Positions 1-64,000 of a stretch of DNA of 64,000 nt are shown here, piece by piece. The notes under the pieces were generated by a model. The model saw nothing but the letters and a program-made list of their open reading frames with translations, was not told the DNA's origin and made no database searches. Each line of letters starts with the position of its first letter. Positions within the stretch are counted from its first letter, which is position 1. The stretch covers positions 32,001 through 96,000 of the forward strand of contig CAVOVB010000002.1 in the NCBI GenBank assembly GCA_963699755.1, given 5' to 3'. This DNA comes from an uncultured delta proteobacterium (GTDB lineage: Bacteria > Myxococcota_A > Polyangia > Polyangiales > Houyiibacteriaceae). A program made the position numbers and the translations under genes.

Positions 1-2
1 GT

Positions 3-575
3 GCGGAGCGCTTCGTGGCCGACGTGCCAAAACCGGTCCCGTTCAGCCCCGCCGTCTGGTGGCTTGGTTTCGGAGGCGACATATTGCTTTCGCCAGGCGG
101 AGTGGCGCCCCTGGCTTTGATCGCGCTCGACGTCGGCTACCGGTTCCATCGTTACTGGTCGGTTCAAGCATTCGCATCCATTCAGCCGTACATGAGACGC
201 CTCGCCACCGACGCGACGGAGACACGCCTACGCCTCGACCAGTTCGGTGCTGCCATCGCCTATCACCCCGTAGTGACCGAGCGGCTCGACCTCGCGCTTG
301 CGGCCCGCGTGGCCGCCGCTCGGCTCGGCGCCAACGGAACGAGCACGGCTCCTACCAACGACCTCGAAAGCCAGCGCGATCAGGTGTGGCTCGCATTCCC
401 GGCGGGGCGCGTCTCGTTGCGGGTCGGGCTCACAGAACGGATTTGGCTCCGAATGCAGGGAGAGGTCGGGGCGATCGTGCCGAAAGCCGTCGTGGCGGCC
501 GGCGCGGGGCGGCTCGCGTCGCTAGGTGTGTTTGCAGCCCAGGCCGGGCTTGCTCTGGAGGTGCACTTCCGATGA
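3..575 (+). CDS. Hypothetical outer-membrane beta-barrel-like protein, 5' partial
   Basis: Frame open from the window start; alternating amphipathic beta-strand pattern; ends GLALEVHFR like an OMP C-terminus; stop overlaps the next ATG (ATGA). Confidence 0.6.
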   Translation, partial: AERFVADVPKPVPFSPAVWWLGFGGDILLSPGGVAPLALIALDVGYRFHRYWSVQAFASIQPYMRRLATDATETRLRLDQFGAAIAYHPVVTERLDLALAARVAAARLGANGTSTAPTNDLESQRDQVWLAFPAGRVSLRVGLTERIWLRMQGEVGAIVPKAVVAAGAGRLASLGVFAAQAGLALEVHFR

Positions 576-787
576 CCTGGCGTTGGATTGGTGTCGTCTT
601 GGGCACACTGTGGATGGTGGGCTGCGGGGAAGCGACGGTTCGCCCTTTTGTCGACAAGTCCGATGCCGGTGTCGACGCGAGCGTCGATGCCGGCGAGGAA
701 GATAGCGGCGGGGAAGATGGCGACGAGGAAGGCGACTTCGACGGTGGCGAGGAAGATGGCGGCGAGGACGACGGGGGTGAGGAATAG
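572..787 (+). CDS. Small lipoprotein with acidic low-complexity tail
   Basis: MTWRWIGVVLGTLWMVGC lipobox followed by a D/E/G-rich tail; ATGA coupling to the upstream gene. Confidence 0.65.
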   Translation: MTWRWIGVVLGTLWMVGCGEATVRPFVDKSDAGVDASVDAGEEDSGGEDGDEEGDFDGGEEDGGEDDGGEE

Positions 788-790
788 AAC

Positions 791-858
791 ACGAAGGGAG
801 CGAGTCCGAGCTCTCCCTTCGTAGCCGCGGGACCCCGTAACGAGCGGACTCGGGTCCC
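791..858. terminator. Double hairpin between convergent genes
   Basis: ACGAAGGGAG...CTCCCTTCGT (791-822) and GGGACCC...GGGTCCC inverted repeats lie between the stops at 787 and 877; no clear U-tract. Confidence 0.5.
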
Positions 859-876
859 TATCCGGGTTTCAGCGGT

Positions 877-1881
877 TCAGTTGTCGAGCGCGCCTTCGTC
901 GATCCACTGAGAGAGGATCACGACGAAGCCCGCGTCGTCGGGGCCGTTGAAGTGATTTCGATTGAGCTGAGGGATGAGCGCAGCCGAGGGATCGGACGAA
1001 TCACCGGGGACCACCAACGGGAAGCCGTCCCCACCCGCCAGGATGTTGGCGTAGCTGTCGAGGTTGACACCTGCGGGGCCACTGCCACCGCTGTGGCACT
1101 GCACGCAGTTCGCCTGGCCCGCTTCGAAGTACGGTTGAATCTCTGCGGCGAACGATACGCCCATCATGGTGCCGCCGGTGCCCGCCGTGCCACCAGTTCC
1201 GCCGCTGCCGGCCATGCCGCCGCTGCCGGCCATGCCGCCGGTTCCCGCCGTGCCGCCGCTGCCGCCCGTGCCGCCCATGCCGCCCGTGCCGCCCGTGCCG
1301 CCCGTGCCGCCCGTGCCGCCCGTGCCGCCTTGATCGCAGTCGCTGTCCTCGTAGTCGTCGTCATCATCATAGTCGCCGTCATCGTGATCGCGGTCGCGGT
1401 CGCGATCGCGGTCGCCATGATGATCGTCGTCGTCATCGTGGCGATCACAGCGATCCTCGTCGCTGTCGCTGTCGCCATCACCGTCGTCGTCTTCATCGCC
1501 ATCGCTGTTGCCATCGGCATCGCTGTCGCCGTAATCGTCCTCGTCATCGTCGTACCGATGCACGCAGTCGAAGCAGGCCTGACGGAGATCTTCACAGAAG
1601 ACCAGATCATCGGTCTTGGTCGAGCAGCGATCATAGAGCGCATCGCAGTGGTCGGAGATCTCGTCGTGGTGGACACCATTGCCGGGGACCGCGTTCATGC
1701 ACTGCATGGCGCCGGCCTTGCACTCCTCGGACGACTTCTCACACGAAGCCAAGTCGTTCTGACAGCGATCGATGCGCTCCTGCACCGTCGCCGCGCTGCC
1801 GCCAACGCCTTCGGAGCCACAGGCAACGAGCAAGCTCATGACGCCGAGCACCGGCAGCCAAATGATGAATCTTGTGGGCAT
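877..1881 (-). CDS. Lipoprotein with Cys-rich helical domain, Asp/His-rich tract, GGT linker and C-terminal PSCyt1-like cytochrome c domain
   Basis: AGGAGG RBS before ATG 1881; LLVAC lipobox; VSFAAEIQPYF...CVQCH...NLDSY...VVPGD...WIDEGA matches the planctomycete cytochrome c pattern. Confidence 0.8.
   Translation of the reverse strand: MPTRFIIWLPVLGVMSLLVACGSEGVGGSAATVQERIDRCQNDLASCEKSSEECKAGAMQCMNAVPGNGVHHDEISDHCDALYDRCSTKTDDLVFCEDLRQACFDCVHRYDDDEDDYGDSDADGNSDGDEDDDGDGDSDSDEDRCDRHDDDDDHHGDRDRDRDRDHDDGDYDDDDDYEDSDCDQGGTGGTGGTGGTGGTGGMGGTGGSGGTAGTGGMAGSGGMAGSGGTGGTAGTGGTMMGVSFAAEIQPYFEAGQANCVQCHSGGSGPAGVNLDSYANILAGGDGFPLVVPGDSSDPSAALIPQLNRNHFNGPDDAGFVVILSQWIDEGALDN
1170..1329. repeat. 9-bp tandem repeats (GCCGCCCGT and variants) encoding a GGT/GGM linker
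   Basis: Visible tandem array inside the cytochrome lipoprotein gene. Confidence 0.85.
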
Positions 1882-2330
1882 GCTATTTTCCTCCTGCGAA
1901 GCCGGCAGCCTGATTGCGCCGCGGTCCACCCTTCTCCAGTGTTCGGTGCGTCCGAGATCGGCTCGCATCTCTACAACTGCGTACAAAAGGGCGATTTTGG
2001 GCACAGCGGACGACGATTCTCTACCGCCCTCGCTCAGGTCCGCGGCCGCGGGCTTCCGCGAACGAGTGTCCTTGAGACCGGGGATCGGGGGCTCTGCCGG
2101 TGAGGCTCGCTTGCACTCAACACGGTTGTCGCGGTCGAGACGGGCGGCCTGCTGGCCGAAGCGGTGGCCTACATCGGCAAAGGGATGACCATTCCGCGCA
2201 AGGTGAGCGCCGATGTTATCACCGTGTTCGCGCTCTCGTTTGCATTCTTCTGGGGCGCGCCTGGAGTTGGCGCGCGTCGATGGACGGTCAAGCGCTTACA
2301 CCAGCCCGAACTTGTCAGTGACCAAATAGT

Positions 2331-2489
2331 CAACGCGCCGACACCGAAGCGCTTCGCACATGGACCAATCGAATTGCGCTCCGGCGAGGCAAGCGCATCG
2401 CAGCGGTCGCGTTGGCGCGAAAGCTCGCGGGCATCTTGTTTGCGATGTGGCGCGATGGCACCGGCTGTCGAGCGCGAACAGAAGGATGA
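2331..2489 (+). pseudogene. IS110-family transposase C-terminal remnant
   Basis: Frame +3 reads ALRTWTNRIALRRGKRIAAVALARKLAGILFAMWRDGT, the typical IS110 C-terminus; no start codon, and an in-frame stop lies at 2319-2321. Confidence 0.75.
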
Positions 2490-2684
2490 CGACCATCTCG
2501 CCACGACGAGTCAACAACGACAAACTTTGAACTTGACCGGGGACACCGCTTCACAGAAGGGACCAAAGCGCAGGGCGAACAGGGCGACTGCAGGGTACGA
2601 GAGTAAGAGGTCGGACTGCATGTCTTCCAAAGCGATACGCAGCAAACCGAGTGTCCACGTAGGGTTAGCGTATCGCTGACAGCA

Positions 2685-2710
2685 GGGTTCGATTCCCACC
2701 GCCTCCACCA
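2685..2710 (+). mobile_element. Isolated tmRNA (ssrA) 3'-end fragment, putative attachment-site duplication
   Basis: GGGTTCGATTCCCACCGCCTCCACCA equals the tmRNA T-loop, acceptor strand and CCA; the 5' side of the T-stem is broken and no tmRNA 5' end is seen upstream. Confidence 0.7.
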
Positions 2711-3171
2711 AAGCTCGAGCGGCCGGCATCATTCGCTGGGCTCCTCTCGATCTTCTTAGCCGGTCTGATGACTAGACCCCCGGCACGCTGCGCAGCAAGA
2801 GGATGGCGCAGGCGATTACGAGGAATGACACCAAGATGAGCGCCATCTCCAGCAGAGCCATGCGAAACTGTTCACGCTTCATCTGGATATATTGGAGCGC
2901 CTCCGTGGTGAAGAGCAGGCATCGAAGCTTCTCGAATGGATTCGACGAAAGGACGAGGTGTTCAACGAGGAGCTTCGGGATTGTCTGTTTAGCGAGAGGA
3001 GTATTGCGAGCCTCGAGGAGGAGCGCCACGATTGCTCTCGCGATCGCCGTTGCTAGACGGTCTCCGCCAGGTGTCAGCTCTGTGACCTCCAGCGCCAAGG
3101 GCGCGCTGAAGAGATGAAGAGATGACGGTACTCGGTTGGATCGTCGTTGGATCTCAGAGCGGTCCCGTAGC

Positions 3172-3822
3172 CTAAGGGAGAGTCGTCGGCGTGAGCTTCC
3201 ATCGCGTCTCCAAGCTGCTTCCCTCTCCGAGACGCGCTTGGAGAGCGGAGCGCACCCGCTCCAAGATTTCGGGGTCGCGATGGAGCAAGTACGTGATGTC
3301 GGCGCCGGTGAGCATTGCACCGAGCTCGAAGGCGAGTTGCTCGGGTGGGTCCTCCGGACGGAGCTGGCCGAGCTCTGCAGCGCGGGTCGCGCTCTGCCTG
3401 AGCAGTGAAGCCCACTGCTTCTGATCCATGGCCACGCGATCGCGGATCGGCCCGGGGCGACCGCCGACTTCGGACGCCACCGAAGCAAAGAAGCATCCGC
3501 TCGGCCACTCCCGAAAGGCGATGTGATCCAAGTAGCCCTCGCAAAGCGCGCGCAGTCTCGGCGCACCTTCGGGAGCAGCAAGCGCAGGCATCACCACCTC
3601 GCGCGTGAAGACCTCTCGCGCTTTGTCGATGATCGCGAACTGCAGGTCTTCTTTGGAGCCGAAGAGCCCAAAGAGCCCGCTCTTGCTCAGCCCTGCGGCC
3701 TTGGCGAGGCGTGATAGCGAGAGCCGCTCGAGCCCTTCGATCGCTGCCAGTCGTATCGCCGCCTCGAGGACGCGGTCCCGCGACTTCTCACCATCGATTC
3801 GTATGCGTTTGGATGAGGTCAT
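3172..3822 (-). CDS. TetR/AcrR family transcriptional regulator
   Basis: N-terminal HTH RVLEAAIRLAAIEGLERLSLSRLAKAAGLSKSGLFGLFGSKEDL; GCFF motif in the C-terminal domain; divergent from the OsmC gene. Confidence 0.92.
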   Translation of the reverse strand: MTSSKRIRIDGEKSRDRVLEAAIRLAAIEGLERLSLSRLAKAAGLSKSGLFGLFGSKEDLQFAIIDKAREVFTREVVMPALAAPEGAPRLRALCEGYLDHIAFREWPSGCFFASVASEVGGRPGPIRDRVAMDQKQWASLLRQSATRAAELGQLRPEDPPEQLAFELGAMLTGADITYLLHRDPEILERVRSALQARLGEGSSLETRWKLTPTTLP

Positions 3823-3830
3823 GTTCCTTC

Positions 3831-3883
3831 TTGACTCTTAGCACGCACGGTCGTACGGTCTAGTTAATGCGCACGATCGTGCG
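3831..3883 (+). promoter_or_regulatory. Sigma70-like promoter overlapped by two palindromic TetR operators
   Basis: TTGACT(3831)-17 nt-TACGGT(3854); CGCACGGTCGTACG (3844-3857) and perfect palindrome CGCACGATCGTGCG (3870-3883). Confidence 0.7.
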
Positions 3884-3903
3884 ATCTAAAAAGGAGCAGA
3901 CCC

Positions 3904-4440
3904 ATGAAGAACCCCAATTCCCTTGTCGCCCGCCGCCAAGAGCCCCTCGGCCCGCTGTATCGAGAGGATCCGGCCAAGGCGCTCTCTTATAAGGAGGTGC
4001 GCACGCTCTACACGGGCACGACCGATGCCATCCATGGCAGGGTCGCTCCGACTGGATTCCCAGCCATCTCCTGGGATTACGGGATCGATGACAAGGTGGG
4101 AGGCTTCGACGACCTCCCCAATCCAGGACATCTGCTCTGCGCGGCGCTTGCGGCCTGCATGGACAGCACGGTGCGAATGATTGCCGATCGACTCGGCGCG
4201 CGCATCGAACGGCTCGAAGTCGAGGTCAACGGCGACGCGGACGTCCGAGGTTGTCTCGCGATGAGCCGTTCGGTCCGGCCGGGGTTTCGTCAGATGCAGT
4301 GCCGTCTCGCATTGGAGCTCGATCCCGGGGTGGACCCCCAGGTCGGCGCGATGCTCATCCAACAGGCGGAGAAGCTTTGCGTAACACTCGACACCCTTCG
4401 CAAAGGCACCCCGATCGCGGTGAGCTTCGAGACACCATGA
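3904..4440 (+). CDS. OsmC/Ohr family protein
   Basis: AAGGAG RBS; GG...PNPGHLLCAALAAC and AEKLCVTLDTL conserved Cys pair. Confidence 0.88.
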   Translation: MKNPNSLVARRQEPLGPLYREDPAKALSYKEVRTLYTGTTDAIHGRVAPTGFPAISWDYGIDDKVGGFDDLPNPGHLLCAALAACMDSTVRMIADRLGARIERLEVEVNGDADVRGCLAMSRSVRPGFRQMQCRLALELDPGVDPQVGAMLIQQAEKLCVTLDTLRKGTPIAVSFETP

Positions 4441-4865
4441 CCATGTCTATTCCCGTCTGGGTGCTGCTCGCGTTCGCGATTTGGTCGATGCTAGTTCTGA
4501 TTTTCACCATCGGCACCTACCGCTGGGGTCTGATCTTCGCCGGCCGGGCCCAAGTCCACGAGTTCCGCGCCGATCAGATCGAAGGTTCAGATCGGTACCG
4601 CCGAGCGATGCGCGCCCACCTGAACTGCCTCGAAAATCTGCCAATCTATGGCGCGATCGTTCTGGTCATCGTCGTCAGCGGCGCACAGAGCGCTGCATTG
4701 GACGGGTTGGCGCTCACGCTGATCGGGGCCCGAATCGCGCAGACCTTGATTCACGTTTCGAGGGAGCAGACCAGCCCTCTCGCCTATCTGCGCTTTGGCT
4801 TTTTCTTCGTTCAGCTGATCTGCATGTTCTCGATGACGGCTCTCGTCGTACAGCAAGCCATCTAG
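4437..4865 (+). CDS. MAPEG family membrane protein
   Basis: ATGA overlap with the OsmC gene; RAMRAHLNCLENLPIY and ARIAQTLIH motifs; several TM segments. Confidence 0.85.
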   Translation: MTMSIPVWVLLAFAIWSMLVLIFTIGTYRWGLIFAGRAQVHEFRADQIEGSDRYRRAMRAHLNCLENLPIYGAIVLVIVVSGAQSAALDGLALTLIGARIAQTLIHVSREQTSPLAYLRFGFFFVQLICMFSMTALVVQQAI

Positions 4866-5562
4866 TCGGGCCGGCTTCGGCTACGCTTGTTCTTCTGCCT
4901 TGCGCAAATTGATACCTCGGGCTGATGCCGCAGGAGCGCAGCAGCCGCCAAACGCAACGCCGCGGGTAAATCAGCGAGGCGGGGAACCGGCGAATGCGTG
5001 CACTCTTGGTGGGGACACGCTGCATAACCCAGTACGATCAAGGAGACCTGAGACCCACGTTTAGCCGCGATGAGTCCAGATTGTCGTGGCCGAGCGCATT
5101 ACAGAAGCGCATTACAGAAGCGACTAGAGCACAAGGCAAACAGCGGGATTCCAGGCTACCTCGGGGTACCTGAGCAAGAGCGTGCGTTGCATGCCATCGA
5201 GACGATTTCATCATTCCCGATCGTCGAACCCTCGCCCACTCACAACCCGGCGAGGCCTTGTAGCCTTTGGAACACTCGACGATCGGGCGGGACGGGCGCT
5301 GCCCGATACGGTGCGACCTCGACTGCTCGAGCTAGTCGCCGGCTCCGGAAGGCCCCACTAGTCCCCGCTCCCGGAGGGCGAGGCAGATTACGGAATCGTC
5401 AACGAGGGTTGCGCCACGCTTGTTCATGTAGAAAAATGTAACCGTAACGGAAAAATTCGAGCGCCTTGGTTCTTGCGAGGCAAGCAATAGCCCGCCACTT
5501 GGGACGTCGCTGTGAGAGCCCCGGGTGAACCCAATCGCTTTTTTTGGACAAGACAAAGCCCA

Positions 5563-6294
5563 ATGAAAATGTATCGCATAGCTCTGATTCTTCTCACGTT
5601 TAGCTCGGGATGCGTCTTGGAAGCGCACTCGCTGGATGTCGGCGGTGGCGGTCTGAGTGAGGACTCCGGTGTCGAAGACGCTAGCGTGGGTATCCCTGTC
5701 GATCAGATCGCCGGCAACGGTAGCAGCACGGAGGAGGTGGGCCTCGAATGCACCCCCGCGACGGAAACCAGCGAGTGCGGGGGCAACAGTTGCGATCCGA
5801 ACACGATGCAATGTAGCGCGTTCGTGCGAGACAGCCGCCTCACCTGTGAGAGCTGTGTAAGCGATAGCGACTGCAAGGACTCCGATCATCGTTGCGTCGA
5901 GATGAGGTACATGAGCTCACCCTTCCCGGATGCCCACACGGGTTTTTGTCTAGAGATCGCCAAGCCGGTCTCCGAGGGAGCGACATCCGGATACGACTGC
6001 GCACCCCCGTACGTAACGGTGCTCACCGATCGCAGAAGTCTTTCCGGCGGCGAGCTCGGGAGCTATTGCGGCATCGAGGAGAGCCTCACTACCTGCCCCG
6101 CGGTGAATGCATACCGAGAAGCGTGGCCATGCGCGGGGCGCGGCGACGTCGCATGCCCGACTGGAGGGTTCTGCGACTGGGTCAGGACCGACACCGACGG
6201 GTGGAGGGAGCTCTGCACCTATGCCTGCGACGACGCTTCGGAGTGTGACGGACCCGGTCAGGAAACTTGCGGGAAGGGCTACTGCGGCTGGTGA
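5563..6294 (+). CDS. Cys-rich secreted lipoprotein
   Basis: MKMYRIALILLTFSSGC lipobox; many Cys in CxxDxxC-type disulfide repeats. Confidence 0.75.
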   Translation: MKMYRIALILLTFSSGCVLEAHSLDVGGGGLSEDSGVEDASVGIPVDQIAGNGSSTEEVGLECTPATETSECGGNSCDPNTMQCSAFVRDSRLTCESCVSDSDCKDSDHRCVEMRYMSSPFPDAHTGFCLEIAKPVSEGATSGYDCAPPYVTVLTDRRSLSGGELGSYCGIEESLTTCPAVNAYREAWPCAGRGDVACPTGGFCDWVRTDTDGWRELCTYACDDASECDGPGQETCGKGYCGW

Positions 6295-6617
6295 GCATGC
6301 AGGCCGCCGCGCGCAAGAGCTCGGTCGCGGCTCCATCGGTTCATGAATTACTACTCGCTTGAAAAAGTGCGATAGCGATGCACTCATCCTTACGTTCGAT
6401 CGAATTACGATCGGGTTGGGTACCGTGCCAGGCTGCGTATCCCGACGCATGAACGAAAAGCCGGCAGCGATCTCCGTTCGAGACGTCTTCAATTGTCTCA
6501 CTTTTTCGAACCGTCGATCTATGTATCGTGGTGTAATCGCCGTCCTCCGCAGAGCCTGATCGCGGAGTTTCATCCGAGCGCTCCCCGAGGAGAGCTCGAC
6601 CCGACAGGGAGGCGGCT

Positions 6618-8888
6618 ATGTTGGATTTTGGTAAACCTCTTTCGCGAGCGCGATGCGCTTGCATGAGTTTCGGAGTCACGCTGTCCATGGGACTGCTGTT
6701 TGTGTTGCAACCCGCGCCGGCGGTCGCGCAGCACGGTGGCAACCCACAGCTGATGCCCACTTCGTCATTGGATCCGACCAGCATCGACAAGTATGTCGAC
6801 CCGCTCGTGATTCCACCGGTGATCCCGAGGACCAGCAAGATCAGCGTCAAGGGCGGCAAGAACATCGACTACTACGAGATCGCCGTACGGCAATTCCAAC
6901 AGCAGATCTTACCGACGGGAATGCCGTCGACCACGGTCTGGAGCTACGGCGCCGTCGGAGCTCCAGCGAGCTTCAACTATCCAGCTTTCACCATCGAAGC
7001 CAAATGGCAGAAGCCAGTCCGCGTGAAGTGGGTCAATGAGCTGGTTCAGGATCCGATCGACTGCTTCTACACGCCTGGTGGCCCCGTCAACGCAAGCTCC
7101 TGCAACTATCTCCCCCACTTACTGCCAGTCGACCAGACCTTGCATTGGGCAAATCCCGCAGCGGCAACGCTTTGCAAGAACGGACAATCGGGCACCGACT
7201 GCCGAACCAACGATCCTCAGAGCTACACCGGCCCGGTGCCGATGATCGTGCACGTGCATGGCGCCGAAACCTACGAGTGGTCGGACGGTTACCCCGAGGC
7301 ATGGTACCTCCCGGCCGCGAACAATCTGAATGGCGAGTTTGCGCTCGGTGGTTCCTTCTTCAACGTGTTCAATATCGGAGCCAACAGCTTCTTCGCCAAT
7401 GATGGAAAGAAGGCGCCGAATGCCGCCTGGGGAAATGGCAGCGCGACCTTCCAATATCCGAACGATCAGGAGGCGACCACGCTCTGGTACCACGATCACA
7501 CGCTCGGGATGACCCGCCTCAACGTCTACGCGGGGCCCGCCGGCTTTTACATCCTGCGCGGCGGTCCCGGCGACGCGGTCATCGGCAGCCTGCCAGGGCC
7601 CGCGCCCGCGCTCGGCGACCCACCGGGCCTCGATTACTACGAGATCCCGATCGTCATTCAGGATCGATCCTTCAACGCGGACGGGTCGCTCTTCTATCCG
7701 GACAACCGAGCATTCTTCGAGGGCCTCTACCCTTATCCAACACCGCCCTACCTCGACATTCCTTTCATTCCGGATCTTGCCGTCGACGGTGGCCAAAGCG
7801 ACGTGTCGCCCATCTGGAACCCCGAATTCTTTGGAAACACCCTCGTCACCAACGGCAAAACCTGGCCGTACCTGAGCACCGAGCCGCGCCGATACCGCTT
7901 CCGCTTCCTCAACGGCAGCCAGTCGCGGTTCCTCATCCTGCGGCTCATCACCGCCACCAATCCGGACGACCCGACAACCTGGGTCCAGGTGCCAGGTGCG
8001 TTTTGGCAGGTCGGCGCCGAGCAGGGCTTCTTGCCCACCCCCGTGCAACTCGACGAGCTTTTGATGGGTCCTGCTGAACGCGCCGACACCATCATGGACT
8101 TCAGCGCGATCACGGTGCCTGCTGGATCTGGCCTGTACCTGGTCAACGTCGCGCCGGACGATCCTTTTGGCGGCGGTGTTCTCGGGGTTGATTTCGATGC
8201 CGCGGATCCAACGACGACCGGGCAAGTCATGGAGTTCCGGACGGTGCCGCTCAAGGGCGTCGATGCGAGCACGCCACCGGCTCAGCTCGTTCTGCCAGCG
8301 CCACCGGTCTTACCTGCAGCAACCCAGGCGACCCGCACGATTACGCTCAACGAGGAAGAGTCGGCGACGGTCTGTGTCGTCGAAGACATGGACGGGAACC
8401 TGGTCGAGATCGACTGCGCGAATCCTGCAGCCGAGGCTTTCGGCCCGACCGAGGCCTTACTCGGCCAGCTAAACGCCGACGGCACGTCGACCCCGCTCGC
8501 CTGGTCCGATGCAACGTCGGAAAACGTCGCACTTGGTAACACGGAGGTCTGGGAGATCTATAACTTCACCGCGGATGCCCATCCTATCCACATCCATCTG
8601 GTGCAGTTCCAAGTCGTTGACCGTCAAGGACTCGCCACGGATGACGAAGGGATGGCAACTCAGCCGGCGCAGTTGGAGGGTGTCCCCCGGGGCCCCGAGG
8701 TCTGGGAAACCGGCTACAAAGACACGGTGATCGCCTATCCCGGCGAAGTCACCCGCGTGAAGGCTAGCTTCCCACTCGACGGCTTGTTCGTGTGGCACTG
8801 CCACATCCTCGAACACGAGGATAACGAGATGATGAGGCCATATTGCGTAGGCGACACTCCCGCCTGCCAGCAGCACAACGGCAACTAG
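6618..8888 (+). CDS. Secreted multicopper oxidase (CotA/bilirubin oxidase-like)
   Basis: Copper motifs HVHG, WYHDH, HPIHIH and HCHILEHEDNEMM; signal peptide ending AVA; GGAGG RBS. Confidence 0.95.
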   Translation: MLDFGKPLSRARCACMSFGVTLSMGLLFVLQPAPAVAQHGGNPQLMPTSSLDPTSIDKYVDPLVIPPVIPRTSKISVKGGKNIDYYEIAVRQFQQQILPTGMPSTTVWSYGAVGAPASFNYPAFTIEAKWQKPVRVKWVNELVQDPIDCFYTPGGPVNASSCNYLPHLLPVDQTLHWANPAAATLCKNGQSGTDCRTNDPQSYTGPVPMIVHVHGAETYEWSDGYPEAWYLPAANNLNGEFALGGSFFNVFNIGANSFFANDGKKAPNAAWGNGSATFQYPNDQEATTLWYHDHTLGMTRLNVYAGPAGFYILRGGPGDAVIGSLPGPAPALGDPPGLDYYEIPIVIQDRSFNADGSLFYPDNRAFFEGLYPYPTPPYLDIPFIPDLAVDGGQSDVSPIWNPEFFGNTLVTNGKTWPYLSTEPRRYRFRFLNGSQSRFLILRLITATNPDDPTTWVQVPGAFWQVGAEQGFLPTPVQLDELLMGPAERADTIMDFSAITVPAGSGLYLVNVAPDDPFGGGVLGVDFDAADPTTTGQVMEFRTVPLKGVDASTPPAQLVLPAPPVLPAATQATRTITLNEEESATVCVVEDMDGNLVEIDCANPAAEAFGPTEALLGQLNADGTSTPLAWSDATSENVALGNTEVWEIYNFTADAHPIHIHLVQFQVVDRQGLATDDEGMATQPAQLEGVPRGPEVWETGYKDTVIAYPGEVTRVKASFPLDGLFVWHCHILEHEDNEMMRPYCVGDTPACQQHNGN

Positions 8889-8909
8889 CGAAGGACCTCT
8901 GCTTGCCTA

Positions 8910-8940
8910 TGGTGGCCCGCCCCTCGGGTGCGGGCTACCA
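8910..8940 (+). terminator. GC-rich hairpin after the multicopper oxidase
   Basis: TGGTGGCCCGC...GCGGGCTACCA stem about 20 nt after the stop; no U-tract. Confidence 0.45.
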
Positions 8941-9085
8941 CAGGGAGGTCGTTTGTGGAGAGCGCTGACCGGTGAGGAAATCTCCACGGCGCTCGGCGCG
9001 ACGCAGCCGTCTCCTTATCCGCTTCAAGAAGCTCGATTTGGGGTCAGCTCCATCGATACCGCAAGATGTACTGATGGGGGTTGCG

Positions 9086-9415
9086 ATGAAAGCATGGAGA
9101 ATGTTCGGGCTTGCGCTGCTGATGCTCAGCGGCTGCGGTGATTCGAAGACAGGAGACGCTCGGACGGCGGGGCAGGTTTGTGACGAAATCTGCGGCTGGC
9201 CGGACGCGTGTTTCGTGCAGCTGGGTGTTCCTGTGCAGGGGGCGGAGTGCGTGCAGAGCTGCGAGGCGCAGGCGGACTTCGTCGGCCTCGACTGCCTGAG
9301 AGCCATCTCGGATACGGTCAATTGTCTTGGCACCTGCGACCTCGAGTCACTGACCGATCAGCAGATACTCAACTGTCAGAGCGTGGCGCTCACCATCGAC
9401 TCGGCTTGCGAGTAG
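9086..9415 (+). CDS. Small Cys-rich lipoprotein
   Basis: MKAWRMFGLALLMLSGC lipobox; CxxxC helical-hairpin spacing. Confidence 0.72.
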   Translation: MKAWRMFGLALLMLSGCGDSKTGDARTAGQVCDEICGWPDACFVQLGVPVQGAECVQSCEAQADFVGLDCLRAISDTVNCLGTCDLESLTDQQILNCQSVALTIDSACE

Positions 9416-9461
9416 CCGATACCTTGCGTTCGCGCTCGCTCCGAGCGATGGAGCGACGTGC

Positions 9462-10850
9462 CTATGGCAGGAAGAAAACGCCCCTGAGATCTTCCGTGCG
9501 CGAGAGCGGGCGTTCATTCCCATCGAACGACGTTACCCGAAACTGATAGTAGGTCCCGGATGCAAGGGGTGGACCTCCATACGGTACCTCGGGATCGCTT
9601 CCGGTCGACTTGGGGATGTTCGCGTCGCTCCAGATCATCTCTCCAAACGTGTCGAACACCTCGATCTGGTAGCGCTCTTCGCCACTATCACCGACCCACG
9701 AAAAGACTGGCGTTCCGGTGAGCTCTTCGGCGCCCTCGGCGCCCGGGGATAGGACGTCGAGGGACCCGGTGACTTTGAAGCCCGGCGCAACGACCGACTG
9801 ACCGGCGCTCACTTCGACCCGAACGATCTCGGTGTTGCCTTGACCGAAGTCCGGGTCGCGCACGAGGCGGTCGTTCTCGAACGCTCCGAGCACCTTGTAG
9901 CTGCCGGCGGGCACGCCTTCCATGATCCAGCTTCCGCTATCGACGAGATCATCGCCTTTGGGCGCGCGAAGCCCGGGTGGCGTCTCGCCGCGAGCCAGGA
10001 CTTCGTCAAAAGTCGACTCGACCACCAGGATGTACGAGGTTCCTTTGCCTGCGCCTCGGTTCACGATCTGCACGCTGCCGGTGACGGTTCCCGTGGCATC
10101 ACGTGAAAGAGCCAGGTCGACTCGTGCTTCCTCGCCTCCGCTGACCGATGCCTCTTGCGCAACGTAGTTCAAACCTTGGGCGTAGCCGAGCACCGAGAAG
10201 TTGCCGTCGGGAAGATTGAAGATCCGGTAGACCCCATTCCGGTCGGCAATCGCGCTGAAACCCTGCGGGCTCTGACCAGAGGTCTCTGCCACGACCAGCA
10301 CGCCAGTCGCGTTGCTCGGCACCTCGACCCTACCAAAAATCTCGTTGCTCCCCGCCCCCGCAGGAAGCGCGATCAGGCCAATGTCAGTTGCGGCAGTCTG
10401 CACGACGAGCAACCCGTCTTCACCGATCGGGTTCGATACATCGATTGGCAGCGCTTGCCGAATGCCGCCCGGGAAGGTCTGGAAGCCGGCAGCGTCCGCG
10501 CGGAGCGTTACATCGCCGCCCCTTGGATTGCCGTCGGCGTCGCGCTGGCGGGCAACTTGGATCTGATAGTCTCCACTTGCATCCGTCACCGCTACCGTGC
10601 CCGCCGGCGCGCGGTTCGCGTCCAATGCCACAACGGTCGCACCTTCGATGCCATTGTCGTTGGCTCGATCGGACACGTTGCCGCGAAGGATGACCGGCTC
10701 GAAGCATTCGGGTTCGCCACCGACAACTTCCTCGCAAACGAGGCCCTCTTCACACCCGGTCTGCGCGACGGGATCGCAAGAGTTGCTGCCGCTGGAGCAG
10801 CCGCTCACTAGGAGCGGCAAGACCGCTACGGCATTGATCATCCGATTCAT
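9462..10850 (-). CDS. Lipoprotein with carboxypeptidase-regulatory-like/Ig-like repeats
   Basis: LLVSGC lipobox; GNVSD..IEGATV..TDASGDY and ADRNGVYRIFNLPDGNF beta-sandwich repeats; C-terminal FnIII-like GTYYQFRVTS. Confidence 0.8.
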   Translation of the reverse strand: MNRMINAVAVLPLLVSGCSSGSNSCDPVAQTGCEEGLVCEEVVGGEPECFEPVILRGNVSDRANDNGIEGATVVALDANRAPAGTVAVTDASGDYQIQVARQRDADGNPRGGDVTLRADAAGFQTFPGGIRQALPIDVSNPIGEDGLLVVQTAATDIGLIALPAGAGSNEIFGRVEVPSNATGVLVVAETSGQSPQGFSAIADRNGVYRIFNLPDGNFSVLGYAQGLNYVAQEASVSGGEEARVDLALSRDATGTVTGSVQIVNRGAGKGTSYILVVESTFDEVLARGETPPGLRAPKGDDLVDSGSWIMEGVPAGSYKVLGAFENDRLVRDPDFGQGNTEIVRVEVSAGQSVVAPGFKVTGSLDVLSPGAEGAEELTGTPVFSWVGDSGEERYQIEVFDTFGEMIWSDANIPKSTGSDPEVPYGGPPLASGTYYQFRVTSFDGNERPLSRTEDLRGVFFLP

Positions 10851-10863
10851 GGTTTCCCCCAAT

Positions 10864-12006
10864 TCAGTTGTCGCCTGCGCCCTGGCAGATCCAGGTCGCG
10901 ATAGTCTTGATCAGGTCTTCGGCCAGGGGTGGATCCCCCTTTGGCATCTGGGTCCCCGTGCACAGCTCGCTTCCCGTGAGCTTTCCGATCAGGAGGCTCC
11001 CCTCCGGATGACCTGGCACTACGACGGGACCGCAGTTGGTCGTTGCATTCAGCAGGCTGGCGAAGGCGTTACCAGGCGTCAGATCGAGGTCGCTGCCTCG
11101 GCCGCCTGCGCCTCCGACACGACCGGGCCCTGCGACCCCATCGTGACAGCCGATCGAGGCGCAGCTCGCGCTGAAGATCGGTTGGACGTCGCTCACAAAC
11201 GACACGGTCTCAGTGCCGCATTGACAGGTTCCCGCGACACAAGACGTGCCCGGGCCACAGCCGGCCCCGCAGGCTCCACAGTTGCGCGGATCGGTCATGA
11301 TATCGACGCACGCTCCCGAGCATTCGACGAGATCGCCGCAATCCGCCGAGCACTCTCCCTCGAGACAAAACGAGGCGCCACAGCCCGCCTCGCAGGCTCC
11401 GCAATTGTCGGGATCGCTCGCGAGGTCGGCGCATCCCGAGCTGCACGCGGCAAGACCTCCCGGGCACGCACAAGCACCATCGATACAAGAGGCCGCGGAT
11501 GAACATGCCCGACCGCAGGTGCCGCAATGTTGAGCGTCGGTTTGAAGATCGATACACGCGGTCCCGCCACAAGTCTCGCAGACACTCGAGGGATCGAGCT
11601 GGTCGATCCAAGCGGCGATGCAGTCCACGGTTTCACCCGTGAGGATTCCGCCGATGGGCATTTTCGCGCCGCAGTCCGTCGTCCCCCGGAGCTTCATCAC
11701 GAGGAGTGAACCCTCAGCGTCGCCGGCGATGACTCGGGTTTCTCCTCCACAGAGAGCCGACTCGCGACCAAAGAGCTCGAGCTCGAGCGCGTCCGTCTCG
11801 AGGTCGAGTCCCCCGGCGCGGTCGCCGGAGCCATGACAGCCGGCGTCGATGCAACCTGGCCGAAAGACCTGGCTGGATAGCTGCTCGAGAGCGGTTGGAC
11901 ACGGGGGACCGGGACGCACCCTTGGTCCGGCCGAGCTCCCGTCGTCGCTGCACGCCGCCAGCACGAGCCCGCACGCGATCGCCATTGCCCTTCGCATCGT
12001 CCCCAT
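10864..12006 (-). CDS. Lipoprotein with two PSCyt1-like cytochrome c domains (CX4CH) flanking Cys-rich D.xNCGxCG repeats
   Basis: LVLAAC lipobox; CIDAGCH...KMP and CASIGCH...QMP; three repeats DAQHCGTCG, DPDNCGACE and DPRNCGACG. Confidence 0.82.
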   Translation of the reverse strand: MGTMRRAMAIACGLVLAACSDDGSSAGPRVRPGPPCPTALEQLSSQVFRPGCIDAGCHGSGDRAGGLDLETDALELELFGRESALCGGETRVIAGDAEGSLLVMKLRGTTDCGAKMPIGGILTGETVDCIAAWIDQLDPSSVCETCGGTACIDLQTDAQHCGTCGRACSSAASCIDGACACPGGLAACSSGCADLASDPDNCGACEAGCGASFCLEGECSADCGDLVECSGACVDIMTDPRNCGACGAGCGPGTSCVAGTCQCGTETVSFVSDVQPIFSASCASIGCHDGVAGPGRVGGAGGRGSDLDLTPGNAFASLLNATTNCGPVVVPGHPEGSLLIGKLTGSELCTGTQMPKGDPPLAEDLIKTIATWICQGAGDN

Positions 12007-12190
12007 TCCCTGCTTGAATGATGCCAGCTAGAGAGATCGCCTAGCAAATCGGCTCGGCACGGTGAATTCCGGCGCTATGGCTTGGCTGGCCCCTTCGCTC
12101 GGCAGGGACCTAGAGGCCCAGATCGCGCGGACCAGCAAGAACGAGGCGTACCTGTTGCCTCAAGCCTTCCCGGTCAGCTAAGATGAGAAA

Positions 12191-13174
12191 ATGCAATATC
12201 AACATATTTTTGCATTTTCACTGGTTGCGCTTCTTGCGCTCTCTGGCGGTGCATGCGGCAACGACCCGTCTGGCGCGAACCGTGGCGGCGCTGGGACCGG
12301 GGGAACCGGCACCGGGGGAACCGGCACCAGCGGTACCGGCGGCAGAGGGGGCAATGCCGGGTCGGCGGGGGTTGGCGGAATGGCCGGCACTGGAGGGACC
12401 GCGGGGACCGCGGGCGGTTGTTTGCCAGTCCTTTGTCCGGACGGCAACTCCTACGGATGTGGCGACTGCATGGACAACGACGGCGATGGCCTCATCGACG
12501 ATAAAGACCCCGAGTGCCTTGGGCCGTGCGACAACACCGAAGGGCCGATCCTGCTGACAGGTACCCCGGGCGAAACCGGCAATCAGTGCGGTGCAGACTG
12601 CTACTTCGACCGGGGCAATGGGTCGGGATCCGGCGAGTGCAAATGGGATCGACGCTGCGATCCGCTCGAGCCCAAAGATGGCTGTGCGCACGACCCCGAT
12701 CTCATCGGTGCTGAGAATTATTGCCCCGACGTGCAGCCCGAGCCTTGCGAGCAAGACTGCGGGGCGCTCACGCCGAACGGCTGTGACTGCTTTGGATGCT
12801 GCACGTTCCCCGCACTCAATGGTGGGTACGTCTTCCTCGGCTCCTATGTCGGGAACGACGGCACCTGCACCTTGAATGACCTCGAAGACCCGGCGCTCTG
12901 CCGACCGTGCACGCCGGCAGGCAGCTGCTTGAACACATGCGAGCGCTGCGAGATCTGTCTCGGCAAACCGACCATCCCTGCTGACTGCTTCCCTGGCGCC
13001 GGCGGAAGCGGTGGCATGGGGGGCGGTGGCATGGGGGGCGGCGGCATGGGTGGAGACGGCGGCAGTCTACGCTGCCCGATCGGAAAGCAGGCTTGTGGTC
13101 TGCCTGGCGATCCAGCTTGTCCTTCGGGGGCCTTCTGCCTGACTGGGTGCTGCACCGAGATCGTGGTGCAGTAG
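12191..13174 (+). CDS. Cys-rich lipoprotein with Gly-rich linkers and a putative Ca-binding DNDGDGLIDxxDPEC motif
   Basis: SGGAC lipobox; GTGG repeats; more than 30 Cys. Confidence 0.8.
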   Translation: MQYQHIFAFSLVALLALSGGACGNDPSGANRGGAGTGGTGTGGTGTSGTGGRGGNAGSAGVGGMAGTGGTAGTAGGCLPVLCPDGNSYGCGDCMDNDGDGLIDDKDPECLGPCDNTEGPILLTGTPGETGNQCGADCYFDRGNGSGSGECKWDRRCDPLEPKDGCAHDPDLIGAENYCPDVQPEPCEQDCGALTPNGCDCFGCCTFPALNGGYVFLGSYVGNDGTCTLNDLEDPALCRPCTPAGSCLNTCERCEICLGKPTIPADCFPGAGGSGGMGGGGMGGGGMGGDGGSLRCPIGKQACGLPGDPACPSGAFCLTGCCTEIVVQ

Positions 13175-13354
13175 CGCGGCTCACGTGCTGTGATCCAGAG
13201 TCAAGACCTGCCCGTGCATGACGCCAGCGTTCTGTGTGAGCACTCGCACATTTTCCGATGCAGGAAATGCGGCGTGGGCGGAATGTGTATTCTTTCGTAG
13301 TTTGTGAGGCACATCGCTTGGCACCCGGCGTCTGCCGTGGGAATTCTTCTAGCT

Positions 13355-14269
13355 ATGAAGTATCGAAACCTGTTCATTCTCTCGGCCGGCATAGTCTTCG
13401 TACTCAGCCTCGGTTGTTCTGAGGGCGTCACCGTCGACCCGTCGACGCAAAAACTCTCTCCCGCATGCATCGAAAACGCAGACGATATCGAAGGCCAGGG
13501 CTGGCTTTGCCCGGACGACTTGGCGGTAGAATGCGAGAACGGCGGCGCGGATCCGGAGCTCATCTATATGGTGCCATCGGGTGATCTTCCTGAAAGCTGT
13601 GACGACATCCAGCTATCGCTCAACAACGAGGGGCCCTTTGAGTTGGGGACGCACGAAATCGTCGTCACCGCAGAAGCCTCGGGGGTCGACGCAGGGACCG
13701 TGGAGGTCCTCTGCGAAGCGACGCTGACGGTGGAGGACACCGTGCCTCCCGAGGCCAAGCACGAGATCATCGAGCTCTGGCCACCAAATCACAAGCTCCA
13801 CACGATCTCGGGCGAAGACTGTGTGAAGGACGTATGCGACGACAGTGTGACAGTGACGTTCCTCTCAGCCTCGAGCGACGAAGCGGTCAACGACAAGGGT
13901 GACGGCAATACCGAGCCCGACATCATCCTCGACTGCGATCGCGTGCAACTGCGCTCCGAGCGACAGGGCGGAGGCAACGGTCGCATCTACACGCTCGGTT
14001 GGAAAGCGGTCGACGATGCCGGCAACGAAACCGAGGGCGAGTGCGTCGTCGCAGTCCCGCATGACCAGAGCGGCCGCGAGGCGGTCGATGACGGAACCGC
14101 GTACGAGATGATGCTCGATGCAAACGCGTGCGACAGCGGCACCGGTGGCACCGGTGGCATGGGTGGCACCGGTGGCATGGGTGGCACCGGTGGCATGGGT
14201 GGCACCGGTGGCATGGGTGGCACCGGTGGCATGGGTGGTACCGGTGGCATGGACGACACGGCGGTTTGA
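13355..14269 (+). CDS. Lipoprotein with HYR/Ig-like domains and C-terminal GGTGGM repeats
   Basis: LSLGC lipobox; DTVPP...LWPPNHKL...LRSERQGGGNGRIYTL...VPHDQ Ig-like domain signature. Confidence 0.8.
   Translation: MKYRNLFILSAGIVFVLSLGCSEGVTVDPSTQKLSPACIENADDIEGQGWLCPDDLAVECENGGADPELIYMVPSGDLPESCDDIQLSLNNEGPFELGTHEIVVTAEASGVDAGTVEVLCEATLTVEDTVPPEAKHEIIELWPPNHKLHTISGEDCVKDVCDDSVTVTFLSASSDEAVNDKGDGNTEPDIILDCDRVQLRSERQGGGNGRIYTLGWKAVDDAGNETEGECVVAVPHDQSGREAVDDGTAYEMMLDANACDSGTGGTGGMGGTGGMGGTGGMGGTGGMGGTGGMGGTGGMDDTAV
14147..14251 (+). repeat. 18-bp tandem repeat GGCACCGGTGGCATGGGT, about 6 copies
   Basis: Five identical units plus one partial variant, encoding (GTGGMG)n. Confidence 0.9.
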
Positions 14270-14648
14270 AGCAGGTTCGATTGCGGCCGCCTCCACAATT
14301 TCGGCACTGCCGGCTGGGAAAGTACAGAGTTCGACCTCTAGGTCCAACGGCCGATCGACTTCATTGATCCCCGGTCACGGCGCATCGATGGTGTCTTGGG
14401 CGACGGGCACGACCCTCCGGTACTTGCTTCGATTTCCTTGGAGACCTCGAGCAACGCGAAGCACGAAGGCCCTGGGACGGAGCGCATCTGCCACCACGAA
14501 CATCGCGCCCACCTTCACGAGGCCGGATTGCGGGGACAGGTCGTCCCGGTGCTTCACCGATGGGAACTTCGTGTAACATCGAAACAACTCGGTGGAGCGC
14601 TCATCGCGCCGGCGGGGCCCGAAATCGCCATGGTCTTGGAGCTCGATG

Positions 14649-15251
14649 TCATTTCTCCGGACGGGTTGCCACGAGGCGGACGACGCTGGCGAGGCCCGTG
14701 TGGTATCGGCCTTCCCGGATCTCGGCCTCTTCCTTTTCCAGCTGTAGGATGACCAAATCCGAGAAGTCTTCGCGCAGGTCCTCGAGGGTGTAGAGCAGCT
14801 GCTCGTTAGGCGGGCCGCCCGTACCGTAGCCGAGCTGCTCTTTGCTGTAGGCTTCGAGGATTAGTCGGCCGCCTGGCGCGAGCGCCGTCGCGAGCTTTCG
14901 ATGAAACGATCGGCGAATGTTCTCCGGCAAGTGAGCGAAGATGAGGGCAACTGCGTCGTACGTTCCGGGTTCGATTTGTGCGCTTTCGTAGTCCGCAACC
15001 TCGTAGTTGATCCCCACGCCGTGCCGAGCAGCGAGTCGTAGCGCTTTTTCGCGGCCGGAGGCGCTGAAGTCGAACGCATCGACCGTCCAGCCCTGCCGTG
15101 CTGCATACACTGCATTGCGCCCCTCACCCTCCCCTGGAAGAAGAAGACGCCCAGGCCGCATCCGATCGAGGCAACTCCTGAAGAACACGTTCGGCTCTTC
15201 GCCGTAGGCGTACTCTACCTGCCCGTACCGTTCGTCCCACATCTCCTTCAT
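14649..15251 (-). CDS. Class I SAM-dependent methyltransferase (TehB-like)
   Basis: WDERY...YAYGEEPN, LLPGEGEGRNAVYAA and DAFDFS motifs; GGAGG RBS. Confidence 0.9.
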   Translation of the reverse strand: MKEMWDERYGQVEYAYGEEPNVFFRSCLDRMRPGRLLLPGEGEGRNAVYAARQGWTVDAFDFSASGREKALRLAARHGVGINYEVADYESAQIEPGTYDAVALIFAHLPENIRRSFHRKLATALAPGGRLILEAYSKEQLGYGTGGPPNEQLLYTLEDLREDFSDLVILQLEKEEAEIREGRYHTGLASVVRLVATRPEK

Positions 15252-15722
15252 GTCGGCCTCCGCGCGAACGACTCTGAGCTGCTTACGACTATCGCGCTAG
15301 CCAGCCGAGGACGTGCGATAGCCCGGACAGCAAGTTCAGTCGGATCGCGTCAGCATTTTGGGGCTTCAGCTCGGTGGCAGATACCGATCTCCGACTTCGC
15401 GTGGCATTTCAATCTCCGTCATTGCATGAGCATCTGGACCGACGCGTATTTCTCCGGACGGACTCCGATGCGTCGGGCGTATCGTATACCAACTCCAGCC
15501 GGTCGGGTGTCTCTTCGCCCCTTAGGCACGGGGAGCTTCGAAGGACGAGCTGCGATACCCCTTTTGGCGCCCACCAAGAGGCGCTTGATCGTTGCGCTGG
15601 GCCGACCAGAATGGCCCCCATTCCGCCGCGAGGGATCCACAAGCCCCAAAATCCTATGGGAGGGGCCGGACGCCTGCTGAAATCAAAGCAGTGAACCGCC
15701 CGAGTTGCACGAAGGGAGTACG

Positions 15723-18095
15723 ATGAAGAAGGCAATGAGAATGAAGACGACGACTCTTCTTTTGACCTCGCTGGCGATGTCAATGGCGAGCCTGAGCGCC
15801 GCGCAAGCAACGGCCCAGGATGCACAGGTCGACCGCACCGAGCTCCCCGTCAAGGGTCCGTGGTACCCGCCTATCACGACGCTCGATGCGCGCGACGCCA
15901 AGGCACCCCCCGTCTTCGAAGTGAAGCCACCCAAGGGCGCGCCGAACGTGGTCGTCATCCTGCTCGACGATCTCGGGTTTGGTGGCACGAGCGCGTTTGG
16001 CGGCGTGATTGAAACGCCCCACATCGACAAGCTCGCCAGTCAGGGTCTGATGTACAACCAGTTTCACACGACGGCGCTGTGTTCGCCGACCCGGCAGGCG
16101 CTCAAGACGGGTCGCAACCATCACTCGGCAAACCAAGCGAAGATCACGGAAGTCGCGACCTCCTTCCCCGGCGCGACGGGGATGTTGCCGAACGACGTTG
16201 CGAGCATCGGAGAAATCTTGCGGCTCAACGGCTACAGCACGGGCGCCTTTGGCAAATGGCACGAGACGGCGGTGTGGGAGATCAGCCCGTCTGGGCCGTT
16301 CGCCCGCTGGCCGAACTTACAGGGCTTCGACGAGTTTTACGGGTTCCTCGGCGGCGAAACCAACCAGTGGGCACCGGCCGTGTACCACAACCTCAATCGC
16401 GTAGAGACCCCCGACGACCCCGACTACCACTTCATGAACGACATGGCGACACAGGCGATCAACTGGATTCGCTTCCAGCAATCGCTCACGCCGGAAAAGC
16501 CCTTCTTCGTCTACTTCGCCCCTGGTGCCGTGCACGCGCCGCACCACGTGCCGAAGTCGTACATCGAAAAGCAAAAAGGTCGCTTCGATGAGGGTTGGGA
16601 TGTGATCCGCAAGCGGATCTTCGAACGGCAACGGAAGCTCGGCATCATCCCGCGGGACACCAAGCTCGCAAAGAAGCCAGAAGACATCAAGGACTGGAAG
16701 CGCCTCTCGAAGAACGAAAAGAAGCTCTTCGCGCGCCAGGCTGAGGTCTTCGCCGCGTACTTGGAGATGACCGACCACGAGACGGGTCGCGTGATCCAGG
16801 CGATCGAGGACCTGGGCGAGCTCGACAACACACTCATCATCTACATCGCAGGCGACAACGGGACGAGCGCCGAAGGTGGGATGACTGGGCTCTACAACGA
16901 GCTGACCTACTTTAACGACGAACCCAAGGGGTCGGACGTCGACTTCATGCTGAGGCACTACGACAACTGGGGTGACCCCACGACCTATCCGCACATGGCC
17001 GCCGGCTGGGCAGTCGCCTTCGACTCACCCTTCACTTGGATGAAGCAGGTGGCCTCCAATTACGGCGGCACCCGCAACGCGATGATCACTCACTGGCCGG
17101 CTCGCATCAAAGGTAAGGGCGAGCTGCGCTCGCAATGGCATCACGTCATCGACGTCGTCCCGACCATTCTCGAGGCCGCGGGGCTGCCCGAGCCACGGAT
17201 CGTCAACGGTACGCCGCAGCGACCGATCGAGGGTGTGAGCATGGTCTACAGCTGGGACGAGGCACGCGCGCCCAGCCGCCACCAGATCCAGTACTTCGAG
17301 ATGTTCGGCAACCGCGGTGTTTACTTCGACGGCTGGTTCGCCGGGACCGTGCACGTCACGCCCTGGGGCAAAGTGGAGAACCGCTTCCCCGAGGACAAGT
17401 GGGAGCTCTACCACGTGGAGAAAGACTTCAGCATGTCCAGGGACCTCGCGAAGAAGCATCCGGACATCCTTACCCAGCTACAGCGGGTTTTTCTGGCTGA
17501 GGCAGTCAAGTACAAGGTGTTGCCCCTCGACGACCGGCGCCAAGAGCTGTTCAATCCTAAGCTTGCCGGTCGGCCGGACCTGATGTTCGGACGCAAGAGC
17601 CTGACCCTCTACGAAGGGATGAACGGCCTGCTCGAGAACGACTTCATCAACGTCAAAGGTACATCGTTCGAAATCGTCGCCGAGCTCGAAACCGGTGATC
17701 AGGCCGTCGACGGTGTGATCGTGGCCCAAGGAGGTCGGTTCGGCGGCTGGAGCCTGTATCTCAAGGAAGGCAAACCGATCTTCATGTACAACTACCTCGG
17801 CATCGATCGATACACCGCCACCGCAAGTGCGACGCTGCCGAAGGGGAAGTCCACGGTGAAGATGGACTTTGCCTACGATGGTGGCAAACCGGGCGCCGGC
17901 GGCACCGCGACCCTCTACGTCAACGGCAAGTCCGTCGGGTCCACGAAGGTCGAGCAGACAGAGTTCGCGGTGTTCTCCGCTGATGAAACGGCCGGCGTGG
18001 GAGTCGATGCGGAAACACCGGTGTCCGACGATTACGACCGGGCCAGCAGCGACTTCACTGGCAAGATCCACAAGGTGACCATCACCCTGAAGTGA
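15723..18095 (+). CDS. Secreted arylsulfatase (Cys-type)
   Basis: PNVVVILLDDLG, ALCSPTR formylglycine motif, GYSTGAFGKWH; C-terminal jelly-roll extension; signal peptide. Confidence 0.95.
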   Translation: MKKAMRMKTTTLLLTSLAMSMASLSAAQATAQDAQVDRTELPVKGPWYPPITTLDARDAKAPPVFEVKPPKGAPNVVVILLDDLGFGGTSAFGGVIETPHIDKLASQGLMYNQFHTTALCSPTRQALKTGRNHHSANQAKITEVATSFPGATGMLPNDVASIGEILRLNGYSTGAFGKWHETAVWEISPSGPFARWPNLQGFDEFYGFLGGETNQWAPAVYHNLNRVETPDDPDYHFMNDMATQAINWIRFQQSLTPEKPFFVYFAPGAVHAPHHVPKSYIEKQKGRFDEGWDVIRKRIFERQRKLGIIPRDTKLAKKPEDIKDWKRLSKNEKKLFARQAEVFAAYLEMTDHETGRVIQAIEDLGELDNTLIIYIAGDNGTSAEGGMTGLYNELTYFNDEPKGSDVDFMLRHYDNWGDPTTYPHMAAGWAVAFDSPFTWMKQVASNYGGTRNAMITHWPARIKGKGELRSQWHHVIDVVPTILEAAGLPEPRIVNGTPQRPIEGVSMVYSWDEARAPSRHQIQYFEMFGNRGVYFDGWFAGTVHVTPWGKVENRFPEDKWELYHVEKDFSMSRDLAKKHPDILTQLQRVFLAEAVKYKVLPLDDRRQELFNPKLAGRPDLMFGRKSLTLYEGMNGLLENDFINVKGTSFEIVAELETGDQAVDGVIVAQGGRFGGWSLYLKEGKPIFMYNYLGIDRYTATASATLPKGKSTVKMDFAYDGGKPGAGGTATLYVNGKSVGSTKVEQTEFAVFSADETAGVGVDAETPVSDDYDRASSDFTGKIHKVTITLK

Positions 18096-18159
18096 GGAGA
18101 AAGACCCCCGACGACGTCTACATCGGGAGAGATTCCAACGACGCAATGAGGAATAGACG

Positions 18160-19707
18160 ATGCCCGATGATACCAATAGCCCCCTCGCCTCCAGGCCAGC
18201 GCTTCACGCGCCCCGCGCCGGTGAGCGATACGATGTCTTGGTCCTAGGTGCCGGCTGGGGCGGGCTCGCCGCCGCCTCGATACTCGCGAAAGCGGGGCGC
18301 CGGGTTGCGGTGCTCGAAGCGCGCGATCGCGCAGGTGGTTGCGGCCAATCCTTCAGCCTCGAGGACTTCTCGTTCTGCGCCGAAATGCAGTACCTGATGG
18401 GCTGCGGACCGGGCGGGACGGTCCAGCGGTGGCTGCAATCGCTCGGGCTCGACTCGGTGGTGACGTTCAATGCGCTTGATCGCGAGGGCTACGATCGCAT
18501 CGACCTCCCCGACTCCCAGTTCCGAATTCCGAACGACCTGCACCGGTTCGAGGCGGATCTCGTCGAGGCGTTTCCCGCGGATCGCGAGGCGATTGCCGAG
18601 CTGTTCGCCATCCTGTGGCGCATCGAAAAGGAAATTGGCCCGAGCGGCATCGACCTGAAGCAGTTCGAGCGGAAGCCGTTCCAGTTCAAGGACACGGTGC
18701 TATACGGTCCTTGGCCGGTGGATCGCTTGTTCGATCATCTGGGCCTGTCGCGGCGCGCGCGCGCGGTGATTGCCGGCCAATGCGGAGATATCGGCTTGGC
18801 GCCACGCGAGGAGCCGTTGCTCTGCTTACAAGCGCTCCTATTCGGCTACGGCGAGTCGGCGCACTTTCCCAAGCGCGGCATGGGCTTCTTCGTCGACCGC
18901 GTGGTCGAGTACATCACGACCCACGGAGGCACGATCGCCTACGACACCCCCGTGACCCGGCTGGTACGCGATGGCGATCGCATCGGCTGGGTCGAAACGC
19001 CGCGTGGGCTGTTCAGCGCAGACCTAGTCGTGTCCAACATCGATCCGGCACGAACGTTCCGCCTCATCGATGGGGCCTCGGTTCCGCGCTACCAGCAATC
19101 GGCGTCGTGCTTCACGATCTTCCTCGGCCTCGACATCGATCTCGCCACCCGCGGCTTCGGCCGTTTCAACGTATGGAGCTACCCGGAGGAGGACCTCGAC
19201 GCCGCGATCGAACGCACCACCCTCGGGCATCGCTACGACGATCCATTCTTCTTCCTCTCGACACCGTCCCTCTACGCCGACCCGGGAGCTCTCGCGCCGC
19301 TAGGAAGCACCACCGTGCAGATCAACGTCGCAAGCGACTTCGATTGGTTCGCGACGGCCGCCCAAGAGGGGCGTCACGAGCGACAGAAGTCGCGGATTGC
19401 CGAGGAGATTGTGGCCGCCGTCGAACGGCGCCTCCTGCCCGGTCTGCGCGAACACCGAGTCGTGCAAGAGGCATGGAGCCCGATTGACCTCTCTGCGCGT
19501 GTGGGTTTGGAGCGCGGTGGCATGTACGGGGCGCGCCTCGACCTCACGAACCGCCTCCTCCGCCACGTTTCGCAACGTACGCCATTCGAGAACCTGAGCC
19601 TCACGGGCGCGACCGCCGGCGGACCTGGACTTCAAGGCGTGGTGAGATCCAGCCTACGGCTCTGCGAACGACTTCTCGATGAGCCCAGTCCCCTCCCCAC
19701 TCGCTGA
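18160..19707 (+). CDS. Phytoene desaturase/retinol saturase-like FAD oxidoreductase
   Basis: YDVLVLGAGWGGLAAA...VLEARDRAGG dinucleotide-binding motif; C-terminal TPFENLSLTG..GPG. Confidence 0.85.
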   Translation: MPDDTNSPLASRPALHAPRAGERYDVLVLGAGWGGLAAASILAKAGRRVAVLEARDRAGGCGQSFSLEDFSFCAEMQYLMGCGPGGTVQRWLQSLGLDSVVTFNALDREGYDRIDLPDSQFRIPNDLHRFEADLVEAFPADREAIAELFAILWRIEKEIGPSGIDLKQFERKPFQFKDTVLYGPWPVDRLFDHLGLSRRARAVIAGQCGDIGLAPREEPLLCLQALLFGYGESAHFPKRGMGFFVDRVVEYITTHGGTIAYDTPVTRLVRDGDRIGWVETPRGLFSADLVVSNIDPARTFRLIDGASVPRYQQSASCFTIFLGLDIDLATRGFGRFNVWSYPEEDLDAAIERTTLGHRYDDPFFFLSTPSLYADPGALAPLGSTTVQINVASDFDWFATAAQEGRHERQKSRIAEEIVAAVERRLLPGLREHRVVQEAWSPIDLSARVGLERGGMYGARLDLTNRLLRHVSQRTPFENLSLTGATAGGPGLQGVVRSSLRLCERLLDEPSPLPTR

Positions 19708-19921
19708 TCGGATTTCAGTCACCTGGGGGCGGCTCAGATGAGGAACAAGCTGATCTGGCTCGGAACTCCCGGCATCCCTCGGCCGGGCAAGTTTGGCTTC
19801 TCGGCTCGAGCTAGGCCTGATCTTCATCGGATCTTCTCAGCGGAGCCCTTGTGGACGACTGCCACCGCCACTAGTGTTCGCTACTCGCCTCGCCTATGCT
19901 GAGCCACGAGGTCGCCATTGA

Positions 19922-21214
19922 TTGAGAGACATCGTGACGGACACTGACCGGGATTCCGACGTTGCAAGTGTCTTGATCTCCAGTCCGTCGGCGGATGGAC
20001 GCAAGAGGAAGCGCTTGTATCTTTGGGTCGCGCTGGCGGTGATCATAGTCACCGGCGTGGGTATTTGGGCCGCACCGGTTCGTCCCGATCGAAAGCAGAT
20101 CAGAACGCAAGAGGTCGAGCGCGGCAGCCTGGTCGTGACGGTTACGGCGACTGGAAATCTCGAGCCAACCAATCAGGTCGAGGTCGGAGTGGAGGTTTCC
20201 GGCACCATCGCGACCGTGGAGGTCGATTACAACGATCGTGTAGCGCGCGCGCAAGTCCTGGCGAGACTCGATCCCACGAAATTCAAGGCACAGGCGGTAA
20301 GGTCGCGTGCGGCGCTTCAGTCGGCCAAAGCTAGGATTCTGCAGGCACAGGCTACCGTGGACGAAAGCCGCGCGCAGCTCGGCAGACTCACCCGGCTCAG
20401 GGAGGCCAGCAAAGGGACCGACCCTTCACAACTCGACATCGATGCAGCGGATGCCGCGCTCAAACGTGCTCTCGCCGATCGGGCAAGCGCGAAGGCCGAC
20501 GTTGCCGAAGCAAACGCAAACCTCGAATCGAGCGAGATCGACCTCGCCAAGACCGTGATTCATTCGCCCATCGACGGACTGGTCCTGGTGCGGGCCGTGG
20601 AGCCCGGACAGACGGTGGCCGCTTCTCTTCAGACACCAGTGCTATTCGTGCTCGCCGAGGATCTGACCAAGATGGAGCTTCATGTGAGCGTGGACGAAGC
20701 AGACGTGGGTCGAGTGCGGTCCGGGCAGAAGGCGACCTTCATGGTCGACGCCTATCCAGACCGCACCTTCTCCGCGGAGATCACCGACATTCACTTTGGT
20801 GCGCAAGAGGTCGAGGGTGTCATCACCTACGAAGCGGTGTTGAACGTCGACAACGAAGACTTGTCACTGCGGCCGGGCATGACCGCGACCGCGACGATCG
20901 TCGTGGAAGAGGTGAGAGATGCAGTGCTGATCCCCAATGCCGCGCTACGCTTCAGTCCATCTTTTCGGGACGATGCTGGGTCCAGTGGCGGCGGTCTCCT
21001 CGGTCGGCTGTTTCCTCGTCCGATTCGTTCCCGACCGAAGAACCGTCACGAGCAAGGCACTGAGAAGAGGCAACAACGGGTTTGGATCGCACGGGATGGC
21101 GAACCTGCCGCCGTGCCGATCACTACCGGAGCCACCGACGGAATCATGACCGAGTTGTTGCAAGGGGACTTGGAGCCCGGGACGCCCCTGATCGTCGAGA
21201 TGACCGTGGAATGA
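19922..21214 (+). CDS. macA: MacA-like periplasmic adaptor subunit (start uncertain)
   Basis: TM anchor; VTATGNLEP..VEVGVEVSG, IHSPIDG..GQTVAAS, VDEADVG and LRPGMTA motifs. Confidence 0.9.
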   Translation: MRDIVTDTDRDSDVASVLISSPSADGRKRKRLYLWVALAVIIVTGVGIWAAPVRPDRKQIRTQEVERGSLVVTVTATGNLEPTNQVEVGVEVSGTIATVEVDYNDRVARAQVLARLDPTKFKAQAVRSRAALQSAKARILQAQATVDESRAQLGRLTRLREASKGTDPSQLDIDAADAALKRALADRASAKADVAEANANLESSEIDLAKTVIHSPIDGLVLVRAVEPGQTVAASLQTPVLFVLAEDLTKMELHVSVDEADVGRVRSGQKATFMVDAYPDRTFSAEITDIHFGAQEVEGVITYEAVLNVDNEDLSLRPGMTATATIVVEEVRDAVLIPNAALRFSPSFRDDAGSSGGGLLGRLFPRPIRSRPKNRHEQGTEKRQQRVWIARDGEPAAVPITTGATDGIMTELLQGDLEPGTPLIVEMTVE

Positions 21215-21221
21215 CTTCGTC

Positions 21222-21941
21222 GTGCCCGTGCAGGAACATAATCAGCCACCGCTCATTCAACTCGAGGGTGTCACCAAAGTGTATGGGACCGGCGATGCAA
21301 CCACGTACGCGCTGCGTGGCATCGACGTCCGAATCGATCCGGGGGAGTTCGTTGCGGTCATGGGTTCGAGCGGCTCGGGAAAGTCCACGTGCCTCAACAT
21401 TCTCGGCTGTCTGGATACCCCCACAGAGGGGTCGTATCTTTTTCGCGGAGTCGAGGTCGGCAAGCTGGGTCGCAACCAGCGTGCGCTCTTGCGCCGCCGC
21501 TACTTTGGTTTCGTGTTTCAGGGCTACAATCTCTTGAGCCGGACTTCTGCGCTCGAAAATGTCGAGCTTCCGCTGGTCTACCGCGGCGTTGCCCGGGCCG
21601 AGCGTCGAAGGCTGGCGGGGAAAGCGTTGGCCGCAGTCGGCCTCGAAGGGCGGGAAACGCACAGCCCCTCGGAGCTCTCGGGAGGACAACAACAGCGTGT
21701 TGCGATCGCCCGAGCGCTGGTCACCGAACCCGATGTGCTGCTTGCCGACGAGCCGACGGGGAACCTCGATACGGCTCGAAGCCTGGAGATCATGGATCTC
21801 ATGACCGCGCTCAACCGTGACCGAGGTATCACCGTCGTCATCGTCACCCATGAAAGCGCGATGGCGGCTTACGCAGACCGGATCATCAATTTCGTCGACG
21901 GCGGGGTGGAGTCGGTCGTGCATCATGGCGAGGTAGCCTGA
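21222..21941 (+). CDS. ABC transporter ATP-binding protein (MacB/LolD-type)
   Basis: Walker A GSSGSGKS, signature LSGGQQQR, Walker [12 protein letters not shown]. Confidence 0.95.
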
Positions 21942-23146
21942 TGGTGTACAATGCGTTTCGCCTCGCGCTGCACGAGATTCGGCGCAACGTGATGCGTTCG
22001 TTGCTGACCATCTTGGGTGTCGTGATCGGGGTCGCGGCAGTCATCACCATGGTGACAATTGGCGGAGGCGCAACAGTTCAGGTCACCGAACAAATCGCGA
22101 GCCTGGGCACCAACCTGCTGATCGTCACGCCCGGCCAACGAATGGGCATGGGCCAGCGAGCGGCCGCTCCGCCTTTCCAGATGGACGATGTAGAGGCGAT
22201 CGGCAGAGAGATCGGCACGGTAGCCGACATCGCCCCCATCTCGTCCCAACCCGTGACGGCAGTGTTCGGCAACGCGAACTGGAGCACGACGGTCATGGGG
22301 ACCGACAATCGATACTTGAGGGTCGGTAACTGGGCCCTCGAAGCCGGTCGGGAGTTCACCGAAAGCGAGCTTCGCGCTGGCAGCGCAGTCTGCATCTTGG
22401 GGGCCACCGTGCGGCGGGAGCTCTTCGGCAATCAGGATCCTCTGGGCAGCAAGATTCGTCTCGGCAAGCTCGCCTGTCTGGTGATAGGAACGCTGCTCAG
22501 CAAGGGTCAGTCTACGATTGGGAGGGATCGCGATGATGCCGTGCTCATCCCCTTGCGAACCGTTCAAAGGAGGCTCGCCGGAAATCAAGATGTTGGTCTC
22601 ATCCAGGTATCCATTGCAAAAGGGGCCTCAACGGAAAGGGCGCAGGAAGACATCAGCGAGCTGATGCGCAGGCGCCGTCACATCTCGGCATCGGAGGACG
22701 ACGACTTCACCGTCATGGACCTCAAGGAAATCACCAAGATGCTCGCGGGGACGACGCAGGTGCTCACCGCGCTCTTGGGAGCCGTGGCGGCGGTGAGTCT
22801 CCTCGTCGGAGGGATCGGGATCATGAACATCATGCTCGTGTCCGTCACGGAGCGCACCCGAGAAATCGGCATCCGGCTTGCGGTTGGGGCCCTCGAGCGC
22901 GAGGTGCTGACGCAGTTCTTGGTCGAGGCTGTCGTCCTTTCATCTTTTGGCGGTGGCGTTGGGGTGGTCCTGGCGCTCATCGCGTCGGTCATCGCAGCGA
23001 AAGCTTTGAGGGTGCCTTTTGTGTTCAACCCTGGGATCGTGATCGTGGGTTTCCTTTTCTCCGTCGGAGTCGGCATCGTGTTTGGATACTTTCCCGCTCG
23101 AAAGGCGGCCCGGATGGACCCGATCGAGGCACTGCGCCACGAGTGA
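21941..23146 (+). CDS. macB: MacB-like ABC permease (FtsX family)
   Basis: RSLLTILGVVIGVAAV, GGIGIMNIMLVSVTERTREIGIR and PARKAARMDPIEALRHE. Confidence 0.93.
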   Translation: MVYNAFRLALHEIRRNVMRSLLTILGVVIGVAAVITMVTIGGGATVQVTEQIASLGTNLLIVTPGQRMGMGQRAAAPPFQMDDVEAIGREIGTVADIAPISSQPVTAVFGNANWSTTVMGTDNRYLRVGNWALEAGREFTESELRAGSAVCILGATVRRELFGNQDPLGSKIRLGKLACLVIGTLLSKGQSTIGRDRDDAVLIPLRTVQRRLAGNQDVGLIQVSIAKGASTERAQEDISELMRRRRHISASEDDDFTVMDLKEITKMLAGTTQVLTALLGAVAAVSLLVGGIGIMNIMLVSVTERTREIGIRLAVGALEREVLTQFLVEAVVLSSFGGGVGVVLALIASVIAAKALRVPFVFNPGIVIVGFLFSVGVGIVFGYFPARKAARMDPIEALRHE

Positions 23147-23212
23147 ACGTGGCCGCCATTCCAAGTCGCGGCAGCTTCGCATAAGCTCCTGGGTCTCTGA
23201 AGGAGTACCCAG

Positions 23213-25210
23213 ATGCATCACCTCATCGCGATTTCGATCCTGCTCGCTGTCACGGTAAGTGGCTGTGCTAGGAAGCAGGCAGCGCCGGCAGTCGGCGGGG
23301 AAGACCTGCCGCCGGACGTTGCGGGGAATACCTCTCCCAGCGCGACGACCGCCGCGCTCAATGCGGCCGCAAGGGAGAGGCTGCCGCTATCGGAGCAACA
23401 AGACTTCGAGGACGCGCGGAGGGGTTTGATTGCGAGCGATCCGAACCTTCGTATCTCCGACGGCGAGGGGAAACAGATCTGGAGCATGCCTGCGTACGGT
23501 TTCATCGAGGGCGACGCACCCGCCAGCGTGAATCCGAGCCTGTGGAGGCAAGCCAAGTTGAACGACATCCATGGGCTGTTTGAGGTGACCAAGGGGGTCT
23601 ACCAGGTTCGGGGCTACGACCTCGCCAACATGTCGCTCATCGAAGGGAAGACGGGTTGGATCGTCGTCGACCCGCTCACCGCCAAGGAGAGTGCCGCCAA
23701 GGCGATGACCTTCGTGCGGGAGCACCTTGGCATCAAGCCCGTGTCTGCCGTCATCTACACCCACAGCCACATCGACCACTTCGGCGGGGTACTGGGCGTG
23801 GTCTCCCCAGAGGAGGTCAAGGAGCGCAACGTGCCGATCATCGCGCCCCAGTTCTTTCTGGAAGAGGCGACGAGCGAGAACGTCATCGCTGGTGCAGCGA
23901 TGGCGAGGCGGTCGATGTTCATGATGGGGTCGCGCCTGCCGAAGGGCGAGCGAGGCCACGTCGACACAGGCCTCGGCAAGGGAGTCGTATACGGGTCGTT
24001 CGGGCTCATTCCCCCGAGCGCGATCGTCACCGAGACAGGGACGGAAATGACCATCGATGGCATGAGATTCATTTTTCAGAATGCGCCTGGCTCGGAGGCT
24101 CCGTCCGAGATGACGTTCTACTTGCCCGACTTGAAGACGTTTTGCGGCGCCGAAGTAGTTTCCCACACCATGCACAACCTCTACACGCTCCGCGGCGCGA
24201 AGGTCCGCGACGCCATCAAGTGGAGCGGCTATATCGACGAAGTCATCGAGTTGTTCCCAGATGTCGAAGTTTATTTCGGCAGCCACCATTGGCCGATCTG
24301 GGGCCATGACCGGATCACCGACTTCTTGGAGAAACAACGCGATCTCTACAAGTACATCAACGACCAGACGCTACGGCTCGCGCTCCATGGCAGAACGCCG
24401 CGCGAAATCGCTGAAGAGCTCGAGTTGCCCGAGTCGCTTCGCACCTCGTTCGCAAACCGGGGCTATTACGGCACGCTGAATCACAACGTGAAGGCCGTCT
24501 ATCAACGCTACTTCGGTTGGTACGACGGCAATCCTGCCAACCTCGATCGGCTTCCGCCCGCCGAGGCTGGGGCAAAGTACGTCGAGCTCGCAGGCGGTGC
24601 GACAAACCTTCTGGAGAAGGCACGGGCAGCCTATGACAAAGGCGAGTACCGATGGGTCGCGGAGGTCGTCAACCACCTCGCCTTCGCCGATCCCGACAAC
24701 CAAGAAGCGCGCGAGTTACTCGCGAGCGCCTACGACCAACTCGGATATCAAGCCGAGTCGGGGCCCTGGCGTGACGAATACCTGACCGGCGCCTTCGAGC
24801 TGCGGCACGGTGGGCCTAGTGAGGGCATAGACCCCGCTTCGTACATGGACATGATCAAATACGCGCCCCTAGAGAGCTTTCTCTCCGCCATGGCTGTTCG
24901 TCTCAATGCTCCCAAGGCCGAGGGCAAAGACATGGTCGTCAATCTCATTTTGACCGATCGTGACGAGAGCTATGTGCTGGAGCTCAAGAACTCAGTCTTG
25001 CGCTACTACAAGCGAGACCCCGATCCCGATGCGAACGTCTCACTGAAGGTGACACACGGCCTGTTCCTCAACATGCTGACGGGGAAGGCAGGCCTCAGGG
25101 ACACCTTGTTTTCCGACGACTTGGACATCGACGGAAGCCGGCTCGACCTGGTTTCCTTCTTTCGCCTGATAGACAAGACCCCGGGAACCTTCAATATCGT
25201 CACACCGTAG
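23213..25210 (+). CDS. Alkyl sulfatase (SdsA1/BDS1-like MBL fold), lipoprotein
   Basis: VSGC lipobox; VNPSLWRQA, YTHSHIDHFGG, HNLYTLRG and SHHWP; dimerisation and SCP2-like C-terminal domains. Confidence 0.93.
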   Translation: MHHLIAISILLAVTVSGCARKQAAPAVGGEDLPPDVAGNTSPSATTAALNAAARERLPLSEQQDFEDARRGLIASDPNLRISDGEGKQIWSMPAYGFIEGDAPASVNPSLWRQAKLNDIHGLFEVTKGVYQVRGYDLANMSLIEGKTGWIVVDPLTAKESAAKAMTFVREHLGIKPVSAVIYTHSHIDHFGGVLGVVSPEEVKERNVPIIAPQFFLEEATSENVIAGAAMARRSMFMMGSRLPKGERGHVDTGLGKGVVYGSFGLIPPSAIVTETGTEMTIDGMRFIFQNAPGSEAPSEMTFYLPDLKTFCGAEVVSHTMHNLYTLRGAKVRDAIKWSGYIDEVIELFPDVEVYFGSHHWPIWGHDRITDFLEKQRDLYKYINDQTLRLALHGRTPREIAEELELPESLRTSFANRGYYGTLNHNVKAVYQRYFGWYDGNPANLDRLPPAEAGAKYVELAGGATNLLEKARAAYDKGEYRWVAEVVNHLAFADPDNQEARELLASAYDQLGYQAESGPWRDEYLTGAFELRHGGPSEGIDPASYMDMIKYAPLESFLSAMAVRLNAPKAEGKDMVVNLILTDRDESYVLELKNSVLRYYKRDPDPDANVSLKVTHGLFLNMLTGKAGLRDTLFSDDLDIDGSRLDLVSFFRLIDKTPGTFNIVTP

Positions 25211-25280
25211 TGCACGCCAGCATTGTGGCGTCTCTCGCTGGCTCACGGGCACGGTCCGCCCGATTGCGGCAGTCGCCTGG

Positions 25281-26288
25281 CTAGCTCGCCATGTCCAGAA
25301 CTGCGCGGAAGCGGATCGTGTTCTCCATGACTTTGGCGAACGCTTCATTCGCGGCTTCGAGAGGGAAGCGTTCGATCTGCGGCCGCACCCCCGCAAACGC
25401 GGCGAAGCTCATCGTGTCCTCACTGTCGACCGCAGTGCCACTCGGCCAGCCGTGGATCATCTTTCCTGAGAGCATGGCAAAGGCGTTGACCGAGATCGGA
25501 TCCGGCGCTGCCGCAACGAGCATGAGCGTGCCGCGGCCGTGAAGGCCATTGAGGATGCCCTCGATGGCTTTGCCGTTTGGGGCCGTGGCCAGAATCAGAT
25601 TGGCCCCGCCGAGCTTCTGCAGCTCCGCGACCTCGTCCTCCGATTTCGAATCGATGTACTCGTGAGCGCCCAAGTCGCGCGCGAGCTGCTCTTTGTCCTT
25701 GCCGCGCGAGACGGCGACAGTGCGGAAGCCCATTCGATTCGAAAACTGAATCGCGAGATGACCGAGCCCGCCAACGCCTTGCACGGCAACGAGGTCACCC
25801 GGACGAGCGCCGCTGTTGCGCAGCGCGTTGTAGGTCGTGATCCCTGCGCAGAGGAGGGGGGCGGCTTCGGCCGGACTGAGCTCATCGGGCACCCGAGCGG
25901 CGGCCTCCCATGGACAGACCATGTACTCCTGGTAGCCGCCATCGTAGCTGATGCCGGCGATTTTCGCGCTGACGCAGTTGATGAAGTCGCCGCGCCGACA
26001 GGGGTTGCACTTGAAGCAGTGCCCGCCGTGCCAACCCACTCCAACGCGATGACCGACTGCAAAGCCGTCCACGCCTTCGCCGAGCGAGTCCACGACACCT
26101 GCCACCTCGTGCCCCGGCGCGCGTGGAAGCTCGAGACCCGGAAACTGTCCGAACTTCACGAACGCATCGCTGTGGCAGATGCCACATGCTTCGACCCTGA
26201 TACGAATCTCGCCCGGCCCAGGCTCTGGGATTTCACGCTCGTCCAGGATGAATGGCCCGCCGGCCTCTCGTACGATCATTGCCCTCAT
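25281..26288 (-). CDS. Zinc-dependent alcohol dehydrogenase
   Basis: CGICHSD, GHEVAG, structural Zn motif CFKCNPC..C, GVGGLG; GGAGG RBS. Confidence 0.93.
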   Translation of the reverse strand: MRAMIVREAGGPFILDEREIPEPGPGEIRIRVEACGICHSDAFVKFGQFPGLELPRAPGHEVAGVVDSLGEGVDGFAVGHRVGVGWHGGHCFKCNPCRRGDFINCVSAKIAGISYDGGYQEYMVCPWEAAARVPDELSPAEAAPLLCAGITTYNALRNSGARPGDLVAVQGVGGLGHLAIQFSNRMGFRTVAVSRGKDKEQLARDLGAHEYIDSKSEDEVAELQKLGGANLILATAPNGKAIEGILNGLHGRGTLMLVAAAPDPISVNAFAMLSGKMIHGWPSGTAVDSEDTMSFAAFAGVRPQIERFPLEAANEAFAKVMENTIRFRAVLDMAS

Positions 26289-26441
26289 GATGCCGCCTCC
26301 TGGCACTGCGTATACGACGCGGGAAACGCTTTGCAATTGGCAACGGGGACGCCCCTCGCCGACGGCAGGTTTCTTTCGTGAGCTCACGAATAGGATTCCC
26401 TTTTTCGCTGACAGCCTTACGTTTGCGTGCCGGAGCCCCAG

Positions 26442-27515
26442 ATGACTCAGTGCATGATCGCCAGTCGAAACAATCTGAGCCGTGTCGTCCTAGTCTTTGC
26501 GATGGCGCTGGTCTCGCCGGCTACTGCTTCCCCGTTGGAGGATGCCCTTGGCCCGGCCCCCCGGGAGGGTGACGGTCGGTTCATGAACTTCGCAGGGCCA
26601 ATGCCCGAGGTAAGCACCTCGGTCACACTCCCCTTCTTCGTCCGACGCATCGCGAGCTCTTTTTCAGAGCTCCCGAGTGTGCTCGATCGGGTCGCCAACG
26701 ATGGTGCCTGGCTTCGCGAGAATGCGAAGCACAGCGAGCCCACGGTCACATGGGTTGGTCACGCGACGCTCCTGGTTCAGATGGGCCACCTCACCTTCCT
26801 CACAGACCCGATCTGGTCGGATCGGGCAAGTCCGTTCTCCTTCGCGGGGCCGCAACGGATCGTGGAGCCAGGGGTCGCGATCGATGATCTTCCGCCGATC
26901 GACTTCGTGGTGATTTCGCACAATCACTACGACCACCTCGACCTTACGACCCTAGTGGCATTGGCAGAGCGGGATCCGAACACGCGATTTTTCGTTCCAC
27001 TCGAGAACGGCGACCTCCTTCGCGAGAACGGGATCGAAAATGTCGAAGAGCTCGACTGGGGCCAGCATGCCGAGCACGAAGGGGTACGCGTCTACTGCCT
27101 GCCCGCGCAGCACTGGAGCAAGCGAGGCATTGGCGACGACCGCGAGGCGCTCTGGTCGTCCTGGGCGGTGGTCGGTGCGGAGCGACGGTTCTTCTTCGCT
27201 GGGGATACCGGCTACTTCGACGGGTTCGCCCGCATCGCCAAGGCGCTCGGCCCGTTCGACCTCGCAGCCGTTCCGATCGGCGCCTATGAGCCGACTGAGA
27301 TGATGAAGGCTTCACACATGAATCCCGAAGAGGCAGTTCAAGCGGCCATCGACCTTCGGGCTCGCGCAGCCGTCGGGATGCACTATGGAACGTTCAAGCT
27401 CTCCGATGAGCCGCTGGACGAGCCGCCCACGCGCTTCAACAAAGCGGCGTCCGAGGGGGCTCTCGGAGACGAAGCCGCGTGGTTGCTCCGGATCGGCGAA
27501 ACCCGCGCCTTCTGA
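26442..27515 (+). CDS. MBL-fold metallo-hydrolase (NAPE-PLD/RomA-like); start uncertain
   Basis: TWVGHAT, LTDPIWS, SHNHYDHLD, FAGDTGY, PIGAYEP, HMNPEEA and MHYGTF. Confidence 0.9.
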   Translation: MTQCMIASRNNLSRVVLVFAMALVSPATASPLEDALGPAPREGDGRFMNFAGPMPEVSTSVTLPFFVRRIASSFSELPSVLDRVANDGAWLRENAKHSEPTVTWVGHATLLVQMGHLTFLTDPIWSDRASPFSFAGPQRIVEPGVAIDDLPPIDFVVISHNHYDHLDLTTLVALAERDPNTRFFVPLENGDLLRENGIENVEELDWGQHAEHEGVRVYCLPAQHWSKRGIGDDREALWSSWAVVGAERRFFFAGDTGYFDGFARIAKALGPFDLAAVPIGAYEPTEMMKASHMNPEEAVQAAIDLRARAAVGMHYGTFKLSDEPLDEPPTRFNKAASEGALGDEAAWLLRIGETRAF

Positions 27516-27532
27516 AGCGGCTGAATCGAACA

Positions 27533-28446
27533 TCAGGCCGGCGCGGGCCCCAGGGCGCCGCCGCCCGAGATCATCCGGCGAAGGATCGCAGATGGAGCAA
27601 TTCGATGCTGCTCGAAGGCGCGCATGACCCTCAGGTTTACGTCGGTCTCGAAGGCCTTTTCGTATTGTGTGTCGAGCACATAGGCCTCGAGCCAGAGCCG
27701 CACCGCGACGTATTTGTCTTGGATGACTTGGTTGACGAGCACGACGACGGGTTTGGGAAGATGGACGAAACGGCTCGTGAGCCCTGCCTCGGTCACGATG
27801 TCACGCGCCTTGGTGACGTCTTGGTCGAGCCCGATGTAGAAGTCCATGACTACCTGCATGTCGAGGGCGCCGTAGTTTCCGCATGACGTCATGTCGGTCA
27901 GGAATTTGTTGTTGGGGATGGTCACCGTGTTGTCATCCAATGTCTGGAGCCGCACCGATCGAAGCCCGATCGCGGTGATGTCTCCGTACTCTCCACCAAA
28001 CGCCACCCGGTCCCCAACCTGGAACGGCTGGTCGATCATGATCATGATGCCTGCGATGAATGAAGCGACCAGGTCGCGAACGGCGAAGCCCACGGCGACC
28101 GCCGCTGTGCCACCGAGCAAGGTGAGCACCTTCGCGTCCAGGTGGATGCTCAGCGCTACGATGGTACCGATGTAGACGAAGAACTGGACGATCGTGCCGA
28201 CCTTCTGGAAGAGCATCCGACGAGCCGTGAACTGGTCTCCTAGGTTTTCGATGAAGTTGTTGAAGAAACGAAGGCCGATCCAGATCCCGATGATGGTGAA
28301 GACCGAAGTGACAACTCCGCCCCAGCGAATCGCTTGGCTGATCTGCGAAATCGCTTCCTCGTCGCTCGGCTCCTGCGCTACAGCCAGCGCAGGGCTGAGC
28401 CACTGGCCAAAGAGCACTGCGGATAGAACGATTTGTGTGCTTTCAT
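27533..28446 (-). pseudogene. mscS: MscS-family mechanosensitive channel with apparent frameshift in its signal peptide
   Basis: ORF 27533-28417 has PFQVGDRV..GDITAIGLRSVRLQTLDDNTVTIPN; ATG at 28446 is out of frame, and adding one A near 28432 restores MKAHKIVLSAVLFGQWLSPALAVA. Confidence 0.65.
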
Positions 28447-28456
28447 GTCGAAGACC

Positions 28457-30543
28457 TCAGAGCAGCAACAGGTGCTTTCTGCGAAGGATGCTGATGATCG
28501 CGCTATACCAATGAAGGTCGATCTCGAAAAGATGCCCGTTCCCGTCGATGTAGCCGTGGACGCGTGTTGCACGTAGGGCGTCTGCAACTTCCGCCGGGCT
28601 CAGGTCCGTGCAGCTCACCAGATCTTCCTCGACCGCCAGGTCCAACTGAACGACCGTGCGTAAGACGAAGTAGAAGGTCGCGGGCAGATCCTCGAGCTGG
28701 CCCGCGGTCGGTCCCGAGAAGAGCCGCACGTAGATCGTCTGACCGTCAGGGCGTCGATACAAGGAATCTCTCCAGGACTGTAGCGCGACCTCTGGATTGC
28801 CTTCTGAATAGTCCCGGAGAATGCGGTAGAAGTCCCGCTTCGTACGCTTTTCCTCGGAGACCGGGGAGGTCCGCACCTGGCGCGGGACCACTAGGCGCTC
28901 GAAGCTCGGCACGACTCCTGCGGCCGCGGTGCGCAGCTCAATCAGCGAGGCTGATTTGACTTTCTTGCCAAGAGCGCACGCATCGCGTGCACGCTCTCAG
29001 ACATGTAGGAAGTGAGAAGCTCGGGAGGCGCCTGCGGATCGGATGCGAGGGCCTCGTACAGCTCCGGAGGGATGGGCGCGGTCCCGTGCTCCGCAGGTGT
29101 GGCGGTCGTTTTTTTCGACGCCGCGTCGAAACAAGTACGCGAAGATCCGCCCGAGGGGCGCAAGGTCGCTCACCCGACGAAAGATGAAGCCGGGAACACC
29201 TTCGATCAGAAGATAAACGCCGCCGACCGCTGCCGCGGGGTAGACGAGCAGCCCATGGTCGTGCCGCGCTACTCACTGCAGCACGCGAGAAGCATCACGA
29301 CCTTTCATGCGCTCGAAGATCGTGTCCTTCCACCAGACGACTAGCACCAGAAACACGGATACTGCGAGAAACCAAGACGTGCTGATGACCCAGGCGTAGA
29401 TTGCGCCCTTGCCGACGGTGGCGACCGTCAGCGACAGAATCAACCCGATCGCCACGACGCCCATGCCGACCAAGCGCAGCGAGCGAAAGCGCAATCTGGA
29501 CGACGATCCACTCGAGAAACCCTGACGACTGGCTGTCGCGTCGATCCACTCGACGACGAACGCACCTGCCAAGAGCCACACAACGAGCACCGGAAGCATG
29601 AGCTGAAATGAGATGAAGACCGCTGGTCCAGGCGCAGATTGGAGCTGGCGATACTGCCGAGCTGCTTCCCGCGGCACCGCGAGCAAGTGGTAGCGGACCT
29701 CGAGGATGATCTGGTCGAGCTCGCGTTTCACCTGCGCGACCCCTTCGGGTTGAAAGCCCTCGAGGCTGTCGCGCCGGGACTCGCCGAGCATCTCGAAAAG
29801 GGAAGTCGGGCCTTGTTCATGATGACGATCGCATCGCGAAGGGCTTTGTCTCGATCCCACCTAAGCTCAGCCTCGCGCGCCTGGAGCTCGCGCGCAGATC
29901 TGGTGAGTGAAGCTCGGAGCGCGCGTGTGGCGCCGTCATCGATGTCGGCGGGAAGCTGATCGGGATCGGCATTGGAAGGCAGGGTGACAGCAGTCGGCTC
30001 GGATCTCAGGGCATCGAGGGCTACGCTCAGATCGCGGCGGGCGTCAACGAGATCCTTCGTGAGCCCCTGGTAGAGGTCGTCGGCTTTGTTTGCTCTCGCC
30101 TCTCCGGCCGGCATGCCGCTCTGCAACTCTCTACCCCTTCGGTTCCATGCGAGCGCGGACTCGGTCGTCGTCTCGACCTCTATCCGACTGCTCGCGAGGT
30201 CTGCTTTGAATCGGGCTTGCGCCTCCTTGACGCTCAAGACTTGAGCACGCCGATCCGCGATCAGTCGCAGTGACTCGGTCTTGGCCTGCCGCAAGTCGGC
30301 GAGCGCTGCCTCACGTTCCAATGCGGCGTCCTTGGCCGCTTGCTCGGCTCCACTGATCTGTACCGCCAGCGCTTCGGAGGGTTCAGCGCTGCCTCGCGCA
30401 TGCTTTGACAAGAGGCGGTCACGGTCCGAGTCGTCGAGCTCTTGCGGGACGGCTGGTGCTTGGGCTTCGGCAGAGGCCGCCGAGCAGCAAGCCACCAGCG
30501 TCAGCCTGAGCCAGAGCCGGTCGCTGGAACTGGTCATTGGCAT
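28457..30543 (-). pseudogene. Fragmented large secreted/membrane protein upstream of MscS
   Basis: Collinear protein-like pieces in different frames (29728-30543 coiled-coil with signal, 29273-29860 TM segments, about 28940-29290, 28457-28912) indicate several frameshifts and probable deletions. Confidence 0.6.
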
Positions 30544-30713
30544 CCGATCAGGCGCGAGTATAGGCGCCGCCGGACCTTGAAGTGGCGAAGATTTCGAGCC
30601 CCGATCCAACGGCGTCTCGAGATGAAATCTGCGTCGGCAGGGGCCAGGTTGCCTTTCGTAGACCGGGCATGCGCTCGAAACCGAAGAGCGGAAAGCGATG
30701 AGACGAACTTGAC

Positions 30714-31934
30714 ATGGCCAAGACGGCGACGTCAGATGAGTATGCGGAACACAAGGAGAGTCCCATCGCCAAAAAGGCACATCGAAAGCGGAAACGCGCG
30801 GCTTTGCGCAGACGGAGGCCGCAGACCCTCGGCTTGGCCCCCGGGAGCATCACCCCCGTGCCGGGTATGCCACCTGCGATCATTCGCGTCATTTCCTACG
30901 ACGCGAATCTGGTCGAGGAGGATTCGATCGAGCACGTTTCCGATCTGCAAGCGATTCACGACAGCAAGTTAGGCGTCAGTTGGATCAACATCGATGGCAT
31001 CGGCGACCCGGACACCCTGTCTGAGCTCGGCAAGCTGTTTGGTCTTCACGTGCTTGCGTTGGAAGACGTGGTGAACCTTCATCAGAGGCCGAAATTCGAG
31101 GACTACGGCGACACCGACTTCATCGTGCTGCGTATGCCATCACTGAGTCCACACCTCGACCTCGAGCAATTGAGCATGTTCGTCTGCGATGGATTCGTGA
31201 TCACCATTCAGGAGAGGTCTGGGGACTGCTTCGATGGCCTGCGCGACCGGATCAGGAATGGGAAGGGGAGAATCCGACAGCGTGGGAGCGCCTATTTAGC
31301 GTACACCGTGCTCGATGCAGTCGTCGAGACCTTCTACCCCGTGGTCGAGAGCTATACCGACCAGCTGGAAGAAATCGAAAGCAGAGTGCTAGCGAACGAA
31401 ACCGAAAATATCGTCGCCGCGATTCACGCCGTTCGTCACGATTTGCGAGCCCTGCGTCGCGCGGTCGTTCCAACCCGTGAGGTCCTGAGCGCCATGGCCC
31501 GGGCCGACGCCAGTGACCCACAAGGGGATACCCATATCTTCCTCCGAGACTGTCATGATCACACGGTACAGCTGATGGAGGCCCTCGACACGAATCGAGA
31601 GCTCGCCTCGAGTCTCATGGACCTGCATCTCTCTAACATGAGCATGCGAATGAATGAAGTGATGAAGGTCTTGACCATCATCGCAACGATTTTCATGCCG
31701 CTTGGCTTCATCGCGGGGCTCTATGGAATGAACTTCGACGGTCACCTCTCGCCCTGGAACATGCCGGAGCTCCGATGGCGCTACGGCTATTTCTTCGCAC
31801 TCGGCGCGATGGGGCTCACCGCAATCGGGCTCGTATGGTTCTTTCGGTCCAAGGGCTGGCTTGGGGAAGTCGACCATGGGTCCAACCAAGAGAGCGAGGC
31901 TGAGCGAGATCCCCCCGACGCTGGCCCCACGTAG
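30714..31934 (+). CDS. corA: Magnesium/cobalt transporter CorA
   Basis: WINIDG, LHVLALEDVVN.HQRPKFEDY, MNEVMKVLT and AGLYGMNF...MPEL. Confidence 0.95.
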   Translation: MAKTATSDEYAEHKESPIAKKAHRKRKRAALRRRRPQTLGLAPGSITPVPGMPPAIIRVISYDANLVEEDSIEHVSDLQAIHDSKLGVSWINIDGIGDPDTLSELGKLFGLHVLALEDVVNLHQRPKFEDYGDTDFIVLRMPSLSPHLDLEQLSMFVCDGFVITIQERSGDCFDGLRDRIRNGKGRIRQRGSAYLAYTVLDAVVETFYPVVESYTDQLEEIESRVLANETENIVAAIHAVRHDLRALRRAVVPTREVLSAMARADASDPQGDTHIFLRDCHDHTVQLMEALDTNRELASSLMDLHLSNMSMRMNEVMKVLTIIATIFMPLGFIAGLYGMNFDGHLSPWNMPELRWRYGYFFALGAMGLTAIGLVWFFRSKGWLGEVDHGSNQESEAERDPPDAGPT

Positions 31935-32007
31935 CACGAGATTGGCAATGGCTCGCCCCCAGCCCCGGTTCGTCGTTCGCCTTGCTCGATAGAACCCGGT
32001 GCGCACC

Positions 32008-33858
32008 CTACCCGCCGAGGCGGGCCAGCGCCAGGTCGTGTGCCTCGTTGTAGTAGCGGCCGAGATTGTGCCAGTCGAACTGATCGCTGAAGGATTCGAC
32101 GGAGTTACGTAGAATGATCCGTTCGCGTCGACCGAGGGCCGCGAATCGCATGAGCCGGTCGGTTAGCTCGTCAGCGGCGCGATGGAAGTCGTTGTGTCGG
32201 CGGGGTACGACGTAGATGCCGTTGGAAGCGCAGTCTGGCCCCAACTGCTGTAGGTATGAGCCGAAACCCGACAGGTCGCTGGTGACCGCCGGCACGCCCA
32301 GCGCGATCGACTCCAGCGGCGTGTAGCCCCAGGGCTCGTAGAAGCTCGGGAACACGCCCAGGTGGCAGCCGCGAACGAACTGCTCGTACTCCATTCCGAA
32401 AAGAGGGCTCGTGGCCTGTACGAAATCGGGGTGGAAGACGACCTTGACCGGATCGTCCTCGTGGTTGAACAGCCGGCAGCTGCGCAGCTGGTTCAGAACT
32501 GGGTCGTCGGCCTCGTCGACGAGGTCGTGAGTGACGATGCCCGGCGGGGCCTCGCTCTTCCAGGCTTGAATCGCGCGACGCAGGCGTAGCCGCCAGTAGT
32601 CGTCCATCAAACCGTTGAGGTCGGGGATCTCGCCGGACGAGGCGGCGAGGAAAAGCCCGTCGCCGACGGCCTCCTTCACCGCGTTGGAGGCAGTGCGGAA
32701 CTCCTGGAGCATCGCTCGGCTCTGCAGCGCGCGGACGTTGATCGAGCGGAACGGCGCTTTGGTGATGATGAAGAAGACGACCGTCACGGGGCTGCCCGCC
32801 TCCCGGAGCCGGTGGTTCAGCCGGGCCAGCGCCTCGATCGTCAAGTTCATGCCCTTGTTGAAGTACTCGTACCGGCCCGAGGTGAACATGTAGAGTGTCT
32901 TGTCCAGGTCGAACTTGTAACTCGGGAAGAAGTGCCCCATCGAGAACTCGTGGAGCCGTTCCTTGTATTGCTGGTGCAGCGTTTGGAACTCGTGGATCGC
33001 GGTGAACCGGCGGATGTTCAGCCCGTTGGGAAGGAGCATGTCGGGCGTGCGCCTGAGCAGATGGGTGCACTCCTCCGCGGTGATGTCTGAGACGGTGGTG
33101 AATACCTGCGCCGCATGGGCGGCGGCCTTTTCGATTTGGTGCTGGGCTTGCACGTTGAATTTCTTGGCCTCCTGGTCCCCATCGAGGAAAGGCAGGTGGT
33201 CGTAGAACGCTGTGTTGCCGGTCGCCAGATAGCGGCCGACCAGGGTCGCGTGCGTGGTGAAGACGAGCGAGCCCGGCCAGTGTTCCTTGCGCAGCATCGG
33301 GATCGCCATACCCGCCTGCCACTCGTGAAAGTGGGCCACGATTCGGGGGCCCTGGGACTGCTCCTGCGCGAGGTTCGACAGCAGCGCGCGGCACATCTCC
33401 CCGAAAGCCACGGCGTCGTTTACGTTCGCCTCGTCGCTTGCAGGGATCCCGTGGTCGGCCCAGATCCGGTATTTGATCTCATGAAGTGTCCCGCCGACCG
33501 ATCCGACGTCCAGCAGCACCACGTGCGGACGGCCACTGACCAGCCAGCGCCCGTAGTGGGCGCGGTAGCCCAGATTCCGCAGCCGCTGAACCGCCTGGCC
33601 AACCGGGCCGACGAGCGGCGCCGGCTCGAATTCGACCTCAGCGCTGTGTGGCTCGTAGGGACCCACGAGGCAGTACCGCTCGCCCCAGCGGCTCATCATG
33701 CTCGGGACCTTGGACCGGAGGACCGTGTAAACCCCGCCCACCTGATTGCAGACCTCCCAGGCGACCTCCATCAGCATCGGCTCGACCGGGCGCATGGCGA
33801 CGCCCGCCGGATTCTCCGGGTGCGTCTCAGCTGTCGACGGGAGGGTGGATGGAGCCAT
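32008..33858 (-). CDS. GT3-family (eukaryote-type) glycogen synthase
   Basis: EVAWEVCNQVGGVYTV, HFHEWQAG, FTTHATLVGRYL, SGRYEYFNKG, GVFPSFYEPWGYTPLE and Arg cluster RRERIILRN. Confidence 0.93.
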   Translation of the reverse strand: MAPSTLPSTAETHPENPAGVAMRPVEPMLMEVAWEVCNQVGGVYTVLRSKVPSMMSRWGERYCLVGPYEPHSAEVEFEPAPLVGPVGQAVQRLRNLGYRAHYGRWLVSGRPHVVLLDVGSVGGTLHEIKYRIWADHGIPASDEANVNDAVAFGEMCRALLSNLAQEQSQGPRIVAHFHEWQAGMAIPMLRKEHWPGSLVFTTHATLVGRYLATGNTAFYDHLPFLDGDQEAKKFNVQAQHQIEKAAAHAAQVFTTVSDITAEECTHLLRRTPDMLLPNGLNIRRFTAIHEFQTLHQQYKERLHEFSMGHFFPSYKFDLDKTLYMFTSGRYEYFNKGMNLTIEALARLNHRLREAGSPVTVVFFIITKAPFRSINVRALQSRAMLQEFRTASNAVKEAVGDGLFLAASSGEIPDLNGLMDDYWRLRLRRAIQAWKSEAPPGIVTHDLVDEADDPVLNQLRSCRLFNHEDDPVKVVFHPDFVQATSPLFGMEYEQFVRGCHLGVFPSFYEPWGYTPLESIALGVPAVTSDLSGFGSYLQQLGPDCASNGIYVVPRRHNDFHRAADELTDRLMRFAALGRRERIILRNSVESFSDQFDWHNLGRYYNEAHDLALARLGG

Positions 33859-34006
33859 GCTGACGACCGACCTTCAGGGTGCTTCGCGTCCTTTGATTGT
33901 ACGGTCGTAGGGCGTGCTTTGCACCATCATCCCAGCCGGCCGATCACAATTGCTCGAGGCAATCCTTTGGGCTCCCTTCCCTCGCGGCGCCGCCGCACGC
34001 GCGCTC

Positions 34007-35461
34007 TCACCCTAGGGCGACGGTCACGCTCTTGAGCTCGGTCCAGTCCTCGAGGCCGTGCCGGCTTCCCTCTCGGCCAAGACCGCTTTCCTTCCAACCG
34101 CCAAAAGGCACCTCGGCCGTGCTCACCAGCCCGGTATTGACCCCGACCATTCCGGCCTCGAGCGCTTCGTATCCGTGTACGAGGCGACGGAAGTCGCGGC
34201 CGTATAGGTATGCGATCAAACCAGCGGGTGTGCTGTTCGCCAACGCAATGCCCTCGGCGTCGCTCCCAAAACGCGTGAGTGGCGCAACCGGTCCGAACAC
34301 CTCCTCCCGGCTGATTCGCATATCTGCGGTGACGTCCTCGAGCAAGGTTGGCATGAAGAACGTGCCCCCCGCTTCGGCTTCACGACCTCCAACCGTTGCA
34401 CGAGCACCGGCCGTACGAGCTTCCGCGACTAGGGCCCGGACTTTGTCAAAGCCTCGGCGATCGATGAGTGGGCCAATCTGCACGTCGGGCTCGAGCCCTG
34501 GCCCAATGCGCAACGCGGCAATGGCGTCGGCAAGGCCATCCCGGAAACGCTCGTAGATCCCGTCCTGAACCAGAATTCGATTCGCAGCCACGCAGGTCTG
34601 ACCTGCATTCCGGAACTTGGCGACCAAGCAGCCCGCCACCGCACCGTCTACATCGGCATCATCGAGAACCACGAAAGGTGCGTTGCCGCCGAGCTCTAGG
34701 CTCACCCGCTTTACAGTTGCGGCGGACGCTTCGAGCAGCTTCTTTCCGACTGTAGTCGATCCCGTGAAGCTGAGCTTGCGTACCCGTGCGTCCGCGATGA
34801 GCGCGGCACCAAGGTCGGCAGCGTCGTCACGGTTCCCCGTCAGAACGCTGAAGACCCCGGCGGGGATACCCGCTTGTTCCGCAATCGCGGCGAGGGCCAA
34901 GGCCGAAAGCGGGGTGGCCTCCGCCGGCTTGAGGATCAATGGGCACCCGGCGGCGAGCGCCGGCCCGAGCTTCCGTGTGATCATCGCGGAAGGAAAATTC
35001 CACGGAGTGATCGCGGCGCCCACTCCAATCGGCTGACGGAGGACCAAGACGCGCTGGTCTGCGGCTGGAGCGGGAATGATCTCGCCGTAGTTTCGCCGAG
35101 CTTCCTCCGCGAACCAGGTCAAGAACGACGCCGCGTAGCGAATCTCGGCGCGCGACTCGGAAAGTGGTTTGCCCTGCTCGTGGGTGAGCAAGCGCGCTAG
35201 CTCTTCTTCACGGCGCTCCATCGTGCGGGCCATGCGGTGGAGGGGCTCGGCTCGGTCCCGCGCAGACAGGCTCCGCCAGCGCTCGAAGACGCGCACTGCA
35301 GCGTCGATTGCCGCCAGAGCTTCTTCGGCGCCACAGCGCGGCACGCTCCCAATCGTCGCGCCCGTGGCCGGGTCCTGCACCGCGAGCTCCGATCTGGTTT
35401 CGACCCATTCGCCTCCTATGTAGGCGCGATCCCGGAGCAAGGAGGTATCGCCAGAGCCCAT
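34007..35461 (-). CDS. gabD: NAD(P)-dependent succinate-semialdehyde dehydrogenase
   Basis: ITPWNFPSAMITRK, SFTGST, LELGGNAP, KFRNAGQTCV, EEVFGP and PFGGWKESGLGREGS. Confidence 0.9.
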   Translation of the reverse strand: MGSGDTSLLRDRAYIGGEWVETRSELAVQDPATGATIGSVPRCGAEEALAAIDAAVRVFERWRSLSARDRAEPLHRMARTMERREEELARLLTHEQGKPLSESRAEIRYAASFLTWFAEEARRNYGEIIPAPAADQRVLVLRQPIGVGAAITPWNFPSAMITRKLGPALAAGCPLILKPAEATPLSALALAAIAEQAGIPAGVFSVLTGNRDDAADLGAALIADARVRKLSFTGSTTVGKKLLEASAATVKRVSLELGGNAPFVVLDDADVDGAVAGCLVAKFRNAGQTCVAANRILVQDGIYERFRDGLADAIAALRIGPGLEPDVQIGPLIDRRGFDKVRALVAEARTAGARATVGGREAEAGGTFFMPTLLEDVTADMRISREEVFGPVAPLTRFGSDAEGIALANSTPAGLIAYLYGRDFRRLVHGYEALEAGMVGVNTGLVSTAEVPFGGWKESGLGREGSRHGLEDWTELKSVTVALG

Positions 35462-35562
35462 GGGCTATCGAGATAGCACGTGTGCGACGCGCAGGGGAGC
35501 TGCCGGACCATGGCTTTCGCCGAATTGCGCCTATCGAAGAGTCGTGAGCCGTCACGGACCCG

Positions 35563-36885
35563 TCACGAACCAAGGGCGAGAATCTCTTCGGCGGCGCGGC
35601 GGCCGCTGCGCATGGAGTGGTCCATGTTGAAGTACTGCCATTCGCCGAAGCGGCCTACGTTCCAGATGTCGTTCTCGCGCAGCCAGCTGCGGATGGTCTC
35701 GACCTTCCCTGCGTGGTCGAGGTCGTAGATGACGTATGCCGGATAGATCTTCTCAGTGTGGACGAGCTCGATCGTGTCGTCCTCCGTGATGAGCCCGGCG
35801 AGTTTCACGGCTTCGATGGTCTTCTCGACTGCAGTGTCCGTGTCGAGCGGTCGGTATTGCGAGAAGGCGACTTCGGTGGAGATCGCGCTCTTGCCAGGCG
35901 GGACCGTGTCGGGGCTGAAATTCGCCGGAAGCGAGAGTCGGTGGAAGGGAAACATGTCCTCGTAGTAATAGATCCAGTGCTTGTCCGAGATGTTCTCACG
36001 GTCGATGCCCAGGTTGACGCAGTGGATCCCCTGGTACTGAAGGCCGGCGCAGGCGCGTTTCACCGCAGGTGGGAGATCATCAATGAAATGCGGTAGAAAT
36101 GGCAGAGGCAGCGAATAGATGAGGCGTCGGAAGGGCACGATCTCGCCGTCGTCGAAGACCACTTGCTTCTTCGGTAGCTCGATCTTGACCGCGGTCCGCT
36201 CGAGGTGGATGTTCTCGACCCGGGCCGCCAGGGCTCGTGGCAGCGGCTCAATTCCCCCGCGCTTTGTGTACCAGAATTGAGAGGTTGCTCCGACCTGGCC
36301 GACTTCGTCCGTAAGGGCGCCATGGATGATGCGCTCCACGTCGGGTGTGGGCACCCTGCGGCCGATCCAGCTAAATTCCATGTGCTGGGGATCGATGGTC
36401 CAAATCTTCTTGGCGTAAGGGACCATGAGATGCTCGGTGATTCCTTCCCCGAAGAAACCACGCATCCATTCCAAGTAGTTGTTGGGATTGAACTCTCCCC
36501 GCGCTTGACGCTCGACAGCACGAACCAGGCCGTTCAGGCACTCGGCCACGAGTTCCGTCGGCAGACCGTGCAGATGGGCCTGGAACGGGAACCGCGTGTA
36601 GAGGTCGTGGGCATGATGGTAAATGTAGGCCTCGCGGTCCTGAGCGTGGAAGTTCTCCCCAAGCAGGTCCTGGATCAGCTCGCGAATCTCCTCGTCGATC
36701 GTGAAGAGGATGTGCGGGCCGTAGTCGAAGCGATAACCGTCAATCACCGCGGTTCGCGCCAGGCCGCCGGGCGTCGCATTGCGCTCGTAGACCTGCCACT
36801 CGTGCTCGCCAGCGCTTTGAAGTGTGTAGGCTGCAGAGAGCCCGGCCAAGCCTGCACCCAGGATGACGTCGCATCGCTCAGTCAT
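35563..36885 (-). CDS. FAD-dependent oxidoreductase (protoporphyrinogen oxidase/UDP-galactopyranose mutase-like) of polysaccharide locus
   Basis: ILGAGLAGLSAA, PGGLART..GYRFDYGPH and GRFGEWQYFNMDHS. Confidence 0.82.
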   Translation of the reverse strand: MTERCDVILGAGLAGLSAAYTLQSAGEHEWQVYERNATPGGLARTAVIDGYRFDYGPHILFTIDEEIRELIQDLLGENFHAQDREAYIYHHAHDLYTRFPFQAHLHGLPTELVAECLNGLVRAVERQARGEFNPNNYLEWMRGFFGEGITEHLMVPYAKKIWTIDPQHMEFSWIGRRVPTPDVERIIHGALTDEVGQVGATSQFWYTKRGGIEPLPRALAARVENIHLERTAVKIELPKKQVVFDDGEIVPFRRLIYSLPLPFLPHFIDDLPPAVKRACAGLQYQGIHCVNLGIDRENISDKHWIYYYEDMFPFHRLSLPANFSPDTVPPGKSAISTEVAFSQYRPLDTDTAVEKTIEAVKLAGLITEDDTIELVHTEKIYPAYVIYDLDHAGKVETIRSWLRENDIWNVGRFGEWQYFNMDHSMRSGRRAAEEILALGS

Positions 36886-36888
36886 CGA

Positions 36889-37983
36889 CTAGGTACCGGC
36901 CTTGTCAACAGTCCGCTCAACGAGGCCCAGCACCGTCTCGACGTAACTACGAAACGTGTGGCGTTGCACAGACTCGAGCCCCCGCTTGCTGAAGCGCGCA
37001 CGGAGCGCGGCATCTCCGCTCAAGCTCTGAATCGCGGAGGCGAGAGCCGCTGCGTCGCCGGGCGGAACCAGCAAGCCGTTCTCGCCCGATTGGACGTAGT
37101 CCAGCGTCCCGACCGTTTCAGTAGCGATGACCGGCTTACCGATGGCCATCGCCTCGAGAATGACAACCTGGCCCCTGGAGCTCCTGATCTCGTTAAGGGG
37201 CACGATGACGAAGTCACAGCCATGCAACAGCTCCAGGTACCGTTCATAGGGCTGGTCGGCGAGCACGCGCGTGCGGCGTGGAAACTCCGCGCCTCGGAGA
37301 CTCGCCTCGTCCCCGAGCACGACCAAATCTAGGTCTAGATCCCGGACCGCCGCGGCGAGGAGTTGGTAGTCGCGCCCTGTCCTTCCAGCGCTGAACGCAT
37401 AGCCCAGCTCCTGCCCGACAAGCCCCGGGTTCACGACGTTCGTATGAAAGAAGACGAACTGGAAGCGCTCACGTGGAATCCCGAGACGCTCGCTGTAGAT
37501 GTCGATCTCTCCGAGCGCGGATGTGATCAGCAAGTCGGTCGACGCGAATGCTGCGCGCTGGAAGGCTCGCTTCAACTTCCAGAAAAGCGAATCCTTTTCG
37601 TCGTCCAGCATGAGCTCGAGATGGATGTGAACCGGCTGGCGGATGCGCAGCACGGTGCGCAAGAAACCGAAAACCTGCCCGCAGCGCAAGCCTGAGGTGA
37701 CGACGGCATCGTAGTTCGCTTGGTTAACCAAGAGCTTCAGCGCCTTGAGTACGATGCTGGGCGTCATGCTCTTGCGATCCAACCAACGACCCAGCGCACC
37801 GAACGAGCTGGTCTGCACGTCATCCACGAAATCCGTGGCCCTCGACCAGAGGGAATCCTGTTGAATATCGACGTCAGTGAGGATACGGGAGCTGCGGAAC
37901 GCCAGCGACTCCTGTCCCTGATTCGGCACAGCCTTTGCGCGGGAGGTCCCAACCGCTAACGTCTCCTGTCCCTCATTCAGCAC
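36889..37983 (-). CDS. Glycosyltransferase, GT4-like (start 37983 or 37929)
   Basis: SAGRTGRDY, VILEAMAIGKPVIAT and GENGLLVPPGD. Confidence 0.85.
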   Translation of the reverse strand: MLNEGQETLAVGTSRAKAVPNQGQESLAFRSSRILTDVDIQQDSLWSRATDFVDDVQTSSFGALGRWLDRKSMTPSIVLKALKLLVNQANYDAVVTSGLRCGQVFGFLRTVLRIRQPVHIHLELMLDDEKDSLFWKLKRAFQRAAFASTDLLITSALGEIDIYSERLGIPRERFQFVFFHTNVVNPGLVGQELGYAFSAGRTGRDYQLLAAAVRDLDLDLVVLGDEASLRGAEFPRRTRVLADQPYERYLELLHGCDFVIVPLNEIRSSRGQVVILEAMAIGKPVIATETVGTLDYVQSGENGLLVPPGDAAALASAIQSLSGDAALRARFSKRGLESVQRHTFRSYVETVLGLVERTVDKAGT

Positions 37984-37996
37984 ACTGTTCCCCAGG

Positions 37997-38809
37997 TTAC
38001 GGAGTATCCAGTTGGAAGGAGCCTCCACCAACGATGGTGAAGTGGTTCTCACCGACCAAGTCAGAAACGTTTTCTTCCAATTGAAAATTCTCGTCGCCCA
38101 TTCTCCATAGACTCGTCACGGAATCAGAAGAATCGTATCCGGGAAAATCGAATCGGACATTCTTGGGAGTTCCGTCGTTATACACGCCAGCGATGTTTTC
38201 ACTCGACAGGGTTGTGTTCCAGAATGCCACTTCGTCTAAGGAACCATGGAAGTAGTTTTCGCCCATCCCCTCCTTCGCGAACTGGATGTTTCCAACGGCG
38301 ACGAGCGGAGCCCGCTGATCTCCAAAGCCGACCTCCTCACCGTTGAGAAACAGCTTCGCATTCGCCGAAGCCGCTCGTGAATCGAAGGTGAGCATGACGT
38401 GATTCCAGTCTTGCGGATCGGCCACATCGGCTACGATCTTGGCACCGGGCACATTCTCGAAATCGGGCGTCACGTGAACACTGACCTGGTTCGAAGCTTC
38501 CCAGTAAACGCTAACTCGCATGGAGTCACTACCGGTTTCTAGCTCGGGATTGAGCTGGATCATCATCGCGCCAGCCGCGGGTGCCGCGGCTGCTTTGAAC
38601 CAGATAGAGAGTGAAAACATCTCGATGGGGCTACCGAGCGTGGTGGAAATGTTCCCTGCGCTCCCAAAGCCGTCCACTCCGTTGAAGAGCAAGGAGTAGT
38701 CATTCTCCGTGCTACCCGGAAAGTTCGGTCCATTCTCGTTGGCGTCCGAAGAGCACGCAGTGGAGAAGAAGCAAACCAAGAGAACTGCAATCGCTTTTGC
38801 AAAAGTCAT
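37997..38809 (-). CDS. LamG/concanavalin A-like jelly-roll lipoprotein
   Basis: FSTAC lipobox; FSLSIWFK, WNHVMLTFD, KLFLNG and FHGSLDEVAFWNTTLS. Confidence 0.85.
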   Translation of the reverse strand: MTFAKAIAVLLVCFFSTACSSDANENGPNFPGSTENDYSLLFNGVDGFGSAGNISTTLGSPIEMFSLSIWFKAAAAPAAGAMMIQLNPELETGSDSMRVSVYWEASNQVSVHVTPDFENVPGAKIVADVADPQDWNHVMLTFDSRAASANAKLFLNGEEVGFGDQRAPLVAVGNIQFAKEGMGENYFHGSLDEVAFWNTTLSSENIAGVYNDGTPKNVRFDFPGYDSSDSVTSLWRMGDENFQLEENVSDLVGENHFTIVGGGSFQLDTP

Positions 38810-39081
38810 CGAACACCTCTACACATACTGATTGAAAAGCATGGGCCTGGGGAGCCCAGCATGAGACATGGAACGTATGCTAACAAACGGGAAAATCAGA
38901 AATGAGCCTTCGCGTAGCATCGTCGCGCGAGTGCTCGCAAGCGCTAGGTTCAAGGTTACGCAGGTCATAGGCAGGCGCGGTTCAAGAGAGTGACGTGCCT
39001 TACGAATCACTTCCTCACTTCCCTTCTCGCGATTGGGGAGAGTATACCCCCATAGCTTGCCGCTCTTGGGGCAACTGACAG

Positions 39082-40086
39082 ATGAGGTCTCTCGAACAAA
39101 CAATCACGGTGTTCTCCACGTTCCCAAGGGTTGATCGGATCGAGCTGCCTTCGTCGGTGAACCACATGCCTTTGACCGGAGAATCGTTTCTACGGCTTGC
39201 CAGGGCGTATTTGTCGAAGCGGCGCGAAGAGCGTTGCTTTCTCTTCAACGGCTTGTCCCGACAAGTCTGGGCGCTTGCGCTCCTCAAGTGCATCGTACCG
39301 AACCGAAGACGCAAACTGGTCGTGGTGGACATGATCCTCTCTGTGCCGACCACCTGGAGAGACCGACTCGTCATCTCCTTTCGCAGGAAACTATTTTCGA
39401 AAGTTGATCTATTCATCAGTTACGCCCGAAACACGAACGGCATTCAAGAGATCTATCGCTTGCCTGAATCCCGATTTCTCTACGTTCCATTCAAGGTGAA
39501 TGACTGGGAGATCGTCACGAAGCTGGAGACCGGAGACGATGGCTACATCGTGGTCGCGGGCCAAACGCGCCGCGACTTCGCCGCGTTTCGACGAGCGATC
39601 GAGCATTTGTCGATTCCAGTTCGGATTGTCGCGCCTACTCAAAGCGTGCTCTCTCAACATGGTTCCGTCCTCAGCTCCGAAGGCTGGCCGGAGCACGTGG
39701 TGTTCGTGAGAAATGCGCTCACCGCCGAAACATTTCTGCCGGAAATCGCACGAGCGCGTTTGGTTGTACTGCCGATCCTCGAAAAGAACATCACTCCTTC
39801 CGGTATCGGCGTATGCCTGGTTGCGATGGCTTTGCGCAAGTGCGTCGTGGTCAGCTCGGGGCCCGTGGCCGACGGATTGGTGGACGACGGACAGGCTATC
39901 GTCGTCCCGGCTGGCGATTGGGTCGCACTTCGTGATGCGATCGCGAACGCCTGGAAAGACTCGAAGCTCAGGGAGGCCACGGCTGAGAGAGGATTCGAGT
40001 ACGCGATGGCTCTGGGCGACGAGAAACGGCTCCACAAGGACATGTTCGACGCAATCGTCCGGCTGAGCCGCGGCGATGCGACGTAG
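39082..40086 (+). CDS. Glycosyltransferase (GT4-like)
   Basis: VAGQTRRDF, ARLVVLP..SGIGVCLVAMALRKCVV and IVVPAGD. Confidence 0.75.
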   Translation: MRSLEQTITVFSTFPRVDRIELPSSVNHMPLTGESFLRLARAYLSKRREERCFLFNGLSRQVWALALLKCIVPNRRRKLVVVDMILSVPTTWRDRLVISFRRKLFSKVDLFISYARNTNGIQEIYRLPESRFLYVPFKVNDWEIVTKLETGDDGYIVVAGQTRRDFAAFRRAIEHLSIPVRIVAPTQSVLSQHGSVLSSEGWPEHVVFVRNALTAETFLPEIARARLVVLPILEKNITPSGIGVCLVAMALRKCVVVSSGPVADGLVDDGQAIVVPAGDWVALRDAIANAWKDSKLREATAERGFEYAMALGDEKRLHKDMFDAIVRLSRGDAT

Positions 40087-40128
40087 CGGCGCTCGTCGCT
40101 TCGCCCATTCGGGCAAGACTCTTTGCAG

Positions 40129-41406
40129 TCAGGCCGCCACATGGGAGTCCTTTCGTCCTAGTAGCGATGCGCGCGTCGTTTGCAGAAACCGATCGGCGAT
40201 ACGGTCTCGGTCGAATTGCTCAGCCACGCGGCCGAGGGCGTTCTTGCCTCTTTGGCGGGCCGTTTCCGGCTGAAGCGTGTTGAGCGCTTCAATCCACTCC
40301 GCTTCAGATTCCGCTCGAAAGTAGTCGCGTTGCGGGTCGAGCCCGATCCCTTCGACGCCTCGTTCCGTTCCGAGGCATGCGGTCGCGAAGAGGCTGCTCT
40401 CGATCGCCTTCACGCGGGTGCCGCTTCCGTAAAAAATAGGTACGAGGCTGATGATCGCAGAGTGGTAGTATTGAGCCACGGAGTCGACCTGGCCGAGAAA
40501 GCGGATTCGCGAATCGCGGAAGTACGGGGCAAGCCAGTTGCCGTCCCCGGAGCCCACGATGGTCAGCAAGTAAGGGCGAGTGACCTTGGGCCAGACCTTC
40601 TCCAAGAACCATCTCAGCCCATCGCGATTTGGCGGCCAGTCCAATCTCCCGATGAAGAGAAGCTGGCGCTCATCGGCAGGCGCGGGGCGCTGAGGCTTGG
40701 GTTCCATGCCAATGGGAAGGGGTTCGACGCGTGCCCGGGGAGCGATCTCCCGAAACCGACCGGCATCAGCGTCCGAAACCGTAAGGACCAATTGGGCAGC
40801 GTCACAGAGCGAAGCCTCGAACCGTTCGACGGCCTTTCCCTGCCACTCGAGGAGTCGCGCGGTCAAGCCGCGTTCTTGGGAAGCCGCTCGAAACCAGAGG
40901 TCTGCCTCGACATTGTGAGCACGATAGATCATCGGGACGCGCGGCCAGTCGGCGAGCTCCTGAAACCAGGCGGCGGCGTGCAAACCGTCAAACACGACCA
41001 CAGTCCCGGGCTCGGAGACCGCCCGAAAGAGCTTTCTGCAACCGTCCTTGGTCACGTACTGGGAAAGCGTCAGCGCTCGAGCGGGGTGGCGGAGCAGATT
41101 CTTCAGGTGAAGCACTCGCCCGGGCTTCGGTCTGCGAACGACGGTCGCCGACCGAATTCCCAGCGCACCGCGGGCTTCGAACTCCGAAACCTCTTCGCCC
41201 TGCGGCACGATGGCCAGCAGGTCGATGATTGCGCCTTTGAGACACAGGGCGCAAACTAGTTGTGTGGTCGCCTGCCGGGCACCGTCGCTTGCAGGCAATG
41301 GCCATTTTGGGGTGATCCAAAGAATTCGCTTCATCCCGATCGATGCGTCTTGACCGGTCGAGGACTCCGCAACGATTCCATCGGTAGTGAGGCCCAGCAT
41401 AGTCAT
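40129..41406 (-). CDS. Glycosyltransferase family 4
   Basis: RILWITPKWPLP..DG, HNVE, FIGRLDWPPNRDG and VPIFYGSGTRVKAIES. Confidence 0.88.
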   Translation of the reverse strand: MTMLGLTTDGIVAESSTGQDASIGMKRILWITPKWPLPASDGARQATTQLVCALCLKGAIIDLLAIVPQGEEVSEFEARGALGIRSATVVRRPKPGRVLHLKNLLRHPARALTLSQYVTKDGCRKLFRAVSEPGTVVVFDGLHAAAWFQELADWPRVPMIYRAHNVEADLWFRAASQERGLTARLLEWQGKAVERFEASLCDAAQLVLTVSDADAGRFREIAPRARVEPLPIGMEPKPQRPAPADERQLLFIGRLDWPPNRDGLRWFLEKVWPKVTRPYLLTIVGSGDGNWLAPYFRDSRIRFLGQVDSVAQYYHSAIISLVPIFYGSGTRVKAIESSLFATACLGTERGVEGIGLDPQRDYFRAESEAEWIEALNTLQPETARQRGKNALGRVAEQFDRDRIADRFLQTTRASLLGRKDSHVAA

Positions 41407-42203
41407 TTGGCTAGAATCATCACTAGATCCCCCCCGAACCTCTGGGTGAACGGCAGGGCACGAAAGACAACTTGGTCAATCTGCTCGATTCTGCTGGGGC
41501 GTTCGGGATGGCGATTGGGCAAGAACTTGCTGAAGCGAGACAAGAGGTTGAAACGTATCAGCTCGAATTTCGGGAAAGCCGACAAGACCATATTCAGCTG
41601 TTCGCGATTGAGCTTCTGTTCGTCTTCAGTTCGGTGGGCTTCGAGCGAGGGTTCGTTCGAAACCAACCAAGTCACGAGCCGCGAGTTTCGCAGGGCGTCG
41701 AATACTGGCACTTCGACGAACTCGCGGAACACGGCGATGCCACCGGGCTTGAGGACGCGGTACGCCTCGCGGATGGCATCCTCGACTTCAACGTGATGCA
41801 AGATGTCGAAGCCCGCGACGACGTCGAAGAAATCATCCGGGTATTCGAGGTCCTCTGCAGCCTGCAACGAGAAGTCGGTACTGTCGCCGAATCCATAGCG
41901 GTCCGCCTTGCGGCGACATTCGACGATGTTCTCTTCACAGACATCGAAGCCCCACACTCGGTAGCCGATCTTGGAGTGGCACATCGATGCATGGCCCAAG
42001 CCGCAGCCGAAATCGAGGAGCCGCTGGGAGGGACCCTGATATGCGTCTTGGATGATCTGATAGACTCGCCAGTAGGAATTCCAGGGGCGTCTCTCGTGGC
42101 CCATCACGGGATCGAATACGACCTCCTCGTCGTCGTGTGTCCGCGAGTATTCGCGATAGAACTGGCGTTCGCGCTCTTGCCTCGCTGTCAGATATTGCAT
42201 CAC
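41403..42203 (-). CDS. Class I SAM-dependent methyltransferase
   Basis: LLDFGCGLG, AEDLEYPDDFFDVV and RVLKPGG. Confidence 0.88.
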   Translation of the reverse strand: MMQYLTARQERERQFYREYSRTHDDEEVVFDPVMGHERRPWNSYWRVYQIIQDAYQGPSQRLLDFGCGLGHASMCHSKIGYRVWGFDVCEENIVECRRKADRYGFGDSTDFSLQAAEDLEYPDDFFDVVAGFDILHHVEVEDAIREAYRVLKPGGIAVFREFVEVPVFDALRNSRLVTWLVSNEPSLEAHRTEDEQKLNREQLNMVLSAFPKFELIRFNLLSRFSKFLPNRHPERPSRIEQIDQVVFRALPFTQRFGGDLVMILAK

Positions 42204-42257
42204 GGCTTCCTCTGCGACTCCCGAATGGGGGCCTGAATCGATGTCAAACGCCCGACA

Positions 42258-42617
42258 CTAAGCCTCGACGCGAGCGCCTGGTGTCACGGAATGCTCAGCC
42301 ACCACGGTATCGGAGTCGTCCACGCAGGACACGAGCTTGGTGAAGCCCACCCGTTCGAGCAGCTCATAGACGATGGTAGGCACGTCGACGAGTCGCAGGT
42401 CCGTGCCGCGGATTCGTAGATGTGAGTAGAGTCGCACGAGCATGGCCAGTCCCGCCTGATCGATCCGGCGAACCCGCTCGAGGGACAACTCCACACACTC
42501 GACGCCCACGAGTTTCGAGAGCGGGAGTCGCTCGGCCAACCTCAAAGCGTCGTGGCCCAAGAGATCACCATCAAGCTCGATCCGCAGTCGAACAATGGAT
42601 TCACCTCGCGTCTTCAT
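42258..42617 (-). CDS. STAS-domain protein (anti-sigma antagonist, SypA-like)
   Basis: IELDGDL, VELSLERVRRIDQAGLAMLV and VYELLERVGF; ATGA coupling to the upstream gene. Confidence 0.8.
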   Translation of the reverse strand: MKTRGESIVRLRIELDGDLLGHDALRLAERLPLSKLVGVECVELSLERVRRIDQAGLAMLVRLYSHLRIRGTDLRLVDVPTIVYELLERVGFTKLVSCVDDSDTVVAEHSVTPGARVEA

Positions 42618-43987
42618 GACCGGCTGACATTAGCATGCATCGTGCCAAGTTCTTGGTGAAGATCAGACGGGGCGAGCTCCGCGTTCCAGATTTGTTCCAT
42701 GGCGGCGGACTGGGCGAACAAGATGAAGAGGAACCAGCTCCAACATTGCGATAGAAAGAACGCGGCGACGCAGAACCCGACCATCGATGGAAACATGGAG
42801 CGACGCACGGCTTGCCCCATTGGGTCGTCTTCCGGCACATCCGCCTTGCGGTGGTGATAGGCGAGACGGACGGTCAGAAAAACGAGCGCCATGAACGGGA
42901 TGAAACCGATGAGCCCGGTCTCCGCGGCGGCCTTGATGAACGAGTTGTGTGCATCGCGCGGCTCCCAGTTGACGGGATTTCGGGCGTAGCCGTGGTAGTT
43001 GTCCGGGAATTGGCCGAAGCCCACCCCGAAGAGCGGATTGTGAGCTGCCATACGAATTCCCGACGCCCACATGTCGAGCCGGCCCTGTGCGGATTCATCG
43101 AGCTCGCCAACCTTCAAGGCTCCGCTGGACCTCTCGTTCACGCCCGCGAGAAACAGCATGGCAACGACAAGTGCCACAAGCGCTGGCGCGAGCGCGAGCC
43201 GAAGGCTGACCCGGCCTCGGTCGTAGAAGGTGAACGCCAGCGCCGCCATGAGCCCGAGCGCTCCGCCGCGAGACACGGTTGCGAATATCCCGCCGACCAG
43301 AACTGCGAGCAGCAAGCCCCAGGAAAGACGCCTGATGCCGCGTGTCGACAGGGCAAGCTCGGCGAACAGCGGCACATAGATCAGCAGGACGAGCGCGAGA
43401 TCGTTTGGGTCTCCCAGCAACCCGGCGAGTCCGGCTCGATTGCCTTCGACCGTCGCTAGGCCCGAGGTCCTCAGGTGAATCGCCAAGAGCGCCAGCCCAA
43501 CCGTGCATAGGGCAAGGCTGAGGTGGAGCTTGACCGCCTGCCGCTTCGTAGTGACCAGATGGACCACGAGCACGTACATGATCAACATCTTGATGAAGAC
43601 ATCGCCGAAGTACGCCCAGCTCGCCGCCGGGTTGGTGCTCATCAGCGATGACAGCATCACTGCTCCGGCAAGTGCGAGCATCCACTTGCCGTGAGGTGCG
43701 GGAGACACCCGTATGTCGCCACGAAACAGCTTCGTGATCAGCCACGAAAGGATCGCAACCAGTCCGACGAGCTTGGCAGGCTGAATTGCGGCGAGCACTG
43801 GAAAGTGATCGGCGGGCCTGAGGACAAGGACCACGATGAACGCAAGTGTCGCATTGAGCGCGCTCGAGAGAGTCCAAACGATCGCGGCGACGCCGAGGAC
43901 GACCCCGAGGGCCGCCATTGGATGCACGGCGGCCGCGGAGGCGCCTACGGCAATTGCAACGCCGCCGAGGAAGGCAGCGCCACGCAC
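42614..43987 (-). CDS. O-antigen ligase/Wzy-like polymerase (SypL-like)
   Basis: Multi-TM protein; GLLGDPNDLAL, TVSRGG, DESAQGRLDMW, NPLFGVGFGQF and AHNSF. Confidence 0.88.
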   Translation of the reverse strand: MRGAAFLGGVAIAVGASAAAVHPMAALGVVLGVAAIVWTLSSALNATLAFIVVLVLRPADHFPVLAAIQPAKLVGLVAILSWLITKLFRGDIRVSPAPHGKWMLALAGAVMLSSLMSTNPAASWAYFGDVFIKMLIMYVLVVHLVTTKRQAVKLHLSLALCTVGLALLAIHLRTSGLATVEGNRAGLAGLLGDPNDLALVLLIYVPLFAELALSTRGIRRLSWGLLLAVLVGGIFATVSRGGALGLMAALAFTFYDRGRVSLRLALAPALVALVVAMLFLAGVNERSSGALKVGELDESAQGRLDMWASGIRMAAHNPLFGVGFGQFPDNYHGYARNPVNWEPRDAHNSFIKAAAETGLIGFIPFMALVFLTVRLAYHHRKADVPEDDPMGQAVRRSMFPSMVGFCVAAFFLSQCWSWFLFILFAQSAAMEQIWNAELAPSDLHQELGTMHANVSRS

Positions 43988-45265
43988 CTATGCTTCTCCT
44001 CGTGGCATTCTGCCGAGGGAGGGTGCGCCGAGTGCTTCGGTGAGCTCTTTCTCTCCGCGCAGCGAGTCATCGAACGCGGCAAAGAAGGCGACCGCAAGCA
44101 GCGCGAGTATCAATCCCGCAAGCAAAGCTCCCGGAAGCACGACCCAGAGCGAGGGATTGAGCGAGCGCGTGGGCATCACGGGCCTCTCGACAGTCCAGAC
44201 TTGATTCCCTTCGGCAAAGATCGCCAGTTCTTCGGTCAACAAACGCTGCCGGAGAAGTGCCTCTTGCGCCTTTGCCTCCTTCAGCTCGATCAGCAGCTCC
44301 TGATGTCGGGCCGCTGTGCTCGTCTCGGTCAGCGCCTGGCTTTCCGGATCGACCAGCTCTGAGCTGCCTGTTTCGTTCGCGACGTCGTCGCTGCTCTTGC
44401 GCTCCCGCCTGATCGCTCGCTGCAGCCATTGCACTCGCTGCCTCGCGGACACGAGCTTTGGGTGGTTCTCCCCGTAGAGCGGCCGAAGCTCGGCCACCTC
44501 GCGGCGAGCGTCCGCCAGATCCTTTCGGTATTGCCTCGATCCTACGGTCCCCTCCGGCTTGCGCTGCCGGAGCTTCGCCTCCGACTGCGCAACCGCTTGT
44601 TCGGCGGTTACGAGACGCACCTCGGCCTCCGCCAAGGCTCTGCGGAGACTGGGCTTCCCTCCACCTCTCCCTTCCTGGGCCTCAGGCAACTGGGCAACCT
44701 GTGGTTCGATTTCCTCCGTGTCGTCCTGAAGCTGCTCGAGCTGATCCTCGAAAAACTCTGCAGAGGCGCGAACCGTCTCTCTTTGCGGGCGGACGATCTG
44801 GTCGGTGAAAGCCTCGATCAGCTCATTGGTCGCCTGGTACGCCCCGATCGGGGTCGCTCCCTGCACCTTGATCAGGACCAGCTCTCCCCCAAGCGCAATG
44901 ACATCCAACCCTCGTTGGAAGTCCTCCACTGCCTGGTTCACCTCTTCGGGGCTGGCCATGTTTCCCAATCGCCCGAGTTTTCGAAGAACCCGCTCCGAGG
45001 TGTCGTGACTTTCGAAGATGCTTTCAACCAGAGGCATGCGTTGCTTCGCCGACCACTGTTCCAACATGTCCTTCAGAAAAGGGTTGACTGTCTGCTGGTC
45101 CTGAATGAGCAGCCGCGCCGTGCATTGATAGCGGTCGGGCATGATCTGCCACACTAGGCCGGCCGCCAAAACCGTGAGGAGGGGGACCAGCAACACCAAG
45201 TCCCAGCGCCGCAAGATCAAGTGAAACAATGCGTCGGGATTGAGCTCTCGCGGGGAGTTTTTCAT
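43988..45265 (-). CDS. Polysaccharide co-polymerase Wzz/Wzc/GumC (SypO-like)
   Basis: N- and C-terminal TM helices; LLIQD...NPFLKD; coiled-coil; VERPVMP; LGAPSLGRMP end. Confidence 0.85.
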   Translation of the reverse strand: MKNSPRELNPDALFHLILRRWDLVLLVPLLTVLAAGLVWQIMPDRYQCTARLLIQDQQTVNPFLKDMLEQWSAKQRMPLVESIFESHDTSERVLRKLGRLGNMASPEEVNQAVEDFQRGLDVIALGGELVLIKVQGATPIGAYQATNELIEAFTDQIVRPQRETVRASAEFFEDQLEQLQDDTEEIEPQVAQLPEAQEGRGGGKPSLRRALAEAEVRLVTAEQAVAQSEAKLRQRKPEGTVGSRQYRKDLADARREVAELRPLYGENHPKLVSARQRVQWLQRAIRRERKSSDDVANETGSSELVDPESQALTETSTAARHQELLIELKEAKAQEALLRQRLLTEELAIFAEGNQVWTVERPVMPTRSLNPSLWVVLPGALLAGLILALLAVAFFAAFDDSLRGEKELTEALGAPSLGRMPRGEA

Positions 45266-45816
45266 GACGACCTACGAAGCTGCCGAGTGATGACTCCGGG
45301 AGGCAATTGGGGCGGCCATGTCCTGAGGCCGGCTTTGATGCGGCGCAGAGTCTCGGCCGGAGACGGACATTCGAGCTCATTCCAGACCCCCCCAAGCATT
45401 GGCAAGCCAAGAACGCGGAGCTGGTCCGCGCAAGCCGCCACCTGTGCCCGGGTCGTGGTCATGCCCCGGGCTATGAGGAGCGCTCCATCGAAATTGGCGC
45501 GGACTGAGGGAGTCAGTGCGGCAGCCCCTTCCCCTTCCAGCAACGCCAGACCGTCGACCCAGACATAGCCGTGCGCGGGCTCTGCCGTCGGCTCAAGCTC
45601 TGCTTTCGACAGCGGCGCCGTGAAGCTCTGCACCATAGAGGTCTCGTTCGTCACCGCGCTCGCGTGCCGTTGAATGCAGCGTGCAAAATGGGTCTTTCCA
45701 TCCCCAGAGTGGGCGGACACCAGGAGAATGCGGTGTGCGTTCGCCGACTGTGCAGCGCCAAACACGCGCGCCACGAGGCTGTGCTCCTCGCGCAGCAATT
45801 TAGCAGAGCTGGTCAC
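45262..45816 (-). CDS. Minimal BY-kinase-like (CapB/CpsD, SypD-like) protein
   Basis: GTG with AGGGAAG RBS; ILLVSAHSGDGKT, FDGALLIARGMTT and PMLGGVWN. Confidence 0.7.
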   Translation of the reverse strand: MTSSAKLLREEHSLVARVFGAAQSANAHRILLVSAHSGDGKTHFARCIQRHASAVTNETSMVQSFTAPLSKAELEPTAEPAHGYVWVDGLALLEGEGAAALTPSVRANFDGALLIARGMTTTRAQVAACADQLRVLGLPMLGGVWNELECPSPAETLRRIKAGLRTWPPQLPPGVITRQLRRSS

Positions 45817-45847
45817 ATCGACTTCCCTAGGCAAGACCAACGTATAA

Positions 45848-45863
45848 CGCAAGATTGGGGCCG
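45848..45863 (-). promoter_or_regulatory. Sigma54 promoter for the BY-kinase/co-polymerase/ligase/STAS operon
   Basis: Minus strand CGGCCCCAATCTTGCG = GG-N10-GC, about 30 nt upstream of GTG 45816. Confidence 0.65.
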
Positions 45864-45917
45864 AGTGTCGATCGGCCCCGCAAAGGGGGACAGTCGCTCC
45901 GCATGGACACATGGTCC

Positions 45918-45963
45918 GTTTCATTCCGAAACAAGGGTGGGCGTCTCCGTGCCGGTTCGGAAC
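45918..45963. promoter_or_regulatory. Paired palindromic activator-binding sites
   Basis: GTTTC-N5-GAAAC (45918) and GTGCC-N5-GGAAC (45949), 31 bp apart, between divergent sigma54 promoters. Confidence 0.6.
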
Positions 45964-45983
45964 AGGCGCCTCAACGAGCCCCA

Positions 45984-45999
45984 TGGCTCGATCCTTGCT
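45984..45999 (+). promoter_or_regulatory. Sigma54 promoter for the GT4 pair
   Basis: TGGCTCGATCCTTGCT = GG-N10-GC. Confidence 0.7.
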
Positions 46000-46039
46000 T
46001 CATTCGCTTCAGACCCCCAGCCTATCGCCGGAGTGTTGC

Positions 46040-47188
46040 TTGAAAGAGTACCCGACGCCGCGCCGTCGTCTACGCGTGGCCCAACTCATGCAGTATTTCG
46101 CCGTTGGCGGCCTCGAGCGAATGGTCGAACGCCTCAGCGTCGCCTCGAATGCTCGGGGCATCGAGAGTCTGGTCATCGCGTACCTTGGGGATGGGCCGAT
46201 TCGAACAGCGCTCGAGCAGCAAGGTATTCGGACGCTCCTGCTCGACAATGGACCAGGTTTTGATCCGAAGCTCGTATGGCGCCTTCGTTCTGTACTCCTT
46301 CGGGAGCAGATCGATGTGCTGCACACGCATCATTTGGGCCCCTTCGTATACGGCGCGCCTGCGGCTGTTCTGGCCGGGTGCCGGCAGGTCCACACCGAGC
46401 ACTCCCACGAGCTCTACGACACGACCCGGAGGCAATTTCTGGGTGCCATGATGTCACCGCTCGCCGAAGTGGTCGCCGTGACACCGGAAATCTCCGAGTA
46501 CCGAAAGCGCTTTCCGGGCCGATGCCTTGTGATCCCCAACGGAGTGCCCATACCTCAGGATTCGCTCGCGATGCGCGAGGCAGGGCGCGCTCTGATAGGC
46601 GCGAATCAAGACAACTTCGTGGTGGGCTGCGCCGCACGACTTTCTGCCGAGAAGAACCATGCGGGCCTCCTCGAAGCATTCGCACAGCTCGTTCGGGACG
46701 AGCCCCGTTCACTTCTCGCCTGCGCCGGCGATGGGCCTCTCGGCGACACACTGCGCGCCCAGGCGGAAGCCGCTGGTCTGAGTCCACGCGTTCGATGGTT
46801 GGGCACGGTGCAAGACATGGCGCCGTTCTACGCGGCGCTCGACGCGTGCGTCCTCAACAGCGATCGAGAGGGTTTGCCCCTCAGCCTGCTCGAAGCGATG
46901 GCGTTTGGGATTCCAGTAGTCGCAACCGACGTGGGGGGCGTCGGAGAGCTCCTCGCCGGGGAGGCCGGATTGCTCGTTCCCCCGCGTGCGCCCGAGACCT
47001 TGGCTGGCGCCCTGGTGTCCCTGGTCGAGCAACCCGAGTTCGCGAAGAAGCTCGGCGAACATGGCAAGGCCCGTATTCATGAGAGCTACGGCATCGACAC
47101 CATGGTCGACCGTTACGTCGCGCTCTATCGTGACGCCGCAAAAAGACCGCTGCTCTGGTCTAACATCGGTTCTGCACCGTGCGCATAA
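46040..47188 (+). CDS. Glycosyltransferase family 4
   Basis: TTG start with GGAG RBS downstream of the sigma54 promoter; GGLERMV, HTEH, IPNGV, ARLSAEKN and EGLPLSLLEAMA. Confidence 0.9.
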   Translation: MKEYPTPRRRLRVAQLMQYFAVGGLERMVERLSVASNARGIESLVIAYLGDGPIRTALEQQGIRTLLLDNGPGFDPKLVWRLRSVLLREQIDVLHTHHLGPFVYGAPAAVLAGCRQVHTEHSHELYDTTRRQFLGAMMSPLAEVVAVTPEISEYRKRFPGRCLVIPNGVPIPQDSLAMREAGRALIGANQDNFVVGCAARLSAEKNHAGLLEAFAQLVRDEPRSLLACAGDGPLGDTLRAQAEAAGLSPRVRWLGTVQDMAPFYAALDACVLNSDREGLPLSLLEAMAFGIPVVATDVGGVGELLAGEAGLLVPPRAPETLAGALVSLVEQPEFAKKLGEHGKARIHESYGIDTMVDRYVALYRDAAKRPLLWSNIGSAPCA

Positions 47189-48267
47189 GCCACATCATCG
47201 CGCCCGGACTCATGGCTGGCGCCGAGAATGTCGTTTTGCAGGGCTGCGCGGCTCTGGTCGCTCGCGGGCACGCGCTGTCTGTGCTGGTGATGGTGGACGA
47301 TCGCTGTCCCTCGTATGGGGAGCGCTTCATCGAGGCGGCCCAGGAAAGGAACGTCCCGGTCCGCGCGCTACGTGTCCGAGGCCGCCTCGATTTAGTCACG
47401 ATCGTGAAGCTTCGCGGCGCGCTCGAGGCGCACGGCACCGAGGTCATGCATGCGCATGGGTACAAGGCGCTCGTCTATGGCTTGCTGGCAAAGACCAGAC
47501 ACATGGCCCTCGTGGTCACCCACCATGGTGAAACGGGACATGATCGATTGGCGCGATTCTATGAGAGTCTCGCGCGAACGCTGTATCGAATGGTCGACCG
47601 CGTGTTCTCCGTTTCGAACGCTACGACCGAGTCACTCGTTGCGGCAGGCGTGCCGCGGGCAAAGCTCACAACGGTGCCCAACCCCGTTTCGCTTTCTGCG
47701 CCGACCTCCGGCACCGAGCGGAAGCGGTCGGAAGGCGCGATGCTTTTCGTGGGCCGGCTCAGCGAAGAAAAGGGTCTCGACGTACTCCTGCGCGCACTTG
47801 CGTCGCCTCGCGCGCCCAAGCAGCTCACGCTCGATGTTGCGGGCGACGGGCCGTGCGCCGGTCAGTGGAAGGCGCTGTCGACTAGCCTGGGGCTCGATGG
47901 CCGAGTTCGCTGGCTGGGCGTGCGTGTTGATATCCCCGAGTTGCTCGCCGAAACCCAAGTTCTGGTCCTTCCCTCGCGCCGCGAGGGGCTCCCCCTGGCG
48001 GTGTTGGAGGCTGCCTCGTGCGAGGTTCCGGTGCTTGCAAGTCGAGTTGGCGGCGTGCCCGAGGCTGTGTGGGAAGGCGAAACCGCTCTACTCGTTACGC
48101 CAGGCGACGTGGACGCCTGGTCGAGAGCGCTCGAAACCTTGCCGATGCAGACCGAGAAGCTCCGTCATGGCGCAAGGCGTCGCGGTGCCGAAGTCCGCGC
48201 CCGCCACGCACCCGAGCGTTGGGCTGAGCTAACGACGCAACATTACGGTGAGGTTGCAAGGCGATGA
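47179..48267 (+). CDS. Glycosyltransferase family 4
   Basis: AGAE, HAHGYKA, FVGRLSEEKG and EGLPLAVLEAA; overlaps the upstream GT. Confidence 0.9.
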   Translation: MRISHIIAPGLMAGAENVVLQGCAALVARGHALSVLVMVDDRCPSYGERFIEAAQERNVPVRALRVRGRLDLVTIVKLRGALEAHGTEVMHAHGYKALVYGLLAKTRHMALVVTHHGETGHDRLARFYESLARTLYRMVDRVFSVSNATTESLVAAGVPRAKLTTVPNPVSLSAPTSGTERKRSEGAMLFVGRLSEEKGLDVLLRALASPRAPKQLTLDVAGDGPCAGQWKALSTSLGLDGRVRWLGVRVDIPELLAETQVLVLPSRREGLPLAVLEAASCEVPVLASRVGGVPEAVWEGETALLVTPGDVDAWSRALETLPMQTEKLRHGARRRGAEVRARHAPERWAELTTQHYGEVARR

Positions 48268-48425
48268 TCGGCGTAAGACTTCGGTCGAGAGTCGCTCGTC
48301 GCGTCACGCTCACCGACGTGTTTCACTTCGGAAGTCGGCGGACGAGAAGTGTTCTAGAAAGGCGCATCGAATGGGGCGCCGAAGACACGCGTGCTTGCAG
48401 CGCCGAGGATCTCGGCATCGAGACG

Positions 48426-48442
48426 TTGGCGCGCAGGTTGCA
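48426..48442 (+). promoter_or_regulatory. Sigma54 promoter for the GT2-sugar transferase fusion
   Basis: TTGGCGCGCAGGTTGCA near-consensus; paired upstream sites at 48320 and 48351. Confidence 0.78.
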
Positions 48443-48490
48443 TGCGCGGCGAGCAGCGCGATTGAATCGAACGCGAGATTAGGTATCGGC

Positions 48491-50308
48491 ATGCCGACGT
48501 GGATGGATATTCTCCTTATTGCTTTCTTATTCTCAGCGCTCCTCGCGCCCTACATCTTCTACCCACTTCTGGTCCGGTACGTGATTCCGCCGAAGACACG
48601 AAGTGACGCTCGGACCGCCCAGGCCTTGCCCCCGGTGAGTGTGCTGATCCCGGCACACAATGAGGCCGCTCGACTAGGCCAGAAGCTACAAAACACGCTG
48701 GCGCTCTCCTACCCGCGCAACCGCATGGAGGTGCTGGTCGCATCAGACGGCTCCGGTGACCAGACCGCCGAGGTCGCGCGCGCGTACGAAAGCTCGGGAG
48801 TGCGCGTGTTGGAGCTACGTGAGCGAGGCGGCAAGCTCGCGGCACTGAAGCATTTGCTCGAGCAGGCGCGAGGCGAGATCGTTTTGTTCACCGACGTCGG
48901 CGCCGACTTGCCACAGAACACGGTCTCCGAGCTCGTCGACGAGCTTGTAGACCCCGACGTGGTCGTGGCCATGCCCCGCTACGTGTCCGTCGGACAGGAT
49001 GGGACTGAAAGCGCCGCCACCGACGGGGTATATTGGAGTCGCGAGACGCGCTTGAAGGAGCTCGAATCGAAGCGCGACATGCTGCTTGGTGCGCACGGCG
49101 CATGCTACATCATGCGCCGGGAATCGATTGTCGAGGTCCCATCCGACACAATTCACGACGATCTGGTTTGGCCCTTGCTTGCCCACGCAGCTGGTGGACG
49201 CATCGTCTATCGTTCCGACCTCGTGGTCTCAGACCTGGCTCCCACTCGCCTTTCCACCATTTTCGAGCGAACGGCGCGCATGGCGCATGGCAATCTTCAG
49301 GTGCTCTGGCGCTACCGTCGGCTGCTGAGCCCGCGCCACGCGCGAATCGCGGTGAGCCTCATCGGCCACAAACTTCTGAAGTCTCTGGGTCCGGTTTGGA
49401 TTTTGGCGCTTGCGTTCTGGGTCAATTTCCGCGCCTTGACCGAATCGGTGTTGGTCCCACTTGCGATCGCCGGTGACCTCTTGCTTCTCGTGCTCGTCGC
49501 ATCTGCGCTCTGGCGCGGCGCAGGCCTTCCACTGCCCCGAAGCCTCGGACTGGGTGTGCATGCGCTGGTGGCACAATCAGGCTGCGCGCTGGGGATCCTT
49601 CGTTTTCCCTTCGGAGCCAACGGAACGCGTTGGCGTCGTCCACCCGAAAACGACGTCCTGGAGTTGCATCGCCCAGCCCTTCCGCCCCCCTCGGTACGAA
49701 TCGCGAAGCGCACCCTGGACGTCGTCGGAAGCTCCGTCGGTCTCTTGCTCGCACTGCCCTTGATTCCGCTCATCGCCCTGGCGATTCGTGTGAGCTCGCC
49801 AGGCCCCATCCTGTACCGACAGGAGCGGGTCGCGAAAGACTATATGGGACGTCCGTACGGCTTTGCGATCTGGAAGTTCCGAACGATGCGAGTCGACGCG
49901 GAGGCCGACGGCGAGGCGGTCTGGGCACAGGAGAGCGATCCGCGCGTGACCGCGGTGGGCGCGTTCCTTCGAAAGCTCCGGCTCGACGAGATACCTCAGC
50001 TCGCCCAGGTGCTCCGGGGCGATATGACCTTGATCGGCCCTCGCCCGGAGCGGCCCTCGATTACCGACACGCTGTCGCTTCAGCTGCCCGGTTATGATGA
50101 TCGACATCCGCCGTGCAAGCCTGGAATCACCGGCTGGGCCCAGGTCCACACCGGCTACGACACCTCGGTCGAGAGCGTGCGCGAAAAATTACTCTACGAC
50201 TTCACGTACAACGCCCACCTCTACGGGCTCCGCAGCTACCTAGCGATGGAGCTGCGCGTCATCCTGCTCACGGTTGCGGTGATCATCAACCGAAGGGGCG
50301 CGCACTGA
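48491..50308 (+). CDS. Fusion of GT2 glycosyltransferase and priming phosphoglycosyl (Bac_transf) transferase
   Basis: N-half VSVLIPAHNE, VASDGSGD, FTDV, DTIHDDL; C-half AKRTLDV, KFRTM, DPRVT..GAFLRKLRLDEIPQ, GPRPERP and KPGITGWAQV; one continuous ORF. Confidence 0.9.
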   Translation: MPTWMDILLIAFLFSALLAPYIFYPLLVRYVIPPKTRSDARTAQALPPVSVLIPAHNEAARLGQKLQNTLALSYPRNRMEVLVASDGSGDQTAEVARAYESSGVRVLELRERGGKLAALKHLLEQARGEIVLFTDVGADLPQNTVSELVDELVDPDVVVAMPRYVSVGQDGTESAATDGVYWSRETRLKELESKRDMLLGAHGACYIMRRESIVEVPSDTIHDDLVWPLLAHAAGGRIVYRSDLVVSDLAPTRLSTIFERTARMAHGNLQVLWRYRRLLSPRHARIAVSLIGHKLLKSLGPVWILALAFWVNFRALTESVLVPLAIAGDLLLLVLVASALWRGAGLPLPRSLGLGVHALVAQSGCALGILRFPFGANGTRWRRPPENDVLELHRPALPPPSVRIAKRTLDVVGSSVGLLLALPLIPLIALAIRVSSPGPILYRQERVAKDYMGRPYGFAIWKFRTMRVDAEADGEAVWAQESDPRVTAVGAFLRKLRLDEIPQLAQVLRGDMTLIGPRPERPSITDTLSLQLPGYDDRHPPCKPGITGWAQVHTGYDTSVESVREKLLYDFTYNAHLYGLRSYLAMELRVILLTVAVIINRRGAH

Positions 50309-50312
50309 CCGT

Positions 50313-51782
50313 TCAGCGAAGCCCGTACTTCTCGAGCTTTCGATAGAGCGTCGTCCGACCGATCCCTAGCGCTTTGGCCGCTTCGGTCAGGCGGCCATTC
50401 TTGTCACGGAGCGCCCGTTTCACGGCCCAGCGCTCTACGGCTTCCAAGGACAGTGGTAGCTCCTCGAGGGATCTTGGCGTGGGTCGTGCCCGTAACTCTT
50501 CCTCCGCGCGCATACTTGGGGCTTCCAGGCCGTTGACGACCGTGTCCCCGTCACCTGGGGCCGAAATGTTCGACTCGGGCAATCTCGATGACCGCGCGTA
50601 GTGATCCCGAACCCGAACCGGCAGGTCTTGAAGGTCGATTTCGTTACCGGTGGCGAGCACGGCAGCGCACTGCAAGATGTTCTCGAGCTCCCGGACGTTT
50701 CCCGGGAAAGGGTAGCGCTCCAGGGCACACATCGCTCGCGCGCTCAAGCGCAAAGGCTGCGCGCCAAGGCTGTTGCAAAGGTCTCCGAGGAGCCTCGGCA
50801 CCAGCAGGGAGAGGTCACCATCGCGCATCCGCAGTGCCGGGAGCTCGATCTCGAAGACGACGATCCGGAAGTAGAGATCTTCGCGAAAACGGTTGGTCTC
50901 AACCATGTCGCGCAGGTTGCGATGTGTCGCGGTGATCAGACGAAAGTCGCTCTCGACCGTGCGAATCCCGCCCAGACGGTCGAAACTACGCTCCTGCAGC
51001 ACCCGCAAGAGTTTGGCTTGCACGGCAAGGGACAGCTCGGCGACCTCGTCGAGAAAAAGCGTGCCACCGTCCGCGCGCTCGAAGCAGCCGGCCCTCGCCT
51101 TATGTGCGCCGGTAAAGGAGCCCCGCTCGTGTCCAAAGAGCTCCGAGTCCTGCAACGACTCGGGGATCGCAGCGCAATTGATCGCAACGAAGGGTCCGCC
51201 CGCGCGTCGACTGTTCTCGTGGATAGCGCGGGCGATGAGCTCCTTGCCGGTTCCGCTATCTCCGCGAATCAAGACGCTGATGTCGCGGCCGGCGATGCGA
51301 TCAACTTGACGAAACACCTCACGCATCCGTGGAGACCGGCCAATCACGCCCGCGTAAGAAACCTCCTCAGCGGGGTCATCGATTCGCGCCGAAGCGCGTT
51401 CGTCTGACGATCGCAGGGCGCGATGGATGGAGGACAACAATCTGCCGCGGTCGACCGGCTTGGTCAGGTAGTCGGAGGCCCCAGCTCGCATGGCGTCTAC
51501 GATCGACTCTGCCGAGGCCTCGGCGGTGAGCACCAGCACTGGAACGCTCGGGTGTTGTCGGAGGGACGCATCGAGCGCCTCCCAAGCGCCGATTCCTGGT
51601 AGGCTGAGATCCAGGCAGACTAAATCGGGCAAGGTGGTGTCGAGGCTGTCCAGGAAGCTCTCCGCATCCCAGCATTGGGCTGTGCGCAGGCCCGCGTCGT
51701 TCAGCCATCCTGTGACGAGCGTGCGCTGATCAGCATCGTGCTCGGCGAAGACGACCAATGGGCCACCTCGAAATGACTCCAT
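50313..51782 (-). CDS. Sigma54-dependent response regulator (REC-AAA+-Fis; NtrC/SypG-like)
   Basis: GAGGAG RBS; DLVCLD and YLTKP receiver; GDSGTGKE, ELFGHERGSFTGA, FLDEV, FREDLYFR; HTH AAKALGIGRTTLYRKL. Confidence 0.95.
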   Translation of the reverse strand: MESFRGGPLVVFAEHDADQRTLVTGWLNDAGLRTAQCWDAESFLDSLDTTLPDLVCLDLSLPGIGAWEALDASLRQHPSVPVLVLTAEASAESIVDAMRAGASDYLTKPVDRGRLLSSIHRALRSSDERASARIDDPAEEVSYAGVIGRSPRMREVFRQVDRIAGRDISVLIRGDSGTGKELIARAIHENSRRAGGPFVAINCAAIPESLQDSELFGHERGSFTGAHKARAGCFERADGGTLFLDEVAELSLAVQAKLLRVLQERSFDRLGGIRTVESDFRLITATHRNLRDMVETNRFREDLYFRIVVFEIELPALRMRDGDLSLLVPRLLGDLCNSLGAQPLRLSARAMCALERYPFPGNVRELENILQCAAVLATGNEIDLQDLPVRVRDHYARSSRLPESNISAPGDGDTVVNGLEAPSMRAEEELRARPTPRSLEELPLSLEAVERWAVKRALRDKNGRLTEAAKALGIGRTTLYRKLEKYGLR

Positions 51783-51961
51783 GGTGGGCACTCCTCGTGG
51801 TTCTGCCTCTTCGAACGTGACGAAAAAGCGGGGGGACGAACACTGTCCGATCAGACGTCCCGAATTGCAACGGCGAACGGCGGAGAAGTTCCGTTCCGGG
51901 ACTCTTCTGCAGAAATGGGCAGGCCCCTTGCACCTTCAGGGCGAATTAATGCGCTATGTTT

Positions 51962-53779
51962 TCACCAGACGGCGCCGCTGGCGTGGAGAGCTCGCGGATA
52001 GCTCGCGATCACCTCGCTCGCGCGAGCGGCGTGATAGGCGATCAATTGAAGCGGCACGGCGAGCACGAGCGGGGACCAAATGGGGTCGATTCGGCTCGCT
52101 TCGATGCACTGCAGGCCATCTCGCTTTGCGACGACTGCGGTGCGCGAGTCACCCAGCAAAATAGGTTCCCCCCCTCGCGCGATGACCTCATGCACGTCGG
52201 ACAAGGTATGATCGAAGGTCTCATCGTGCGGCGCAACGACGACCACCGGCGTGCCTGGCTCGGTCAACGCGCTCGGACGGTGTTTGAGCTCCCCGCCCGC
52301 AAGACCTTCAGCTGGCACATCGGCAAGCGTCTCGACGGTGAGCGCACCTGCTTGGGCGAGCGGATAGTTCTTGCCCCGCCCCAAGTATAGGCCACGGTTC
52401 TTCTCGGCTATCCGACGACCGACCGCGACACACTGATCTTCCTGCTCGAGCGCGCTCTTGATGGCCTGCGGCACGCCGAAAATCGAAGCGGTGATTACGT
52501 CGCTTTTCGCCACCCCATCGCGTCGCTGTCGAATGACGATTGATGCCGCTGCAAGTGCGCAGAGCGTAGCCGTGAAGGCGTTGGTGGATGGGATTCCGAC
52601 CTCATGGCCTGATCTGCAGTCGAGCACCGCGTCGGCCTCTCGGACCAGTGCGCTCGACGTCACGTTGACCAGGGCGACCGTCGGAACGTTTCGCTGTTGC
52701 AAGTACCTGAGCGCTTCGAGTGTGTCCGCGTCTTCTTCCACCTGGGAAACCAGAAGCGCCATGGTCCCCTCCATAAAGACTGCATCGCGGGTCTTGAGCT
52801 CCGAGCTCAGCTCGAGCTCGACCGGGATGCCGGCGATCTGTTCCAGCCAAGCCCGGCCAACATGCGCCGCATGGTGCGAAGCGCCGTTCCCGACCGCGAG
52901 GATTCGGTCCGCTCGCCATAGCGGCCCGCACCAGCAATCCAGCTCGCCGGAATTCATATCGCGCTCGAGCTCGAGCAAGGTGCGGCCTAGGATTACGGGT
53001 AGGTCTTCGATCTCTTCGCGGACGAAGTTGGTGACGACCGTCCCGCTCTGCCGCGTCTCGGCTGAGCTCACGATTCGAGTCCAGCGAGGGACGATCTGCT
53101 CGAGATGCGAGCCGAAGATGCGGACCTGACCCGGGCAGAGCTCGGCAATCTGTCCGTCGTCGAGGGACACGAATTCGCTCGCGACCCGGCCCAGAACGAT
53201 GGGGTCGGAGGCCAGCCAGGAGGCGCCACCCGCCCGCGCCGCGGCGAGTGGATTGCCGCGCCGCGCCGCGTATAGGCAATCGTCGTACTGCGTGCAGATC
53301 ATGCCAAGCGCAAAGGACCCTTGCAGCTTGGGAAGCACAGTCCGCAATGCCGTAATTGGGTGAGCGCGATTGGCGAGCTCTCTGTCCAGCAGCCACACGA
53401 TTACTTCGCTGTCGGTGTCGCTTCGGAACTGGACGCCCTCATGCTCCAGCGCGGCCCGAAGCTCTGCATGGTTTTCGACGACCCCGTTGTGAACGATGGC
53501 GACTCTCGAGCTGGCATGTGGATGGGCGTTGTGTCGAGAAGAGTCGCCATGTGTAGCCGAGCGCAAGTGGCCGAGAACGGTCGTCGAACTGATCGGCTCA
53601 TCTGAAAGCAGCGTCTCCAAGAACGACAGAGGTCCCGTTGCCCTTCGCCTCTGAATCTGGCGGTCGGTCAAGACCCCCAAACCGGCCGAATCACAGCCCC
53701 AGTGCTCCAAATCGGCCAAGCCGTGCATCACACTGGGCACCACGTTGTCATGTGCTGTCGCACAGAAAATCCCACCCAT
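51962..53779 (-). CDS. glmS: Full-length GlmS (glutamine:fructose-6-P amidotransferase) paralog lacking catalytic residues
   Basis: GCDSAG, LGHLRSATHG, NAHPH, VHNGVVEN, SDTDSEVI, LYLGRG, GGELKH and PLQLIAYH; begins MGGIF and ends PRALHASGAVW. Confidence 0.85.
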   Translation of the reverse strand: MGGIFCATAHDNVVPSVMHGLADLEHWGCDSAGLGVLTDRQIQRRRATGPLSFLETLLSDEPISSTTVLGHLRSATHGDSSRHNAHPHASSRVAIVHNGVVENHAELRAALEHEGVQFRSDTDSEVIVWLLDRELANRAHPITALRTVLPKLQGSFALGMICTQYDDCLYAARRGNPLAAARAGGASWLASDPIVLGRVASEFVSLDDGQIAELCPGQVRIFGSHLEQIVPRWTRIVSSAETRQSGTVVTNFVREEIEDLPVILGRTLLELERDMNSGELDCWCGPLWRADRILAVGNGASHHAAHVGRAWLEQIAGIPVELELSSELKTRDAVFMEGTMALLVSQVEEDADTLEALRYLQQRNVPTVALVNVTSSALVREADAVLDCRSGHEVGIPSTNAFTATLCALAAASIVIRQRRDGVAKSDVITASIFGVPQAIKSALEQEDQCVAVGRRIAEKNRGLYLGRGKNYPLAQAGALTVETLADVPAEGLAGGELKHRPSALTEPGTPVVVVAPHDETFDHTLSDVHEVIARGGEPILLGDSRTAVVAKRDGLQCIEASRIDPIWSPLVLAVPLQLIAYHAARASEVIASYPRALHASGAVW

Positions 53780-53833
53780 TTGGATCCTTGAAGTTGGAGA
53801 GTCCGAACCAATCCCGCTTGAACTCTCGAGACC

Positions 53834-53850
53834 TGCGAAAACCGGGCCAG
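53834..53850 (-). promoter_or_regulatory. Sigma54 promoter for the GlmS paralog
   Basis: Minus strand CTGGCCCGGTTTTCGCA = GG-N10-GC; motif copies at 53902 and 53943. Confidence 0.65.
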
Positions 53851-53966
53851 TCGTCCTGGGGACCCTTTGCGTTTCACAAGCGAACGCCGTGATGCGCTAG
53901 TGTACCGAATAGGGGCGGGGCCCATGCCGTCCGGTAGAAGCCGTTTCAATTCGGACGTCGGCGGGA

Positions 53967-55811
53967 CTACCCACCCACGGGTGCCGGCGCCCTCGCCTCC
54001 CCTTCAGCCAGGAGTTGGAACTGCGGATGGGTGGCGCGCAGTTCCTCGAAGGTTCCCTCTCCCGTGACGACGCCATTTTCGAGAAAGTAGATCGTGTCAC
54101 AGTTCTTCACCGAGGTCAGCCGGTGCGCGATGATGATGACCGTCTTGTTCGGTGCGAGTGTGTCCAATGCTTCCATGACTAGCTTTTCAGTGACGTTGTC
54201 CAATGCACTGGTGGCCTCGTCCAAGATGAGGACGTCGGGATCATGGTAGAGCGCTCGCGCGATTCCTACGCGCTGACGCTGGCCGCCGGAGAGACGAACG
54301 CCGCGCTCACCTGCACGACTCTCGTACTTCCGCGGGAATTCATTGGCTACGAATGCATGGAGGTTGGCGAGCTCCGCAACGGCTTCGACCCTGTCTTGGT
54401 CGATCTGGTCCTTTGGGACTCCAAATGCGATGTTTCCAGCAATGCTCGTGTCCGCCAGGAAAATGCTTTGCGGAACGTACCCAATCGAAGCCTGCCAAGC
54501 ACGAACTTGCCTTTCCTCTATTTCCGCTCCGTCCACCAAGAGCGAGCCGTTCGTCGGCCGGAGCAGTCCTAGTATGATGTCGACTGTGGTCGTCTTGCCT
54601 GAGCCGGTGGAGCCGACGAATCCGACCTTCGAGCCGGCCACGATGCGCAGGCTCATGCGCTTGAGCGTCGGGGCGTCGCTACCAGGATACCGATAGACCA
54701 GATCGCAGAACTCGAGCTGTTTGGTCAGCCTGACCCGCGATTCGACTTCTCGGCCGGCATCCGCGCTCTTCGGGCTGCTTCTTGGTTCTCTGCTGAGACG
54801 TAGCGGGCCCTCCAATGACGTGAGCGCTGCCGTGGAGAACTCCATTTCCGCCAAATGCGCATAGATCCTCTGAAGGGCTGGCATCATTTTGTACCCGGCG
54901 AAGGCATAGAGCCCAATCACCGGCAGGCCTGCGGCAAAGCTCCCCTCGGTTGCGAGCACATAGAGAATCACCAGCAGCATGCCGCCGAAGATGATGGCCT
55001 GCATGGCGATGGACGGCACTTGTCCGAGCACTTTCGACCGAATCATCGCATCGCACATGCGACGTGACACCGAGTCGAATCGCTCGGCAAAGAATGCTTC
55101 GGCATGCAGGACCTTGACTTCTTTGATCCCCGCAAAGGCTTCGGACAAGACGTGATAGCGGGCCTGGTTTGACTCGAGCCAGGCCTCACCGGCTTGGAGG
55201 ATCCGAGACCGAAGGAAACGATAGGTGAAAACGTATGCCCCGCCGAGGACGAGGACAGTCGTAGCAGCCAATACGGGATCGACGATGATCAGGAAGGCGA
55301 ACACGAACAAGGCAACGAGTGCGTTGCTCGCGATCATGAGCAGCGGCAAGACGGCGTGGAAGATCGCTTGATTGACCTCGTTGATGGTGGTCGCAGAGAG
55401 CTCCGAAGTGTGCCTCGCGAGGAACCATTCATAGGGCTGCCGGAGATAGGTCTCTACGATCCGGCAACTCCAAGAGTGCATCAGATTTCCCGCGTACCGA
55501 ACCTGCGCCCAAGCGACGAGCGCCTGCAGGCACAGAGCCGAGAGAACCAGAAAGAAGACCAATGCGCCGGTCAGGATCAGCAAATCGTCTGACGACGTAA
55601 TGCCGGTCCACGAGGATAGTGTCACAAGCGCAGAGTTCGACTGAATGAGATCGGGCGAGGAAAGAATTGCGAGGAACGGCATCATGGACGCAACCCCCGT
55701 GGCCTCGAGAAGTGCGAGGATGCCCATCAGGGACAAGACCTTGAGCGCTCCACGCCGTTCAGGGGGCGAAAGCAAGTCGTGAAGCTGGCGGAGAGAGTGA
55801 ATCAAGGACAC
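53967..55811 (-). CDS. ABC exporter, fused permease/ATPase (PglK/MsbA-like, possible lipid-linked glycan flippase)
   Basis: TM N-half (GVASMMPFL, YLRQPYEWF); GSTGSGKTT, LSGGQRQR, LILDEATSALD and IAHRL. Confidence 0.9.
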   Translation of the reverse strand: MSLIHSLRQLHDLLSPPERRGALKVLSLMGILALLEATGVASMMPFLAILSSPDLIQSNSALVTLSSWTGITSSDDLLILTGALVFFLVLSALCLQALVAWAQVRYAGNLMHSWSCRIVETYLRQPYEWFLARHTSELSATTINEVNQAIFHAVLPLLMIASNALVALFVFAFLIIVDPVLAATTVLVLGGAYVFTYRFLRSRILQAGEAWLESNQARYHVLSEAFAGIKEVKVLHAEAFFAERFDSVSRRMCDAMIRSKVLGQVPSIAMQAIIFGGMLLVILYVLATEGSFAAGLPVIGLYAFAGYKMMPALQRIYAHLAEMEFSTAALTSLEGPLRLSREPRSSPKSADAGREVESRVRLTKQLEFCDLVYRYPGSDAPTLKRMSLRIVAGSKVGFVGSTGSGKTTTVDIILGLLRPTNGSLLVDGAEIEERQVRAWQASIGYVPQSIFLADTSIAGNIAFGVPKDQIDQDRVEAVAELANLHAFVANEFPRKYESRAGERGVRLSGGQRQRVGIARALYHDPDVLILDEATSALDNVTEKLVMEALDTLAPNKTVIIIAHRLTSVKNCDTIYFLENGVVTGEGTFEELRATHPQFQLLAEGEARAPAPVGG

Positions 55812-55925
55812 GCAGTGTAGCCAACTGGAGCGCCCCCCCCAAGGTCTCGACCCGCCAGACAGCTCCCTCGGAAAGAAACCAGCGCGTCTCTGGCCTCCGA
55901 CGCTCGTAAACTGTACTTCACAGCT

Positions 55926-57554
55926 TCATTCCACCGTCAGCTGCGAGACCGGGTACCAGCCGTCCGCTCGACGCCCTGCGATGGCAAGCAACAGCGGCGG
56001 CAGTGCCTTGGTATCAGGCGCCGTGCCGTCGCGATCCAGGAGCGCGAGATCGATCTGATAGGTGCCCTTCGGTAGGTCCGAGGGAATGGCGATGGTATCG
56101 CGTACTTTCCAGCTACCAGGCAACCAGGTGCGAGTGTCCTGTGTGCTGCCGAGGATGATTTCCTTGGTCGGCCCGCGCAGACGGTAGGTCAGGACCCTCG
56201 GTAGATAGTGGGGTGCAACGCCAACATTGCGCCAGTCCGTCTTGAAGGTGGTGCGGCTGCCCACCGGGACGGTGCCCTGATGGTTGAAACGATCGACGAC
56301 AAACCGGTAGCCGTTCCGTTTGAGTAACTCGTCGATGGGGGCGACGTAGATCTCAGGCACCGGCTTAGATTTGGCGTTGAGCACGGAGGCGTGCTGCCTC
56401 AGGGCCCATTGAAACGACTTGTGGACCTCGCCGTTTGGCTTAAGGGCGGTCCAGCCGAGCTCGTGCCATCGCTCGAGCGTGCCGCAGATTTCGAGCTGGA
56501 CGGGCGCCTTCTTCCAGACATCGGTGAAGCCGGCGTCGGCAGCGGTGGCCGCGGCGATCATCGACGGATAGAGCTTGCCTTGGTGACTCCAGGAACCGCC
56601 CCACATTCCCCAGTCGCCCCAGCAGTCGGCGCGCCAGCCAGCGCCGCCCTGCGTGGCATGGAGCATGAGCCCCACGTTCTCTCGATCGAGCCCAAGCATG
56701 ACGACAGGAGTGTTGGAAAAGGCACGCAGGTGATGATCGATGAGCCGGGTTAGCGCCGTCACGATCTGCTGACGCTCCTTGTGGTTACCGGGCTTGTAAA
56801 CGTCGACGAGGCTCTCGGCGTTTGACAAACAAGCAGTGTTCCACTCTCCCCAGCAGCCAACCGTGCCGATATCGACATGGTCGACTGCGGGGTGCCCGTC
56901 GTAGCGGTCTCCAAGAGCGCTGATTAAACGGGCATGCTCGCGCTGAAACGTGGGGTCCCGATAGTCCGGCCAAAAGACGCGGCCGCCGTCGCCCTGACGC
57001 CACTGACCGGCGACGTCGTATGGAGCGCTGGTCAGCCAATCTGGAATTCCGGACTGCCCCTCGGCAACCGTCATCACGCGGAAGGACAGGGTCATCCCCA
57101 TCACGTTGGCGGATTGGATGGCCCGGTCGATCATCTCGAAGTCGATCTGTCCCCGCTTCGGCTCGAGATCTCGCCAGTGCCAGCGGAAATAGGCCGTGCC
57201 GGATTTGGGGTAGTTCTCGGGCCACTGTTTCTTCACGCGCGCTGCGCATTCCTTTGCGGAATAGGTGATCGGCGGCAGGTTGCACCACCAGCCGAAGTGG
57301 AAGCTGGCGAAGCCCATGCCCGGGTTGGTTAGGACGTCGTCGATGCGCGTGGGCTTGACGGTGATGGTGCCTGGCTCGGGAACGTCTGCTCTTGCCGGGG
57401 CGGGCTCCTCTGAGATGCCCTCGATCGCCTCCCGCGCTTGATCGCCATCGGTGTACGCCCGACAAGCATTGTAGGCGACCCCGGAAGCCACGGTGCCGAC
57501 GACGAGGAAGGCGAAAACGAAACGCGAAAAACCCCTGGAAGCTGCTCGAATCAA
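55926..57554 (-). CDS. Secreted/anchored glycoside hydrolase-like protein (GH42-like TIM barrel plus DUF4832-like C-terminus); start uncertain
   Basis: NPGMG, YFRWHWRDLEP..G.IDF, RYDGHP..VDIGTVGCWGEW, GYRFV and WRNVGVAP. Confidence 0.75.
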   Translation of the reverse strand: MIRAASRGFSRFVFAFLVVGTVASGVAYNACRAYTDGDQAREAIEGISEEPAPARADVPEPGTITVKPTRIDDVLTNPGMGFASFHFGWWCNLPPITYSAKECAARVKKQWPENYPKSGTAYFRWHWRDLEPKRGQIDFEMIDRAIQSANVMGMTLSFRVMTVAEGQSGIPDWLTSAPYDVAGQWRQGDGGRVFWPDYRDPTFQREHARLISALGDRYDGHPAVDHVDIGTVGCWGEWNTACLSNAESLVDVYKPGNHKERQQIVTALTRLIDHHLRAFSNTPVVMLGLDRENVGLMLHATQGGAGWRADCWGDWGMWGGSWSHQGKLYPSMIAAATAADAGFTDVWKKAPVQLEICGTLERWHELGWTALKPNGEVHKSFQWALRQHASVLNAKSKPVPEIYVAPIDELLKRNGYRFVVDRFNHQGTVPVGSRTTFKTDWRNVGVAPHYLPRVLTYRLRGPTKEIILGSTQDTRTWLPGSWKVRDTIAIPSDLPKGTYQIDLALLDRDGTAPDTKALPPLLLAIAGRRADGWYPVSQLTVE

Positions 57555-57969
57555 TTCATCGACCTCGTACCGAGCCTAGCATCGTGAACATTGTGGCGCA
57601 GAACGAGCCGCCGCATGCCCGGAGCAGGCTCTTCGTTCGAATCGGCACTGGCTTCTAAGCCGAGCTCGGCCTTGATGGGAGCTCGGAGCGCTGGGCCGGA
57701 GAATCAGATCAAGCAGCTGTGGTAGCGAACGTCCCTCGAGATCCGCCGCGAAATTCCATAGTTTGGACTCTCAGCGCCTCGAGTCTGGACTCCGACGAGA
57801 TGGGCCCTCCGCCGCGGCGGCTCGTTCGTTCGGCAAATCGTGCTGCTCGGCCCTCTTGCGACGACTTTCTCGATTTGAGACAGGCCGTTCGGGTCTACTC
57901 TCCGACAGCGAAGGACATCGGGACCCTTGCCGACCATCCGAGAAACTTCTAGATCCAACAAGGACCCCC

Positions 57970-59871
57970 ATGAGCCATCTCATCCCTCTCCCGGAGCACA
58001 CGGTCGAAATCGTTAGCGACGCCGGCGAAGGTGCGCAAAAAGCAGCCATTGCCTTCGCCCAGCTCTGCGCCAAAGCGGGCAACGGCCTTTGGACCGTGGA
58101 GATCATCCCCTCGGAGATCCGTCCCCCGCCTCATACGATCGGAAGCGCGAGCGGCAATCGCATTCGCCTGGCCGAGCGTAGCAAGGTCACCAATGCCGGT
58201 AACCGAGCGAACGTGGTCCTTGCCTTCAACGAAATGGCCTTGCTCTCGCGGCTCGAAGCAGGAAGTCTCGCCGACGATGTTCTCGTGCTGATCGACGATC
58301 ACTGGGCGACTCATGATGACGAGCGGTACCGGATCTCCTACCGCGAGGTGCTCGACAAAGTCCGTTCGCGTGGCGCGACCATCCGCGAGGTACCGCTGGA
58401 AAGGGAAACCATGCGCCACGCCGAAGATGCACAACAGGGCAAGAACATGTTCGCGGTGGGCCTCCTGTGCGCCCTCTACAACAAGGACATGGACGTGCTC
58501 GACGATGTGATTCGCGGCATCTTCAAGGGCAAAGCCCGCGAGGTGATCGAGCTAGCCGTAAGGCTCGCAGACGCCGGCTACCAATACGGAGTCAAACACT
58601 TCGAACAACGCTTCGAAATCCAGGCTGTGCCGACAGACATCCCGAAAGTAGCCATGAACGGGAACACCGCGCTCGCGCTGGGCGCCGTCTCGGCCGGATT
58701 TGAGATCTGCTCCATGTATCCGATCACCCCAGCGACCTCTGCTTCACATGAATTGTCGGGGATTTTCGAAGATTTCGGCGGCTTCGTCCATCAGGCCGAG
58801 GACGAGATCGCCGCGATTGGGGTGGCGCTTGGAGCATCCTACGCCGGAAAGACCGCGCTGACCATCACCTCAGGGCCGGGCATGGCCTTGAAGACCGAGT
58901 TTCAGGGCTTGGCCGTGATGACCGAGACACCGCTCGTCATCGTCGATGTTCAGCGGGGCGGACCCAGCACCGGCTTACCCACGAAGATCGAGCAGTCGGA
59001 TCTGCTTCATGCGCTCTACGGCGCGCCAGGGGACGCACCCAAAGTGGTGATCGCGCCGAGCACGATCGAAGAGTGTTATTATATTCTTTCGCTCGCCCGG
59101 AAGATCGCCGAGGAATTCCGCATGCTCGTCATCGTCCTTTCAGATGCGAATCTCGCGACCGGTCAGCAGCTTTTCGATCGTCCCGATGTCTCCCAAACAC
59201 CGCGACGGCCCCCGCTCGACCTGAGCCCGGTGCCGCTCGGAACCCTTCCGTACGATTGGGATCCCACGACCGGCCTTTCGCAGCGCCTGATCCCTGGGCA
59301 ACCAGGGGGAATGGGCGTGACGACCTCGCTCAACCACGACCGGAACGGAAAGGCCTGCTATGACGCCGAGCGCAACCAACGCGGTCACAGCATGCGGAGC
59401 CGAAAGCTAGCGGCACTACAACAAAGCCTGAACGCGCCGAGCGTGCATGGGCCGCCCGAAGGCGACCTCCTCCTCGTGGGTTGGGGCAGCACGCGGGGAG
59501 CGATCGAGGAAGCCGTCGACATAGCGCGCGGCGAAGGCCTCGCGGTTTCCTCCGTCCACCTTCAGTTCCTGAGTCCCCTGCCCCCCGGGCTCCGCGAGAT
59601 CTTCGCAGGTTTTCGCCAGATCATCACCGTCGAGCTGAACTACAGCGACGATTGGGAGGACCCTTTGATTACAAAGGAAAACCGTCGATACGGCCAGTTG
59701 GCATGGATCCTCCGCGCCGCCACCCTGCTCGACATCGACTGCTACGCCAAGGTCCCCGGTCGGCCCTACATGCCGGTGGAAATCATGGACGAAATCAAAC
59801 GTATCCTGGGCAATCAATCGGGAATCGAAAGCCCGGCTGAGACCTTCCCAGCCATTGCGGGAGCCAATTAA
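57970..59871 (+). CDS. korA: 2-oxoacid:ferredoxin oxidoreductase alpha subunit (gamma-alpha fusion)
   Basis: DAGEGAQ, KNMFAVG, YPITPAT, QAEDEIAA, TSGPG, VQRGGPSTGLPTK and VGWGST. Confidence 0.92.
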   Translation: MSHLIPLPEHTVEIVSDAGEGAQKAAIAFAQLCAKAGNGLWTVEIIPSEIRPPPHTIGSASGNRIRLAERSKVTNAGNRANVVLAFNEMALLSRLEAGSLADDVLVLIDDHWATHDDERYRISYREVLDKVRSRGATIREVPLERETMRHAEDAQQGKNMFAVGLLCALYNKDMDVLDDVIRGIFKGKAREVIELAVRLADAGYQYGVKHFEQRFEIQAVPTDIPKVAMNGNTALALGAVSAGFEICSMYPITPATSASHELSGIFEDFGGFVHQAEDEIAAIGVALGASYAGKTALTITSGPGMALKTEFQGLAVMTETPLVIVDVQRGGPSTGLPTKIEQSDLLHALYGAPGDAPKVVIAPSTIEECYYILSLARKIAEEFRMLVIVLSDANLATGQQLFDRPDVSQTPRRPPLDLSPVPLGTLPYDWDPTTGLSQRLIPGQPGGMGVTTSLNHDRNGKACYDAERNQRGHSMRSRKLAALQQSLNAPSVHGPPEGDLLLVGWGSTRGAIEEAVDIARGEGLAVSSVHLQFLSPLPPGLREIFAGFRQIITVELNYSDDWEDPLITKENRRYGQLAWILRAATLLDIDCYAKVPGRPYMPVEIMDEIKRILGNQSGIESPAETFPAIAGAN

Positions 59872-59873
59872 CG

Positions 59874-60830
59874 ATGTCTATGCTCGCTGAACTATGCGTC
59901 ATCGAGAGCGGAGCCGCCGATCCGCACACCCTCGACGAGTACGAATCAGAGACGCCGCGCTGGTGCAAGGGATGCGGAGATCATGGAGTGCTCGCGGCGC
60001 TTCAGCGCGTGCTCCGCAAGAACAACCTCGATCCAGAGGACGTGGTCTCCGTTTCCGGCATCGGATGTTCGAGCCGCCTGCCCCACTACCTCAACACCTA
60101 CGGTTTTCACGGCATCCACGGCCGTGCTCTCCCGATCTCCACGGGCGTGCGCCTCGCCCGTCCCGAGCTGCCGGTCGTCGTGATCATGGGCGATGGGGAC
60201 TGCTTCAGCATCGGCGGCAACCATTGGCTGCACGCGATCCGCTACAACATCAACGCAGTCGTGCTGGTGCTCGACAACGAGGTTTACGCGCTCACCAAGA
60301 TGCAGGTATCGCCCACCACGCCGGACGGGTGGAAAACCAACACCACCCCGCATGGCACCTACCTTCAGCCCATGAACCCTCTCAGTGTGGTGATGGGGAT
60401 GACCAATGTCTCATTCCTCGCCCAGACCGCGACCTGGCTGCCCGCGCACCTCGACGAGACGATCGAAAAGGCCTGGGAGCACCATGGCCTTTCGTTCGTC
60501 CGGATCCTGCAGCGTTGCCCGGTGTTCATGCCCAAAGCCTTCGGCGATGGCGGGTTGAACTTCCCGGTCGTGTTTCTCGAGCACGAAGACGGCATCCCGG
60601 TCCACCCCTTGCTACTCAAGCGCGGCGCCACTCGAGCGCACAATCATCGCGACATCAACGAAGCTCAGCGCGTTGCGGTGTCTGTCGACCCCGCTCCCAT
60701 GGGCCTGCTGTACCGCAATCCCGATGTTCCAACCTACGAGGAGATTCGATGGAACCGCCAGGAACGGCCAGATCATCGGACCTTCGTCGAGCGGTTGGAT
60801 GCCCTGATGGACCGTTATACCGTTAGCTGA
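59874..60830 (+). CDS. korB: 2-oxoacid:ferredoxin oxidoreductase beta subunit
   Basis: WCKGCGD, SGIGCSSR, HGRALP, TPP motif GDGD...DN, SPTT and QRCP. Confidence 0.92.
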   Translation: MSMLAELCVIESGAADPHTLDEYESETPRWCKGCGDHGVLAALQRVLRKNNLDPEDVVSVSGIGCSSRLPHYLNTYGFHGIHGRALPISTGVRLARPELPVVVIMGDGDCFSIGGNHWLHAIRYNINAVVLVLDNEVYALTKMQVSPTTPDGWKTNTTPHGTYLQPMNPLSVVMGMTNVSFLAQTATWLPAHLDETIEKAWEHHGLSFVRILQRCPVFMPKAFGDGGLNFPVVFLEHEDGIPVHPLLLKRGATRAHNHRDINEAQRVAVSVDPAPMGLLYRNPDVPTYEEIRWNRQERPDHRTFVERLDALMDRYTVS

Positions 60831-60835
60831 TCTCC

Positions 60836-62329
60836 GTGTCGGTCATGCAAGAGCAGATCCTCCAAGCCGTCGACGATGTCTGTCGCGATCAGTGCGCCGC
60901 CCTCGAAGTTGCTCTTGCCGAGACCATCTCCGAGGTGCAAAACGTCCTTCGTCTCGACGAGCACCATCGTCATGGGCACGATCCCGACCAGCTCGAGCGC
61001 GCGCTCGGGCCCTTTGCCGCGACCAATCTCAACGTCGGTTCCTTATCCCGGGTCCTCGGCGCCGGCACACGCTCACGGGCAATGGCGCCCGCTCGGCTCA
61101 AACGCGTGCAGGAGCTGCTCCCGACGCTCGGCGAAATGAAGGAGGCCTGTGCGACGAGTCTGCGCAGCTGCGCCTCCGTCGACATCGACAAAGAGGAAAA
61201 CGAAATCCGGGAGCTTGCGGAGGAACACCTCAATCGGGTCGCGGGAGTTCTTCGGGCCTTGCGCATCGCACAATTGGAGATCCGTTCCAAGTACGTATCG
61301 GAAACCCATGACGCCGTCTTCGCCGAGTTCAGCTGGCGCCAGCTCGGACCCGAGGAGCTCCGCCTCTGTCCTCCCTTTGTGCTCATCGCTCGTCTCAAGG
61401 AGGACAGCAGCGCGCAACTGCTCAAAATGATGTCGCTGCTCGAGAGCGGCATGCCAATCAAGATCGCGGCCCTCCGCTCGAGTTTGCGCCAGGGCTATGC
61501 CTCGGGCCTAGACATCAGCGTACCGCCCATGATGACCATCGAAACACTGCCACTGGCGATGCGTGGCGTCTACTTGCTGCAGAGCTGTGTGGCCGACCCT
61601 GATTTTCAGACGCGGCTATCTGAGGGCTTGAGCGCCCCGCGGCCCGGCGTCATTTCGGTCCTCTGCCCAAGGGACGACGAGGAGCAGGCTGCTTTCCAGG
61701 GTCGCGCCGAACGCGCCGTGCGCTCCAGGGCCTTTCCGATCTGCCTTTACGATCCGGACCACGCCAGCGGTTTCGTGACGTGCATTGACTTGTCTGCGAA
61801 TCCGTCACCAGACAAGGTTTGGATCAACGAAACGCTCTCGGGCCGTGACGCGCAAGGGAGCGCCGTCGAAATCGACGAGCCCTTCACCTTTGCCCACTTC
61901 GCCGCCTCGGAGCCGGAGTTCGCTGCGGAGCTGACCGCCCCGCCGGCGGTTGCCGATCGCCTAGTCCCCATGACGGACTATCTGGAGTTCTCGCGACGGC
62001 AGCGGCTCGGCAAGCTTCCCTTCATCTCGCTCCTCGCGAAAGACGGCAGCATCGTTCGCAAAGTCGTTTCGCCGATGATGGTCCTACAGTGCTCAGATCG
62101 CATTCACCTCTGGCGCACCCTTCAGGAAATCTCCGGCATCGACAATCCGCATGTGAACGCCACCCGCACCACCCTGCGAAGTGAATTCGCCGCTGAACAA
62201 GAAGCGCAGCTCAAGAGCCAGCAGCTAGAGCTGGAGAAGGACGCTGCACGCCGCGAGCAGGCCGCTGTCGTTTCAGCGGTTCGCAAGCTGGTTGTCAGTC
62301 TCAGTGGGGTTGAGCCCTCCGACAGCTGA
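60836..62329 (+). CDS. Hypothetical protein containing a degenerate PFOR C-terminal (TPP-type) domain and a C-terminal coiled coil
   Basis: LCPP, LLESGMPIKI, VYLLQS, AVRSRAFPICLYDP, LSANP, PFTFAHFAASE and WRTLQEISG echo the PFOR C-terminus; no GDG motif. Confidence 0.7.
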   Translation: MSVMQEQILQAVDDVCRDQCAALEVALAETISEVQNVLRLDEHHRHGHDPDQLERALGPFAATNLNVGSLSRVLGAGTRSRAMAPARLKRVQELLPTLGEMKEACATSLRSCASVDIDKEENEIRELAEEHLNRVAGVLRALRIAQLEIRSKYVSETHDAVFAEFSWRQLGPEELRLCPPFVLIARLKEDSSAQLLKMMSLLESGMPIKIAALRSSLRQGYASGLDISVPPMMTIETLPLAMRGVYLLQSCVADPDFQTRLSEGLSAPRPGVISVLCPRDDEEQAAFQGRAERAVRSRAFPICLYDPDHASGFVTCIDLSANPSPDKVWINETLSGRDAQGSAVEIDEPFTFAHFAASEPEFAAELTAPPAVADRLVPMTDYLEFSRRQRLGKLPFISLLAKDGSIVRKVVSPMMVLQCSDRIHLWRTLQEISGIDNPHVNATRTTLRSEFAAEQEAQLKSQQLELEKDAARREQAAVVSAVRKLVVSLSGVEPSDS

Positions 62330-62425
62330 GGAAGCCAAGCCTTTCGAACGCGTCTTGCCCCGCGCTGCCCATCTGCTTAGATGGGGCAAACGCACCCTAC
62401 GCGTTCATACCTGCCGAGGTCACCC

Positions 62426-63769
62426 ATGCTCGACACCCTCGTCCGACACACCAGTGTTCTGGAGATCATCGGTGATGTAATCCGGGTCCGGGCTAGAGGC
62501 GTGGCTCTCGGGGATCTTGCGCTGGTGGAGAACAGGGGCGGTGAGGTGTCCAGTGCCAGCGTCGTCGAGTTGAACCGGGACATCGTGAGCCTTCAAGTGT
62601 TCTCCGGCGGCAAGGGCATCTCTACCGATGCCCGGGTTCGGTTCCTTGGACATCCCCAGCAGGTGACCTTTTCCAACCACATTCTGGGCCGGATCTTCCG
62701 GGGCTCGGGCGAGGCCATCGATGGTAAGCCGCCGCTGGACGCAGAGGAGAAGATCCCGGTGGCGGGCCCCACGGTGAACCCGATGATGCGGGTGGTGCCA
62801 TCGAAGATGATCGAAACGGAAGTTCCCATGATCGATCTCTTCAACAGTCTGGTGGAGAGCCAGAAGATTCCGATCTTCTCGGTGGCGGGCGAGCCGTACA
62901 ATGCCCTCCTGGCACGCATCGGCTTCCAAGCAGACGCTGACATCGTCGTCTTTGCAGGACTGGGACTGATCTTCGATGATTTCCACTTCTTCAAGACTGC
63001 CTTCGAGGACAACGGGGTCTCTCATCGCACTGTCATGTATGTGAACCTGGCCTCGGATCCGATCATCGAACGCTTGCTCGTACCGGACATGGCGGTGGCG
63101 GTCGCCGAGCGGTTCGCCATGGAGCACTCCAAGCGGGTCCTCGTGCTGATGACCGACATGACGGCCTATGCCGACGCCATGAAGGAGATCGGCGTGTCGC
63201 AGTCCCGGATCCCGGCCACGCGGGGCTATTTGGGCGACCTGTACACACAGCTCGCTCGTCGGTACGAAAAAGCGTGCGACTTCAAAGGAGCCGGCTCGGT
63301 CACGATCCTCACGGTCACCACCATGCCGGGCAACGACGTGACCCACCCCGTGCCCGACAACACCGGTTACATCACCGAGGGACAGTTCTACTTGCACGAT
63401 GGGGTCATCGATCCATTCGGCTCGCTGTCGCGCCTAAAGCAGCACGTCGTTGGGAAAGTCACGCGGGAGGATCATGGCCAGATCATGAACACCATGGTGC
63501 GCTTCTACGCCGCCGCACGGGAAGCCGAGCAAAAACAGGCCATGGCCTTCGAGCTATCGGACTTCGATATGAAGCTTCTGAAGTTCGGAGACCTGTTTCG
63601 GCGCCGGTTCATGGACGTGGACGTCTCTTTGCCTCTGTTGAAGGCGCTCGACTTGAGTTGGCGCACCCTCGCCGAGTGCTTCGCGTCGCACGAGCTTCTC
63701 ATGAAGCAGGACCTCGTTGATCGCTACTTCCCGGACTTGGGAAACGAAGACACGGAAAAGGTCAGCTGA
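62426..63769 (+). CDS. ntpB: V/A-type ATP synthase subunit B
   Basis: GAGGT RBS; SLQVF, SQKIPIFS, VLMTDMTAYADA, GYLGDLY and THPVPDNTGYITEGQ. Confidence 0.95.
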   Translation: MLDTLVRHTSVLEIIGDVIRVRARGVALGDLALVENRGGEVSSASVVELNRDIVSLQVFSGGKGISTDARVRFLGHPQQVTFSNHILGRIFRGSGEAIDGKPPLDAEEKIPVAGPTVNPMMRVVPSKMIETEVPMIDLFNSLVESQKIPIFSVAGEPYNALLARIGFQADADIVVFAGLGLIFDDFHFFKTAFEDNGVSHRTVMYVNLASDPIIERLLVPDMAVAVAERFAMEHSKRVLVLMTDMTAYADAMKEIGVSQSRIPATRGYLGDLYTQLARRYEKACDFKGAGSVTILTVTTMPGNDVTHPVPDNTGYITEGQFYLHDGVIDPFGSLSRLKQHVVGKVTREDHGQIMNTMVRFYAAAREAEQKQAMAFELSDFDMKLLKFGDLFRRRFMDVDVSLPLLKALDLSWRTLAECFASHELLMKQDLVDRYFPDLGNEDTEKVS

Positions 63770-63772
63770 AGC

Positions 63773-64000
63773 ATGGCTCGATTGAAACTGAGCAAGGCGT
63801 CGCTACAGCAGGAGCTGGTCAAGCTCAAGCTCTACGAGAAGCTCCTTCCTTCTCTAGAGCTCAAGCGCAGGCAGCTGACCATCGAGCTGGACAAGGCCCG
63901 CAAGGAGTACGCAGCGACGCGGGCCGAGGTTGAGCTCTTGGAGACGCGGGTGGGGGCGGAGCTGCCCATGCTGGCCAACACGGAGATCGAGCTCAGGGGT
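63773..64000 (+). CDS. ntpD: V/A-type ATP synthase subunit D, 3' partial
   Basis: MARLKLSKASLQQELVKLKLYEKLLPSLELKRRQL directly after subunit B; runs off the window. Confidence 0.88.
   Translation, partial: MARLKLSKASLQQELVKLKLYEKLLPSLELKRRQLTIELDKARKEYAATRAEVELLETRVGAELPMLANTEIELRG

Follow-up and report, generated by a model that had tools for sequence, protein, structure and literature searches.

A sigma54-promoter-bearing Syp-family glycan locus without sypC and sypK in a member of the Myxococcota, with a Ser-less STAS protein predicted to bind the SypR priming enzyme

The window analysed here, 64,000 nucleotides of DNA from an uncultured member of the Myxococcota, contains a glycan locus that is a variant within the already known Syp family. 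The locus encodes homologs of SypH, L, O, P, Q and R, and probable ones of SypA and SypD, in a gene set that is syntenic in relatives and under purifying selection, bears -24/-12 sites, and is devoid of sypC and sypK. In the reading that we consider probable, the SypR priming enzyme is the predicted binding partner of a Ser-less STAS protein, which likely activates it; a PglK-type ABC protein would flip the product, which the SypL, SypO and SypD-like proteins likely polymerise and which most likely exits via a pore whose gene lies outside the locus.

Every gene listed in the first-pass annotation of this DNA is indeed an open frame within 35563..57554. At the Pfam level, these comprise a STAS protein (PF01740), a co-polymerase (PF02706) carrying LLIQDQQTVNPFL, a Wzy_C/O-antigen-ligase family protein (PF04932), five GT4-family proteins, one GT2+Bac_transf ORF, a REC-AAA+-Fis activator, and GlmS-like, PglK/HepA-type ABC, DUF4832/GH42-like and LamG proteins. 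Since the gene set is syntenic across the relatives fetched, the clustering is not due to chance. Two genes in the span had been left out, namely those for a FAD oxidoreductase (35563-36885), which adjoins the locus in relatives G020, G021, G001, G042 and G060, and a SAM methyltransferase (41403-42203). The features are as follows.

35563..36885, minus strand: FAD-dependent oxidoreductase (PRK07208-like; PF01593/PF13450), variable member, likely a nucleotide-sugar modifier
36889..38052, minus strand: GT4a glycosyltransferase (PF13692/PF00534), no Syp ortholog, its Syp matches being weak; true start probably ~37935
37997..38809, minus strand: LamG (ConA-like) protein with lipobox-like N-terminus (PF13385, E 1e-17), likely a lectin lipoprotein
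39082..40086, plus strand: GT4b, divergent GT4-like (PF13692, E 1.4e-6), without the usual EX7E in a motif scan
40129..41406, minus strand: GT4c glycosyltransferase, TIGR03087-like, below cut-off
41403..42203, minus strand: SAM methyltransferase (PF08241), variable member, likely a glycan modifier
42258..42617, minus strand: SypA-like single STAS protein, the genome's one SypA-profile match at E<1e-3 (E 1.4e-4)
42614..43987, minus strand: SypL ortholog (Wzy_C family), sole SypL match (28% over 438 aa, E 2e-36; profile E 2.7e-60), likely the polymerase
42632..42647, minus strand: sigma54 -24/-12 site TGGCACGATGCATGCT (11/12), within the 3' end of wzy and 30 nt ahead of the STAS start
43988..45265, minus strand: SypO ortholog, co-polymerase (BLAST, profile, tree), without kinase domain or Tyr cluster
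45262..45816, minus strand: SypD-like minimal BY-kinase-fold protein (SypD profile E 3.4e-5, rank 4 of 5), likely a pseudokinase scaffold
45918..45932, no strand: palindrome GTTTC-N5-GAAAC between divergent operons, candidate activator site
45984..45999, plus strand: sigma54 site TGGCTCGATCCTTGCT (11/12), 56 nt before the sypP-like gene
46040..47188, plus strand: SypP ortholog (GT4d), EX7E intact (best SypP match, E 1e-36; profile E 3.9e-68)
47179..48267, plus strand: SypH ortholog (GT4e), EX7E intact (best SypH match; profile E 5.9e-40)
48427..48442, plus strand: sigma54-like site before the Q-R fusion, 11/12 here, more weakly conserved
48491..50308, plus strand: SypQ-SypR fusion (GT2 + monotopic phosphoglycosyl transferase, PGT), catalytic motifs intact; best match for SypR (E 1e-44) and SypQ (7e-36)
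50313..51782, minus strand: REC-AAA+-Fis sigma54 activator (GSFTGA; domain search, BLAST, profile, tree), likely the local activator
51962..53779, minus strand: second GlmS copy, catalytic motifs lost here, frame conserved
53834..53849, minus strand: sigma54 site TGGCCCGGTTTTCGCA (10/12), 70 nt before the glmS copy
53967..55811, minus strand: PglK/HepA-type ABC exporter (top NCBIfam models PglK and HepA, below cut-off)
55926..57554, minus strand: DUF4832/GH42-like protein (PF16116, PF02449) with N-terminal hydrophobic segment and weak beta-galactosidase match (E 1.8e-5), likely an exported glycoside hydrolase

The Syp-family identity proposed earlier is supported by BLAST, by profiles and by the trees of the co-polymerase (PCP) and PGT. 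When an 18-gene syp reference set was searched against the 27,331 ORFs of the genome, the best matches of SypH, L, O, P, Q and R all fell within the locus, and profiles made from 6-15 proteobacterial loci place a window protein first for A, H, L, O, P, Q and R. The SypA and SypD assignments combine the weak profile scores listed above with synteny or position and with intermediate homologs in other classes. In a FastTree phylogeny, the window PCP belongs to a 46-row Myxococcota clade (support 99) that is sister to the SypO clade (100), the two being separated from 33 other PCPs at 100. A quick IQ-TREE phylogeny places the PGT in a 24-row Myxococcota clade (93), sister to SypR (99). Conservation in relatives was likewise found: the locus is present, with its gene set syntenic, in 13 of the 55 genomes of the genus, and fuller versions that retain C-D-O-L(-K) and P-H-N-QR-A occur in other Myxococcota classes. 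The SypO ortholog measures 310 aa between two anchors, against 360-367 in proteobacterial SypO. The SypD-like ORF, which had no match in Pfam and NCBIfam, keeps Walker A (SAHSGDGKT), with the Walker A' region deleted and the Tyr cluster missing; the earlier description as a minimal BY-kinase-like protein holds on this motif and the SypD profile. Other first assignments failed. GT4a, b and c had been equated with SypI, J and N, but the best SypI match is the SypP ortholog, and those of SypJ and SypN lie outside the locus; no ortholog of SypK, B, E, F, M or N was found within it. The Q-R fusion, taken as a new trait, has already been published (PMC8941931) and also occurs in L045, L046, L077, G164 and G124.

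The STAS protein lacks its Ser, as had been claimed: Gln54 aligns with SypA Ser56, and this position is Gln or Glu in 10/10 STAS proteins of the genus. Complexes were modelled with the PGT as the single partner plus three controls, with an ipSAE of 0.73 for the PGT and 0.00 for the best control; runs share at least 84% of contacts, and partner pLDDT is at least 71. This score expresses model confidence, not binding or activation, and was set against a benchmark score and its mark. Among solved pairs, 116 of 157 reach the mark, and among mismatched pairs 2 of 215 do so; for the alignments used here, these counts are only rough. The Ser-less STAS protein is thereby predicted to bind the SypR half (PGT domain) of the fusion, through a patch at residues 564-585. 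The fusion bears a SypR-clade 5-aa insertion near residues 574-586; the contact-patch segment has 13 residues in 35 of 38 SypR-clade rows (three more by eye) and 8 in 72 of 76 other PGTs (four more by eye), and the 13-residue form was seen in 0/66 further generic matches. The insertion and the STAS protein co-occur along one lineage and, therefore, these counts are not independent. The predicted contacts of lowest error include positions matching SypA S56, K67, R68 and R93. In SypA, the stable variants K67A and R68A are null, and the likewise stable R93A is defective (PMC4517449). Three of the four neutral SypA positions (R27, E71, K72) also lie within the interface as listed, and at the contacts the residues are not those of Vibrio SypA (K67>S, R68>H, R93>G). 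There are precedents for such control: All4160 is a STAS-PGT fusion inhibited by phosphorylation (PMC13555669), and EpsW activates the PGT EpsZ (PMC12802240). No STAS-PGT entry was apparent among the PDB matches, and no paper on a SypA-SypR interaction was found; subscription papers or supplements may contain one. A search for SypE gave just partial HATPase_c_2 matches, in large frames, in four genomes of the genus; SypE is also missing from V. parahaemolyticus and V. vulnificus (PMC4517449).

Control by sigma54, as first annotated, is borne out at the level of sequence, with sites conserved before three operons and rpoN present. The site upstream of the STAS gene scores at least 10/12 in 7/10 genomes (degraded in G020 and G060, absent in G014), that upstream of sypP at least 10/12 in 9/9, and that upstream of glmS 10/12 in 9/9, against a background of 0.8% of 150-nt windows. 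Before the Q-R fusion, at least 10/12 is reached in 3/11 genomes and at least 9/12 in 9/11. The palindrome, of which 5.35 Mb contain five perfect copies, is found with at most one mismatch in 8/11 genomes; it is missing in G020 and G060, which keep the main promoter without an activator ortholog, and in G021, where the activator is present and the palindrome poor. The activator itself is not SypG, as had been supposed: it ranks 13/47 by BLAST and 11/62 by profile, and falls in a separate clade. The suggestion of rewired regulation is upheld.

In the GlmS copy, Gly replaces Cys1 and the isomerase Glu/Lys motifs are missing. "Dead GlmS" describes this copy, but the catalytic motifs are kept in 2/9 genomes, and the protein is either a pseudo-enzyme or a slowly decaying paralog. 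The term "degenerate components" calls for caution, too: all 17 genes are under purifying selection (dN/dS 0.07-0.41). It is very improbable that the locus makes no product and is the decaying remnant of a syp locus that was once complete. The genes lost (C, K, B, E, F, G, M and N), the dead GlmS motifs, the patchy presence (13/55) and the highest dN/dS values, in STAS and GlmS (up to 0.41 and 0.38), would suit decay; by contrast, no ortholog match is interrupted by stops, dN/dS stays below 0.42 at dS of about 0.7-2.4, the GT and PGT motifs are intact, and promoters are conserved across up to nine genomes. A generic Wzy or PEP-CTERM-type locus, syp-like in roster alone, is largely refuted and similarly hard to credit. 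Although identities to Syp proteins are low (21-46%), PEP-CTERM/XrtA types are the top NCBIfam models for several of the genes (each below its cut-off) and joint PGT support with SypR is just 89, six Syp proteins have their best match in the locus, the PCP and Q-R queries both had a syp-type locus as top match among 72,556 plasmids, the NPFL motif and the PGT insertion are common to locus and Syp, and intermediate loci hold SypC, K and N homologs.

The fate of the glycan is a more delicate matter. The claim of an undescribed Syp-type matrix pathway stands as to Syp type, but, with the export pore missing, the matrix role is no more than putative. SypC-type OPX was found in 0/55 genomes of the genus, including all 13 locus-positive ones (best E 5e-16 over less than half of the model). 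SypC, one of three query genes in PMC8941931 and essential in V. fischeri (PMC12994190), is present in nine loci of eight other-class genomes. No OPX gene linked to the locus was found, and the genome's three OPX matches also occur in locus-negative relatives. SypK gave no BLAST match and a weak profile match outside the locus; relative G008 has an unrelated-looking Wzx within it. The ABC protein, whose best full-length PDB match is PglK/WlaB (E 3e-77) and whose ortholog occurs in 9/55 genomes, all locus-positive, is likely a flippase replacing SypK. It is conceivable, if on balance unlikely, that Syp-derived synthesis proceeds without OPX secretion and the product stays in the envelope (lipid-linked, periplasmic or protein-linked), with SypL as polymerase or as ligase/O-oligosaccharyltransferase. 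Besides the missing OPX, this would accord with the PCP span of 301-311 aa in 9/10 genus copies, with the use of PglK-type flippases in protein glycosylation and ligase pathways (accessible part of PMC2841628), and with an exosortase/CAAX-protease gene in the G014 locus. Against it, the PCP and BY-kinase-like pair is under selection, as in secreted-polymer systems (accessible part of PMC12004946), and PCP shortening does not follow pore loss, since G008 without SypC has a full-length PCP (368) and G799 with SypC a short one (310); nor did any acceptor come to light. An LPS O-antigen made via Helicobacter-style Wzk (PglK-like) and WaaL matches the layout of PglK-type ABC plus PF04932 protein without OPX (accessible part of PMC2841628), but it is largely refuted and has almost nothing left in its favour: neither LpxC nor WaaA was found in this 100%-complete genome, and LpxC was found in 0/55 genomes of the genus by a search positive in four control genomes. 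Ligation to lipid A is therefore unlikely.

In the reading favoured here, of a Syp-family pathway with export through an unlinked pore, the local activator would bind GTTTC-N5-GAAAC and fire the promoters. Having no Ser for phosphorylation, the STAS protein would behave like the always-active SypA-S56A, and control would therefore rest on transcription. SypR would then charge undecaprenyl phosphate with the first sugar-phosphate, and the glycan would be lengthened by SypQ, SypP, SypH and the variable GT4s. The ABC protein would flip the lipid-linked sugar unit, SypL would polymerise it with SypO and the SypD-like scaffold, and export may occur via one of the genome's other OPX proteins, the weakest step and one to which we give slightly less than an even chance. 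A wider reading is speculative and, taken whole, rather doubtful: SypA-family STAS proteins might be allosteric activators of SypR-type PGTs via the clade-specific C-terminal insertion; here the switch would be locked on by Ser loss and control passed to the locus's own sigma54 activator, with the GlmS-derived pseudo-enzyme perhaps sensing amino sugars, and a secreted Syp system would have turned into an envelope-glycan pathway that has an ABC flippase and no pore, in a bacterium devoid of lipid A.

Homologs of H, L, O, P, Q and R, and probable ones of A and D, are common to this locus, V. (Aliivibrio) fischeri syp and the scv/rbd/syp-like loci of aquatic Gamma- and Alphaproteobacteria (PMC8941931, PMC4517449). 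As here, Vibrio syp has sigma54 sites before the sypA and sypP equivalents (G396 likewise 11/12 there), and some Pseudoalteromonas, Photobacterium and Agarivorans loci have the Q-R fusion. In contrast to Vibrio syp, the present locus lacks SypC, SypK, B, E, F, M and N as well as Ser56, adds the ABC protein, GlmS copy, DUF4832 and LamG proteins, has the Walker A Lys that Vibrio SypD lacks, and uses an unrelated activator, with GTTTC-N5-GAAAC as candidate site instead of the SypG site TTCTCANNNTGMDWN (PMC10162802). The Anabaena All4160/HenR/Alr3423 system also ties a STAS domain to an envelope-polysaccharide priming transferase, and its unphosphorylated state is active, as proposed for the Ser-less protein (PMC13555669); here, however, the STAS protein is separate and without Ser, the PGT is fused to a GT2, and the locus has no kinase/phosphatase. 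M. xanthus EPS shares a small cytoplasmic PGT activator (EpsW; PMC12802240) and a kinase-less PCP with a stand-alone BY pseudokinase (EpsV/EcpK; accessible part of PMC12004946), but the candidate activator here is a STAS and not a REC protein, the small PGT is fused to a GT2, and no OPX/beta-barrel is linked. M. xanthus EPS equivalogs were ruled out (score/NCBIfam cut-off: EpsZ 107/800, EpsD 39/370, EpsE 108/400, EpsH 37/800, EpsU 34/700). Among PDB single-stretch matches, the ABC protein is most like PglK/Wzk of Campylobacter and Helicobacter (accessible part of PMC2841628), but it is below the PglK cut-off (305/1000), adjoins a PCP and a Wzy-family protein, and is encoded in a genome without lipid A genes.

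Syp-like loci have been reported from 28 genera in two classes (PMC8941931), and the Myxococcota host lies outside both; the range of the family is thus widened from Proteobacteria to several Myxococcota classes. No paper on syp loci in Myxococcota was found; subscription papers or supplements may contain one. The locus is an instance of a Wzy-family system that is under selection with its cognate pore missing, and its lineage has no lipid A genes; it also reveals which genes accompany SypA where C, K, B, E, F, G, M and N have been lost. As to the target of SypA, long unknown, the models offer a testable candidate, the SypR priming enzyme, with a residue-level prediction that can be tested in V. 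fischeri: the SypA helix around S56-R68 would sit on the SypR insertion. SypR alone was inactive in a PGT survey, whose authors suggested a missing substrate (PMC11257628); docking of the STAS protein on SypR may account for that inactivity.

The locus at window positions 35563-57554 is a genuine variant of the Syp family in Myxococcota, but it is not a full member, because counterparts of SypC and SypK and an ortholog of SypG were not recovered for it. Every gene that the first-pass annotation had named in this interval was found by ORF calling and family scans, which also place an FAD oxidoreductase and a methyltransferase there. The source genome measures 5.35 Mb (11 contigs, about 62.5% GC, 100% complete, 9% contaminated), and the GC content of the locus varies from 55 to 64% per 2-kb window, with the 55% minimum at window 38001-40000, over the LamG and GT4b genes that form its most variable part. 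The closest named homologs of the fusion of a GT2 with a priming phosphoglycosyl transferase (PGT) are from a 'Polyangiales bacterium' and a 'Deltaproteobacteria bacterium', and the atlas cluster nearest to the kinase-like protein is mostly from Myxococcota. Elsewhere in the window, a 616-aa protein at window 32008-33858 (minus strand) is presumably a eukaryote-type (GT3) glycogen synthase, and what we take to be a 2-oxoacid:ferredoxin oxidoreductase pair, then a V/A-type ATPase beta-like subunit, occupies window 57763-63769 (plus strand).

A pattern made from SypA residues given in PMC4517449 was matched by 3 of 401 genomes of a Vibrio-containing family. Each of the three has a locus of 18 genes with a STAS protein that agrees at 20/20 published SypA positions, and G396, from this family, served as the SypA-R reference. 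When the 27,331 ORFs of the source genome were searched by BLAST, the best matches of SypH, I, L, O, P, Q, and R fell inside the window, that of SypI being the SypP ortholog. SypA and SypK matched none of these ORFs, SypD matched none inside the window, and SypC matched short outer-membrane export (OPX) proteins only, all of them outside the window. With profiles built from 6-15 proteobacterial loci, a window protein ranks first in the genome for SypA, H, L, O, P, Q, and R; the SypA profile finds the window STAS at E 1.4e-4, its only match below 1e-3, and the kinase-like protein is fourth of five for SypD. The proposed Syp roster is borne out by both methods for H, L, O, P, Q, and R, and the reading of the five GT4-like enzymes as Syp GT4s stands for SypH and SypP and is not supported for SypI. 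The activator, in turn, had been equated with SypG, an orthology that was rejected: it ranks 13/47 by BLAST and 11/62 by profile, and lies apart from SypG in the tree. Neither is the Q-R fusion the novelty it was thought to be, since PMC8941931 describes it from Photobacterium, Agarivorans, Pseudoalteromonas, and others, and it is also present in loci L045, L046, and L077 and in genomes G164 and G124. Among 72,556 plasmids, the sole co-polymerase matches (two records) and the top Q-R matches belong to a Plesiomonas locus with a syp-like roster. The Plesiomonas shigelloides plasmid NZ_CP062197.1 (about 300 kb) bears a near-complete syp-type locus at L036:3895-25518, whose gene order differs from the eight orders in the text of PMC8941931.

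Phylogenetic trees agree with this family assignment. The co-polymerase (PCP) falls in a 46-row clade (support 99) that is sister to the SypO clade (100) and split from 33 other PCPs in a FastTree of 111 rows; out of 150 representatives, it took in those with even numbers and a length of 400 aa or more. In a quick tree of 114 rows, the PGT falls in a 24-row clade (93) that is sister to SypR (99), with a joint support of 89. The outgroup here was the best 80 of 599 matches in named genomes, a scan that is no census because it was saturated by generic PGTs. Membership in the M. xanthus EPS pathway, which would have spoken against Syp, is not supported, as Eps models score far below cut-off on the window proteins. 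The Myxococcota clades are sister to the Vibrio ones rather than nested within them, and no direction of transfer is assigned because the trees are unrooted. In two metagenome-assembled genomes, from Kofleriaceae (L091:9155-10726) and Polyangia (L069:9122-10738), a SypA-like STAS gene and the gene of a small PGT are divergently arranged. The PGT lies within the proteobacterial SypR clade and has its insertion; in L091, the STAS retains its Ser and the co-polymerase is not SypO-type. Their sequences suggest that Myxococcota acquired a second SypA-SypR module separately.

The fusion occurs in 13/55 genomes of the genus, and close co-polymerase orthologs in 7/24 genus genomes and 0/16 genomes of the same order. 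A scan of 401 phylum genomes, in which three candidates were scored per genome, detected nine genomes outside the class with E<1e-120, plus G799 with E 4e-66. The gene set, whose absence from relatives would have told against the Syp reading, is conserved there: the core D-O-L-A and P-H-QR blocks are syntenic, with rearrangements in some, and the activator, GlmS copy, DUF4832, LamG, methyltransferase, and extra GT genes are variable. Pairwise dN/dS with up to eight relatives is 0.07-0.41 for all 17 genes. The locus of relative G014 (L028:8932-12826) additionally holds a GT that looks SypN-like, a UDP-GlcNAc 2-epimerase, and an exosortase/CAAX-protease gene.

Some components had been described as degenerate. 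The kinase-like protein retains Walker A and lacks the A' region, and no Tyr cluster is found in it or in the PCP, resembling the pseudokinase concept of M. xanthus EcpK (PMC12004946). The missing STAS serine was confirmed: all 10 copies in the genus have Gln or Glu at the Ser56 position, where other classes have Val, Ala, or Ser. Since the non-phosphorylatable S56A SypA of V. fischeri is active (PMC4517449), the STAS is, by analogy, likely a switch locked on. A second GlmS is encoded in 9/55 genus genomes, all locus-positive, with a normal glmS elsewhere too. Its catalytic motifs, with the catalytic residues Cys1, Glu488, and Lys603, are intact in G008 and G046, to which the term 'dead GlmS' would not apply, and changed variously in the other seven copies; its dN/dS is 0.18-0.38. 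This was probably a UDP-GlcNAc supply gene originally, and now may be either a sugar-phosphate sensor or slowly decaying.

The proposed sigma54 control is supported at the sequence level by conserved predicted promoters and by rpoN in the genome. Sites matching at least 10/12 positions of the sigma54 -24/-12 consensus precede the sypP-like gene and the glmS copy in 9/9 genomes each, STAS in 7/10, and the fusion in 3/11; the random-window background is 0.8%. The same scan of relatives gave none for the Wzy, ABC, DUF4832, LamG, GT4b, GT4c, methyltransferase, oxidoreductase, activator, or kinase-like genes, the last of which has a weaker 7-9/12 site upstream in 10/11. In addition, the palindrome GTTTC-N5-GAAAC, with five perfect copies genome-wide, lies in the divergent region of 8/11 genomes. 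Neither G020 nor G060 has it, and both are without an activator ortholog genome-wide and show a degraded STAS promoter; these losses count as one event because the genomes are sisters, and G021 is a counter-case to the co-occurrence. Within window 51791-51962, a conserved GTTGCAATT motif stands 83-90 nt upstream of the activator start in 5/8 genomes, and other genomes have palindrome-like copies in that region; autoregulation of the activator through this motif is possible. A hybrid kinase of SypF-like layout (HisKA-HATPase-REC-Hpt) adjoins the glmS copy and activator at L029:1511-3187 (G008) and L026:8603-10195 (G021). No close ortholog of it was found in the source genome (best 30%), and consequently the source activator needs another kinase.

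A SypC-like OPX gene immediately precedes D-O-L in nine loci of eight other-class genomes (the contig of G899 begins at the PCP and thus lacks this region), and several other-class loci retain K, N, and A homologs. A profile of six other-class OPX proteins found no full-length SypC-type ortholog in the 55 genus genomes, and its partial, generic matches (best E 5e-16) occur in 50/55, locus-positive and -negative alike. The genus has therefore likely lost sypC. The ABC transporter has orthologs in 9/55 genus genomes, all locus-positive; G014 has a different PglK-type ABC in its locus, G008 a Wzx instead, and the locus-negative G050 a 33% homolog. Ligation of the product to lipid A is unlikely because LpxC and WaaA were not found in the source genome, and with LpxC in 0/55 genus genomes, which are likely bacteria without lipid A, the LPS O-antigen route was rejected. 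Loss of lipid A as the cause of SypC loss was also rejected: LpxC is found in 1/5 other-class hosts and is missing in the other four of these SypC-bearing hosts.

Export through a borrowed OPX pore encoded elsewhere is our preferred, if tentative, reading. It is plausible because OPX proteins of two types (three matches, one duplicated) are encoded elsewhere in the genome, and M. xanthus polysaccharide clusters are dispersed over the chromosome (PMC9603273). A 202-aa OPX gene appears twice with equal scores (G000:C3:788957-789565 and C9:12707-13315); in this genome with 9% contamination, a part of C3 may be repeated as contig C9. Retention of the glycan in the envelope is nearly as likely, though somewhat more doubtful; relative to proteobacterial SypO, 9/10 genus copies of the PCP are shorter by about 55 residues, but this shortening was rejected as a clean marker of pore loss, since G008 and G799 break the link.

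A target for SypA is suggested by a model of the STAS with the fusion (ipSAE 0.73 vs 0.00 for the best control; at least 84% shared contacts; partner pLDDT at least 71). The ipSAE mark was reached by 116/157 solved vs 2/215 mismatched pairs, counts that are only approximate with the alignments used here. The model supports, without showing, binding of the STAS to the PGT; no such complex was apparent among the PDB matches. The predicted interface involves PGT residues 564-585 and linker residues 390-399, not the GT2. Between two anchors, the PGT patch has 13 residues in 35/38 SypR-clade rows (the other three by eye) and eight in 72/76 other PGTs (four more by eye); none of 66 further generic matches had 13 (55 had eight, 11 were unparsed). 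A STAS gene lies in the fetched flank of 6/80 PGT loci, all syp-type, although many loci are short and five of the six STAS were members of the STAS profile. The lowest-error contacts include the STAS residues that match SypA S56, K67, R68, and R93; mutants of K67, R68, and R93 are stable but defective (PMC4517449). By contrast, three neutral SypA positions also lie within the wider predicted interface, and interface residues differ between clades. Precedents for SypA acting on SypR are Anabaena All4160, a STAS fused to a sugar transferase (PMC13555669), and M. xanthus EpsW-EpsZ (PMC12802240). The main interest of this Syp variant lies in the testable SypA-SypR prediction and in its pore-less design.

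Follow-up and report, generated by a model that had tools for sequence, protein, structure and literature searches.

A GlmS-fold pseudoenzyme, probably kept by purifying selection, next to a sigma54 activator in uncultured Polyangiales-type bacteria

The window, by which we mean the whole 64,000-nucleotide stretch of DNA analysed here, encodes on its minus strand a 605-residue paralog of GlmS (51962..53779). The ORF is uninterrupted, starts with MGGIF, contains an internal SQVEED, and ends with PRALHASGAVW. The protein comprises a GATase domain (residues ~1-235), a linker, two SIS domains, and a neutral C-terminal tail (591-605); Pfam matches it with GATase_6 and two SIS stretches. Upstream, on the same strand and in the same cluster, lie a PglK-like ABC exporter and a DUF4832/GH42-like glycosidase (53967..57554). 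The latter (55926-57554) is located upstream of the exporter, and in locus L052 it is just a 264-codon match. On the other side of the paralog, also on the minus strand, is an NtrC-type sigma54 activator (50313..51782) with REC, AAA, and HTH domains and a GSFTGA motif, the receiver of which has an eroded acidic pair (EH). It is followed on the plus strand by a GT2 fused to a WcaJ-type priming sugar transferase (48494..50308), preceded by a sigma54 site at 48427; this fusion is found in 13 of the 55 genomes of the genus. Further polysaccharide genes (STAS, O-antigen ligase-like, Wzz-like, and two GT4) occupy 42261..48264, with sigma54-like sites among them at 45984 (plus strand) and 42647 (minus strand). 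A short ORF adjoining the Wzz-like gene (45262-45984) has a Walker-A-like motif (SAHSGDGKT) and no family match, and is probably a reduced tyrosine-kinase/ATPase partner.

We numbered residues and identified substitutions using an alignment of the paralog with E. coli GlmS. The catalytic residues of GlmS are Cys1, Glu488, His504, and Lys603 (PMC9272926, excerpt). At these positions the paralog has Gly, Thr, His, and Ala: the N-terminal cysteine of active GlmS is absent, and the isomerase set Glu488/His504/Lys603 is incomplete, with only H504 retained. The substitutions are C1G, R26W, W74S, T302A, S349V, G350E, T352D, K485T, E488T, and K603A, of which those of E488 and K485 add to the lesions reported by the first-pass annotation. 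The Gly codon that replaces Cys1 is at 53774..53776 (minus strand), and the former phosphate-binding loop SQVEED (residues 345-350; 52730..52747, minus strand), which reads SQSGET in active GlmS, is now acidic. The initial description of a full-length ORF with a GATase and two SIS domains that has lost both active sites is thus borne out by the alignment, by Pfam, and by the TIGR01135 glmS profile. The score of the paralog with this profile (457 bits) passes the cut-off (418), so that automatic annotation would name it as a working enzyme. An intact housekeeping GlmS, 34% identical to the paralog, is encoded in the same genome and on the same contig (G000:C2:763110-764942). An Rfam scan of 44000-60000 with E-values up to 1 gave no match, either to the glmS ribozyme or to another known RNA. 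The contamination of the assembly is 9%. The lesion is not an assembly error, because orthologs share both it and the gene order, and because contigs from an independent sequencing run match the region 53677-53891, in which the Gly2 codon lies, without a single difference.

The protein search returned 40 clade proteins (query included) with 44-100% identity, followed by ordinary GlmS at ≤41%; it covers only ORFs of 332-1059 residues, and broken copies are therefore under-sampled. Four of these proteins are intact (P0012, P0020, P0021, and P0033), all with Cys1 and Lys603; the called start of P0020 is too short, and its genomic copy starts with MCGIF. We classed the other 36 as dead on the basis of their residues, including four without an N-terminus. 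A phylogenetic tree, from which the fragments P0039 and P0040 were left out, recovered this residue-defined class independently: 34 dead proteins and a metagenome copy are monophyletic (SH-aLRT 99.9) and branch above the intact basal members. The sister lineage of the clade consists of the intact second GlmS copies of genomes G061, G101, and G102, which are distant from the housekeeping genes. Cys1 is kept in none of the 32 dead proteins that have an N-terminus, E488 in four of 36, and K485 in three of 36, whereas E488 and K485 are each present in 82 of 82 active references. When orthologs were checked for Cys1 and Lys603, four basal clade members had kept them. These mark the ancestral active state, not a recent decay of the window copy. 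Gly1 and Ala488 are found in each of the four dead proteins that branch off first, three of which retain most other site residues. The clade thus presents a graded series, from intact, through copies in which mainly Cys1 and Glu488 are changed, to fully eroded. Extant sequences therefore suggest that both active sites died early and that erosion came later. As several clade members are named as the GlmS enzyme in databases, in addition to the glmS cut-off being passed, the clade is misannotated as active GlmS.

Taxonomically, the clade is confined to a single genus of uncultured Polyangiales-type bacteria. Among 88 genomes of the family, a search at E≤1e-105 matched 12, i.e., nine of the 55 in the genus plus G061, G101, and G102. 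The nine genus genomes include seven dead and two intact copies, and all carry an intact housekeeping GlmS as well. The source names of the clade proteins are Polyangiales, Myxococcota, or Deltaproteobacteria MAGs. A scan of metagenomes with a single protein gave one locus, and a scan of a genome collection gave eight clade loci, the remaining matches being at the level of ordinary GlmS (35-43% identity). Among the best 150 representatives at 50% identity, two are clade members and 143 of the other 148 retain all four catalytic residues. The five that do not are four truncated sequences and one clade fragment, and no other dead GlmS lineage was found in this set. The protein atlas returned only GlmS clusters.

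The dead copies evolve under constraint. The NG86 dN/dS among eight dead genes (28 pairs, dS 0.2-1.6) ranges from 0.19 to 0.40, and the 95% intervals of five dead pairs all lie inside 0.14-0.41. Closely related dead pairs range from 0.21 to 0.26, including two that split after the loss, with values of 0.21 (0.16-0.27) and 0.24 (0.16-0.34). The omega of the codon model is 0.17 for the dead paralog, compared with 0.10 for the activator, 0.087 for wcaJ, 0.136 for GT4, and 0.035 for the housekeeping GlmS. In neutral simulations, which include only substitutions and assume an equilibrium GC of 75%, dN/dS was around 1.0 (minimum 0.75) when stops were forbidden; when they were allowed, 0 of 200 runs were stop-free at a branch length of 0.37 and 13 of 200 at 0.1. 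The tail (591-605) provides an internal neutral control, its dN approaching or exceeding dS in the majority of pairs. A stop-tolerant genome search revealed no stops in the nine genus copies. A DNA search of the 55 genomes gave no further remnant, except for matches of 75-126 nt to one stretch that the housekeeping glmS also matches. As judged from these data, constraint on the dead paralog is relaxed but real, and a dN/dS near 1, as expected from recent decay, was not observed. The proposal of the first-pass annotation that the protein is kept for a non-catalytic role is supported, since the orthologs share the loss, are full-length, and have these low dN/dS values.

Residue roles were mapped from human GFAT-1 (PMC7000685, excerpt). 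The dead paralog is predicted to retain the GlmS fold: the model has a pLDDT of 83.5, with low confidence in the Q-loop, the linker, the 391-397 loop, and the tail, and its best full-length TM score is 0.79, to 1jxa. The mean retention in dead members is 0.24 for the catalytic set, 0.20 for the coupling residues, 0.22 for the C-loop, and 0.36 for the sugar-phosphate site, compared with 0.71 for the other 101 invariant positions. The glutamine pocket (R73, T76, H77, H86, G99, and D123, the last of which we take to be a pocket residue) is better retained: the window copy has all six residues, and 28 of 34 dead members have five or six. Its retention of 0.84 is, however, no higher than the 0.88 of the other invariant polar residues of the glutaminase domain, and is thus neutral as to ligand binding. 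In 20 of 21 dead pairs, compared with three of 21 housekeeping pairs, the glutaminase half is better conserved than the isomerase half, even if the pairs are non-independent and the lost constraint on the isomerase active site would alone push in the same direction. The clade also has a motif of its own, WCGPLWRADR (residues 283-292; 52904..52933, minus strand), in a region that is variable in ordinary GlmS. Its W, C, G, P, L, A, and R are present in 100% of the dead members, and WCGPL is partly present in the intact ones. We regard it as a candidate interaction surface.

The regulatory elements around the gene are conserved. As the first-pass annotation had it, the paralog has a sigma54 promoter of its own and lies upstream of a sigma54 activator on the same strand. 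The promoter-like (-24/-12) site TGGCCCGGTTTTCGCA (53834..53849, minus strand) is a conserved feature: 10 of 10 orthologous loci have it, and it precedes the paralog start by 74-102 nt. An RBS-like AAGGA (53785..53789, minus strand) has a purine-rich counterpart at the same place in the orthologs. Further upstream (53870..53954) are conserved elements, putative activator binding sites, that include the enhancer-like motif GTTTCAATTCGG (53943-53954). A second copy of this motif precedes the activator (51860..51871, minus strand), where it overlaps a -35-like hexamer (TTGCAA) and may serve autoregulation, and a third is found on the wcaJ side at 48320. The motif thus recurs ~100 bp upstream of the sigma54 sites of the paralog and of wcaJ, and also before the activator. 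It was defined after the alignments had been seen and its support comes from position and conservation; the three matches in the window are not by themselves above chance (20 of 100 shuffles reach three). From the shared motif and the sigma54 sites, we infer that the paralog belongs to the regulon of the activator. The gap of ~180 bp between the two genes contains the conserved element TTGCAATTCGG...ATCG, by which conservation the activator probably has its own promoter; a sigma70 scan of 50200-56000 found no sites. One RNA library (word share 0.19) has three low-depth contigs over the paralog, which, as DNA carry-over is possible, do not count as evidence that it is transcribed.

In all eight dead loci and in the intact G008, the gene immediately downstream of the paralog is that of the same NtrC-type activator, so the adjacency, on this genomic evidence, predates the catalytic loss. 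The intact copy of G076 has no such neighbour. Ten of the 88 genomes carry the activator: eight with the adjoining paralog, G072, and G014. We did not count G072 as an activator without paralog, as we take this to be an assembly gap: 25 nt separate the matched activator start from the end of the contig, and the glycosidase upstream is truncated as well. G014 kept the polysaccharide genes and has no paralog, its only activator being diverged and located elsewhere, with no cluster beside it. This orphan (L084, 10899-12296), far from the polysaccharide cluster, has GAFPGA for GAFTGA and is possibly inactive. G090 and G020 lack both paralog and activator and kept the glycosidase, exporter, wcaJ, Wzz, and ligase genes. 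Their sequences closely resemble those of the window (glycosidase 79-81%, GT4 82% identity), and a pattern search found no sigma54 site before their wcaJ. The trees of paralog and activator have the same topology, and that of the housekeeping GlmS differs. Co-occurrence and co-inheritance of the two genes are thus observed, with few independent events.

A hybrid kinase is encoded upstream in G008, G017, G021, and G076, and the activator receiver is intact in the first three. No kinase ortholog was found in the window genome (G000), G001, G023, G087, G100, or locus L052, where the receiver is eroded. Hence, six of the eight dead loci combine a lost kinase with an eroded receiver. The acidic pair of the eroded receivers (window 50313-51782; L052 9993-11468; L037, L038, L047, and L048) reads EH, EQ, DG, or GD; other lesions are a Lys to Thr change in G001 and a change of the phospho-acceptor Asp to Glu in L052. 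Such activators may be phosphorylation-independent. Kinase genes are located at L039 7511-9184, L041 11107-12696, and L046 5685-9082. Those of G008 and G021 are 40% identical and have no recognised sensor domain. The kinase of G076 carries HNOBA and lies behind an H-NOX gene, which suggests that the ancestral module responded to nitric oxide. In G101, G102, and G061 (L049, L050, and L051), the intact second GlmS is found beside hybrid kinase, PHP, and TPR genes and a receiver fused to a PIG-L deacetylase domain, with a related sigma54 activator nearby in G101 and G102. G008 has a third GlmS copy (L042, G008:C3, 1646-11906) beside pel-like genes (PelG, DUF3492 GT4, GH114) and an epimerase. By its genomic context, the paralog is a descendant of the accessory GlmS of a module made of hybrid kinase, glmS, and sigma54 activator, together with polysaccharide genes.

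In summary, we regard the paralog as a GlmS-fold pseudoenzyme under purifying selection, i.e., a selected non-enzyme, with a probability of roughly 0.88. It could instead be a decaying relic, a useless expressed protein whose dN/dS is below 1 merely because misfolding, or a polar effect on the activator, is selected against. Its evolution is indeed faster than that of its neighbours (0.17 versus 0.09-0.14), the erosion of its active sites is progressive and heterogeneous, and broken copies were under-sampled. The uninterrupted genus copies, the failure of neutral runs to stay stop-free, the promoter conserved in all loci, a dS that reaches 1.6, and the low dN/dS of close dead pairs make this quite improbable. 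Even less probable is that the protein is still an enzyme with a changed chemistry, such as an isomerase, a deaminase, or another Ntn reaction. The predicted fold is intact and the glutamine pocket largely retained, yet G, S, A, or D stands at position 1 and any of seven residues at position 488, and dead members have no new invariant catalytic-type residue at either active site. Profiles of SIS-type GlcN6P deaminases (NagB-II/GlmD) score far below their cut-offs (80.7 versus 430; 41.9 versus 580), and we consider new chemistry extremely improbable. A sugar-phosphate (Fru6P/GlcN6P) sensor, akin to SIS-domain regulators such as RpiR/MurR and GKRP, had also been suggested, and the window copy does retain S303, S347, Q348, S401, and H504, with S303 being Ser in 34 of 36 dead members. 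However, at most four of the six sugar-site residues survive in any of the 36, and their mean retention (0.36) is below that of other invariant polar isomerase residues (0.54). T352 is Asp in 24 of 36, acidic residues of the phosphate loop average 2.25 versus 1.0 in active enzymes, and the poorly retained C-loop lid has dN near dS. The suggestion thus finds no support, and we hold it to be very improbable.

Two other roles would explain selection without the activator. In one, mixed dimers or hexamers with the housekeeping GlmS lower or raise the flux of GlcN6P once the polysaccharide cluster has been switched on. The partner is present and intact in all nine genus genomes with the paralog, and the invariant isomerase residues S328, E329, R333, and E501 are retained at ≥0.9. 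R331, Y332, and N532, presumably interface residues, point the other way: the first two are already changed in intact basal members, and the third is Asp in 92% of the dead ones. The paralog tree also tracks the activator and not the housekeeping gene. Bacterial GlmS does have an equilibrium of active dimer and inactive hexamer (PMC10087520, excerpt), and dead paralogs form heteromers in other enzymes (PMC3663545, excerpt), but the dimer forms through the isomerase half (PMC7000685, excerpt), and this is the half that evolves faster. Inhibition of GlmS by hetero-oligomerisation, another initial suggestion, is therefore possible in principle but weakened, and we rate such a partnership as unlikely. 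Alternatively, the paralog might be a structural or scaffold part of the polysaccharide pathway, or bind another partner or ligand, independently of the activator. Its apparent co-regulation with wcaJ and the selection over both domains fit this role, whereas the polysaccharide genes persist without it in G090, G020, and G014. We find it no likelier than the previous one.

Modulation of the activator, the remaining suggestion of the first-pass annotation, seems to fit the genomic evidence best. That the pseudoenzyme works as a feedback partner of the activator is our preferred reading, held tentatively and at somewhat less than even odds. An accessory enzyme would once have raised the supply of GlcN6P for the polysaccharide. 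The dead gene would now be transcribed from its sigma54 promoter by way of the activator. Its folded product would bind the activator, or the signalling module of the latter, and so tune the expression of the cluster. Binding could occur mainly through the glutaminase domain, the glutamine/glutamate pocket of which may still report nitrogen status. The loss of the kinase and the erosion of the receiver leave room for such an input. The support for this link, all of it genomic, comes from the co-loss in G090 and G020, the adjacency in 8/8 dead loci, and the matching trees. Against it, the adjacency is older than the catalytic loss. The co-loss amounts to at most two events, would also be expected from one deletion of adjacent genes, and could alternatively reflect the dependence of the paralog on the activator for its own transcription. 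A general replacement of the kinase by the dead protein is an idea that we rejected, since in G017 and G021 a dead copy coexists with the kinase and an intact receiver. The most specific version, a glutamine/glutamate-responsive feedback regulator that binds the activator by its glutaminase domain, gates the polysaccharide by nitrogen status, and is the main input where the kinase was lost, is doubtful. No GlmS-fold protein is known to us to bind a sigma54 activator, nor did the literature searched contain such a case.

The paralog resembles GlmS (TIGR01135; E. coli structures PDB 1jxa, 2j6h, and 4amv) in full-length homology, domain order, and predicted fold. It differs by lacking three of the four catalytic residues (Cys1, Glu488, and Lys603, with His504 kept), Lys485, the coupling residues Y25/R26/Y28/W74, and the C-loop. 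Accessory GlmS copies of the NodM type occur in polysaccharide or Nod-factor clusters in addition to the housekeeping copy. The paralog is similarly a second copy beside glycan genes with the housekeeping copy elsewhere, and the intact copies of G008, G076, and G061/G101/G102 resemble this type, which is active, whereas the clade is dead yet conserved. The nearest system in logic is DhaQ, a dead paralog, derived from DhaK, that acts on a transcription factor. DhaQ is a coactivator (PMC7911632, excerpt), and the dead subunit of trypanosomatid DHS (PMC3663545, excerpt) and plant PDX1.2 (PMC6829848, excerpt) are also catalytically dead paralogs kept as regulators. These proteins have other folds and partners, and the partner proposed here comes from genomics alone. 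The proposed feedback of a regulon product on its own activator is the logic of PspF and HrpR/S. These sigma54 activators are controlled by protein binding in trans (PMC7175178, excerpt), whereas the activator of our locus keeps a receiver domain and its proposed partner is the relic of an enzyme. In the literature searched, of which most subscription papers are not part, no conserved inactive bacterial GlmS paralog is described, and a conserved pseudoenzyme of the GlmS family is apparently new.

GlmS is a well-studied essential enzyme and a drug target, and the graded series of the clade allows a direct test, on few genes, of how a pseudoenzyme arises. If the paralog controls the activator, this would be a new way of regulating sigma54 transcription. 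If it is also the main input where the kinase was lost, an enzyme relic would have taken over from a two-component system.
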